This document shows positions 1 through 64,000 of a stretch of 64,000 bases of DNA, in pieces. The DNA lies in contig NC_083440.1 in the NCBI RefSeq assembly GCF_020745735.1, positions 27,423,278 through 27,487,277 on the forward strand, read 5' to 3'. The number at the start of each line of letters is the position of its first letter. Positions within the stretch are counted from its first letter, which is position 1. The notes under the pieces are model-generated. The model saw nothing but the letters and a program-made list of their open reading frames with translations. It was not told the origin of the DNA and made no database searches. A program made the translations under genes and the position numbers. The DNA is from Hemiscyllium ocellatum. Lineage: Eukaryota.

Positions 1-3000
1 GCTAACTATGGACACGGTAACTACCGATGCGGTAACTATGGACATGCTATCTATTGACATGGTAACTATGGACATGGTAACTATGGACACGGTAACTATG
101 GACACGGTAACTATGGACATGATAAACATGCACACGATTACTATGGACACGGTAACTATGGACATGCTAACTATAGACATGCTAACTATGGACATGATAA
201 TCATACACACGATAACTATGGACATGCTAACTATGGACATGATAAACATGCACACAATTACTATGGATACAGTAACTATGGACACGGTAACTATGAACAT
301 GGTAACTATGGACACAGTGACTATGGACACGATAACCATGCACACGCTAACATTGGACATGCTAACTATGGAGACAGTAACTATGGACTTGGTAATCATG
401 GACATGGTAACTATGGATGCGGTAACTATGGACACGGTAACTATGGACACGGTAACTATGGACGCGGTAACTATTGACACGGTAATTATGGACAGGGTAA
501 CTATGGATGCGGTAAGTATGGACGTGGTAACTATGGACACGGTAACTATGGTCACGATAATTAGGGATGCAATAATTATGTACATGGTAATTATGGACAT
601 GGTAATCATGGACATGGTAACTATGGACACAGTAACTATGGACACAGTAAATATGGACACGATAACAATGGACACAGTAACTATGGTCACGATAATTACG
701 GACGCAATAATTATGTACAAGGTAATTATGGACTTGGTAATCATGGACATGGTAACTATGGATGCGTTAACTATGGACACGGTAACTATGGGCACGGTAA
801 CTATGGTCACGATAATTACGGACGCGATAATTATGTACACGGTAATTATGGACTTGTTAATCATGGACCTGGTAACTATGGATGTGGTAACTATGGACAC
901 AGTAACTATGGGCACGGTAACTATGGGCACGGTAACTATGGTCACGATAATTACAGACGCAATAATTATGTACAAGGTAATTATGGACTTGATAATCATG
1001 GACATGGTAACTATGGATGCGGTAACTATGGACACGGTAACTATGGGCACGGTAACTATGGTCACGATAATTACGGACGCGATAATTATGTACACGGTAA
1101 TTATGGACTTGTTAATCATGGACCTGGTAACTATGGATGTGGTAAGTATGGACACAGTAACTATGGGCACGGTAACTATGACTACGGTAACTAGGGATAC
1201 AATAATTATGGACGCAGTAACTATGGACATAGTAACAATGGATTCAGTAACTACGGACACGGTAACTATGGATACAGTAACTAAGGACAAGTTAACTATG
1301 GACACGGGTAACTACCGTCATGGTAACTATGGACATGGTAATGATGGACACGATAATTGTGGACGCAGTAATTATGGACATGATTATTATGGACACAATA
1401 ATTATGGACACGGTAACTATGGATACAGTAAGTATGGATACAGTAAGCATGGGCAGGATAACTATGGACATGGTAACTATGGGCATGATAACTATGGACA
1501 CGATAATTATGGACACGGTAACTATGGACACAGTAACTATTGACATGATAACTGTGGACATGGTAACAATGGGCAAGATAACGATGGACACGATAATTAT
1601 GGAAAGGGTAACTATGGACATGATAACTATGGACACAGTAACTATGGACACGGTAACTATGGACACGGTAACTATGGAAATGGTAATTATGATCACGGTA
1701 ACGATGGACATGGTAACTATGGACAAGGAAACTAAGGACACAGAAACAATGGACAGGGTAACTATGGACACGATAATTGTGGATGCTGTAACTAAGGACA
1801 CAGTAACTATGGGGCCGGTAGCTTATGGACATGGTAACTATGGACAGAACAATTCTGAACACAGTAACTATGGACACGGTAACTATACACATGATAACTA
1901 TGGACACAGTAACTATGGACACAGTAACTATGGACACGGTAACTATGGACACGGTAACTATGGAAATGGTAATTATGATCACGGTAATGATGGACGTGGT
2001 AACTATGGACAAGGAAACTAAGGACACAGAAACAATGGACAGGGTAACTATGGACACGATAATTGTGGATGCGGTAACTATGGACACAGTAACTATGGGG
2101 CCGGTAGCTTATGGACATGGTAACTATGGACATAACAATTCTGAACACGGTAACTATGGACACAGTAACTATGGATACAGTAACTATGGACATGGCAACT
2201 ATGGACAAAATAATGGACATGGTAATTATGGATACGGTAAATATGAACACGGTAACTATGGACAGGGTAACTATGGACATGATAATTATGGATACGGTAA
2301 GTATGTATACAATAATTAGGGACATGGCAATTATGGACATTGTAACTATGGATTCGGTAAATATGGACATAGTAACTAAGGACAAGGTAACTATGGACAC
2401 GATAACCATGGACACAGTAACTATTGACACGGTAACTATGGACAGGGTAACTATGGACACAGTAAATATGGACATAGTAACTATGGAGAAGGTAACTATG
2501 GACACGGTAACAATGGACATGATAACCATGCACACGATTACTATGGACACGGCAAATATGGACATGGCAAATATGGACACGGTAACTATGGAAACGGTAA
2601 CTATGGACACGGTAACAATGGACATGATAACCATGCACACAATTACTATAGACACGGCTAATATGCACACGGCAAATATGGACATGGTAACTTGGTCACG
2701 GTAAATATGGACACGATAACCATGGACGCGGTAACTATTGACACAGTAACTATGGACACGATAACCATGCACACGGTAACCATGGACATGGTAACTATGG
2801 ACACGGTTACAATGGACAGGGTAAATATGGACACTGTAACTACGGTCACGATAATTACGGACGCGATAATTATGTACACGGTAATTCTGGACATGGTAAT
2901 CATGGACATGGTAACTATGGATGCGGTAACTATGGACACAATAACTATGGGCACGGTAACTATGGATACAATAATTATGTTCACGGTAACTATGGACACA

Positions 3001-6000
3001 GTAACAATGGATTCAGTAACTACGGATATGGTAACTAAGGACAAGGTAACTATGGACACAATAACCATGGACACGGTAATTATGGACACGATAATGATGG
3101 ACACAGTAACTATGGACACGGGTAACTATGGACATGCTAACTATGGACACAGTAACTATGGACACGGTAACTATGGACATGATAAACATGCACACGATTA
3201 CTATGGACACGGTAACTATGGTCACGATAATTACAGACGCGATAATTAAGTACACGGTAAGTATGGACATGGTAATCATGGACATGTTAACTATGGATGC
3301 GGTATCTATGGACACATTAACTGTGGGCACGGTAACTATTACTACGGTAACTATTGGCACGGGAACTATGACTACGGTAACTATGGATACAATAATTATG
3401 GACACAGTAACTATGGACACAGTAACAATGGATTCAGTAACTACGGACATGGTAACTAAGGACAAGGTAACTATGGACACAATAACCATGGACACGGTAA
3501 TTATGGACACGATAATTATGGACACGGTAACTATGGACAAGGTAACTATGGACATGCTAACTATGGACACAGTAACTATGGACATGATAAACATGCACAC
3601 GATTACTATGGACATGGTAACTATGGACACAGTAAATATGGACAAGATAACTATGGACACGGTAACTATGGACATAGTAACTATGGACATGATAACTGTG
3701 GACACGGTAACTATGGACACGGTAACTATGGACATGCTAACTATGGACATGGTAACTATGGACACGGTAACTATGGACATGCTAACTATGGACATGATAA
3801 ACATGCTCACGATAACCATGTACATGATATCTATGGACATGGTAAATATTGAGCCGGTAGCTATGGACACAGTAACTATGGACACGGCAAATATGGACAC
3901 GATAACTATGGACATGCTAACTATGGACATGATAACCATGCACACGCTAACTATGGACATGCTAACTATGGACACAGTAACTATGGACACGGTAACTATG
4001 GACATGCTAACTATAGACACAGTAACCAAGGACATGGTAACTATGGACATGGTAACTATGGGCACAGTAACTATGGACATGCTAACTATGGACATGATAA
4101 ACATGCACACAATTACTATGGATACAGTAACTATGGACACGGTAACTATGGACATGGTAACTATGGACACAGTAACTATGGACATGATAACCATGCACAC
4201 GCTAACTATGGACATGCTAACTATGGAGACAGTAACTATGGACACGGTAACTATGGACACGATAACTATGGAGACAGTAACTATGGACATGGTAACTATG
4301 GACACAGTAACTACGGACATGCTAACTATGGACATGCTAACTATGGATATGATAAACATGCACACAATTACTATGGATACACTAACTATGGACACGGTTA
4401 CTATGGATATGATAAACATGCACACGATTACGATGGACACCGTAACTATGGACACGGTAACTATGGACATGCTAACTATGGACACGGTAACTATGGACAC
4501 GGTAACTATGGACATGCTAACTATGGACACAGTAACTATGGACACGGTAGCTATGGACATGGTAAACATGCACACGATTACTATGGACACGGTAACGATG
4601 GACACGGTAACTATGGATATGATGAACATGCACACGATTATGATGGACACAGTAACTATGGACACGGTAACTATGGACATGCTAACTATGGACATGATAA
4701 CCATGCACACGCAAATTATGGACATGCTAACTATGGACACGGTAACTACCGATGCGGTAACTATGGACATGCTATCTATTGACATGGTAACTATGGACAT
4801 GGTAACTATGGACACGGTAACTATGGACACGGTAACTATGGACATGATAAACATGCACACGATTACTATGGACATGGTAACTATGGACATGCTAACTATA
4901 GACATGCTAACTATGGACATGATAATCATACACACGATAACTATGGACATGCTAACTATGGACATGATAAACATGCACACAATTACTATGGATACAGTAA
5001 CTATGGACACGGTAACTATGAACATGGTAACTATGGACACAGTGACTATGGACACGATAACCATGCACACGCTAACATTGGACATGCTAACTATGGAGAC
5101 AGTAACTATGGACTTGGTAATCATGGACATGGTAACTATGGATGCGGTAACTATGGACACGGTAACTATGGACACGGTAACTATGGACGCGGTAACTATT
5201 GACACGGTAATTATGGACAGGGTAACTATGGATGCGGTAAGTATGGACGTGGTAACTATGGACACGGTAACTATGGTCACGATAATTAGGGATGCAATAA
5301 TTATGTACATGGTAATTATGGACATGGTAATCATGGACATGGTAACTATGGACACAGTAACTATGGACACAGTAAATATGGACACGATAACAATGGACAC
5401 AGTAACTATGGTCACGATAATTACGGACGCAATAATTATGTACAAGGTAATTATGGACTTGGTAATCATGGACATGGTAACTATGGATGCGTTAACTATG
5501 GACACGGTAACTATGGGCACGGTAACTATGGTCACGATAATTACAGACGCAATAATTATGTACAAGGTAATTATGGACTTGGTAATCATGGACATGGTAA
5601 CTATGGATGCGGTAACTATGGACACGGTAACTATGGGCACGGTAACTATGGTCACGATAATTACGGACGCGATAATTATGTACACGGTAATTATGGACTT
5701 GTTAATCATGGACCTGGTAACTATGGATGTGGTAACTATGGACACAGTAACTATGGGCACGGTAACTATGGGCACGGTAACTATGGTCACGATAATTACA
5801 GACGCAATAATTATGTACAAGGTAATTATGGACTTGATAATCATGGACATGGTAACTATGGATGCGGTAACTATGGACACGGTAACTATGGGCACGGTAA
5901 CTATGGTCACGATAATTACGGACGCGATAATTATGTACACGGTAATTATGGACTTGTTAATCATGGACCTGGTAACTATGGATGTGGTAAGTATGGACAC

Positions 6001-8445
6001 AGTAACTATGGGCACGGTAACTATGACTACGGTAACTAGGGATACAATAATTATGGACGCAGTAACTATGGACATAGTAACAATGGATTCAGTAACTACG
6101 GACACGGTAACTATGGATACAGTAACTATGGACATGGTAACTAAGGACAAGGCAACTATGGACACGGGTAACTACCGTCATGGTAACTGTGGACATGGTA
6201 ATGATGGACACGATAATTGTGGACGCAGTAATTATGGAAATGATTATTATGGACACAATAATTATGGACACGGTAACTAGGACACGGTAATGATGGATAC
6301 AGTAAGTATGGATACAGTAAGCATGGGCAGGATAACTATGGACATGGTAACTATGGACATGATAACTATGGACACGATAATTATGGACACGGTAACTATG
6401 GACACAGTAACTATTGACATGATAACTGTGGACATGGTAACAATGGGCAAGATAACGATGGACACGATAATTATGGAAAGGGTAACTATGGACATGATAA
6501 CTATGGACACAGTAACTATGGACACAGTAACTATGGACACGGTAACTATGGACATGATAACTGTGGACATGATAACTATGGACATGGTAACTATGGACAA
6601 GGTAACTATGGGCACAGTAACTATGGAGACAGTAACTATGGACACGGCAACTATGGACACAGTAACTATGGACATAGTAATTATGAACGTGATAACTATG
6701 GACACGGTAACTATGGACACAGTAACTATGAACATGATAACTGTGTACACAGTATCTATGGACACGATAATTATGGACACGATAACTATGGACACGGTAA
6801 GTATGGACACAGCAACTATGAACATGATAACTGTGGACACAGTATCTATGGACACTGTAACTATGGACATGATAAATATGGACAGGGTAACTATGGACAT
6901 GATAACTGTGGACATGGTAACTATGGACATAGAAACTATGAACGTGATAACTATGGATACGGTAACTATGGACACGGTAACTATGGTCACGATAATTAGG
7001 GACGCAATAATTATGTACAAGGTAATTACGGACTTGGTAATCATGGACATGGTAACTATGGATGCGGTAACTATGGACACGGTAACTATGGGCACGGTAA
7101 CTATGGTCACGATAATTACGGACGCGATAATTATGTACACGGTAATTATGGACTTGTTAATCATGGACCTGGTAACTATGGATGTGGTAACTATGGACAC
7201 AGTAACTCTGGGCACGGTAACTATGACTACGGTAACTAGGGATACAATAATTATGGACGCAGTAACTATGGACATTGTAACAATGGATTCAGTAACTACG
7301 GACACGGTAACTATGGATACAGTAACTATGGACATGGTAACTAAGGACAAGGTAACTATGGACACGGGTAACTGCCGTCATGGTAACTATGGACATGGTA
7401 ATGATGGACACGATAATTGTGGACGCAGTAATTATGGACATGATTATTATGGACACAATAATTATGGACACGGTAACTAGGACACGGTAACTATGGATAC
7501 AGTAAGTATGGATACAGTAAGCATGGGCAGGATAACTATGGACATGGTAACTATGGACATGATAACTATGGACACGATAATTATGGACACGGTAACTATG
7601 GACACAGTAACTATTGACATGATAACTGTGGACATGGTAACAATGGGCAAGATAACGATGGACACGATAATTATGGAAAGGGTAACTATGGACATGATAA
7701 CTATGGACACAGTAACTATGGACACAGTAACTATGGACACGGTAACTATGGACATGATAACTGTGGACATGATAACTATGGACACGGTAACTATGGACAT
7801 GATAACTATGGACATGGTAACTATGGACATGGTAACTATGGACACAGTAACTATGGAGACAGTAACTATGGACACGGCAACTATGGACACAGTAACTATG
7901 GACATAGTAACTATGAACGTGATAACTATGGACACGGTAACTATGGACACAGTAACTATGAACATGATAACTGTGTACACAGTATCTATGGACACGATAA
8001 TTATGGACACGATAACTATGGACACGGTAAGTATGGTACACAGCAACTATGAACATGATAACTGTGGACACAGTATCTATGGACACTGTAACTATGGACA
8101 CGATAATTATGGACAGGGTAACTATGGACATGATAACTGTGGACATGGTAACTATGGACATAGTAACTATGAACGTGATAACTATGGATACGGTAACTAT
8201 GGACATGATAACTATGGACACGGTAGCTATGGACACAGTAACTATGAACATGATAACTGTGGACACAGTATCTATGGGCATGATAACTATGGACACGATA
8301 ACTATGGACACGGTAACTATGGACATGGTAACTATGGACATGGTAACTATGGACATGATAACTATGGACACGGTAACTATGGACATGGTAACTATGGACA
8401 TGATAACTATGGACACGGTAACCATGGACACAGCAATTCTGGACA
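1..8445. repeat. 15-bp minisatellite array (consensus GGTAACTATGGACAC/T), truncated by window start
   Basis: Continuous 15-bp periodicity with recurring variants (ACG/ATG/ACA, GTA/ATA/CTA). It decays at ~8430-8459 into unique sequence. Confidence 0.98.
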
Positions 8446-8627
8446 TCATTTGGACACAGAGAAAATTAAACAAGTCAAAAAGGGGAAAAAAAGAATGAAA
8501 TGGAACCTATTGTGAGGGAATGGGAACCAAATGAGAAACCAAATGAGAAATCGGTTTGGCTGTTTAATGAACAGAAATCAGAACATCGCAAAGACCCACA
8601 ATCTGAGGAGCACAAGGATGGAGATGA

Positions 8628-8845
8628 TTCATTCTGGAGTGGTTAGGTTGGAGTGGAATCCCTCCAGTGTGGAAACAGGCCTCTCGGCCCAACCAGTCCA
8701 CTGACCAGCATCTCACCCAGGCCCATCCTCTTCCCCTAACCCTGTAACCGCGCCTTTCCCATGGCTAACTCACCTCAACCCAGACATGCGTGATCCCTCA
8801 GGGCAATCCAGCGTGGCCAATCCACCCAGGCTGCACCTCTTCAGA
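8628..8845 (-). mobile_element. Shark HE1-type SINE / LINE-tail fragment
   Basis: Contains ccctccagtgtggaaacaggcc...cccatggctaac...ggcaatccagcgtggccaatccaccc...ctgcacc, the reverse complement of a recalled shark SINE/LINE 3' region. Same family as the 53-bp unit at 10.6 kb. Confidence 0.6.
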
Positions 8846-8989
8846 CTGCCGGCTGCTGTAGTATGGGTGCTGAATGAGTTGTGGTACCAGGGGCCCTCCC
8901 ACCTACACAAACTGTAAAGGTGACCGCACCTAGCGCCAAGGTAAGGTGTCCGAGGACTCACGGATGTAAGTGGGAAGGGTCTGGGCAAG

Positions 8990-9262
8990 GGGAGGAGACG
9001 TGAGCTCTGGTCCGGCCATGGACCGAAGGTGCACGTTGAATTCAATTTCGGGGGCAAGTCTTCCCCATTAAGACATTGTGGTGAAAACCTGTCTGATTCA
9101 CTCGTGCGCTGTGGGTTAGGGAAGTTTGCCATCCTTCCCTGGTCTGGCCTACATGTGACTCCACACCCTCCCCAGCAGTGTGGTTGACGCAGAACTGCCA
9201 TCTGGGTAATTAGGGATGGGTAATAAATGGCAGCCCAGCTAGCGATGCCGCCAACCTGTGAA
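8990..9262 (+). mobile_element. Degenerate shark SINE
   Basis: ttgaattcaat...gccatccttccctggtctggcctacatgtgactcc...gtggttgac...aattagggatggg...aaatg matches a recalled common shark SINE body and tail. Confidence 0.6.
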
Positions 9263-9639
9263 CATATTCAAGTAAATTTCTCCAGGCTTGGTAAACATCC
9301 TTTGACAACTCTACAATTTTAGTTCCCAGTTCAACAGCTCGGTCAGAAGCATCTCAGATTTGTTAGTTGCTTCCAATGAGTTGTATGAGGTGTTCACCTG
9401 AGATTGTCACTGTTTTTTCGCTTGTTACGGACTGGGGAAGGTATACAGTCACAGAACCTTTTCAGAAACAGGCCATTCCTCTGAAAGATGTCCCACACAG
9501 CCCAATCTTCAGGACCCCACCCTGACCATGGGCAATCCCACCTATTCCCCATACACAACAGCAAATCCTACACAGCTGCAGGTTTCTGGACTGCGGAAGG
9601 AAACTCAGAGAGACAAACGAAGAGTGTGCTAACCCCATA

Positions 9640-10133
9640 CACCCTCTCACACACATTCACGCTCTCTCTCACACTCACACATGCACACACACTCCCTCAC
9701 AAAAACTCACGCACACATACACTCACACACACAGACATACTCTCTCTCATACACACAGGCACAGACACACACACTTTCTCTCTTACACACACACACAGAC
9801 ACCCACACTTCTCTCACACCCACTCATGCACACACACACACTCACACAGACACACACACACTCTGANNNNNNNNNNNNNNNNNNNNNNNNNNNNNNNNNN
9901 NNNNNNNNNNNNNNNNNNNNNNNNNNNNNNNNNNNNNNNNNNNNNNNNNNNNNNNNNNNNNNNNNNNNNNNNNNNNNNNNNNNNNNNNNNNNNNNNNNNN
10001 NNNNNNNNNNNNNNNNNNNNNNNNNNNNNNNNNNNNNNNNNNNNNNNNNNNNNNNNNNNNNNNNNNNNNNNNNNNNNNNNNNNNNNNNNNNNNNNNNNNN
10101 NNNNNNNNNNNNNNNNNNNNNNNNNNNNNNNNN
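9640..10133. repeat. (CA)n-rich simple repeat running into an N block (9867-10133)
   Basis: CA/CT low complexity. The paralogous copy has the same flanks and a 269-nt N block (54970-55238). Confidence 0.9.
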
Positions 10134-10590
10134 CACAATCCCAACCTCTCCTCTGCGGTTAATTGAATGAAGCAGTAAGTGTAAACACAGCTCACACTGC
10201 CATCCAGTGCCTCATTCCTCAAAAGCTAGCAATACCCTCCTGGCCCAGAGACAGGACAGCGATTGGATGAGATGAGTTTTAATCAACACCTTCCATGACC
10301 ATCGGCTCCTGAGGCAAGGCTTGAACCAGAAATGTCTGGTCCAGACGAAGAGGCACCATGACTGGGACACGAGGATGGACCCAGTTTGTCAGCATTGAAA
10401 GGCTGCTCGGAGCTGAGACCACAGACGGAAGAGCATTGGGAGAGGGTGCAGAAAAGTAACCGGTTCCTAACCCCTCAAGGAGTACATGAGTCAGCAAGGT
10501 GTTTCGACCAACCTGTGGTAGGCACGGGGCTATGAGCAAACATTGGAGAGAAAGAGGCGGGGAAATACACTCAGAAGGGGATGGCTCTGA

Positions 10591-11078
10591 AATGCTAAAT
10601 TACCCGTAAGGCTAAGGGATGTGTAGGTTAGGGTGGGTTGGCCATGCTAAATTACCCATAGTGTTCAGGGATGCATAGGTTAGGGTGGATTAGCCATGCT
10701 AAATTACCCCATAGTGTTCAGGGATGTGTAGGCTAGGGTGGATTGACCATGCTAAATTACCCATAGTGCTCAGGGATGTGCAGGTTAGGATGGATTGGCC
10801 ATGCTAAATTACCCATAGTGTTCAGGGATGTGTACGTTAGGGCGGATTGGCCGTGCTAAAATACCTCCATAGTGTTCAGGGATGTGCTGGTTAGGGTGGA
10901 TTGGACATGCTAAATTACCCCATAGTGTTCAGGGATGTGCAGGTTAGGGTGGATTGGCCATGCTAAATTACCCATAGTGCTCAGGGATGTGCAGGTTAGG
11001 GTGGAATGGCCATGCTAAATTACCCATAGTGCTCAGGGATGTGTAGGTTAGGGTGGTTTGGCCATGCTAAATTACCCC
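10591..11078. repeat. ~53-bp minisatellite, ~9 units, SINE-derived
   Basis: Unit gctaaattacccatagtgttcagggatgtgtaggttagggtggattggccat. Ten GCTAAA(T) starts are spaced ~52-54 bp apart. Confidence 0.95.
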
Positions 11079-11082
11079 TCAT

Positions 11083-11691
11083 GGATCAGAAAACTATACA
11101 GCGCAGAACAGGCCCTGCATCCCTCTACGTTGCACCGACCCACGAACTCGTCTAAGCCCATCCCCCTACACTACCCCATCATCATCCATGGGCTTATCTA
11201 AGGACTGTTTAACTCTCCCTAATGTGGCTGTGTTCACTACATTAGCAGGTAGGGCCCTCCTCACCCTTCCCACTCTCTGTGTAAAGAACCTGCCTCTGAC
11301 ATCTGTCTGAAATCTATCACCCCCCAATTTGTAGTTATGTCCCCCTCGTAACAGCAGACGTCATCATCCTCAGAAACACACTCTCACTGTCCACCCTATC
11401 TAATCCTCTGACCATCTTGTATGTCTCCATCAAATCCCCCCACTTAACCTTCTTCTCTCCAATGAGAATAGCCCCAAGTCTCTCAGTCTTTCCTCATAAG
11501 ACATTCCCTCCAGACCAGGCAACATCCTGGTAAATCTCTTCTGCACCTTTTCCAATGTTTCCACATCCTTCCTATAATGCGACGACCAGAACTGTACACA
11601 ATATTCTGAGTGCAGCCGCACCAGCGTTTTGTATAATTGCAGCATGACATTGCAGCTCTGGAACTCAATCCCTCTACCAATAAAACCTAAC
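11083..11691 (-). mobile_element. CR1-like LINE, 3' part of a split host element
   Basis: Translates to GFIGRGIEF..MLQLYKTLVR.H.EYCVQFWS.HYRKDV..LEKVQKRFTRMLPGL (CR1 ORF2 C-terminus). 3' tail near 11083-11110. Confidence 0.92.
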
Positions 11692-11700
11692 AAACCTAAC

Positions 11701-13606
11701 AATGGGAAGGCTACAAACACAAACAGAGGATAACAAGGAGAGAAATAAGGAAGGAGAGGATCAACTATGAAGGTAGGCTCGCCAGTAATATTAGGAATGA
11801 TAGTAAAAGTTTCTTTCTATATATAAGAAACAAACAACAGGCAAAAGTAGACATTTGGCCATTTCAAACTGATGCTGGAAGCCTAGTGATGGGAGATAAG
11901 GAAAGAGCTGGAGAATTTAATACGCACTTTGCGACTGTCTTCACAGTGGAAGACATGAGTAATATCCCAACAATTAAAGGGATTCAGGGGGCCGAGTTGA
12001 GTATTGTTGCCATTATAAAAGAGAAAGTGCTAGAAAAGCTAAAAGGTCTTAAAATTGACAAATCTCCTGGCCCCGATGGGATACATCCTAGAGTTCTGAG
12101 GGAGGTGGCTGAGGAAATAGCAGTGGCATTGGTTGAGATCTTTCAAAAGTCACTGGAGTCAGGGAAACTCCTGGATGATTGGAGGATCGCTGTTGTAACC
12201 CTCTTGTTCAAGAAAGGATCAAGACAAAAGATGGAAAATTATAGGCCAATCTTGGTTGTTGGTAAAATTCTAGAATCCATCATTAAGGATGAGGTTTCTA
12301 AATTCTTGGAAGAACAAGTCAACATGGATTTAGTAAGGGGAGGTCATGCCTGACAAAACTGTTGGAATTCTTTGAAGAGGTGATAAATAGATTAGACTAG
12401 GGAAACCCAGTGGATGTGGTCTATTTAGACTTCCAAAAGGCCTTTGATAAGGTGCCACACGGGAGGCTGCTGAGCAAGGTGAGGGCCCATGGTGTTCCAG
12501 GTGAGCTACTGGGATGGACTGAGGATTGGCTGTCTGACAGAAGGCAGAGAGTTGGGATAAAAGGTTCTTTTTCAGAATGGCAGCCGGTGACAAGCGGTGT
12601 CCCGCAGGGTTCAGTGTTGGGGCCGCAGCTGTTCACATTATATATTAATGATCTGGATGAAGGGACTGGGGGCATTCTAGCGAAGTTTGCCGATGATACG
12701 AAGTTAGGTGGACGGGCAGGTAGTACTGAGGAAGTGGGGAGGCTGCAGAAGGATCTAGTCAGTTTGGGAGAGTGGTCCAGGAAATGGCTGATGGAATTCA
12801 ACGTGAGCAAATGCGAGGTCTTGCACTTTGGAAAAAAGAATAAAAGCATCGACTACTTTCTAAATGGTGAGAAAATTAGTAAAGCCAAAGTACCAAGGGA
12901 TCTGGGAGTGCAAGTCGAGGATTCTCTAAAGGTAAACATGCAGGTTGAGTCTGTGATTAAGAAAGCGAATGCAATGTTGTCATTTATCTCAAGAGGGTTG
13001 GAATATAAAAGCACCGTTGTGCTACTGAGACTTTATCAAGCTCTAGTTAGGCCCCATTTGGAGTACTGTGTCCAGTTTTGGTCCCCACACCTCAGGAAGG
13101 ACATACTGGCACTGGAGCGTGTCCAGCGGAGATTCACACGGATGATCTCTGGAATGGTAGGTCTAACATACGGGGAACAGCTGAGGATCCTGGGATTGTA
13201 TTCATTGGAGTTTAGAAGATTAAGGGGAGATCTAATAGAAACTTACAAGATAATACATGGCTTGGAAAGGGTGGACACTAGGAAATAGTTTCCGTTCGGC
13301 GAGGAGACTAGGACCCGTGGACACAGCCTTAGAATTAGAGGGGGTCAATTCAGAACAGAAATGCGGAGACATTTCTTCAGCCAGAGAGTGGTGGGCCTGT
13401 GGAATTCATTGCCACAGAGTGCAGTGGAGGCCGGGACGCTAAATGTCTTCAAGGCAGAGATTGATAAATTCTTGATGTCACAAGGAATTAACGGCTACGG
13501 GGAACATGCAGGTAAGTGGAGTTGAAAGGCCCATCAGCCATGATTGAATGGCGAAGTGGACTCGTTGGGCTGAATGGCCTTACTTCCACTCTTATAGTCT
13601 TATCGT
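11701..13606 (+). mobile_element. 5'-truncated CR1-like LINE (ORF2 reverse transcriptase, decayed)
   Basis: [65 protein letters not shown] is broken by stops and deletions; 3' tail gggctgaatggcc...tagtcttat. Confidence 0.96.
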
Positions 13607-13816
13607 CTAACACACCGTATACCTTCTTAACAGCACTAACCACCTGGGTGGCAACGTTCAGGGATCTATGTCCATGGACTCCAAGATCTCTCTGCACATC
13701 CACACTCCCAAGAATCTTTCTATTGACCCAGTTTTCTGCCTTCCTGTTATTCTTCCCAAAGTGCATCACCTCACATTTAGCTGCATTGAACTCCATTTGC
13801 CACCTCTCAGCCCAAT
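13607..13816 (-). mobile_element. CR1-like LINE, 5' part of the split host element
   Basis: MEFNAAKCEVMHFG..N...RDLGVH..RSL.VATQV..AVKKVYGVL, which joins in register to GFIGRGIEF at 11691. Confidence 0.9.
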
Positions 13817-13914
13817 TCTAATGCCGTGAATGTCCCCCAGGTGAGGACTGGCTCCCTTCTGTATGCACCCACCCTCCCTTGGTTAGTCACAACGAGGTTG
13901 ATTTAAAGACGGTC

Positions 13915-14626
13915 CCTTTCAGAGTCACGGGATCCTACGGCTCGGAAACAGACCCTTCAGCCCAACACGTCTGTGCTGACTGTAATCCCAAACCAAGCTA
14001 TTCCCACCTGCCTGCTCCTGGCCCACGTCCCTCCAACCCTTTCCTATTCATGTCTCTGTCCTTATCCAAAAATGTCTTTTAAACGTTAGAATGGATCCAC
14101 GGCCACCATTTCCTCAGGAAGGTCATTTCACACATGAACCACTCTCTGTGTAAAAATAAAATTGCCCTCATGACAGTTATCATTCACCCAATCTATCCCC
14201 CTTATTATTTTACAATCCTCTATAAGGTCACCCCTCATCCTCTGACACTCCAGGGAAAACAGCCCCAGCCTATCCAGCCTCTCCCCAGCCTATCTAGCTC
14301 AAACCCTCCAACCCCGGCAACATCCCGGTAAATCCCTTCCGACCCCCTCTCCAGTTTAATAATCACCTTCCTGTAACAGGGCAACCGGAACTGGACACAG
14401 TGCTCCAGACGGGACCTCACCAATGTCCTGTACAACCCCACCATAATGTCCCAAACTCCTACACTCAACGGGCTGAGCAATGAAGGCTAGTGTGCAAAAC
14501 GCCTTCTTCACCCCCTGACTACATGACACAAACTTCAAAGACTGATATACCTGACCCGCGCCCCCTCTGTCTGTCTGCTCTCCAACACTACCCAGGGCCG
14601 TACCATTAACTGTAAAAGTCCTGCCC
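13915..14626 (-). mobile_element. CR1-like LINE 3' fragment
   Basis: LYRTLVRSRLEHCVQF.LPCYRK.IIKLER motif. 3' tail is the reverse of gagtcacgggatcctacggctcggaaacagacccttcagcccaac. Confidence 0.88.
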
Positions 14627-14739
14627 TTTATCTTTCACTCCCTTTCTCATGGTCTTTCCTTTAAAAGGAATTATTTCCCCAGGCTCTCCTCAATCAACAG
14701 CGTTACTGAACATGGGTCAAATATCTAACACCGGGCACG

Positions 14740-15335
14740 AATATATACACACACACACACATACAAACACACACGTATATACACATGCACACAGACACGC
14801 ACGTATATATATGCACACACAGACACACACACATATATACACACACACGCAGACTCAAACACATGAACGTATATATACACACACACACGTATATACACAT
14901 GAACACAGATACACACATGCACATATATATACACACAGACACATACTCACACGCATGTACACACATGTATATACACACGCACACAGACACACATGCACAT
15001 ATATATACACACGCGCACATATATATGCACACACATGTATATACACACGCACACAGACACACGCCCACGTATATATACACACATGCATGCACGTATATAC
15101 ACACAANNNNNNNNNNNNNNNNNNNNNNNNNNNNNNNNNNNNNNNNNNNNNNNNNNNNNNNNNNNNNNNNNNNNNNNNNNNNNNNNNNNNNNNNNNNNNN
15201 NNNNNNNNNNNNNNNNNNNNNNNNNNNNNNNNNNNNNNNNNNNNNNNNNNNCGTATATACATACACATGTATACACACGGACAGACACAAACATACACGC
15301 ATATACACACACACTCTCACACACGCACAGTCTCA
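14740..15335. repeat. (CA/TA)n simple repeat with N block
   Basis: Low-complexity acacatatatacac sequence. Confidence 0.9.
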
Positions 15336-15342
15336 CAAACAG

Positions 15343-15358
15343 ATGAGAAACAGGAGGT
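15343..15358 (+). CDS. Tentative start micro-exon (MRNRR) of the B7-like gene; donor non-canonical in this copy
   Basis: ATGAGAAACAGGAGGT|GGAAGT here versus ATGAGAAACAGGAGAT|GTAAGT in copy 2. Phase 1 fits the leader exon. Inference only. Confidence 0.25.
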
Positions 15359-15789
15359 GGAAGTGAAAAAGGTGACTGGCCGATCAGTCCCTGAATTGTT
15401 CACAAAGAGCAGACAGACTGAGTGTTGCTGCTGTTGTGAGGCAGGTACAGGTCAGCGTCGATGATGGAAATGGTCCAGTCACTTTCACAGTCCTTCAGTT
15501 CGCAGAGTGGTCCAGAGTCTGGGGCTCTGATACCTTCGGACCAGGATTGAATGCAGAGTGAGAGAGCATCCTTTCGGTTCCTTGCGGCACCCTGAGTGAG
15601 AGAGGCTCCTCCTTTACCTGCCTCACAGGGGTAGCGAGGGGATAATTGTCTATCTGTGACCTTCACAGAGGGAGCTAACGCTCAGATCAAAGCTGGGGCG
15701 CACAAGTCCCACAAGCAAACTCCAGTACAGTTGAAACTGGCCTTGTATTCTGTTACGGGAAAACCATAAAATGTATTGATAACTCACAG

Positions 15790-16320
15790 AGAGGCTGTTG
15801 TGTCTTTCTGTCTGTCTCTCTCTCTTTTTCTCTGTTTCTCTCTGTTTTTCTCTCTCTCTCTGTTTCTCTCATTCTCTCTCCCTTTACCTCTCTCACTCTT
15901 GCCCCCCTCTCAGTGTCAGTCTCCTTCTCTTCCCCTCTCTCTGCCTCTTGCTGTCAATCTTGCTGGCTGTCTCCATATTTCTGTCTCTATCTCTCTCTCT
16001 CTCTACATCTCTCTCTTTCTCCCTCCCCCTCGCACTCTCTCTTTCGCCTTCTCTCTTTATCGCTGTCTCTCCCTCCACATCTCTCTCTCTCCCTGTATCT
16101 CTCTCTCTCTGTCTCTCTGTCTCCCCCTTTCTCTAATTCTCACACTATCTCTGTCTCTCCCTCACTTTTCTGTCTCTCTTCCCCACTCTCTCTTTCTCTC
16201 TGTCTGCCTGTCTGTTTCCTTCTCTCTCTCTCTCTCTCTCTATCTGCCTGTTTGTCTCTCTCTCTCTCTCTCTCTCCCTCTCCCACATGCTGTCTCTCTC
16301 ACTCTCCCATATCTCTTGTA
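15790..16320. repeat. (CT)n-rich simple repeat
   Basis: Polypyrimidine low complexity. Confidence 0.92.
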
Positions 16321-16410
16321 ATTTCTCGCTCCTTCCATTTCTCACCCACTCTCCCATTAATTATTGTTCCTGCTATGTTCTGATTTTTTTTCTCTCTCTC
16401 TCCTCTTTAG

Positions 16411-16482
16411 GGATTAATTTAAATAGGACAAAAGAAAAGACATTCCTGATTATAATGCTACTAAGTTTTCCACCCATATCAG
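16411..16482 (+). CDS. Signal-peptide exon of B7-family Ig gene (xINLNRTKEKTFLIIMLLSFPPIS)
   Basis: Acceptor ctctctctcctctttag, donor AG|GTAAGA, 72 nt, phase 1-1. Hydrophobic core joins in frame to the IgV exon (..PPISA-AMDKV). Confidence 0.72.
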
Positions 16483-16759
16483 GTAAGACAAAATTGTGTT
16501 TCAAAACCATGAAAATTATCGGAAGTTTACAGCGCAGAGCGAGCACATCTAATCCCGAACCATTGAGTAAACGCTCGGTATTAGTAAAACGTGGCCAAAC
16601 TGACAGGGCCATCTCGTGTTTACTGCTTATCAATAACTCCCATGTCTTCATTATTGTAACAAAGATGCAGGACAGGGTGATGCGTTGTGACTGAAGGGTG
16701 TGGGAGATCCTGGATGTTATCCTGAACCAAGGCTCCCTCTGGCTCTGTCCTAGCCCACC

Positions 16760-18232
16760 AAGACTGGGATTTCCTGTGGCCCACTTTATTACAATGAAAA
16801 CACCAGGGCTTTTGACCTTCTCTGTCCCCCTCAAAGGGTTTTTTTTTACACTGGGGTAAGTTCTCCTTATGGACTTCCCTGGGATCTACCCTTCCATTTC
16901 CACACCAGGATTTCCCTTTGTCCCAGTTTCTCTCCCTCCTGGACTGAAATCGATTCTGGAAGTCAATCCATGTTTTATGGACCAACCCATACCCATCAGC
17001 CCCTTCAGCTGCTAACCTGACTGTTTTAACCCTCTGCTCTGCCCCATGGGCTTACACGACATCCACACTGAGACTACCCTCAGCCTTTATCTCCAGACTT
17101 TTCAACTCACCTTCCTTTTTAAGTGTCAGGTTGTGAAGTTTAAGAGCTCTCTCTATTTCTTTCTCTGCCCTCTCTCTTCTTCCCTTTCTTCTGCTTTTAA
17201 TTGTAAACCAAACGGTTTCATTTCTGCTGCCCTTTCCTGATCTCTCGCCTCTAACTGGAGCTGTTTCATTTGTAATTGAATCCTTGCCATCTCTATAGAT
17301 GCTGAGGGTTTCTCCAGCAAGTGGAAATGCTGAGCTACTGCTGGAATTATCTCTCCTTTCCTCACAGAACCTGGCAATCCCAATTCCAGCTTCTCCGCTC
17401 ATTCCCGCAACTTGGTCTCACTCACCTTTTGCAAACCTTCTAACGTCACCGAATCCACTTCCAGAAAACCTTTGGTGACTAAAAGAGCCATTACTCTCCC
17501 AAGCTTAGTCCACCCAACCAAACCGACACCCGAAACATAGACACTAGCACCGACCACTCGCTGTTTAAAATTCAGGACGAGCCCCCACAATCTGTTATGG
17601 ATGAGTCCAGACCACTCAAAACATTCTTAACCAGGCAGACCAGGCCATAACTTTGCAATCTGTTTCAGTAAGTGTACAGTGAAAATTACCCGGAGTAAGT
17701 TAGTGAGGTTGACGACCAGGGTGTAGAACAGACAAAGATTTATTCACAAAATTACACAATGAAACACAAAATAAAGACCCCCGACAGAACTCAGTCGATC
17801 CAAACTAGACTTCATCATGTTGTTCCAAATACCCACAACCGTCCCAATAAGCAAAACTTTAAAACCCTTTAAAACCCAGTACAGAGGGAACACATGTGGA
17901 CAGGCTGAAGTTAGACAGAGAGGCAGAGTTTCCACACAGCTCCCTGTTGAATTCCCAACCAGTTCTCGACTGAACTGAACTGCTCAGCTAGAGAGCAGAC
18001 CAATCCCCTTTCATTATACAGGTCACTTCTAGAACATGACCACTTGGCCTAAAGGCTCATCTGTTTCCATAGAAACAAAAGGCCTCTCCAAACCCTTCCC
18101 ATCTCTGTACCAAACCAGCCTGATCGGAGCCCGGCCTGGTATATTACCCCCTCTCCCTCTGAAATACATCCAGGGCAGAGTCTCCCTGAGCCAAGGGACA
18201 GCTTTGGATAAAGAGGGACTAGCTTTGTGCCA
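16760..18232 (-). mobile_element. Truncated Ty3/Gypsy-like LTR retrotransposon (5' LTR, PBS, disrupted gag)
   Basis: LTR ~17593-18232 (right boundary uncertain, could extend to ~18301). gag starts MALLVTKGFLEVDSVTLEGLQKV, has a coiled-coil segment and a decayed knuckle CFHCNKVGHRKSQS. Confidence 0.78.
17570..17587 (-). promoter_or_regulatory. tRNA-Pro primer-binding site of the Gypsy-like element
   Basis: TGGGGGCTCGTCCTGAAT, 16/18 to the canonical Pro PBS TGGGGGCTCGTCCGGGAT, 5 nt after the LTR end (..ATAACA). Copy 2 (63078-63095) is 17/18. Confidence 0.85.
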
Positions 18233-18354
18233 CTAGCATGGACTTTGAGGGGCTGAGTGGCCTCCTTCTCTTGTCCCAGACTGTTCCAAATAGCTGTATC
18301 ACCTCTGGAGGGTGTGGATTGGGAATTGATCCTGGCTGCTTTCCCCTGATACAG

Positions 18355-18684
18355 CTGCAATGGATAAAGTCGCTGACGTTGGAGGGACCGTGACACTCCC
18401 GTGTCAGGTCGGGAATGTCACTATGTCCCAGGCCACTGTATACTGGCAAAAACGCCTGGAAAAGAAAGTCTTGTTCTATTGGAAGAATGGGAAAATGGAT
18501 CCCAATTATCAGAACGAGGAATACCGGAACAGAAGTCGCATCTCCCACAGTGAATTCCAGAAGGGAAACCTGTCACTGATAATTTGGGATCTGCGTCTGA
18601 GTGATAGTGGAGTGTATGATTGTATTATCAAAACAGAACACCAAGGAACTCCTGAGCGATACACCATTACTCTGAAAGTTAACA
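18355..18684 (+). CDS. IgV exon, B7 family (CD80/CD86/ICOSL-like)
   Basis: Acceptor ctgctttcccctgatacag, donor A|GTGAGT, phase 1-1, 330 nt. V-set motifs TLPC, VYWQK, YRNR, GNLSLII.DL..SDSGVYDC; the two Cys are 73 residues apart. YWQK pattern recalls CD80/CD86. Confidence 0.9.
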
Positions 18685-18724
18685 GTGAGTGCTGTCCTCA
18701 TTCCTGTCCTTATACCCCAGCTCA

Positions 18725-20207
18725 GTTTGTGTCTGCCTACATCAGTTTGTCTGTGTGTACATCTGTGTGTGTACATCTGTGTGTGTGTACATCTGTGTGT
18801 GTGCACATCTGTGTGTATGTATACATCTGTGTGTGTGTACATCTGTGTGTGTACATCTGTACGTGTACATCTGTGAGTGTGTGTATATATCTGCATGTGT
18901 GTCTGTGTGTGTACATCTGTGCGTGTACGTGTGTGTACATCTGTGTGTATGTTCATGGGTGTGTGTACATCTGTGTGTGTACATCTGTGTGTGTGTATGT
19001 ACATCTGTATGTATGTACATCTGCATGTGTGTATATATCTGTGTGTCCATTTGTGTGTGAGTATGTGTGTTCATGTACATCTATGTGTGTACATCTGACT
19101 GTGTATGCACATCTGTATGAGTATACATCTGTGTGTGCATGTACATCTGTGTGAGCATACATCTGTGTGTGTACGTCTGTGTGTGTATGTATATCTGTGT
19201 GTATACATCTGTGTGTGTATACATCTGTGAGTGTGTGCACATCTGTGGGTGTCTGTGTACATCTTTGTGTGTGTACATCTGTGTGTGTGTATACATCTGT
19301 GTGTGTGTACACCTGTGTGTGTATACATCTGTGTATATACATCTGCATGTGTGTGTGTACATCTGTGCGTGTACTTATGTGTGTGTGTACATCTGTGTGT
19401 ATGTACATGTCTGTGTGTATACATCTGTGTTTGCATATCTGTGTGTGTACATCAGTGTGTGAGTATGTGCGTGCATGTACATCTGTGTGTGTACATCTGT
19501 GTATGAGTGTGTGTATGTACATCTGTGTGCGTGCATGTATGTGGGCACATGTATGTACATCTGTGTCTGTGTACTTCTGTGTGTGCATACATCTGTGTGT
19601 GTACATCTGTGTGTATGCACATCTGTGTGTGTATACTTTTGTGTGTGTATACATCTGTGTGTACTTCAGTGTGTGTGTATACATCTGTGTGTGTGTACAT
19701 TTGTGTGTGAGTGTGTGTGTATGTACATCTGTGTGTGTACATCTGGGTGTGTATGTACATCTGTGTGCGTGCATATATGTGGACACATGTTTGTGTGTGC
19801 ATATATGTGTGTGTGCACATGTTTGTGTGAATGTGTGTGTGTGTGGTTTTGGACATCTGTGTTTGGACGTGTGTGTGCATAAATGCGTGTACATATGTGT
19901 GCATATGTGTATGTGTGAGTACGTATCTGTGCATGTGTGCGTACTTTCGTGTGTACTGTGTTAGTGAGCTCATGTCTGTGTGTGTGGTGTTGTGTGTGTG
20001 TGTATATCAGTTGTGTGTGTGCCACTGTGTGTGTACGTCTCTGTCTCAGTGTAAGAGAGAGAGCGTGTGTGTGTGTGTACGTCTCTGTCTCAGTGTAAGA
20101 GAGTGTGTGTGTGTGTCACTGTGTGTGTACATCTCTGTCTCAGTGTGAGAGTGTGTGTGTGTCACTATGTGTGTACGTCTCTGTCTCAATGTAAGAGAGT
20201 GTGTGTG
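18725..20207. repeat. (TG)n-rich complex repeat (gtacatctgtgtgt units; ~40-bp ctctgtctcagtgtaagagag units at its end)
   Basis: Seen directly. Resumes at 20889-21225 after the Penelope insertion. Confidence 0.92.
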
Positions 20208-20888
20208 CGCCCACACCTCCACACTCACTTCCCTCCAAGGCCCCAAGGGATCCTTCCATATCCGCCACAAGTTCACCTGTACCTCCACACACATCATCTA
20301 TTGCATCCGCTGCACCCGATGTGGCCTCCTCTATATTGGTGAGACAGGCCACTTACTTGCGGAACGCTTCAGAGAACACCTCCGGGCCGCCCGAACCAAC
20401 CAACCCAATCACCCCGTGGCTCAACACTTTAACTCTCCCTCCCACTCCACCGAGGACATGCAGGTCCTTGGACTCCTCCACCGGCAGAACACAACTACAC
20501 GACGGCTGGAGGAGGAGCGCCTCATCTTCCACCTGGGAACCCTCCAACCACAAGGTATGAATTCAGATTTCTCCAGTTTCCTCATTTCCCCTCCCCCCAC
20601 CTTGTCTCAGTCGGTTCCCTCAACTCAGCACCGCCCTCCTAACCTGCAATCCTCTTCCTGACCTCTCCGCCCCCACCCCACTCCGGCCTATCACCCTCAC
20701 CTTGACCTCCTTCCACCTATCCCACCTCCATCGCCCCTCCCCCTAGTCCCTCCTCCCTACCTTTTATCTTAGCCTGCTTGGCTCTCTCTCTCTTATTCCT
20801 GATGAAGGGCTTATGCTCGAAACGTCGAATTCTCTATTCCTGAGATGCTGCCTGGCCTGCTGTGCTTTGACCAGCAACACATTTGCAG
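20208..20888 (+). mobile_element. Penelope-like element 3' fragment (GIY-YIG endonuclease + terminal repeat)
   Basis: FTCTSTHIIYCIRCTRCGLLYIGETG..L.ERFREHL...PVAQHFNSPSH...RLEEERLIF.LGTLQPQGMN, followed by the typical 3' terminal sequence. Confidence 0.92.
20795..20830 (+). ncRNA. Minimal type I hammerhead ribozyme motif
   Basis: ATTC-CTGATGA-A-GGGC(TTAT)GCTC-GAAA-C-GTC^-GAAT. Core, stem II with one G-U pair, palindromic ACGT stem III and 4-bp stem I are all present. Confidence 0.75.
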
Positions 20889-21259
20889 GTGTGTGTGTAT
20901 GTCTCTGTCTCAGCGTAAGAGAGTGTGTGTGTGTGTCACTGTGTGTGTACATCTCTGTCTCAATGTAAGAGAGAGTGTGTGTGTACGTCTGTCTCAGTGT
21001 AAGAGTGTGTGTGTGTGTGTCACTGTGTGTGTCACTGTGTGTGTACGTCTCTGTTTCAGTGTAAGAGAGTGTGTGTGTGTGTATGTACATCTGTGTGTGT
21101 ACATCTGTGTGTGTATGTACATCTGTGTGCGTGCATATATGTGGACACATGTTTGTGTGTGCATATATGTGTGTGTGCACATGTTTGTGTGAATGTGTGT
21201 GTGTGTGGTTTTGGACATCTGTGTTTCAAATCCGAATGGAAAACTCAGGAACCACAACT

Positions 21260-22529
21260 GGGAGTCAGCACTGAGGGAGGGTCAGCACTGAGGGAGGGTC
21301 AGCACTGAGGGAGGGTCAGCGCTGTGGGAGGGTCAGTACTGAGGGAGGGTCAGTACTGAGGGAGGGTCGGCACTGAAGGAGGGTCAGCGCTGAGGGAGGG
21401 TCAGAAGTAACGGAAGGTCAGCGCTGAGGGAGGGTCGGCACTGAGGGAGGGTCAGCGCTGAGGGAGGGTCAGTAGAAACAGAGGTTCAGCACTGATGGAG
21501 GGTCAGTACTGAGGGAGGGTCAGAGCTGTGGGAGGGTCAGTGCTGAGGGAGGGTCAGTGCTGAGGGAGGGTCGGCACTGAGGGAGGGTCAGCGCTGAGGG
21601 AGGGTCAGTAGTAATGGAAGGTCAGCGCTGAGGGAGGGTCAGTACTAAGGGAGGGTCAGTACTAAGGGAGGGTCAGCATTGAGGGAGGGTCAGCACTGAG
21701 GGAGGGTCAGTACTGAGAGAGGGTCTGCACTGAGGGAGGGTCGGCACTGAGGGAGGGTCTGCACTGAGGGATGGTCAGTACTGAGGGAGTGTCAGTACTG
21801 AGGGAGGGTCAGTACTGAGGGAGTGTTAGTACTGAGGGAGGGTCAGTACTGTGGGAGGGTCAGCACTGAGGGAGTGCCGCACTGAGGGAGGGTCAGTACT
21901 GAGGGAGGGTCAGTACTGAGGGAGGGTCAGTACTGTGGGAGGGTCAGCACTGAGGGAGTGCCGCACTGTGGGAGGGTCAGCGCTGAGGGAGGGTCAGTAC
22001 TGAGGGAGGGTCAGCACTGAGGGAGTGTTATTACTGAGGGAGGGTCAGTACTGTGTGGGGGTCAGCACTGAGGGAGGGTCAGCACTGAGGGAGTGACGCA
22101 CTGCGGAAGGGTCAGTGCTGAGGGAGTGCCACACTGAGAGAGGGTAAGTGCTGAGGGAGGGTCTGCATTGAGGGAGGGTCTGCACTGAGGGTGGGTCAGT
22201 ACTGAGGGAGGGTCAGCACCGAGGGAGGGTCAGTAATGAGGGAGGTTCAATGCTGTGGGAGGGTCGGTACTGAGGGAGGGTCATTACTGTGGGGGTGTCA
22301 GCACTGAGTGAGTGCTGCACTGAGGGAGGGTCAGTACTGAGGGAGGGTCAGCACTGAGGGAGTGCCGCACTGAGGGAGGGTCGGTACTGAGGGAGGGTCA
22401 GTACTGAGGGAGGGTCAGTGCTGAGGGAGTGCCACACTGAGAGAGGGTAAGTGCTGAGGGAGGGTCTGCATTGAGGGAGGGTCTGCACTGAGGGAGGGTC
22501 AGTACTGAGGGAGGGTCAGTACTGAGGGA
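21260..22529. repeat. 17-bp minisatellite, ~75 units (GGGAGGGTCAGTACTGA)
   Basis: Clear 17-bp period; variants cagcactga, cagcgctga, gggagtgccgcactga. Confidence 0.97.
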
Positions 22530-23553
22530 TGGGCTGGGATTTAAGACCAGGACCTCCCCGGGCAGTGTCCCATATTGGCAGGGGAGATGCCAGTGATGTC
22601 ACCGTTTCTGGAACAGCTTGGCTAGGGCAGCAGCACCTTCCGGGGCAGGATTCTCCAGGGCGGGTGACGGGATGTTGGCAGGGACCCGTAGCCTTCGCGG
22701 TATACAGTGTCTCCCACCGTTCCCTGATATCACCTGGAGTGAGGCTGAAATCTGGGACCCATGATGCTGAGGATCACTGGAGCAGGCTGAGGTGGAACAC
22801 CCACTCCCCCACCCCACACCCCACCCCAATAAAAAAGTAAATAAATAGATAAATAAATAAATAAAAGACAGTGAGAGGGGATGGTGGGACCATTCAAGGG
22901 CTTTGCCAGAAGGTAAAGAACCATCCAGTAGAGAGTTCCAACCATCCATCAGAGTGAGAGTATAGAGGTGGGTGCTGGGTCAACAGTGAGGATTGATGTT
23001 AGGGAAGTAGGGAGGTTTGACCCGATCCCTCCAACTGTAAATGTTCTGAATCTCAATTATCTCTCAGAATATTAGAGATGGACATTGATAGATCTGTCTC
23101 TGCCATGGCCATTACGTATACATTTAGGGACACCACATTTTGCACAGAACTGGATCACAATCGTTATGCGGTTAACGGCGAGGATGAGAAATACACTGTG
23201 AGACAACTGATGGGGATGATGGCAATATTATCAATTGTCCCAGCGATGTAGTGATATGGAGGCACCTGTGTGTGTTTCAGATTTCCAGCATCTCCACCAC
23301 TTCTCTTTCAATGAAGAGGTTCACCAAACCTTTTCCCCTGCCATAGCCAGTGTGCTTGCAGCTTTGTTACAATAGGGACAGACACTGCTGCAGTCTGTCA
23401 GACACTGTCCTGCTGCTCCGTCTTGCCCTGCCGACAGGTAATGTCCTCACTCTGATCCAAGGGTGATTGCCCCCTCCAGTTGACAAACTCTGCCCTTGGA
23501 TTGTTCCTGCTCCCACTTAGGGAAACGTTGGGAGTCTCTCCCTCCTTCTGTTC

Positions 23554-24455
23554 TCAGACATCCACAGTCTGACGAATTCGAGCAAAGGGATATTTCAGCA
23601 CCTCCTTCAGCTGCTCTCTGAACTTAGTCTGGGTCACGGCGTAAATGATGGTGTTTGTGCAGCAACTCAGGAGTTGCAACATGAAGCCCCACTCCAGCAC
23701 AAAATCATCGAGATCCATGAATTCATATCCCAGATCGTACAAACGGGTCCATATGGAATACAGCATCAGTACTGACCATAACAGAATAAAATTGGCAGAG
23801 ATAACAAACAGCAAAACAATTGATTTCCTTCGACTCTCCATTTTGGAGTCTTTGGCGTTCTTGTCCCTATTACAAGCCCGGAGTCTCCTGCGGGCTCTGC
23901 TGGTCACTAAAATGTATCTAACCGTCAAAATATTGAGCAGCAGAACCAAGACAAATGGGAGACATGGGGTTATAATGTGATGGAGGAACTCGATTGTCAC
24001 CCAGAATAGCGATTCTAGTATTGCCAGAGAATAGTTACAAAACCACGGGAGGTTAAACAATTTATAATTTTCCCACAACATAAAATACCAGAAAAGGTTC
24101 TTTAAACAGCTCACCACAGTCACTGCTCCGAGAATGAGAGATGCTGTTCTTGGAGTGCAGTATCTGTTTTTCACTTTCTGCCAACAAATGGCCACAAACC
24201 GATCAAAGGTAAAAGTGACGGTGAACCAGACAGAACAGTCTGTAGCTGCATAAAGCAGGACGGCGTGGATGTTACATACGGGGGTGGACTTCAAGAAGAT
24301 AAAATGTTCCTCAAAAACAATGGGGATGTGTCTCAGTATCAGGTCAAGGATAATAACAAGGAGATCTGCCACTGCCATGGCAACCAGGTAACGGGTGATA
24401 CATTTCGAGAGACCACACTTTCCATGGGCCAAGATTGCAATCGCTAATATGTTAA
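23554..24455 (-). CDS. Class A GPCR, GPR139/GPR142-like, exon 2 (TM1 end to C-terminus)
   Basis: Acceptor ttttctggtcctcacag, phase 1, open to stop. Motifs GKCGLSKCITRYLVAMAVADL, TFDRFVAIC, FILLW, CCTNTIIY. With exon 1 gives an intact 408-aa 7TM protein. Confidence 0.93.
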
Positions 24456-25267
24456 CTGTGAGGACCAGAAAATGGAGATTGACATTACACGTTGGGTATG
24501 GGGCACAGTTCTCACTTTTGCCTGAGATAGAGACGAGGATTAGAAGGGCACAAATCTATCAGACTGTTAGTAGGGCTGCAAGCGATGAGAGAGGCCAGGG
24601 CTGGTCAGGTCTCAGGTGGAATTGAGAAACAAGAACCAGAATTTTGAAAACACGGCAATGGTGGACAAGCGGCCAGTGCAGGTCAGAGAGCACACGGAGT
24701 GCAAGGCAGAGTGACACAGATCTTCAGCGAACAGACTCAGTGTACATTTCAAAAATGTGACTTGAATACCCTGTTCGACATTAAACCAGACGGAGGACAC
24801 AAGGGAAGGGAACGAAAATGCAGCCTGCACCATTTTGTTGTCTTCAGGTGGTTCAGAGACCGCAGAGACTCTAAAGAGCCTCAAAATTACAGCCAGGCAG
24901 GGAATATGGAGGGAAATATATTCCCTTTCTTTTGGGTATAATTTGCAGGAACATAATAAATGGACATGGTACTGGGATGAAGTGGAAGGGGGTGGTCCAT
25001 AAGGGATTCAATGATGAGGTGCTGACAGACAATGGAAGTGCAGAGGGATATTGGGCAAAAAAAAAACAAGAATTCCAAACTATCTCTGGGATCAGCCATG
25101 GAGGAGAGTGGAGATGATGGACAGGGGTCTGCAGTGCGATCGGTGGTAGTGCTGTGACTGACTGACCCTGGAAAGAGTGACATCATCCCCCCAGACATGG
25201 AGTTGCTAACAGCAGAGAGATGATTAGACATGGTTTGTGGAATTAATAATAGGCTATAGATACCTAC

Positions 25268-25592
25268 CAGGGACCCCAACAATAGCCAGGATGGGATAGT
25301 AACCGGCCTGAATAACAACAAGCACGAACTGGATTCGTAATTTCAAGGAGATCCAATCCACAGAAAGCCAATCCAGACTCTCAGAAAAACCCCTGTCCAT
25401 TGCTACAACCTTCTGATCTCCTCTGGTCAGATTCTCACACCCTGTGGTAAGAAGGTTCCAATCCACTGCTCCCTGGTTCTGACCCAGTGTTCTAAGGTTC
25501 CAATCCATTGTCCCCAGGTTCCGTTTGACTGTTGTAAGGTTCCAATCCATTGTCCCCAGGTTCCGTACGACTGTTGTAAGGTTCCAATCCAT
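25268..25592 (-). CDS. GPR139-like GPCR exon 1 (repeat-containing N-terminus and start of TM1)
   Basis: First in-frame ATG after an upstream TGA. Ends YYPILAIVGVP-G|GTAGGT; phase 1 joins exon 2 as ..GVPVNILAI. Confidence 0.85.
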
Positions 25593-25661
25593 TGTCCCCA
25601 GGTTCCGTTTGTCTGTTGTGAGGTTCCAATCCACTGCTCCCTGGTTCTGACCCAGTGTTGT
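25452..25661. repeat. Five 42-bp units (A-B-B-B-A) overlapping the GPCR start
   Basis: Unit starts at 25452, 25494, 25536, 25578 and 25620. Encodes MDWNLTT..RNLGT on the - strand. Confidence 0.93.
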
Positions 25662-25949
25662 AAGATTTCACAGATCCTGCTCTCTCCTCTCCGAGTCCCT
25701 CTGGAAACATTGATACCTACTTGTGCCGACAGGAATATTCCCTGCTAACATTATCTGGTGTTTCTTTTAAAAAAAGCTTCTTTTTAAATTTAGAACGTGG
25801 AAACACTCCAGTGACACTCCACCAATATCCAGGGAGACTGACATTAACTACGGTCACTGAACAAATAACTTCCCTTACCTCATCTTGCTGGGGGAGTTGG
25901 GATCCAATTAAAAACAAAACCTGGAATTCAGGATCCCTTGCAAGACTGG

Positions 25950-27056
25950 AATCGATGGGTATCCGGGGGCAAAATCTCCACGGATGGGTGTCAGGCTTGG
26001 CACACAGGAAGATGGTTGTGGTTGTTGGAGGGTCAGTCATCTCAGCTCCAGGACATCTCTGCAGGAGGTCCTCAGGGACATGTCCTCGATCCCAACCATC
26101 TTCAGCTGCTTCATCAATGACCTCCTCTCCATGATGAGGTCAGAAGGGAAGGATGGTCACCGCTGACTACACAGTGTTCAGTCCCATTTGGGCCACCTCA
26201 GATGCTGAAGTAGTCAATGTTTAATGTAACAAGATCTGGACAAGATCCATGCTGGGGCTGACAAATGACAAGTAACATTCAAACCACACAAATGCCAGGC
26301 TATGGTCATCATCAAAAAGATACAATCTAACCACCGCCCCTCAACGGTCAATGGAGTTACCATCACTGAATCCCCCCCAACATCAACATCCTGGGGGTGC
26401 CCATTGACCATGAACTCAATTGGACCCACCACTGATACACTGGCTGTGGGGGGAGGTCAGAGGCTGGGAACCCTGCAGCGAGTAACTCCCCTCCTGACTC
26501 TCCCCACAAAGCCTGTCCCACCATCTACAATGCCGAGGGCAGGAGTGTGTGAGAATACTCCTCACTTGCCCCTGGATGGGGGCAGCTCCGACAACACTCA
26601 AGAAGCTGCCCCCCGCTTGCTTGGCTCCCACCCACAAACACCCCCTCCCTCCCTCCATTCCCTCCCCCACCCCCCCACCAACACTCAGTAGCAGCGGTGT
26701 GGACCATCTACAAGGTGCCCTGCAGAAATTCCCCAAAGACCCTCAGGCAGCACCTTCCAAACCACACAGCCACTTCCATCAAGAAGGACAAGGGGCAGCA
26801 GGTACATGGGAACACCAGCCCCCTGCAAGTTCCCCTCCGAGCCCCCTCCCCATCCCGCCTCGGAAATATATCGCCCTCCCTTCAGTGTGGCTGGGTCAGA
26901 ATCCTGGAATCCCCTCCCTCAGGGACATTGTGGGTCTACCCACAGCACATGGACTGCAGCGGGTCAACAAGACAGCTCAGCCCCACATTTTCAAGGGGGG
27001 AGGGGCGGCAACTAAGGACGGGTCTGTAAAGGCTAGTTTAGCCACATCCCGTGAAT
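25950..27056 (+). mobile_element. Old, highly decayed CR1-like LINE 3' fragment
   Basis: Frame-broken RT motifs (GIRG..L.W...LAHRKMVVVVGGQSSQLQDISAG.PQG.VL.PTIFSCFINDL) and a LINE-type 3' tail near 26960-27056. Confidence 0.8.
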
Positions 27057-27684
27057 TTATTTCCTCAAAATTAAAGGGAATAACTCCTTTAACAACTCTC
27101 TCTCCTGTCACAATCCCACAAGCAATTAATAATGACCGAAGAAGCACGACAGAGAGGATTTAACAGGACGTGAGAGAAATAGAGAAGGAGACAGCTCCAT
27201 CCCCACTTCACAAACCTCAGGAATGAGATGGGCTCTGATGGAGAATTGAATGAACTCAAACAGAAAACCTTTGACCGGTGGCCGCTAATCCAACCTGCTG
27301 GGGCAAGGGGACCTCCCTGTGTGATTCTGGAAGTGAAGGAGCCCTGCAGTTTGTAACGGGATTTATTGATGAGAGTGTACATGGTTGAACAAACTGTTGG
27401 GGATTCCTGCACGGAGCCTGAAGACTGGATGTACAAACCAAGGGACACATTGGGAAGGACTTTGCAGGATTCCCCGCGTGCTGACTCTGTGGGAACAGCT
27501 CGGAATATCCGACCTTCTGATGGACAAGTTCCTGGCTCTCCAACCCGGAATCTAGGAGCGTCGGAGCTGGAGGCTTCAGAGAATCCGGATTCCTGGATTG
27601 GATTGTGACTGGGGAAAGGCTAGGGAGAAGGAAATCTGGATCATCCCTTGGGATAATATACAGCTGACATCAATCCCCCCTGAA

Positions 27685-28856
27685 ATCTCACACACACACA
27701 CACCACACACACACACACACACACCCCCACACACACACACACACACACCACACACACACACAGTGACCTCCCAACTCACTGAGCGGACCCTCTCTGACAG
27801 TAAAAGGTGTTCGAGGCCCATCCAGCTGCTCTCTCAGGACTGAGGCAACAACAGGTGGGGTTTCAGCTGAGGGTCACCAAGACTCAGGTGGGGACACAGG
27901 TTGGGAAGGAAGGACGTTCAGGGCAACTTCAGGCGGTGTTAATGACTCTCTGCCGCACAAATCAGCTGTCCAGCCAACTGAGCCTCCCTGAGACTCCCCT
28001 ACCCCTAGTCCATCACCCATGGTGACTAACCCATCCTATCTGAACCCCCTGGTATGTGTCCCCTGAACACTGTGTCGGTGAAGCTAATGTTTCAATGACC
28101 AGCAACAAACTCTCTCTCAGGTTAAAACAAGGGCTTTATTCATGCATTCAGCANNNNNNNNNNNNNNNNNNNNNNNNNNNNNNNNNNNNNNNNNNNNNNN
28201 NNNNNNNNNNNNNNNNNNNNNNNNNNNNNNNNNNNNNNNNNNNNNNNNNNNNNNNNNNNNNNNNNNNNNNNNNNNNNNNNNNNNNNNNNNNNNNNNNNNN
28301 NNNNNNNNNNNNNNNNNNNNNNNNNNNNNNNNNNNNNNTTTGCACAGATAGAGATACATAAACACACACACACAAACAGACACGCAGATACACATTATCA
28401 CTCACTCAAACAGACACCCAAAGACACACACTCACACATACACACGTGTACACACACACACACTCATACACACGAACGCGCACACGCTCACACACAGATG
28501 CATAAACATATGCACACAGAAACAAACACAAACACACACACAGACATGCAGACTTACACACCAACACACAAATTCAGAAACACAGTTTATGCAGACACAT
28601 TCTCTCACACACACAACACAAACACAGACAGAAAGATGCTTAAACATACACACTCCTTCACACACAGAAACACAGAGACATGCAGACACATATACGCACG
28701 AACACACTCTCTCACACATACACAGACATGCAGACACACACACAGACAGAAAGATGCATAAACACACATACCAACACACACAGACATGCAGTCATACAGA
28801 CACACGAACACGCTCCCCCTCACATACACACACAGACATAAACACACAGACTCACA
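27685..28856. repeat. (CA)n-rich simple repeats (27685-27762 and 28338-28856) with N block 28154-28338
   Basis: Low complexity. The unique stretch 27763-28153 lies between the two blocks. Confidence 0.8.
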
Positions 28857-28882
28857 GGTGAGCTTTGTCACTGTGGTAACAC

Positions 28883-29117
28883 GATGCGGTTGGTTTCTGT
28901 CTCTATGTTCTGGATGACAGAGATTAGTCTCAACTGCACCTTGTTACCATAGAGACAGAAACCAACCGCACCCTGTTACTAGAGAGACAGAACCCGACTG
29001 CACCCCGTTACCATAGAGACAGAACCCAACTGCGTCCTGTTACCATAGAGACAGAAGCCAACTGCACCCTGTTACCATAGAGACAGAACCTGACTACACC
29101 CAGTTACCATAGAGACC
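28883..29117. repeat. 32-bp minisatellite (~5.5 units, GTTACCATAGAGACAGAACCCAACTGCACCCT) preceded by an inverted partial copy
   Basis: Direct units at ~28945-29117. 28883-28907 is the reverse complement of 28957-28981. Confidence 0.85.
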
Positions 29118-29129
29118 ACTTATCACCTT

Positions 29130-29290
29130 GTACCCCACCAGCCTTCAAATGCGAAGAATAATCCTCCGCCATTTTTGCCAACTCCAACACGACGCTATCC
29201 CTAAACACGTCTTCCCTTCCCTCCCCCTGTCTGCATTCCGCAGAGATCGTTCCTTCTGGGTCAACCTAGTCCACTCCTCCATCACACCCA
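29130..29290 (+). mobile_element. Penelope-like element internal fragment
   Basis: PTSLQMRRIILRHFCQLQHD..PKHVFPSLPLSAFRRDRS....LVHSS resembles the recalled RT-to-endonuclease linker of vertebrate Penelope elements. Confidence 0.75.
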
Positions 29291-29665
29291 ATACCTGTCC
29301 CATCACACACGCCACCTTTCCCATCACACCTAACACCTCTCCCATCACCCCTAACACATTTTCCATCACACCTAACACCTCTCCCATCACACTAACACCT
29401 CTCCCATCACACCTAACACCTCTCCCATCACACCTAACACCTCTCCCATCACACCTAACACCTCTCCCATCACCCCTAACACCTCTCCCATCAAACCTAA
29501 CACCTCTCCCATCACACACGGCACCTCTCCCATCACACCTAACACCTCTCCCATCACCCCTAATACCTCTCCCATCACCCCTAACACCTCTCCCATCACA
29601 CCTAACACCTCTCCCATCACACACGGCACCTCTCCCATCACACCTAACACCTCTCCCATCACACG
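29276..29665. repeat. 21-bp minisatellite (~18 units, ACACCTCTCCCATCACACCTA)
   Basis: Seen directly. It grows out of the Penelope fragment and abuts the ERV LTR. Confidence 0.95.
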
Positions 29666-30760
29666 TGTTATAAGTGATTTCTGTCTAGGCTTTCTGAATC
29701 TCCGGAGAATAGTTCCTGACACTTGGCTAACTATTCTAACTCTAGGGATCTGATTCAGAACAACCGGGTCCTGCCTCCGAACTCTGCCAACCCCGGACTG
29801 TCCTTTAACCCTTGTATCAAGGGAGACTGTCTGCAAGGTTAAGTTCAAAAAGGCGAACTCCAAGTTGACTGGTATCAGTCCTTATCCCCACCGGCTATCA
29901 CTTCTCCCGTGGCAAATCGAAATACTGCGAGACACACACAAACGGAGCAACAGATGTTTATTCAATCTTCGAAGATTGGGCGAGTTTCCAAAAAAAGACT
30001 TCGGAAATCGCAACGGAAGATTTTACAGCACTAATACTTGTACATTATTTTTCCATTCAAATACAATGGTGATAATTTCATTGGTTTAAACATCTCACGC
30101 TATGGATTTTCTTACATTAAAAATCATTAATGACAATTCCATTGTTTAAAGCATTTCACGCTTTTCTCTGCCAAGTTCTTTAATTAAAATGTTACATTAT
30201 TTTACAATTTCTGCTTTTTGATATCTTCATCTTCTACTAGTTATAACATTTATTGATTTTTGTGTATGTCATGAAAAGAGCTTTCATTGTATTTTGCCCT
30301 CTGTGTCTAACTGAAGCATTCCTTGGTTTCTTGCCCAAGGTTACCATGTTCCTATCTTTACAGAGGTGACTTACAATTCATGCTTCTTTATGGCCTTAGT
30401 AAATTATTAGTCTTACAATTTCAACTTTTATTCATTAAATTTCTGTTTTAGTATAGANNNNNNNNNNNNNNNNNNNNNNNNNNNNNNNNNNNNNNNNNNN
30501 NNNNNNNNNNNNNNNNNNNNNNNNNNNNNNNNNNNNNNNNNNNNNNNNNNNNNNNNNNNNNNNNNNNNNNNNNNNNNNNNNNNNNNNNNCTAGTGTGTAT
30601 ATGTGTGTGGGTCTTAGTGTGCCTTTGTAAGTGTGTGTGGGTCTAGTGTGTATCTGTGTGTGTGTGTATGCGCGTGAATTGGGTGTGTGTGTGTGTATAT
30701 GTGTGAATAAAGAAATATGTGTGTGTGTGTGAAACTGTAGAAATTACATTAACCATATCA
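29666..30760 (-). repeat. ERV 3' LTR
   Basis: Matches 37330-38487. AATAAA at 29957-29962 on the - strand. Preceded by the PPT. Confidence 0.93.
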
Positions 30761-30776
30761 ATTGCCCCGTCTTTTT
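30761..30776 (-). promoter_or_regulatory. ERV polypurine tract
   Basis: AAAAAGACGGGGCAAT lies between the env stop and the LTR TG. Confidence 0.8.
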
Positions 30777-32591
30777 ATTCAGTCTGTAATTTTTGCAACA
30801 TGATAATAGCTTGTCTATTCCAATCAGCTTCAGTATCGTTTGCATCTGCTTGTAGGTGAATGCCCACAACTGTATGCGGGTCACTCTTAATCAAAGTAGT
30901 CTCAATTAGGCGTGTAATTAGACCACGCTGACATGGAATTATACAACAGCCCAAAGCAACTAAAATCCCGATAACCAACAGAAGTGTAATCACCACTGAG
31001 ACCATCACCCCCTTCCATTTATCGAACCACCACTCTAGCCAGCCAGTCCAATTAGTATTTACACATGAATTCTCAGCTATCTCATCAGCCAGTGCGTGGA
31101 GACCTTCCAGGGCACGGGTCACCGAGCCATCAGGGGCCGTATTGTTGGGAATAAAAGTACAACATTGAGAGCCTATCATGACACAAACGCTCCCCTTTTC
31201 AGCTAAGAGCATGTCCAAGGCCAGTCTATTTTCCCAAGCCATACGACTGGTGGCATCCAGTTATTCGGCCAAACCCTTTACTGCATCTCTAGTATGGTTA
31301 ATAAACCGTGCTTGGTGATAATAAATGTAGTTTATCCAATCCACATTCTTATTAATAGTAACCCACCAGAATAGGGATGATTCAAAGCCTGCTGAAGTCT
31401 GGTTACGAGCTTTAAACTCATCAGGCACTCCCCTAGGGACCCCTATTGAATCAAGATAAATCCCTTTATCAAAAGAAGTGGATAGCAGTGATCTCTTATC
31501 GCTTCCTTTTTTCCCAACTAAATGTTCTCTTTCAAATGCCAGGGTGAATGGTATTGCCAATTGTACAATTGCACATATCCCCTTCCAATCAGGGGGCAGG
31601 GTGGGTCTCAGTAGTTTTCCTCCACAATACCACCACAGATCCGCTCGGGGAACGTTTAAAGATGAGTAATTTCTTCCTTCCACTGCTTCAGTAACATTTT
31701 TAATCACTGAACACAATCTCAGCTCCCCCAAATCAATAGATCCACCCTGTCTATAAACACACGATGTGTGATTCCCAACAGCGGCAGAAAACACAGAGGG
31801 AGCTTGCCTCTTATGTCCTTTTAAGGAAGAGAACATCAAAGACAAAGAGGCACAATTCGGATTTTTCCATGCAGTCTCATCTTGATATAGGGCTATCATA
31901 CATTCCAAGCCCTGTTTGTTTCGCTCCCACCCGAGCGGAAAGGGAACTCCCTGAGACACTGCCCTACCGGAGGCACATGCATAGCAATTGCTTTTGTTCA
32001 GGCTTTTTACAGTATACTTAACCCATTCAATCCAGGCATTTGTTTATCCATATCCTGTTTCTATTTCAAGAGTCTGTCTCAGGTCTTTAACCTTTATAAT
32101 CTGCAGTGACTTTGGATCAGTGTAAGGGGTTAAAGGTTGCAGTTTAGAATCAAGGAATCCCAAAGGCTGTCCCCGTCCGACGCCAATTCAAAAATAGCAG
32201 CCCACAAAACGCTTCCCATACACTGTCATCTCTATCTTTAAATTTTTACTAAGGAGTTGAGACCCATTTTTATGGGGAAATGAGTCTTCAGAGGAAGCAT
32301 TTTTAATGGTGAGATATATATAGGATGACACTTCCTGTCAAAACAGTTTAGGGCTGGGCTAAAGGAGGCTCTATGGATAGTGATGCTAGGCGGTGGCTTT
32401 TGCGGTTCGGTAGGGTGTGAAGAAATATCTTGGAGGAAAGATATTCCCTTTGAAACTCTACATCTGGGCATTCTACTTAGGCTGCAAGCATCAATTTTTA
32501 TAACTTGTGGAAATTCCGAAACAGAAATCATTAACACAACATCTGAAAAAGATATATGAGCAAAACTCAGAAGTAACAGGAATAGCAGCAT
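30775..32591 (-). pseudogene. env: ERV env (gamma-type, ERV-PABLB/HERV-I-like signature), disrupted
   Basis: Signal-like MLLFLLLLSFAHISFS, CYAC, furin-like DKR, IGVPRGVPDEFKARNQ, WINYIYY, ISD ENRLALDMLLAEKGSVC, CX6CC, TM helix. Stop at 31261-31263 plus further stops and a frameshift in SU. Confidence 0.93.
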
Positions 32592-32719
32592 AATTCTGAC
32601 TAGTGCTAAGAACTTAAACAATATATCAAAGCACAAAACAAGATTAACATACAATTCTGAAGAAACAGTCCCCGCACGCACGTCGCCATAGTATAGTCAG
32701 TTAATCAAAGTCTGTTCAG

Positions 32720-34520
32720 TCTGAATTATAGTGGGTCACGTGTTGATTCGGCTGTCCAGACTCCTTTCTTAACTGGAGAGGTAACTGGCCATTTGCCAGC
32801 TTTTCTCTGCCGTTCAATGGTGAGGTGTACTAGGAACGGGCCGTCCCACACAAGTTCGAGAGTTAACTGTTGTCAATGTTTGATCAAAACCCCTTCACCG
32901 GGTTCAATAGTGTGCACAGCGAAATCCAGAGGTGGTGTCTGAGTCAGGAATCCCTGGTGGAGTAAACGAGAAACAGCGAAGCCCAGAGTCTCAACATATT
33001 TACAGATACACATATCTCATGACTCAAGCTCTAGGTGATAAACACTCAAACATTCATGCACTAACGAACAGATGACTTTTAGCCAGAAACTCAACAAAAT
33101 GAAATAGCTTCCGTTCTCTCTCTCTCTCTCTCATACGGTGTTGGTCTCTCTGTCTATGTCTGCCTGTCACTGTATTCTGTGTCTGGGAACTGTTCAGCGT
33201 CGGTTGTCAGTAACATCAATGCAGCCCTACGCGCCGTATAGCCCCCACGAAGCGCAATACAGTCTACTTACTGTCTCAACGTCCTGAAACTCACTCTCAA
33301 GTTACCCATATTAATTCGCATCTACCCTCAGAGTTTCTGTTACCCCCTGCCTTATCAGCAGCCTATTTCTTTGTACATCTGTTCCGGAGCCACTGCTCCC
33401 CTGCCTCACTGGCAGCCTATCTCTCTGTGTAACTGGGTACATTTGCCCCTGGAGGCCCTGCTCCCCTGCCTCATTTTCCTGAAGGTGGATACCACCCCTC
33501 ATGTCGTGTGAGTTTGGAATTGTTCTAACTTATTACCACCTTGCACTCAATCTCATGAATGGTCCTCCTTTCCATAAGAAGTCAGCCGGATTTGAACATG
33601 CACCCACGTCTATCTTAAGGTCCTCTCTATCTAAGAGCACTGCCTCATATTTCAGGATTCGGGAGTCTGTGAGCCATCGTCCCGCTTTTTGATTCAGAAT
33701 AGTGCGGACTTGGTGAGGAGTAACCCCAGTCAGTGGTGCTCCAAACGTCAGTTTCTGGCTTTCTTCCACTAGCTTAGCAGTGGCTGCTACTGCTTGTACA
33801 CATTCGGGCCAACCCCGTGAAACGGGGTCTAGGATTCTGGAGAGGAAAGCTACAGGTTTTCTATGTCCACCCCATTCCTGAGTCAAGACCCCAAAAGCCG
33901 TCCCGTGCTTGGCGTTAACAAAGAGTCGAAAATCTTTATTAAAATCTGGCAAGCTCAAAACCGGTGCTGTAACTAATTTTTTTTTAAAGTTTCAATCAGC
34001 ATCTTTCCTTCTGGGTCCCATTTAACCCTGTCCGGAGCCTCCTCTGTTAGCTGCAGGTATAGCCTTTTTGTAAGAGTAGCATAATTATATATCCAGAGTC
34101 TGCAATAACCTAGCAAACCCAGGAACTTTCGGAGTTCCCTCTTAATTCGGGGTAGTCCTAATTCTACAATTCCCTTTACTCTTTCAGGGCTTATTCTCTT
34201 CTGCCCTTGACTGATCAAATGCTCTAAATATCTTACTTCCCGTTCCACATACTGTAGTTTGTTCTGACTAACTCGCAATCCCTTCACTGCAAGGTAGTTT
34301 AATAAATCATTGGTTCCCTGCTGTGTGTCAGTTTGGGTGGGACCGGACAACAGGAGGTCGTCCACATACTGAATTAACTTTAAAGTTGGTCTTAAAGTCA
34401 AGCCCTCAAGAACTTGTTCTAGGATCTGTCCAAACAAGTTTGGTGACTCGGTAAAACCTTCAGCTAAGACAGTCCACCTATACTGCTGTTTTCTCCCAGT
34501 GTCAGAGTCCTCCTTAAGTT
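32720..34520 (-). pseudogene. pol: ERV pol remnants: RT C-terminal half and connection domain, integrase C-terminus
   Basis: QYRWTVLAEGFTESPNLF, IQYVDDLLL, RKFLGLLGYCRLWI, PVAFLSRILDPVSRGWP, QTPPLDFAVHTIEPG..WDGPF. Protease, RT N-terminus, RNase H and IN core were not found. Confidence 0.92.
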
Positions 34521-34859
34521 CTAATAAAATCATATCATGAGAAAAAAAAATAACGTTGAGCATTCATAAAATTACAATCAAAAATAGCACACTGAATCAA
34601 ATGACAAACAACAAGTTTCACACATAAAACCATTAACAAACAGATGAATTCAAGCCAGAGCACAAAGTGTTAAACTGCTTGTTAGCTGAGAAGCCTTTTT
34701 TAAAAAAAATCCATACACAAACACAAATTCTCACATCTACAGAGACCTTTTTTTACAATCAAATTTACACACACAAAGACACACATAAATCTTCACCAAC
34801 ACAAAATTCCTATCGGGGGCCGGCCCACTAAGACATAAATATTTAGATTTAGATAACCA

Positions 34860-36986
34860 CCCTATTTATCCGACTCCTTTTGTCTTTCATACAGTCCTCC
34901 CTTACTACTGCTACCATTATCTTAGCCTTCCGTTCCTCCGCCATTATGTCTCGCTATACAAATACTTTCTGAACCTCCTGTAACAACTCCGACTCATTTC
35001 TACTGTTCCCGTCCTCTATCTTCTGTAACTTCTTCTGGATATCAGGCCATGCCTTTGTCACGAAGTGAACCTTTACCATCCGTCATCCTATTTCCCCATC
35101 TGGGTCTATACCCGAACATTTCCTAACCGACTCCCTTAATCTGTGTAAGAATGCACAGGGAGACTCGTCCTTTCCCTGCCTCAGGTCGAAAACCTTGGCT
35201 AAATTTTGTTGTTTGGGGATGCAAGTTTGTATCCCTTGGATTATCAAATTTTGCATGTCTAACATATTATTCCACTCTTCTATATTGTGGTGGTCCCAGT
35301 TAGGGTTCTGAAGGGGATATTTGTCTTCACCCCTAACCATCCCCCTCTCATGCCAAATTGTCCGGCAAGCTTAATATCGGCACTGCTACTAGTTTTTTTT
35401 TAATCTCAATTTAACACTTTCCCTATCCAGTATCCTTTCTCCCCCAGTAAATAGCATGTTCAAAAATAGACATTAACTCAGCCCACATATACAGACTGGG
35501 CCTCAAAAATAAATTAATTTGTTCAGACAATCCTATCGGATTCTCATCCAGGACCGTCATTTCCTTTTAAATATTCCGACCTCCCCACTGGTGAGGGGGT
35601 CACACACAAAACCAATCTCCTTGTCCCCTATTGGCACTTTAATCGATACGTTCTTCCTTTTTTTAAGAAATATTGCAATGTTCCTAGCTTCTCATATCCT
35701 CAAACACCAATTTATTAATTCATGCTTGACTAACTTTAAAGCCTGTTCCTAACTTGTAAACATATTTATATATTTACGTCCATTTATTTAGTATTTAATA
35801 TTTAAAATGTAAAATGCATACAGTTCCCAATTTTAAAATCCACTGTAATCACCCAGATTTAGTACCCTAATTTAGATCCAAAATTAGTTTTCTTATGTAC
35901 TCCTGACCAATTATTTCTCAATTACAATACTTTAGGTCGTAAAATAATCAGAGCTGTCTTACAATAATTTGTCAATTCAAGTTTAAAAAAAAATTCTCAT
36001 GGCCGAATCCAAGGTCTCAGATAATAACCATGGAAGTTATCGTCTTTTTTTTCCCGACAGTCTACTGTTGAACTGAAACTACAACTGTCCTTCACATATT
36101 GAAAATAAATCATGTTAAGTTTACATAAAGATCACATTTAAAACAATCCTGGAACTCAAGCTCCAGTGAATAAAACTTCCTCATTCAATCACCAACAAAC
36201 CAATGTGCATTCAAACCGAATCACAGAGGGTTAAATGTTTTGCGAGCAGTTCTCGCACTCTCTCTCTCTCTGTCGGTCTTACTGCAAGCTGCTGGTAAAA
36301 AATAAACTTCAGTTGTCTTATATAATTTGAGTTTAATGGGGCTACAACAAATCCTGTGGTCCGTTCCCCAAACGGGACCTCCCGTAGGGGACACAGTCTC
36401 ACTACTTCTTTATCACCTTTTCCCCTCATCTCTCTCTCCTTTAGTCGTGCAGATCTCCTTACCCCCTCAGCTCCTGCTGCTGTGGCTTCCACGTCCCCTT
36501 CGCCAGATCCCCTGGATCCCGCTCCCGATTCTCCAACGGCCGCTGCCGTTGTTCCTCCTGAAGAGCATATGGCGGGGGTGCCACAGGCGGGGGTAAGTTC
36601 TCTAACACTTCCCACTTACTCTCATTCAGTGGGGTTAAAGGATATAAGGGTACTGGGGTTGGAGCAGTTGCTGTCAGGTTCCCTACCCAACATGCAGCAT
36701 ACTCACTCTCCTTTAAACCTGGATACTGTTTATTCTTTACATAATCATTTAAAATTTGACAAACCCAATCCTGGTCCGATCCAAATTTTGGCCAGATCAC
36801 TGATGGCGGACGGATGGGTTCTTTTACTCAAACAAAACAACAGTATTTTATCATTTCCTTTTTCTTTAAGCCCCGACTTTCGTAGGGACTCCAATTCCCC
36901 AATTTTCGTCCCAGCGGACTATCAAGGGGAATTTTTGGGGTTTCGTCTTCCCGTTCCTTTTTAGACCTGGAACCTCGGCCACCCAT
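34860..36986 (-). pseudogene. gag: ERV gag, disrupted and interrupted
   Basis: MGGRGS myristoylation-type start at 36986, TGA in MA, WPKFGS, PPPY late motif, capsid with MHR QGKDESPCAFLHRL. Confidence 0.92.
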
Positions 36987-37305
36987 GGTTGGTCTTCAGG
37001 CTAACCTACACTCTGGTTACTCAATTAACCCTTGTATCCCGGTTACCTGTCACAACCACCGAGTCGACAAGGCAGTGTACCCTTCTCAATTCCGCGATAA
37101 CCCCAAATACCAGAGAAGGTTCTTACCTTGATCCTGTGCACGGAGTTGTCCGACTCAAAGTAAAAAATCACCTTTTTACTTTTTCGAAGCTTCAACCTTT
37201 TTACTTTATTGCGAGCGCCACCTATTCACATCGTTTGCTCAAACATCTGTGTGTGTCACAGTGTCCCAGAATCATTCAGAGCCTCCCGTGGGAGTTCTGT
37301 TTAGG

Positions 37306-37325
37306 ATCACGGACACGAGCCCCCA
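37306..37325 (-). promoter_or_regulatory. Degenerate tRNA-Pro PBS of the ERV
   Basis: TGGGGGCTCGTGTCCGTGAT is the Pro PBS with a 2-nt insertion and one substitution, 4 nt after the 5' LTR. Confidence 0.75.
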
Positions 37326-37329
37326 AATT

Positions 37330-38487
37330 TGTTATAAGTGATTTCTGTATAGCCTTTCTGAATCTCCGGAGAATAGTTCCTGACACTTGGTTAACTATTC
37401 TAACTCTAGGGATCTGATTCAGAACAACCGGGTCCTGCCTCCGAACTCTGCCAACCCCGGACTGTCCTTTAACCCTTGTATCAAGGGAGACTGTCCGCAA
37501 GGTTAAGTTCAAAAAGGCGAACTCCAAGTTGACTGGTATCAGTCCTTATCCCCACCGGCTATCACTTCTCCCGTGGCAAATCGAAATACTGCGAGACACA
37601 CACAAACGGAGCAACAGATGTTTATTCAATCTTTGAAGATTGGGCGAGTTTCCAAAAAAGACTTCAGAAATTGCAACGGGAGATTTTACAGCACTAATCC
37701 ATATACATTATTTTTCCCTTCAAATGCATTGGTGATAATTTCATTGGTTTAAACATCTCACGCTATGGATTTTCTTACATTAAAAATCATTAATGACAAT
37801 TCCATTGGTTAAAGCATTTCACGCTTTTCTCTGCCAATTTCTTTAATTAAAATGTTATATTATTTTACAATTTCTGCTATTTGGTACATTCCCTTATCTT
37901 CATGTTCTACTAGTTATAACATTTATTGATTTTTGTGTATGTCATGAAAAGAGCTTTCATTGTATTTTGGCCTCTGTGTCTAACTGAAGCATTCCTTGGT
38001 TTCTTGCCCAAGGTTACCATGTTCCTGGCTTTACAGAGGTGACTTACAGTTCATGCTTCTTTATGGCCTTAGTAAATTATTAGTCTTACAATTTCAACTT
38101 TTATTCATTAAATTTCTGTTTTAGTATAGAAATTNNNNNNNNNNNNNNNNNNNNNNNNNNNNNNNNNNNNNNNNNNNNNNNNNNNNNNNNNNNNNNNNNN
38201 NNNNNNNNNNNNNNNNNNNNNNNNNNNNNNNNNNNNNNNNNNNNNNNNNNNNNNNNNNNNNNNNNNNNNNNNNATGTGTGTGTGTGTGAAGGTAGTGTGG
38301 GTCTAGTGTGTATATGTGTGTGGGTCTTAGTGTGTCTTTGTATGNNNNNNNNNNNNNNNNNNNNNNNNNNNNNNNNNNNNNNNNNNNNNNNNNNNNNNNN
38401 NNNNNNNNNNNNNNNNNNNNNNNNNNNNNNNNNNNNNNNNNNNNNNNNNNNNNNNNNNNNNNNNNNNNNNNNNNNNNNACCATATCA
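37330..38487 (-). repeat. ERV 5' LTR
   Basis: Same termini as the 3' LTR; a few percent substitutions and a ~10-bp indel near 37880. Two N blocks in the TG-rich U3. Confidence 0.93.
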
Positions 38488-38725
38488 AGATCAGGGATGT
38501 TTATAAGATTTGCTTGTGGTTCATCTGTGTTCTGATAACAGTTGGTAATAAATTTTTAATTTGTGTTTAAGTTATAAACTTGGTGTCCATGATCTGTTTT
38601 TTTTTTGGAAATTCCGGTGAGGAACAATTGAACGGCTGAATCCAGTGATGGGGAGGCTGATTGGGTTTGGCTTGTCTGCCCGGTGTCAGAAGTGGACTCT
38701 GTCGGGTAATGCCTGGATCTTCGGA

Positions 38726-38954
38726 GACTGGAACACAAGGCACTGTTGGAAGTCCAACGACACCAGGTTATAGTCCAACAGGTTCATTTGGAATCAGAAA
38801 CTTTCTCAGCAATCCTCCTTTGTCAGATGAAGTCAAGAAAGGGGGCAGTGCTCCAAAAGCTAGTGCTTCCGACTAAACCCATGTGACTATAACCTGGTGT
38901 CATGTGACTTCTGACCTTGTCCATCCCAGTCCAACTCTGGCACCTCCACATCAT
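38726..38954. mobile_element. Short inverted-repeat element, probably paired Penelope-type termini with decayed hammerhead cores
   Basis: Perfect 17-bp inverted repeat GACACCAGGTTATAGTC (38759-38775 / 38885-38901) with further imperfect pairing. Family assignment is from recall. Confidence 0.65.
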
Positions 38955-41900
38955 GACAAACACTGTAATCATGGACGCAGAAACTATGGATACGGTAACT
39001 ATCGACACGATAATTACGGACACGGTAACTATGGACACAGTAACTATGGACATGGTAACAATGGGCACAGTAATTACGGACACGATAACTATGAACACGG
39101 TAACTATGGACACGGTAACTATGGACATGATAACTATGGACACGATAACTATGGACACGGTAACTACGGACATGATAACTATGGACACGATAATTATGGA
39201 CACAGCAACTATGGACATGATAATTATGGACATGGTAACTATGATCATGGTAACTATGGACACGGTAATTATGGACACAGCAACTATGGACATGATAATT
39301 ATGGACATGGTAACTATGATCATGGTAACTATGGACACGGTAATTATGGATACGGTAACTATGGACATGGTAACTATGGACACGGTAACTAAGGACACAG
39401 AAACAATGGAGAGGGTAACTATGGACATGAAAGTTATGGACACAGTAGCTATGGACACGGTAACTATGGACACAACAATTCTGAACATGGTAACTATTGA
39501 CACGGTAATTATTGACACGCTAATTATGGAGACGGTAACTATCGACATGGTAACTATGGAGTAGGTAACTATGGAGATGATAATTATGGACACATCAACT
39601 GTAGACAGGATAATTATGGACATGGTAACTATGGACACGGTAAATATGGAAATGGTAATTATGATCACGGTAACGATGGACATGGTAACTATGGACACGG
39701 TAACTAAGGACACAGAAACAATGGACAGGGTAACTATGGACACGATAATTGTGGATGCGGTAACTATGGACACAGTAACTATGGGGCCGGTAGCTTATGG
39801 ACATGGTAACTATGGACATAACAATTCTGAACACAGTAACTATGGACACGGTAACTATACACATGGTAACTATAAACACGACAATTCTGAACACGGTAAC
39901 TGTGGACATGAAAGTTATGGACACGGTAACTATGGACACAGTAACTATGGATACGGTAACTGTGGACATGATAATAATGGACACGGTAACTATGGACAGG
40001 GTAACTATAGACACAGTAACTATGGACATGATAACTATGGACACGGGAGCTTTTGACACAGTAACTATGGAGCCGGAAGTTATGGACACGGTAACTATGG
40101 ACACGGTAATTATGTACACGGACACTATTGACACAGTATCTATGGAGCCGGAAGCTATGGACACGGTAACTATGGACACGGTAACTAAGGACACAGTAAT
40201 TATGCACATGGTAACTATGAACATGACAATTCTGAACACGGTAACTATGGACACGGTAACGATGGATACAGTACCTATAGACATGGTAACTATGGATATG
40301 GAAACTATCAACAAGGTAACTATGGATACGGTAATTATGCTGATGGTAACTATGGACACAGTAACTATGGATACAGTAACTATGGACATGGCAACTATGG
40401 ACAAAATAATGGACATGGTAATTATGGATACGGTAAATATGAACACGGTAACTATGGATACGTTAATTATGGACAGGGTAACTATGGACATGATAATTAT
40501 GGATACGGTAAGTATGGATACAATAATTAGGGACATGGCAATTATGGACATAGTAACTATGGATTCGGTAAATATGGACATGGTAACTAAGGACAAGGTA
40601 ACTATGGACACGATAACCATGGACACAGTAACTATTGACACGGTAAGTATGGACAGGGTAACTATGGACACAGTAACTATGGACATAGTAACTATGGACA
40701 CGGTAACTATGGACACGGTAACAATGGACATGATAACCATGCACACGATTACTATGGACATGGCAAATATGGACACAGCAAATATGGACACGGTAACTAT
40801 GGACACGGTAACTATGGAAACGGTAACTATGGACACGGTAACAATGGACATGATAACCATGCACACAATTACTATGGACACGGCTAATATGCACACGGCA
40901 AATATGGACATGGTAACTTGGTCACAGTAAATATGGACACGATAACCATGGACGCGGTAACTATTGACACAGTAACTATGGACACGATAACCATGCACAC
41001 GGTAACCATGGACATGGTAACTATGGACACGGTAACTATGGACTCAGTAAATATGGACACGGTAACTACGGTCACGATAATTACGGATGCGATAATTATG
41101 TCCACGGTAAATCTGGACATGGTAATCATGGACATGGTAACTATGGATGCGGTAACTATGGACACAATAACTATGGGCACGGTAAATATGGGTACGGTAA
41201 CAATGGATACAATAATTATGGACACAGTAACTATGGACACAGTAACAATGGATTCAGTAACTATGGATATGGTAACTAAGGACAAGGTAACTATGGACAC
41301 AATAACCATGGACACGGTAATTATGGACACGATAATTATGGACACGGTAACTATGGACACGGTAACTATGGACATGCTAACTATGGACACAGTAACTGTG
41401 GACATGATAAACATGCACACGATTACTATGGACACGGTAACTATGGTCACGATAATTACAGATGCGATAATTAAGTACACGGTAATTATGGACATGGTAA
41501 TCATGGCCATGTTAACTATGGATGCGGTATCTATGGACACAGTAACTGTGGGCACGGTAACTATTGCTACGGTAACTATGGGCACAGTAACTATGACTAC
41601 GGTAACTATGGATACAATAATTATGGACATGGTAACTATGGACACAGTAACAATGGATTCAGTAACTACGGACATGGTAACTAAGGACAAGGTAACTATG
41701 GACACAATAACCATGGACACGGTAATTATGGACACGATAATTATGGACACGCTAACTATGGACACGGTAACTATGGACATGATAAACATGCACACGATTA
41801 CTATGGACACGGTAACTATGGTCACGATAATTACAGATGCGATAATTAAGTACACGGTAATTATGGACATGGTAATCATGGCCATGTTAACTATGGATGC

Positions 41901-44900
41901 GGTATCTATTGACACAGTAACTGTGGGCACGGTAACTATTGCTACGGTAACTATGGGCACAGTAACTATGACTACGGTAACTATGGATACAATAATTATG
42001 GACATGGTAACTATGGACACAGTAACAATGGATTCAGTAACTACGGACATGGTAACTAAGGACAAGGTAACTATGGACACAGTAACCATGGACACGGTAA
42101 TTATGGACACGATAATTATGGAAACGGTAACTATGGACACGGTATTTATGGACATGCTAACTATGGACACAGTAACTATGGACACGGTAACTATGGACAT
42201 GATAAACATGCACACGATTACTATGGACATGGTAACTATGGACACAGTAAATATGGACAAGATAACTATGGACACGGTAACTATGGACATAGTAACTATG
42301 GACATGGTAACTGTGGACATGGTAACTATGGACACGGTAACTATGGACATGCTAACTATGGACATGGTAACTATGGACACTGTAACTATGGACATGCTAA
42401 CTATGGACATGATAAACATGCTCACGATAACCATGTACATGATAACTATGGAGATGGTAAATATTGAGCCGGTAGCTATGGACACAGTAACTATGGACAC
42501 GGCAAATATGGACACGATAACTATCGACATGCTAACTATGGACATGATAATCATGCACACGCTAACTATGGACATGCTAACTATGGACACCGTAACTATG
42601 GGCATGCTAACTATAGACACAGTAACCAAGGACATGGTAACTATGGACATGGTAACTATGGACACAGTAACTATGGACATGCTAAATATGGACACAATAA
42701 TTATGGACACGGTAACTATGGATACAGTAAGTATGGATACAGTAAGAATGGGCAGGATAACTATGGACATGGTAACTATGGACACGGTAACTATGGACAT
42801 GATAAACATGCACACGATTACTATGGACACAGTAACTAAGGACATGCTAACTATGGACATGATAAACATGCACACGATAACCATGTACATGATAACTATG
42901 GACATGGTAAATATGGAGCCGGTAGCTATGGACACAGCAACTATGGACATGCTAACTATGGACACGGCTAATATGGACACGATAACTATGGACATGCTAA
43001 CTATGGACACGGCTAATATGGACACGATAACCATGGACATGCTAACTATGGACACGATAAACATGTACACAATTACTATGGATACAGTAACTATGGACAC
43101 GGTAACTATGGACATGGTAACTATGGACACAGTAACTATGGACACGATAACCATGCACACGCTAACATTGGACATGCTAACTATGGACACAGTAACTATG
43201 GACACGATAACTATGGACATGATAAACATGCACACGATTACTATGGACACGGTAACTATGGTCCCCATAATTACGTACATGGTAATTATGGACTTGGTAA
43301 TCATGGACATGGTAACTATGGATGCGGTAACTATGGGTACAGTAACTATGGACATGGTAACTGTGGCCACGGTAAATATGGACACGATAACCATGGACGC
43401 GGTAACTATTGACACGGTAATTATGGACAGGGTAACTATGGATGCGATAAGTATGGACATGGTAACTATGGACACAGTAACTATGGACATGCTAACTATG
43501 GACATGATAAACATGCACACAATTACTATGGATACAGTAACTATGGACACGGTAACTATGGACACAGTAACTATGGACATGATAACCATGCACACGCTAA
43601 CTATGGACATGCTAACTATGGAGACAGTAACTATGGACACGGTAACTATGGACATGATAACTATGGACATGATAAACATGCACACAATTACTATGGATAC
43701 ACTAACTATGGACACGGTCACTATGGACATGATAAACATGCACATGATTACGATGGACACAGTAACTATGGACACGGTAACTATGGACATGGTAACTATG
43801 GACATGCTAACTATGGACGTGATAACTATGGACATGATAAACATGCATACAATTACTATGGATACACTAACTATGGACACGGTCACTATGGACATGATAA
43901 ACATGCACACGATTACGATCGACACAGTAACTATGGACACGGTAACTATGGACATGCTAACTATGGACGTGATAACCATGCACACACTAATTATGGACAT
44001 GCTAACTATGGACACGGTAACTATGGACATGCTAACTATGGACACAGTAACTATGGACACGGTAGCTATGGACATGATAAACATGCACACGATTACTATG
44101 GACACGGTAACGATGGACACGGTAACTATGGATATGATGAACATGCACACAATTACTATGGACACGGTAACTATGGTCACGATAATTACAGACGCGATAA
44201 TTATGTACACAGTAATTATGGACTTGGTAATCATGGACATGGTAACTATGGACACAGTAACTATGGACATGATAAACATGCACACAATTACTATGGATAC
44301 ACTAACTATGGACACGGTCACTATGGACATGATAAACATGCACATGATTACGATGGACACAGTAACTATGGACACGGTAACTATGGACATGGTAACTATG
44401 GACATGCTAACTATGGACGTGATAACCATGCACACGCTAACTATGGACATGCTAACTATGGACACGGTAACTATGGACATGCTAACTATGGACACAGTAA
44501 CTATGGACACGGTAGCTATGGACATGATAAACATGCACACGATTACTATGGACACGGTAACGATGGACACGGTAACTATGGATATAATGAACATGCACAC
44601 GATTACTATGGACACGGTAACTATGGTCACGATAATTACAGACGCGATAATTATGTACACAGTAATTATGGACTTGGTAATCATGGACATGGTAACTATG
44701 GATGCGGTAACTATGGACACGGTAACTATGGACATGCTAACTATTGACATGGTAACTATGGACATGGTAACTATGGACACGGTAACTATGGACACGGTAA
44801 CTATGGACATGATAAACACGCACACGATTACTATGGACACAGTAACTATGGACATGCTAACTATAGACATGCTAACTATGGACATGATAAACATGCACAC

Positions 44901-47900
44901 GATAACCATGTACATGATAACTATGGACATGGTAAATATGGAGCCGGTAGCTATGGACACAGCAACTATGGACATGCTAACTATGGACATGGCTAATATG
45001 GACACGATAACTATGGACATGCTAACTATGGACACGGCTAATATGGACACGATAACCATGGACATGCTAACTATGGACACGATAAACATGCACACAATTA
45101 CTATGGATACAGTAACTATGGACACGGTAACTATGGACATGGTAACTATGGACACAGTAACTATGGACACGATAACCATGCACACGCTAACATTGGACAT
45201 GCTAACTATGGACACAGTAACTATGGACACAGTAACTATGGGGCCGGTAGCTTATGGACATGGTAACTATGGACATAACAATTCTGAACACAGTAACTAT
45301 GGACACGGTAACTATACACATGGTAACTATAAACACGACAATTCTGAACACGGTAACTGTGGACATGAAAGTTATGGACACGGTAACTATGGACACAGTA
45401 ACTATGGATACGGTAACTGTGGACATGATAATAATGGACACGGTAACTATGGACAGGGTAACTATGGACACAGTAACTATGGACATGATAACTATGGACA
45501 CGGGAGCTTTTGACACAGTAACTATGGAGCCGGAAGTTATGGACACGGTAACTATGGACACGGTAATTATGTACACGGACACTATTGACACAGTATCTAT
45601 GGAGCCGGAAGCTATGGACACGGTAACTATGGACACGGTAACTAAGGACACAGTAATTATGCACATGGTAACTATGAACATGACAATTCTGAACACGGTA
45701 ACTATGGACACGGTAACGATGGATACAGTACCTATAGACATGGTAACTATGGATATGGAAACTATCAACAAGGTAACTATGGATACGGTAATTATGCTGA
45801 TGGTAACTATGGACACAGTAACTATGGATACAGTAACTATGGACATGGCAACTATGGACAAAATAATGGACATGGTAATTATGGATACGGTAAATATGAA
45901 CACGGTAACTATGGATACGTTAATTATGGACAGGGTAACTATGGACATGATAATTATGGATACGGTAAGTATGGATACAATAATTAGGGACATGGCAATT
46001 ATGGACATAGTAACTATGGATTCGGTAAATATGGACATGGTAACTAAGGACAAGGTAACTATGGACACGATAACCATGGACACAGTAACTATTGACACGG
46101 TAAGTATGGACAGGGTAACTATGGACACAGTAACTATGGACATAGTAACTATGGACACGGTAACTATGGACACGGTAACAATGGACATGATAACCATGCA
46201 CACGATTACTATGGACACGGCAAATATGGACATGGCAAATATGGACACGGTAACTATGGACACGGTAACTATGGAAACGGTAACTATGGACACTATGGAC
46301 ACAGTAACTATGGACATAGTAAGTATGGACACGGTAACTATGGACACGGTAACAATGGACATGATAACCATGCACACGATTACTATGGACATGGCAAATA
46401 TGGACACAGCAAATATGGACACGGTAACTATGGACACGGTAACTATGGAAACGGTAACTATCGACACGGTAACAATGGACATGATAACCATGCACACAAT
46501 TACTATGGACACGGCTAATATGCACACGGCAAATATGGACATGGTAACTTGGTCACAGTAAATATGGACACGATAACCATGGACGCGGTAACTATTGACA
46601 CAGTAACTATGGACACGATAACCATGCACACGGTAACCATGGACATGGTAACTATGGACACGGTAACTATGGACTCAGTAAATATGGACACGGTAACTAC
46701 GGTCACGATAATTACGGATGCGATAATTATGTCCACGGTAAATCTGGACATGGTAATCATGGACATGGTAACTATGGATGCGGTAACTATGGACACAATA
46801 ACTATGGGCACGGTAAATATGGGTACGGTAACTATGGATACAATAATTATGGACACAGTAACTATGGACACAGTAACAATGGATTCAGTAACTATGGATA
46901 TGGTAACTAAGGACAAGGTAACTATGGACACAATAATCATGGACACGGTAATTATGGACACGATAATTATGGACACGGTAACTATGGACACGGTAACTAT
47001 GGACATGCTAACTATGGACACAGTAACTGTGGTCATGATAAACATGCACACGATTACTATGGACACGGTAACTATGGTCACGATAATTACAGATGCGATA
47101 ATTAAGTACACGGTAATTATGGACATGGTAATCATGGCCATGTTAACTATGGATGCGGTATCTATGGACACAGTAACTGTGGGCACGGTAACTATTGCTA
47201 CGGTAACTATGGGCACAGTAACTATGACTACGGTAACTATGGATACAATAATTATGGACATGGTAACTATGGACACAGTAACAATGGATTCAGTAACTAC
47301 GGACATGGTAACTAAGGACAAGGTAACTATGGACACAATAACCATGGACACGGTAATTATGGACACGATAATTATGGACACGGTAACTATGGACACGGTA
47401 ACTATGGACATGATAAACATGCACACGATTACTATGGACACGGTAACTATGGTCACGATAATTACAGATGCGATAATTAAGTACACGGTAATTATGGACA
47501 TGGTAATCATGGCCATGTTAACTATGGATGCGGTATCTATTGACACAGTAACTGTGGGCACGGTAACTATTGCTACGGTAACTATGGGCACAGTAACTAT
47601 GACTACGGTAACTATGGATACAATAATTATGGACATGGTAACTATGGACACAGTAACAATGGATTCAGTAACTACGGACATGGTAACTAAGGACAAGGTA
47701 ACTATGGACACAGTAACCATGGACACGGTAATTATGGACACGATAATTATGGAAACGGTAACTATGGACACGGTATTTATGGACATGCTAACTATGGACA
47801 CAGTAACTATGGACACGGTAACTATGGACATGATAAACATGCACACGATTACTATGGACATGGTAACTATGGACACAGTAAATATGGACAAGATAACTAT

Positions 47901-50900
47901 GGACACGGTAACTATGGACATAGTAACTATGGACATGGTAACTGTGGACATGGTAACTATGGACACGGTAACTATGGACATGCTAACTATGGACATGGTA
48001 ACTATGGACACTGTAACTATGGACATGCTAACTATGGACATGATAAACATGCTCACGATAACCATGTACATGATAACTATGGAGATGGTAAATATTGAGC
48101 CGGTAGCTATGGACACAGTAACTATGGACACGGCAAATATGGACACGATAACTATCGACATGCTAACTATGGACATGATAATCATGCACACGCTAACTAT
48201 GGACATGCTAACTATGGACACCGTAACTATGGACATGCTAACTATAGACACAGTAACCAAGGACATGGTAACTATGGACATGGTAACTATGGACACAGTA
48301 ACTATGGACATGCTAACTATGGACACAATAATTATGGACACGGTAACTATGGATACAGTAAGTATGGATACAGTAAGAATGGGCAGGATAACTATGGACA
48401 TGGTAACTATGGACACGGTAACTATGGACATGATAAACATGCACACGATTACTATGGACACGGTAACTAAGGACATGCTAACTATGGACATGATAAACAT
48501 GCACACGATAACCATGTACATGATAACTATGGACATGGTAAATATGGAGCCGGTAGCTATGGACACAGCAACTATGGACATGCTAACTATGGACACGGCT
48601 AATATGGACACGATAACTATGGACATGCTAACTATGGACACGGCTAATATGGACACGATAACCATGGACATGCTAACTATGGACACGATAAACATGCACA
48701 CAATTACTATGGATACAGTAACTATGGACACGGTAACTATGGACATGGTAACTATGGACACAGTAACTATGGACACGATAACCATGCACACGCTAACACT
48801 GGACATGCTAACTATGGACACAGTAACTATGGACACGATAACTATGGACATGATAAACATGCACACGATTACTATGGACACGGTAACTATGGTCCCCATA
48901 ATTACGTACATGGTAATTATGGACTTGGTAATCATGGACATGGTAACTATGGATGCGGTAACTATGGGTACAGTAACTATGGACATGGTAACTGTGGCCA
49001 CGGTAAATATGGACACGATAACCATGGACGCGGTAACTATTGACACGGTAATTATGGACAGGGTAACTATGGATGCGATAAGTATGGACATGGTAACTAT
49101 GGACACAGTAACTATGGACATGCTAACTATGGACATGATAAACATGCACACAATTACTATGGATACAGTAACTATGGACACGGTAACTATGGACACAGTA
49201 ACTATGGACATGATAACCATGCACACGCTAACTATGGACATGCTAACTATGGAGACAGTAACTATGGACACGGTAACTATGGACATGATAACTATGGAGA
49301 CAGTAACTATGGACATGGTAACTATGGACACAGTAACTATGGACATGCTAACTATGGACATGCTAACTATGGACATGATAAACATGCATACAATTACTAT
49401 GGATACACTAACTATGGACACGGTCACTATGGACATGATAAACATGCACACGATTACGATGGACACAGTAACTATGGACACGGTAACTATGGACATGCTA
49501 ACTATGGACGTGATAACCATGCACACACTAATTATGGACATGCTAACTATGGACACGGTAACTATGGACATGCTAACTATGGACACAGTAACTATGGACA
49601 CGGTAGCTATGGACATGATAAACATGCACACGATTACTATGGACACGGTAACGATGGACACGGTAACTATGGATATGATGAACATGCACACGATTACTAT
49701 GGACACGGTAACTATGGTCACGATAATTACAGACGCGATAATTATGTACACAGTAATTATGGACTTGGTAATCATGGACATGGTAACTATGGACACAGTA
49801 ACTATGGACATGATAAACATGCACACAATTACTATGGATACACTAACTATGGACACGGTCACTATGGACATGATAAACATGCACATGATTACGATGGACA
49901 CAGTAACTATGGACACGGTAACTATGGACATGGTAACTATGGACATGCTAACTATGGACGTGATAACCATGCACACGCTAACTATGGACATGCTAACTAT
50001 GGACACGGTAACTATGGACATGCTAACTATGGACACAGTAACTATGGACACGGTAGCTATGGACATGATAAACATGCACACGATTACTATGGACACGGTA
50101 ACGATGGACACGGTAACTATGGATATAATGAACATGCACACGATTACTATGGACACGGTAACTATGGACACGGTAACTATGGTCACGATAATTACAGACG
50201 CGATAATTATGTACACAGTAATTATGGACTTGGTAATCATGGACATGGTAACTATGGATGCGGTAACTATGGACACGGTAACTATGGACATGCTAACTAT
50301 TGACATGGTAACTATGGACATGGTAACTATGGACACGGTAACTATGGACACGGTAACTATGGACATGATAAACACGCACACGATTACTATGGACACAGTA
50401 ACTATGGACATGCTAACTATAGACATGCTAACTATGGACATGATAAACATGCACACGATAACCATGTACATGATAACTATGGACATGGTAAATATGGAGC
50501 CGGTAGCTATGGACACAGTAACTATGGACACGGCAAATATGGACACGATAACTATGGACATGCTAACTATGGACATGATAAACATGCACACAATTACTAT
50601 GGATACAGTAACTATGGACACGGTAACTATGGACATGGTGACTATGGACACAGTAACTATGGACACGATAACCATGCACACGCTAACATTGGACATGCTA
50701 ACTATGGACACGGTAACTATGGACTTGGTAATCATGGAGATGGTAACTATGGATGCGGTAACTATGGACACGGTAACTATGGACACGGTAACTATGGTCA
50801 CGATAATTACAGATGCGATAATTATGTACAGGGTAATTATGGACTTGTTAATCATGGACCTGGTAACTATGGATGTGGTAACTATGGACACAGTAACTAT

Positions 50901-53525
50901 GGGCACAGTAACTATGATTACGGTAACTAGGGATACAATAATTATGGACACAGTAACTATGGACATAGTTACAATGGATTCAGTAACTACAGACACTGTA
51001 ACTATGGATACAGTAACTATGGACATGGTAACTAAGGACAAGGTAACTATCGACATGGTAACTACCGTCATGGTAACTATGGACATGGTAATGATGGACA
51101 TGATAATTGTGGACGCAGTAATTATGGACACGATTATTATGGACATGGTAATTATGGATACGGGAATTATGAACATGGTAACTATGCACATGGTAACTAT
51201 GGACACAATAATTATGGACACGGTAACTATGGATACAGTAAGTATGGATACAGTAAGCATGGGCAGGATAACTATGGACATGGTAACTATGGACACGGTA
51301 ACTATGGACATGATAAACATGCACACGATTACTATGGACACGGTAACTATGGACATGGTAAATATGGAGCCGGTAGCTATGGACACAGCAACTATGGACA
51401 TGCTAACTATGGACACGGCTAATATGGACACGATAACTATGGACATGCTAACTATGGACACGATAACCATGGACATGCTAACTATGGACACGATAAACAT
51501 GCACACAATTACTATGGATACAGTAACTATGGACACGGTAACTATGGACATGGTAACTATGGACACAGTAACTATGGACACGATAACCATGCACACGCTA
51601 ACATTGGACATGCTAACTATGGACACAGTAACTATTGACACGATAACTATGGACATGATAAACATGCACACGATTACTATGGACACGGTAACTATGAACA
51701 CGGTAACTATGGTCACCATAATTACGTGCATGGTAAATATGGACTTGGTAATCATGGACATGGTAACTATGGATGCGGTAACTATAGGTACAGTAACTAT
51801 GGACAGAGTAACTGTGGTCACGGTAAATATGGACACGATAACCATGGACGCGGTAACTATTGACACGGTAATTATGGACAGGGTAACTATGGATGCGGTA
51901 AGTATGGACATGGTAACTATGGACACGGTAACTATGGTCACGATAATTAGGGACGCAATAATTATGTACATGGTAATTATGGACATGGTAATCATGGACA
52001 TGGTAACTATGGACACAGTAACTATGGACACAGTAAATATGGAAACGATAACAATGGACACAGTAACTATGGTCACGATAATTACGGACGCAATAATTAT
52101 GTACAAGGTAATTATGGACTTGGTAATCATGGACATGGTAAATATGGATGCGGTAACTATGGATGCGGTAACTATGGACACGGTAACTATGGGCACGGTA
52201 ACTATGGTCACGATAATTACGGACGCGATAATTATGTACACGGTAATTATGGACTTGTTAATCAGGGACCTGGTAACTATGGATGTGGTAACTATGGACA
52301 CAGTAACTATGGGCACGGTAACTATGACTACGGTAACTAGGGATACAATAATTATGGTCGCAGTAACTATGGACATAGTAACAATGGATTCAGTAACTAC
52401 AGACACGGTAACTATGGATACAGTAAATATGGACATGGTAACTAAGGACAAGGTAACTATGGACACGGTAACCACCGTCATGGTAACTATGGACATGGTA
52501 ATGATGGACACGATAATTGTGGACGCAGTAATTATGGACATGATTATTATAGACATGGTAATTATGGATACGGGAACTATGGACATGGTAACTATGCACA
52601 TGGTAACTATGGACATAATAATTATGGACACGGTAACTAGGACACGGTAACTATGGATTCAGTAAGTATGGATACAGTAAGCATGGGCAGGATAACTATG
52701 GACATGATAACTATGAACACGATAATTATGGACACGGTAACTATGGACACAGTAACTATTGACATGATAACTGTGGACATGGTAACAATGGGCAAGATAA
52801 CGATGGACACGATAATTATGGAAAGGGTAACTATGGACATGATAACTATGGACACAGTAACTATGGATACGGTAACTATGGACATGATAACTGTGGACAT
52901 GATAACTATGGACACGGTAACTATGGACATGATAACTATGGACATGGTAACTATGGACACGGTAACTGGACACAGTAACTATGGAGACAGTAACTATGGA
53001 CACGGCAACTATGGACACAGTAACTATGGACATAGTAACTATGAACGTGATAACTATGGACACGGTAACTATGGACACAGTAACTATGAACATGATAACT
53101 GTGTACACAGTATCTATGGACACGATAATTATGGACACGATAACTATGGACACGGTAAGTATGGACACAGCAACTATGAACATGATAACTGTGGACACAG
53201 TATCTATGGACACGGTAACTATGGACACGATAATTATGGACAGGGTAACTATGGACATGATAACTGTGGACATGGTAACTATGGACATAGTAACTATGAA
53301 CGTGATAACTATGGATACGGTAACTATGGACATGATAACTATGGACACGGTAACTATGGACACAGTAACTATGAACATGATAACTGTGGACACAGTATCT
53401 ATGGGCATGATAACTATGGACACGATAACTATGGACACGGTAACTATGGACATGGTAACTATGGACATGGTAACTATGGATATGATAACTATGGACACGG
53501 TAACCATGGACACAGCAATTCTGGA
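38955..53525. repeat. Complete ~14.6-kb 15-bp minisatellite array (~970 units)
   Basis: Same unit as 1-8445, and ends in the same terminal sequence (accatggacacagcaattctggacatcatttggacacag). Confidence 0.98.
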
Positions 53526-56500
53526 CATCATTTGGACACAGACAAAATTAAACAAGTCAAAAAGGGAAAAAAAAGAATGAAATGGAACCTATTGTGAGGG
53601 AATGGGAACCAAAGAGAAACCGAATGAGAAATAGGTTTGGCTGTTTAATGAACAGAAATCAGAACATCGCAAAGACCCACAATCTGAGGAGCACAAGGAT
53701 GGAGATGATTCATTCTGGATTGGTTAGGTTGGAGTGGAATCCCTCCAGTGTGGAAACAGGCCTCTCGGCCCAACCAGTCCACTGACCAGCATCTCACCCA
53801 GACCCATCCTCTTCCCCTATCCCTGTAACCGCGCCTTTCCCATGGCTAACTCAACTCAACCCAGACATGCGTGATCCCTCAGGGCAATCCAGCGTGGCCA
53901 ATCCACCCAGGCTGCACCTCTTCAGACTGCCGGCTGCTGTAGTTTGGGTGCTGAATGAGCTGTGGTACCAGGGGCCCTCCCACCTACACAAACTGTAAAG
54001 GTGACCGCACCTAGCACCAAGATAAGGTGTCCGAGGACTCACAGATGTAAGTGGGAAGGGTCTGGGCAAGGGGAGGAGACGTGAGCTCTGCTCCGGCCAT
54101 GGACCGAAGGTGCACGTTGAATTCAATTTCGGGGGCAAGTCTTCCCCATTAAGACATTGTGGTGAAAACCTGTCTGATTCACTCGTGCGCTGTGGGTGAG
54201 GGAAGTTTGCCATCCTTCCCTGGTCTGGCCTACATGTGACTCCACACCCTCCCCAGCAGTGTGGTTGACGCAGAACTGCCCTCTGGGTAATTAGGGATGG
54301 GTAACAAATGGCAGCCCAGCTAGCGATGCCGCCAACCTGTGAACATATTCAAGTAAATTTCTCCAGGCTTGGTAAACATCCTTTGCCAACTCTACAAATT
54401 CAGTTCCCAGTTCAACAGCTCGGTCAGACGCAGCTCAGATTTGTTAGTTGCTTCTGATGAGTTGTATGAGGTGTTCACCTGAGATTGTCACTGTTTATTC
54501 ACTTGTTACGGACTGGGGAAGGTATACAGTCACAGAACCTTTTCAGAAACAGGCCATTCAGCTAACTGTGCCAAGCCAGCCCTCTGAAAGATGTCCCACA
54601 CTGCCCAATCTTCAGGACCCCACCCTTACCATGGGCAATCCCACCTATTCCCCGTACACAACAGCAAATCCTACACAGCTGCAGATTTCTGGACTGCGGA
54701 AGGAAACTCGGAGAGACAAACGAAGAGTGTGCTAACCCCATACACCCTCTCACACACATTCACGCTCTCTCTCACACTCACACATGCACACATACTCCCT
54801 CACAAAAACTCACGCACACATACACTCACACACACAGACATACTCTCTCTCATACACACAGGCACAGACACACACACTTTCTCTCTTACACACACACACA
54901 GACACCCACACTTCTCTCACACCCACTCATGCACACACACACACTCACACAGACACACACACACTCTGANNNNNNNNNNNNNNNNNNNNNNNNNNNNNNN
55001 NNNNNNNNNNNNNNNNNNNNNNNNNNNNNNNNNNNNNNNNNNNNNNNNNNNNNNNNNNNNNNNNNNNNNNNNNNNNNNNNNNNNNNNNNNNNNNNNNNNN
55101 NNNNNNNNNNNNNNNNNNNNNNNNNNNNNNNNNNNNNNNNNNNNNNNNNNNNNNNNNNNNNNNNNNNNNNNNNNNNNNNNNNNNNNNNNNNNNNNNNNNN
55201 NNNNNNNNNNNNNNNNNNNNNNNNNNNNNNNNNNNNNNCACAATCCCAACCTCTCCTCTGCGGTTAATTGAATGAAGCAGTAAGTGTAAACACAGCTCAC
55301 ACTGCCATCCAGTGCCTCATTCCTCAAAAGCTAGCAATACCCTCCTGGCCCAGAGACAGGACAGCGATTGGATGAGATGAGTTTTAATCAACACCTTCCA
55401 TGACCATCGGCTCCTGAGGCAAGGCTTGAACCAGAAATGTCTGGCCCAGGCGTAGGGGCACCATGACTGGGACACGAGGATGGACCCTATTTGTCAGCAT
55501 TGAAAGGCTGCTCGGAGCTGAGACCAAAGACGGAAGAGCATTGGGAGAGGGTGCAGAAAAGTAACCGGTTCCTAACCCCTCAAGGAGTACATGAGTCAGC
55601 AAGGTGTTTCGACCAACCTGTGGTAGGCACGGGGCTATGAGCAAACATTGGAGAGAAAGAGGCGGGGAAATACACTCAGAAGGGGATGGCTCTGAAATGC
55701 TAAATTACCCGTAAGGCTAAGGGATGTGTAGGTTAGGGTGGGTTGGCCATGCTAAATTACCCATAGTGTTCAGGGATGTATAGGTTAGGGTGGATTAGCC
55801 ATGCTAAATTACCCCATAGTGTTCAGGGATGTGTAGGTTAGGGTGGATTGACCATGCTAAATTACCCATAGTGCTCAGGGATGTGCAGGTTAGGATGGAT
55901 TGGCCATGCTAAATTACCCATAGTGTTCAGGGATGTGTACGTTAGGGCGGATTGGCCATGCTAAAATACCTCCATAGTGTTCAGGGATGTGCTGGTTAGG
56001 GTGGATTGGACATGCTAAATTACCCCATAGTGTTCAGGGATGTGCAGGTTAGGGTGGATTGGCCATGCTAAATTACCCATAGTGCTCAGGGATGTGCAGG
56101 TTAGGGTGGAATGGCCATGCTAAATTACCCATAGTGCTCAGGGATGTGTAGGTTAGGGTGGTTTGGCCATGCTAAATTACCCCTCATGGATCAGAGAACT
56201 ATACAGCGCAGAACAGGCCCTGCATCCCTCTACGTTGCACCGACCCACGAACTCGTCTAAGCCCATCCCCCTACACTACCCCATCATCATCCATGGGCTT
56301 ATCTAAGGACTGTTTAACTCTCCCTAATGTGGCTGTGTTCACTACATTAGCAGGTAGGGCCCTCCTCACCCTTCCCACTCTCTGTGTAAAGAACCTGCCT
56401 CTGACATCTGTCTGAAATCTATCACCCCCCAATTTGTAGTTATGTCCCCCTCGTAACAGCAGACGTCATCATCCTCAGAAACACACTCTCACTGTCCACC

Positions 56501-56805
56501 CTATCTAATCCTCTGACCATCTTGTATGTCTCTATCAAATCCCCCCACTTAACCTTCTTCTCTCCAATGAGAATAGCCCCAAGTCTCTCAGTCTTTCCTC
56601 ATAAGACATTCCCTCCAGACCAGGCAACATCCTGGTAAATCTCTTCTGCACCTTTTCCAATGTTTCCACGTCCTTCCTATAATGGGGCGACCAGAACTGT
56701 ACACAATATTCTGAGTGCAGCCGCACCAGCGTTTTGTATAATTGCAGCATGACATTGCAGCTCTGGAACTCAATCCCTCTACCAATAAAACCTAACAAAC
56801 CTAAC

Positions 56806-58715
56806 AATGGGAAGGCTACAAACAAAAACAGAGGATAACAAGGAGAGAAATAAGGAAGGAGAGGATCAACTATGAAGGTAGGCTAGCCAGTAATATTAGG
56901 AATGATAGTAAAAGTTTCTTTCTATATATAAGAAACAAACAACAGGCAAAAGTAGACATTTGGCCATTTCAAACTGATGCTGGAAGCCTAGTGATGGGAG
57001 ATAAGGAAATAGCTGGAGAATTTAATACGCACTTTGCGACAGTCTTCACAGTGGAAGACATGAGTAATATCCCAACAATTAAAGGGATTCAGGGGGCCGA
57101 GTTGAGTATTGTTGCCATTATCAAAGAGAAAATGCTAGAAAAGCTAAAAGGTCTTAAAATTGACAAATCTCCTGGCCCCGATGGGATACATCCTCGAGTT
57201 CTGAGGGAGGTGGCTGAGGAAATAGCAGTTGCATTGGTTGAGATCTTTCAAAAGTCACTGGAGTCAGGGAAAGTACTGGATGATTGGAGGATCGCTGTTG
57301 TAACCCTCTTGTTCAAGAAAGGATCAAGACAAAAGATGGAAAATTATAGGCCAATCTTGGTTGTTGGTAAAATTCTAGAATCCATCATTAAGGATGAGGT
57401 TTATAAATTCTTGGAAGAACAAGTCAACATGGATTTAGTAAGGGGAGGTCATGCCTGACAAAACTGTTGGAATTCTTTGAAGAGGTGATAAATAGTTTAG
57501 ACTAGGGAAACCCAGTGGATGTGGTCTATTTAGACTTCCAAAAGGCCTTTGATAAGGCGCCACACGGGAGGCTGCTGAGCAAGGTGAGGGCCCATGGTGT
57601 TCGAGGTGAGCTACTGGGATGGACTGAGGATTGGCTGTCTGACAGAAGGCAGAGAGTTGGGATAAAAGGTTCTTTTTCAGAATGGCAGCCGGTGACAAGC
57701 GTTGTCCCGCAGGGTTCAGTGTTGGGGCCGCAGCTGTTCACATTATATATTAATGATCTGGATGAAGGGACTTGGGGGGGGCATTCTAGCGAAGTTTGCC
57801 GATGATACGAAGTTAGGTGGACAGGCAGGTAGTACTGAGGAAGTGGGGAGGCTGCAGAAGTATCTAGTCAGTTTGGGAGAGTGGTCCAGGAAATGGCTGA
57901 TGGAATTCAACGTGAGCAAATGCGAGGTCTTGCACTTTGGAAAAAAGAATAAAAGCATAGACTACTTTCTAAATGGTGAGAAAATTAGTAAAGCCAAAGT
58001 ACAAAGGGATCCGGGAGTGCTAGTCGAGGATTCTCTAAAGGAAAACATGCAGGTTGAGTCTGTGATTAAGAAAGCGAATGCAATGTTGTCATTTATCTCA
58101 AGAGGGTTGGAATATAAAAGCACCGTTGTGCTACTGAGACTTTATCAAGCTCTAGTTAGGCCCCATTTGGAGTACTGTGTCCAGTTTTGGTCCCCACACC
58201 TCAGGGAGGACATACTGGCACTGGAGCGTGTCCAGCGGAGATTCACACGGATGATCTCTGGAATGGTAGGTCTAACATACGGGGAACAGCTGAGGATCCT
58301 GGGATTGTATTCATTGGAGTTTAGAAGATTAAGGGGAGATCTAATAGAAACTTACAAGATAATACATGGCTTGGAAAGGGTGGACACTAGGAAATAGTTT
58401 CCGTTCGGCGAGGAGACTAGGACCCGTGGACACAGCCTTAGAATTAGAGGGGGTCAATTCAGAACAGAAATGCGGAGACATTTCTTCAGCCAGAGAGTGG
58501 TGGGCCTATGGAATTCATTGCCACAGAGTGCAGTGGAGGCCGGGACGCTAAATGTCTTCAAGGCAGAGATTGATAAATTCTTGATGTCACGAGGAATTAA
58601 GGGCTACGGGGAAAATGCAGGTAAGTGGAGTTGAAATGCCCATCAGCCATGATTGAATGGCGGAGTGGACCCGATGGGCTGAATGGCCTTACTTCCACTC
58701 TTATAGTCTTATGGT
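56806..58715 (+). mobile_element. CR1-like LINE, copy 2, with an extra frameshift near 57772
   Basis: Paralog of 11701-13606; gggacttggggggggcattc versus gggactgggggcattc. Confidence 0.95.
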
Positions 58716-59260
58716 CTAACACACCGTATACCTTCTTAACAGCACTATCCACCTGGGTGGCAACGTTCAGGGATCTATGTCCATGGACTCCAAGATCTCT
58801 CTGCACATCCACACTCCCAAGAATCTTTCCATTGACCCAGTTTTCTGCCTTCCTGTTATTCTTCCCAAAGTGAATCACCTCACATTGAGCTGCATTGAAC
58901 TCCATTTGCCAACTTTCAGCCCAATCCCTACAGTTTATCCAGGTCCCCTGCAACCTGTAACATTCTTCCACAATGTCCACTCCTCCAGTGTCGTTTGCAA
59001 ACTTACTGACCCCTCCACCTCGGCCTGCGTCTCAGTCATTTACAGAAATGACAAACAGCGGTGGTCCCAAAACAGATCCTAGTGGCACCCCACTAGTAAC
59101 CGGACTCCGGACTGGATATTTTCCATCAACCACCACTCGCTGCCTTCTTACAGAAAGCCAGTTTCTAATCCAAACTACAAAATCCCCCTCAATCCCATGC
59201 CTCTGCATGTTCTCCAACAGCCTACCATGTGGAACCTTATCAAAAACTTTACTGAAGCAA
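58716..59260 (-). mobile_element. Host CR1-like LINE 5' part, longer than in copy 1
   Basis: Continues into RT motifs FSKVFDKVPH and VPLGSVLGPPLF. Its 3' part is at ~56185-56796. Confidence 0.88.
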
Positions 59261-60831
59261 AGGCAGGGAAGCGGAAGTGAGGGATTTTGGATCGGATTGA
59301 ACGGTGGAGCAGGGCTGGAGGGGACAAAAGGCCCCCTTTCTATTTCTGAGGGTCCCATCTAATGCCGTGAATGTCCCCAGGTGAGGACTGGATCCCTTCC
59401 TTATGCACCCACCCTTCCTTGGTTAGTCACTACGAGGTTAATTTAAAGACGGTCCCTTGCAGAGTCACGGGATCCTACGGCTCGGAAACAGACCCTTCAG
59501 CCCAACACGTCTGTGCTGACTGTAATCCCAAACCAAGCTATTCCCACCTGTCTGCTCCTGGCCCACGTCCCTCCAACCCTTTCCTATTCATGTCTCTGTC
59601 CTTATCCAAAAATGTCTTTTAAACGTTAGAATGTACCCACGGCCACCACTTCCTCAGGAAGGTCATTTCACATATGAACTACTCTCTGCGTAAAAGTAAA
59701 TGTGTCCTCATGACAGTTATCATTCACACAATCTATCCCCCTTATAATTTTACAATCCTCTATAAGGTCACCCCTCATCCTCTGACTCTCCAGGGAAAAC
59801 AGCCCCAGCCTGTCCAGCCTCTCCCCAGCCTATCTAGCTCAAACCCTCCAACCCCGGCAACATCCTGGTAAATCCCTTCCAACCCCCTCTCCAGTTTAAT
59901 AATCTCCTTCCTGGAACAGGGCAACCGGAACTGGACACAGTGCTCCAGACGGGACCTCACCAATGTCCTGTACAACCCCACCATAATGTCCCAAACTCCT
60001 ACACTCAACGGCTGAGCAATGAAGGCTAGTGTGCAATACGCCTTCTTCACCCCCTGACTACATGACACAAACTTCAAAGACTGATGTACCTGACCCCCCT
60101 CTGTCTGTCTGCCCTACAACACTACCCAGGGCCGTACCATTAACTGTAAAAGTCCTGCCCTTTATCTTTCACTCCCTTTCTCATGGTCTTTCCTTTAAAA
60201 GGAACTATTTCCCCAGGCTCTCTTCAATCAACAGTGTTACTGAACATGGGTCAAATATCTNNNNNNNNNNNNNNNNNNNNNNNNNNNNNNNNNNNNNNNN
60301 NNNNNNNNNNNNNNNNNNNNNNNNNNNNNNNNNNNNNNNNNNNNNNNNNNNNNNNNNNNNNNNNNNNNNNNNNNNNNNNNNNNNNNNNNNNNNNNNNNNN
60401 NNNNNNNNNNNNNCACATGCACGTGTATATATATATAGACACATACTCACATGCATGCACACATACGTATATACACACGCACACAGACACACATGCACAT
60501 ATATATACACACGCGCACGTATATATGCACACACAGACACACGCGCACATATATACACACACGCATGCACGTATATATACACACAAACGTATATACACAC
60601 AGACACACACACGTATTTATATATACACACAGACNNNNNNNNNNNNNNNNNNNNNNNNNNNNNNNNNNNNNNNNNNNNNNNNNNNNNNNNNNNNNNNNNN
60701 NNNNNNNNNNNNNNNNNNNNNNNNNNNNNNNNNNNNNNNNNNNNNNNNNNNNNNNNNNNNNNNNNNNNNNNNNNNNNNNNNNNNCATACACGCATATACA
60801 CACACACTCTCACACACAGTCACACAAACAG

Positions 60832-60847
60832 ATGAGAAACAGGAGAT
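60832..60847 (+). CDS. Tentative start micro-exon (MRNRR-W) of B7-like gene copy 2
   Basis: ATG AGA AAC AGG AGA T|GTAAGT; perfect donor, and phase 1 fits the leader exon. Confidence 0.35.
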
Positions 60848-61583
60848 GTAAGTGAAAAAGGTGACCGGCCGATCAGTCCCTGAATTGTTCACAAAGAGCA
60901 GACAGACTGAGTGGTGCTGCTGTTGTGAGGCAGGCACAGGTCAGCGTCGATGATGGAAATGGTCCAGTCACTTTCACAGTCCTTCAGTTCGCAGAGTGGT
61001 CCAGAGTCTGGGGCTCTGATACCTTCGGACCGGGGTTGAAGGCAGAGTGAGAGGGCATCCTTTCGTTTCCTTACGGCACCCTGAGTGAGAGAGGTTCCTC
61101 CTTTACCTGCCCCACAGGGGTAGCGAGGGGATAATCATCTATCTGTGATCTTCACAGAGGGAGCTAACGCTCAGACCAAGGCTGGTGCGCACAAGTCCCA
61201 CAAGAAAACTCCAGTACAGTTGAAACTGGCCTTGTATTCTGTTACGGGAAAACCATAAAATGTATCGATAACTGACAGAGAGGCTGTTGTGTCTTTCTGT
61301 CTCTCTCTCTCTTTTTCTCTGTCTCTCTCTGTTTTTCTCTCTCTGTTTCTCTCATTCTCTCTCCCTTTACCTCTCTCACTCTTCCCCCCCTCTCAGTGTC
61401 AGTCTCCTTCTCTTCCCCTCTCTCTGCCTCTTGCTGTCAATCTTGCCGTCTGTCTCCATATTTCTTGTCAGTATCTGTCTCTCTCTCTCTACATCTCTCT
61501 CTTTCTCCCTTCCCCTCGCACTCTCTCTTTCTCCTTCTCTCTTTATCTCTGTCTCTCCCTCCACATCTCTCTCTCTCCCTGTA

Positions 61584-61614
<31 letters not shown>

Positions 61615-61930
61615 TTTCTCCAATTCTCACACTATCTCTGTCTCTCCCTCACTTTTCTGGCTCTCTTCCCCTCTCTCTCTTTCTCTCTGTCTGCCTGCCT
61701 GTCTGTTTGCTTCTCTCTCTCACTCTATCTCTATCTCTCTCTGACTCTCTCTCTCTCTATCTGCCTGTTTGTCTCTCTCTCTCTCTCTCTCTCTCCCCCC
61801 CCCGACATTCTGTCTCTCTCACTCTCCCATATCTCTTGTAATTTCTCGCTCCTTCCATTTCTCACCCACTCTCCCATTAATTATTGTTCCTGCTATGTTC
61901 TGATTTTTTTTCTCTCTCTCTCCTCTTTAG

Positions 61931-62002
61931 GGATTAATTTAAATGGGAAAAAAGAAAAGACATTCCTGATTATAATGCTACTAAGTTTTCCACCTATATC
62001 AG
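61931..62002 (+). CDS. Signal-peptide exon, B7-like gene copy 2 (xINLNGKKEKTFLIIMLLSFPPIS)
   Basis: Same splice sites and frame as 16411-16482. Confidence 0.72.
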
Positions 62003-62269
62003 GTAAGACAAATTTGTGTTTCAAAACCATGAAAATTATCAGAATTTCACAGCACAGAGAGAGCACATCTAATCCCGAACCACTGAGTAAACGCTCGGTA
62101 TTAGTAAAACGTGGCCAAACTGACAGGCCCATCTCGTGTTTACTGCTTATCAATAACTCCCATGTCTTCATTATCATAACAAAGATGCAGGACAGGGTGA
62201 TGCGTTGTGACTGAACGGTGTGGGAGGTCCTGGATGTTATCCTGAACCAAGGCTCCCTCTGGCTCTGTC

Positions 62270-63740
62270 CTAGCCCACCAATACTGGGATTTCCTGTGGC
62301 CCACTTTATTACAATGAAAACACCAGGGCTTTTGATCTTCTCTGTCCCCCTCAAAGGTTTCTTTTTTACCCTGGGGTAAGGTCTCCCTGGGATCTACCCT
62401 TCCCTTTCCACACCAGGATTTCTCTTTGTCCCAGTTTCTCTCCCTCCTGGACTGAAATCGATTCTGGAAGTCAATCCGTGTTTTATGGACCAGCCCATAC
62501 CCATCAGCCCCTTCAGCTGCTAACCTGACTGTTTTAACCCTCTGTTCTGCCCCATGAGCTTACACGACATCCACACTGAGACTACCCTCAGCCTTTATCT
62601 CCAGCCTTTTCAACTCACCTTCCTTTTTAAGTGTCAGGTTGTGAAGTTTAAGAGCTCTCTCTATTTCATTCTCTGCCCTCTCCCTTTTTCCCTTTCTTCT
62701 GCTTTTAATTGTAAACCAAATCGTTTCATTTCTGCTGCCCTTTCCTGATCTCTCGCCTCTAACTGGAGCTGTTCCATTTGTAATTGAATCCTTGCCATCT
62801 CTATAGATGCTGAGGGTTTCTCCAGCAATTGGAAATGCTGAGCTGCCGCTGGAATTCTCTCTCCTTTCCTCACAGAACCAGGCAATCCAAATTTCAGCTT
62901 CTCCGCTCATTCCCGCAACTTTGTCTCACTCACCTTTTGCAAACCTTCTAACGTCACCGAATCCACATCCAGAAAACCTTTGGTGACTAAAAGAGCCATT
63001 ACTCTCCCAAGCTTAGTCCACCCAACCAAACCGACACCCGAAATATAGACACTAGCACCGACCACTCGCTGTTTAAAATCCAGGACGAGCCCCCACAATC
63101 TGTTATGGATGAGGCCAGACCACTCAAAACATTCTTAACCAGGAAGACCAGACCATAACTTTGCAATCTGTTTCAGTAAGTGTACAGTGAAAATTACCCG
63201 GAGGAAGTTAGTGAGGTTGACGACCAGGGTGTAGAACAGACAAAGATTTATTCACAAAATTACACATTGAAACACAAAATAAAGACCCCTGACAGAACTC
63301 AGTCGATCCAAACTAGACTTCATCATGTTGTTCCAAATACCCACAACCGTCCCAATAAGCAAAACTTTAAAACCCTTTAAAACCCAGTACAGAGGGAACA
63401 CATGTGGACAGGCTGAAGTTAGACAGAGAGGCAGAGTTTCCACACAGCTCCCTGTTGAATTCCCAACCAGTTCTCGACTGAACTGAACTGCTCAGCTAGA
63501 GAGCAGACCAATCCCCTTTCATTATACAGGTCACTCCTAGAACATGACCACTTGGCCTAAAGGCTCATCTGTTTCCATAGAAACAAAAGGCCTCTCCAAA
63601 CCCTTCCCATCTCTGTACCAAACCAGCCTGATCGGAGCCCGGCCTGGTATATTACCCCCTCTCCCTCTGAAATACATCCAGGGCAGAGTCTCCCTGAGCC
63701 AAGGGACAGCTTTGGATAAAGAGGGACTAGCTTTGTGCCA
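62270..63740 (-). mobile_element. Truncated Gypsy-like element, copy 2 (LTR ~63101-63740, PBS 63078-63095)
   Basis: Paralog of 16760-18232. Confidence 0.78.
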
Positions 63741-63862
63741 CTAGCATGGACTTTGAGGGGCTGAGTGGCCTCCTTCTCTTGTCCCAGACTGTTCCAAATA
63801 GCTGTATCACCTCTGGAGGGTGTGGATTGGGAATTGATCCTGGCTGCTTTCCCCTGATACAG

Positions 63863-64000
63863 CTGCAATGGATAAAGTCGCTGACGTTGGAGGGACCGTG
63901 ACACTCCCGTGTCAGGTCGGGAATGTCACTATGTCCCAGGCCACTGTATACTGGCAAAAACGCCTGGAAAAGAAAGTCTTGTTCTATTGGAAGAATGGGA
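63863..64000 (+). CDS. IgV exon of B7-like gene copy 2 (partial, runs off window)
   Basis: Appears identical to 18355-18492. Confidence 0.9.

Follow-up and report, generated by a model that had tools for sequence, protein, structure and literature searches.

The window analysed here, 64,000 nucleotides of the Hemiscyllium ocellatum genome (contig NC_083440.1, positions 27,423,278 to 27,487,277), raises the question of what kind of tandem unit, if any, joins its IgV gene, its GPCR gene, an endogenous retrovirus (ERV) and long minisatellites. The explanation that best fits our data, to which we assign a probability of roughly 0.7, is a tandem segmental duplication of the multiallelic, low-copy kind, in which a block of ~45 kb is repeated in a hemiscylliid carpet shark of bamboo or epaulette type. 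It would resemble the human RCCX module, have its breakpoint within the IgV gene and be maintained by unequal crossover and gene conversion. In this view the locus is a copy-number-variable duplication of an ordinary kind and no new genetic element.

A direct duplication with a 45-kb period

Masked self-BLAST of the 64-kb window showed that the segment at 8,441-18,492 recurs in direct orientation at 53,523-64,000, a period of ~45 kb. One full unit and 10.5 kb of a second are visible, and between the two direct copies lie an intact antisense GPCR gene, a defective ERV and a 14.5-kb minisatellite (Table 1). A sequence-only reading of this DNA had reported the recurrence and the common terminus of the 15-bp array before each copy; both were confirmed, as the terminal units of the two arrays also match (8,038-8,353 and 53,165-53,480, 99.4%). 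The copies have the features of a segmental duplication (>1 kb, >90% identity, direct, adjacent), extending over 10.5 kb at 97.2-97.6% identity.

In a global alignment, copies A and B differed by substitution at 259 of the 9,382 columns compared (2.8%) and by 20 indels, including a clean one of 432 bp at 13,816/58,926, where copy B has retained an additional RT-bearing piece (58,926-59,357). Outside simple repeats, 189 of 7,798 columns differed (2.4%; 96 transitions, 93 transversions), and the period was 45,082 bp at the array end versus 45,508 bp at the window end. Divergence was patchy, ranging from 1.0 to 4.9% across eight blocks (chi-square 51, p 9e-9), which is the pattern expected from gene conversion or from units of mixed age. 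Dating by a pedigree rate of 7e-10 per generation gave ~2e7 generations, which we judged implausibly old and dropped; we therefore give relative ages only, with 3.0% between the ERV LTRs versus 2.4-2.8% between units.

Table 1. Features of the window.
Feature	Position	Strand	Evidence or remark
15-bp minisatellite array 1, start beyond window, non-coding	1..8445	.	tandem-repeat scan
Copy A of twice-seen segment	8441..18492	+	masked self-BLAST
Copy B, ends at window edge	53523..64000	+	masked self-BLAST
Collinear match	8441-9866 / 53523-54969		96.2%, masked self-BLAST
Collinear match	10134-13816 / 55239-58925		98.5%, masked self-BLAST
Collinear match	13817-14726 / 59358-60260		95.6%, masked self-BLAST
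Collinear match	15292-18492 / 60785-64000		95.3%, masked self-BLAST
LINE RT fragments, both strands, presumably CR1-type	11430..13817	.	Pfam and ORFs; 432-bp indel at 13816
Signal-peptide exon, copy A	16411..16482	+	AG..GT, phase 1-1; E 6e-9 vs P0001 residues 40-63
Decayed LTR-retroelement-like remnant, intron before V exon	16620..18300	-	primer-site and LTR-edge motifs that we take to be of LTR-retroelement type; no Pfam match; right edge approximate
IgV exon, intact, phase 1-1	18355..18684	+	V-set E 2.8e-14 (Pfam)
TG-rich simple repeat with GIY-YIG fragment at ~20220-20660, presumably Penelope-type	18750..21230	.	Pfam
17-bp minisatellite, ~75 units	21264..22529	.	tandem-repeat scan
GPCR exon 2, open up to stop codon	23554..24455	-	7tm_1 E 2.7e-20 (Pfam)
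GPCR exon 1, N-terminal 42-bp repeats and TM1 start	25268..25592	-	phase 1; E 8e-19 vs P0007
Defective class I-type ERV	29666..38487	-	Pfam and LTR comparison
15-bp minisatellite array 2, 14.5 kb, non-coding	38960..53525	.	tandem-repeat scan
Copy B exons: signal peptide; V exon	61931-62002; from 63863	+	V exon: 0 differences from copy A in 138 bp

The GPCR segment is probably present at low, variable copy number

The GPCR segment was examined in contigs from four DNA samples of two studies, one of these samples possibly being the window's source; 28 of the 31 listed contig records were used and three divergent ones excluded. Contig depth is not copy number, and it is expressed here relative to a baseline of contigs of dispersed LINE copies. 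With hand-picked, pre-filtered baseline rows, depth over the segment was 2.4-2.7, 2.6-2.7, 4.0-4.1 and 3.5-4.2 times baseline in the four samples; with all baseline rows kept, the ratios were 1.83, 2.47, 1.97 and 1.98 relative to the median, and 2.7, 2.8, 3.7 and 3.6 relative to the lower quartile. Haplotype-specific baseline contigs would halve these ratios and bring samples X1 and X2 near single-copy. At 24,761-24,837, X1 contained a version with seven differences at a depth of 6.1 beside contigs totalling 13.8, and the X6/X2 depth was 0.34-0.68 on seven background rows versus 0.57-1.08 on five segment places, overlapping at 0.57-0.68. No sample contig spans the whole stretch. Several differences from the window recurred in each of the four samples, a pattern that a difference between populations would also produce.

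As contigs cover the segment at 1.8-4.2 times the single-copy baseline, the GPCR is probably co-amplified at low, variable copy number (~2-4), in keeping with the earlier supposition that it occurs in more than one unit. For two samples we estimate ~2-3 copies in each haploid genome and for the remaining two ~2-4; the number of blocks seems to differ among animals, within a range of roughly two to four. These depths could also arise if the duplication were partial and fixed at two copies, running only from array to V exon, with dispersed paralogous segments or a biased baseline accounting for the excess over the GPCR. Only 10.5 kb is seen twice, the most conservative baseline puts three of the four samples near 2x, and the GPCR family is very large. 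However, the excess also lies over non-coding unique flanks (22,878-23,681, 25,630-26,025 and 26,942-27,678), on contigs with at most five differences, and distant GPCR paralogues (66% protein identity) cannot supply depth on such near-identical DNA; we consider this explanation unlikely.

The unit carries part of a single-IgV gene

The window holds only part of the IgV gene, namely the signal-peptide and V exons, each of which is intact and flanked by canonical splice sites in copies A and B alike; the 138 bp of V exon visible in both contain no difference. Among full-length proteins, its nearest relatives come from carpet sharks and consist of a single IgV, a stalk and a TM, the most similar being the H. 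ocellatum "PD-L1-like" protein P0134, with 99 of 109 residues of the IgV exon identical. When the stalk, TM and tail of P0134 were searched in the window, the best match had an E of 0.13, against 6e-9 for the signal-peptide control, and the masked runs at 28,154-28,338, 30,458-30,589, 38,135-38,273 and 38,345-38,478 could conceal a short exon. The best candidate for a TM-exon start in 18.7-39 kb, at 21,232, was rejected, as its score was equalled or exceeded by 135 of 1000 shuffled profiles and it had no match to the closer homologue P0134. A 32-bp repeat at 28,931-29,116 bore a faint, non-significant likeness to the stalk (E 0.64).

Four carpet-shark proteins annotated "PD-L1-like" or "MOG-like" (XP_060709458.1, XP_072420661.1, XP_043540858.1 and XP_059498857.1) have V identities of 91%, 82%, 69% and 57% to the window gene. 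These single-IgV proteins share its signal-peptide exon and form one protein cluster per species; three of the four have a stalk and TM and the fourth ends after the stalk, whereas neither part was found in the window copy. An IgC domain is absent from all three full-length relatives inspected (P0134, P0001 and P0002), and there was no second Ig ORF among the inspected window ORFs of at least 100 aa. Among solved structures in the PDB, the best match was the PD-L1 IgV (E 5.5e-11), followed by CD276, MXRA8, MOG and BTN2A1, and the ESM Atlas returned generic V-set, CD276-like and MOG-like clusters. A profile search of 1.84 billion representatives ranked P0002 first and P0134 fifth, the rest being mostly unnamed multi-Ig proteins, and the 150 listed matches included no large family of close IgV paralogues.

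By domain content, the window gene shares the B7-type IgV domain of PD-L1 and CD276, but its relatives lack the IgC domain with which true shark PD-L1 is described in the relevant sections of PMC12151841. Because these relatives have a single IgV without IgC, and the window yielded no stalk, TM or tail exon, the Ig gene is, as far as its sequence goes, not a classical B7 ligand, and the claim that a costimulatory-ligand gene is co-amplified was not supported. We place the probable unit breakpoint within the IgV gene, 3' of the V exon; internal units would then carry a promoter-to-V half gene, and a complete gene would be found elsewhere, with the last unit as its probable site.

The GPCR belongs to a large shark family

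The two exons of the GPCR form an intact frame of 408 codons in total. GPR139 is the nearest characterised receptor to this rhodopsin-class 7TM protein, at neither high identity nor one-to-one orthology: a PDB search at 1e-8 returned nothing, and at 0.01 the best match was human GPR139 with 35 bits only (E 9e-8). In contrast, most of the listed shark proteins named "probable G-protein coupled receptor 139" are 63-72% identical to it, with 425-537 bits. Given these scores, we infer that the GPCR is likely a member of an expanded sister group rather than a GPR139 orthologue. At E 1e-20 or better the database contained 2012 relatives, and those listed are shark proteins from 11 species. The window protein departs from 13 of 153 family-conserved positions (median 4; 6 of 120 matches reach 13), and six of eight listed exon-2 differences alter a residue.

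We found no description of the shark GPR139-like family in the literature covered, mostly open-access papers; a term search of the accessible text of PMC8455134 and PMC11979771 returned no mention of it. In the relevant part of PMC8455134, the whale shark paper states a paucity of GPCRs in cartilaginous fishes, and against that statement a family with 2012 relatives is the larger prize of this locus.

Is the amplification selected?

Two readings give the module a function. In the broader one, the half gene, its 5' exons intact and its membrane anchor left behind, would encode a secreted single-IgV decoy of a B7/PD-L1-like ligand specific to carpet sharks, with the module as its copy-number-variable source, and modules bounded by minisatellite and ERV would be one of the routes along which the shark GPR139-like family expands. 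We regard this as a long shot; if true, individual sharks would differ in checkpoint-decoy and orphan-receptor dosage. Amplification selected for GPCR dosage, or for an IgV decoy secreted through intron read-through or splicing to the Thr-rich frame of array 2, is improbable. The GPCR frame and both pairs of signal-peptide and V exons are intact, but six of the eight listed GPCR exon-2 differences are non-silent, the 13 departures exceed the family median, and low divergence around the V exon continues across non-coding LTR DNA. An AG at 38,929 fits the phase of the V donor and is followed by 210 open codons of repeat, yet its pyrimidine content is below our threshold, and of 44 acceptor-like sites that score better, 5 likewise open at least 100 codons, so splicing of V into array 2 was rejected as not above background. 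What we take to be an ETS/IRF-like motif at 15,359 is altered in copy B. If the half gene proposed above were expressed, it would yield a soluble B7-like decoy with dosage variation, which is testable.

The ERV and the proposed exchange between units

The ERV LTRs (29,666-30,760 and 37,330-38,487, in direct orientation) differ at 24 of 791 columns and match at 95.6% by self-BLAST (29,666-30,457 vs 37,330-38,130). Between them are pieces of gag p30, RT, RNase H and env, interrupted by stops, frame changes and large deletions; the longest minus-strand ORF has 260 codons and the RT match spans profile positions 109-201 of 205. Its Gag_p30, RVT_1, RNase H and TLV_coat matches and two LTRs suggest kinship with fish class I (gamma/epsilon-like) ERVs, from which it differs in being heavily deleted and in lacking a target-site duplication, the bases flanking the outer LTR ends being different. 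Such a provirus may be the scar of LTR-mediated exchange between units, or of a flanking deletion. In the duplication that we favour, copy number would change by unequal crossover between units, which would likely pair at the 15-bp arrays and at the LTRs of the ERV; gene conversion would patch the copies, and the GPCR would be carried as a passenger.

The human RCCX module (STK19-C4-CYP21-TNX), as described in the pertinent sections of PMC8362596, is a tandem module present in 1-3, rarely 4, copies at 96-98% identity. Those sections support a likeness in being a gene-bearing, low-copy tandem module with whole beside truncated genes and an ERV inside; here the whole gene is the GPCR, and the IgV gene, in which no stalk, TM or tail exon was found, is the truncated one. 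For the shark module we propose the mechanisms described there for RCCX, unequal crossover and gene conversion. The two differ in that there is no homology, the genes are other ones, and the shark unit is larger, with a multi-kilobase minisatellite between units. Tandem gene clusters of cartilaginous fishes have been surveyed (bioRxiv 2025.06.08.657570), and the accessible sections of that survey describe no RCCX-like modules. The locus would offer a concrete RCCX-like copy-number-variable module in a cartilaginous fish, and an example of an orphan GPCR from a very large shark family gaining copies as a passenger.

A true macrosatellite, with tens of 45-kb units head to tail homogenised by concerted evolution, is very improbable. 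The human examples D4Z4, DXZ4, RS447, RNU2 and CT47 have 3-6-kb units, mostly in 5-100 and up to ~100 copies, according to the relevant passages of PMC3599962. Like the shark block, their units are arranged head to tail and may include a gene, and individuals differ in how many they have, as seems to be so in the shark. The window likewise contains one complete kilobase-scale unit and a partial second in direct tandem layout, with the same array terminus and short near-identical stretches such as the V exon (0 of 138). However, the shark unit is 45 kb, the estimated 2-4 copies fall below the typical range, no single contig exceeded a ratio of 5.8, and units differ patchily by 1-5%, so the earlier label "macrosatellite-like" is not supported.

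Minisatellite arrays, masked runs and the assembly

Joining of two haplotypes or of mis-corrected reads in tandem is highly improbable: although the arrays contain long near-identical higher-order blocks (1 mismatch in 819 bp), where assemblers err, and the transition/transversion ratio is only ~1, the 432-bp indel is clean, divergence of 2.4-2.8% is more than 10 times the 0.2% mean diversity of the epaulette shark (PMC10587355), and GPCR-segment depth was at least 1.8 times baseline in all four samples. From divergence and depth we conclude that the duplication is real and that joined haplotypes are not supported, as the sequence-only reading had argued from the substitutions and the indel. 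Nine N runs occur in the window, eight of them 132-269 bp long and adjoining CA/TA-rich DNA; given these neighbours, and two pairs at corresponding places in copies A and B, the runs are likely masked sequence rather than assembly gaps.

The repeats of array 1 span 3-8,431 (~562 units) and those of array 2 span 38,982-53,513 (~970 units). Array 1 has its own higher-order repeats of 4.7-4.8 kb, and those of array 2 are 5.4-5.6 kb at 99.6-99.8% identity; as these recent repeats differ between the arrays, their structure indicates that both are recombining. Long array ORFs (up to 2047 codons) were ruled out as genes because the unit composition makes those frames stop-poor and the arrays shift frame, at 10 of 17 and 6 of 21 irregular steps, such that no single frame is open along them. 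The most variable columns of the 15-bp unit are CpG sites.

The repeated segment

Self-BLAST with both 15-bp arrays masked joined 8441-18492 (copy A) to 53523-64000 (copy B, cut by the window end) in four collinear blocks of 95.3-98.5% identity with a repeat period of 45.1-45.5 kb, bearing out the sequence-only reading that 8.45-18.49 kb recurs at 53.53-64.0 kb. The same 15-bp array end precedes each copy, and comparison of the units of both arrays upheld the shared terminus that had been proposed. The substitutions and 432-bp indel reported at that stage are real, as global alignment of the copies contained 259 substitutions across 9,382 columns, along with 20 indels of up to 432 bp. When simple repeats were removed, 189 of 7,798 positions (2.4%) carried substitutions. 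Divergence is patchy: across eight blocks it runs from 1.0% up to 4.9% (chi-square 51, p 9e-9). An RT fragment sits within the additional 432 bp of copy B, so the indel falls within an old LINE piece, which we take to be CR1; another fragment in the window is presumably Penelope. A 52-bp minisatellite of ~9 units, which also shows higher-order repeats of 105 and 211 bp, has equal length in both copies.

Features in the window
Feature	Position	Strand	Remarks
52-bp minisatellite, copy A	10592-11078		
52-bp minisatellite, copy B	55697-56183		
Signal-peptide exon	16411-16482		canonical phase-1 splice sites
IgV exon	18355-18684		canonical phase-1 splice sites
GPCR, two exons	25592-25268, 24455-23554	minus	408 codons, open
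ERV	29666-38487	minus	Gag p30, part of RT, RNase H, env matches

The Ig gene

Copy B contains the same signal-peptide exon as copy A, and the first 138 bp of V are identical. The top solved-structure match of the V domain is the PD-L1 IgV (E 5.5e-11), followed by CD276, MXRA8, MOG and BTN2A1, and by sequence the domain is B7-like. Close relatives were found in carpet sharks only (four proteins among five matches at E 1e-8 or better), with V identities of 99/109 (P0134, an H. ocellatum "PD-L1-like" protein), 89/108, 75/109 and 58/101. In the three full-length relatives the signal peptide is followed by a single IgV, a stalk of 20 residues, a TM and a short tail, and an IgC domain is absent from all three; true PD-L1 has IgV and IgC, sharks included, according to PMC12151841. 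The stalk, TM and tail of P0134 had no match in the window (best E 0.13) while its signal peptide, used as a control, matched at E 6e-9, so the unit carries just the 5' half of the gene, provided that none of four masked runs conceals an exon. The proposal of a B7 costimulatory-ligand-like gene holds for the IgV domain; the IgC domain and the TM that mark B7 ligands are missing, the four masked runs aside. The half gene is probably a by-product, and a complete gene may stand at the end of the array of units.

One candidate TM start was dropped, as 135 of 1000 shuffles scored as high. The translation of a 32-bp repeat at 28931-29116 faintly resembles the stalk exon of a related IgV protein (E 0.64). 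The AG at 38929 fits the phase of the V-exon donor and leads into 210 open codons of a repeat rich in Thr, Met and Asp (38930-39564); as an acceptor for splicing from the V exon it does not exceed background. The signal-peptide/V intron of both copies holds an older antisense LTR-element remnant (16620-18300), on which Pfam found no match. Upstream of the signal-peptide exon, a motif that we assume to be ETS/IRF-like is intact in copy A (15359) and altered in copy B (about 60845).

The arrays and the ERV

The 15-mer arrays contain about 560 (array 1, before copy A) and 970 units (array 2, before copy B). Their 2,000-codon ORFs occupy the two frames with only 1-3 stops per array, irregular steps shift the frame in 10 of 17 and 6 of 21 cases, and CpG positions are the most variable columns. 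These stop-poor frames, frame shifts and CpG variability rule out coding, and the arrays are non-coding. Array 1 has higher-order duplications of 4,725 and 4,845 bp, array 2 has others of 5,457-5,631 bp, and all are 99.6-99.9% identical; blocks common to both arrays are shorter and 96-99% alike. Because the recent duplications are private to each array, both were probably remodelled after the units split.

Stop codons, frameshifts and extensive deletions disrupt the ERV (longest ORF, 260 codons). Its two LTRs show 24 differences over 791 columns (3.0%), about the unit-to-unit distance. No target-site duplication was found in the bases outside both LTR ends (29660-29666, 38487-38495), which points to LTR-mediated exchange or a flanking deletion. 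A 21-bp minisatellite (29279-29664) adjoins the left LTR and does not resume on the right.

Copy number and origin of the repeat

Eight sequencing runs from one organism, representing four samples and two studies, contain 64-72% of the words of 22530-27680. Depth was taken from contigs only, with one run per sample.

Contig depth in four samples; ratios express contig depth, not copy number
Sample	Depth, unique parts	Baseline	GPCR segment/baseline	Alternative, vs median	Alternative, vs lower quartile
First	15-26	7.7	2.4-2.7	1.83	2.7
Second	70-158	41.5	2.6-2.7	2.47	2.8
Third	40-103	21.1	4.0-4.1	1.97	3.7
Fourth	40-77	13.3	3.5-4.2	1.98	3.6

The baseline used contigs of dispersed LINE copies touching the stretch (8, 21, 8 and 7 values, from rows chosen as low-copy), and the ratios used 28 of 31 listed records, excluding three divergent ones. 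The alternative baseline used all non-zero rows, thereby admitting high-copy LINE contigs. Between two of the samples, X6/X2 depth was 0.34-0.68 on seven background rows versus 0.57-1.08 on five segment places. The GPCR segment is thus probably multi-copy, at a low and probably variable number estimated from contig depth, and the ratios in all four samples, read with caution, support the earlier suggestion that the GPCR is co-amplified.

We favor, at a probability of about 0.68, a segmental duplication in tandem whose breakpoint would fall within the IgV gene. The arrays and LTRs would act as pairing sites, unequal crossover would alter the number of copies, additional ones lying in tandem, gene conversion would blur them, and the GPCR would be a passenger. 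Such a repeat would work like human RCCX, to which it has no homology and which PMC8362596 describes as 1-3 segments that carry complete as well as truncated genes and an internal ERV, with unequal crossover plus conversion. Elasmobranch genomes commonly contain clusters of tandem genes (bioRxiv 2025.06.08.657570).

The depth ratios would halve if the baseline contigs were haplotype-specific. A two-copy partial duplication is the leading competitor, yet an unlikely one. A selected decoy or dosage module is more doubtful still. The macrosatellite-like character first proposed is very improbable, since macrosatellites have many units (PMC3599962), a feature that the shark repeat lacks at its estimated copy number, and the low depth ratios speak against a long one. 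An assembly artefact joining haplotypes is just as improbable, in line with the initial reading, given a multi-copy GPCR segment by contig depth and a divergence of 2.4-2.8% versus the epaulette shark diversity of 0.2% (PMC10587355).

The GPR139-like family

The GPCR has relatives in 2012 clusters at E 1e-20 or better; among the 120 matches listed, 118 are named, 11 shark species are represented and 117 are called GPR139. Its best PDB match, human GPR139, scores only 35 bits. It departs at 13 of 153 conserved positions (kin median 4; 6 of the 120 listed matches as high) and, on this comparison, is slightly more diverged than its kin. Summed contig depth on the family motifs (23562-23733, 24078-24249) reached thousands of times baseline in all four samples, which is not a copy number. 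We found no account of this shark family in literature searches, which are weak on subscription journals, or in term searches within individual papers, and its size is a more surprising lead than the repeat.

Contigs of the GPCR intron (25057-25223, 24585-24932) differ from the window by about 4-9% in several samples, hinting at an older paralogous segment. The GPCR N-terminus (25452-25664) consists of 42-bp repeats rich in N-glycosylation sequons, and similar repeats occur in P0007, a Stegostoma relative.
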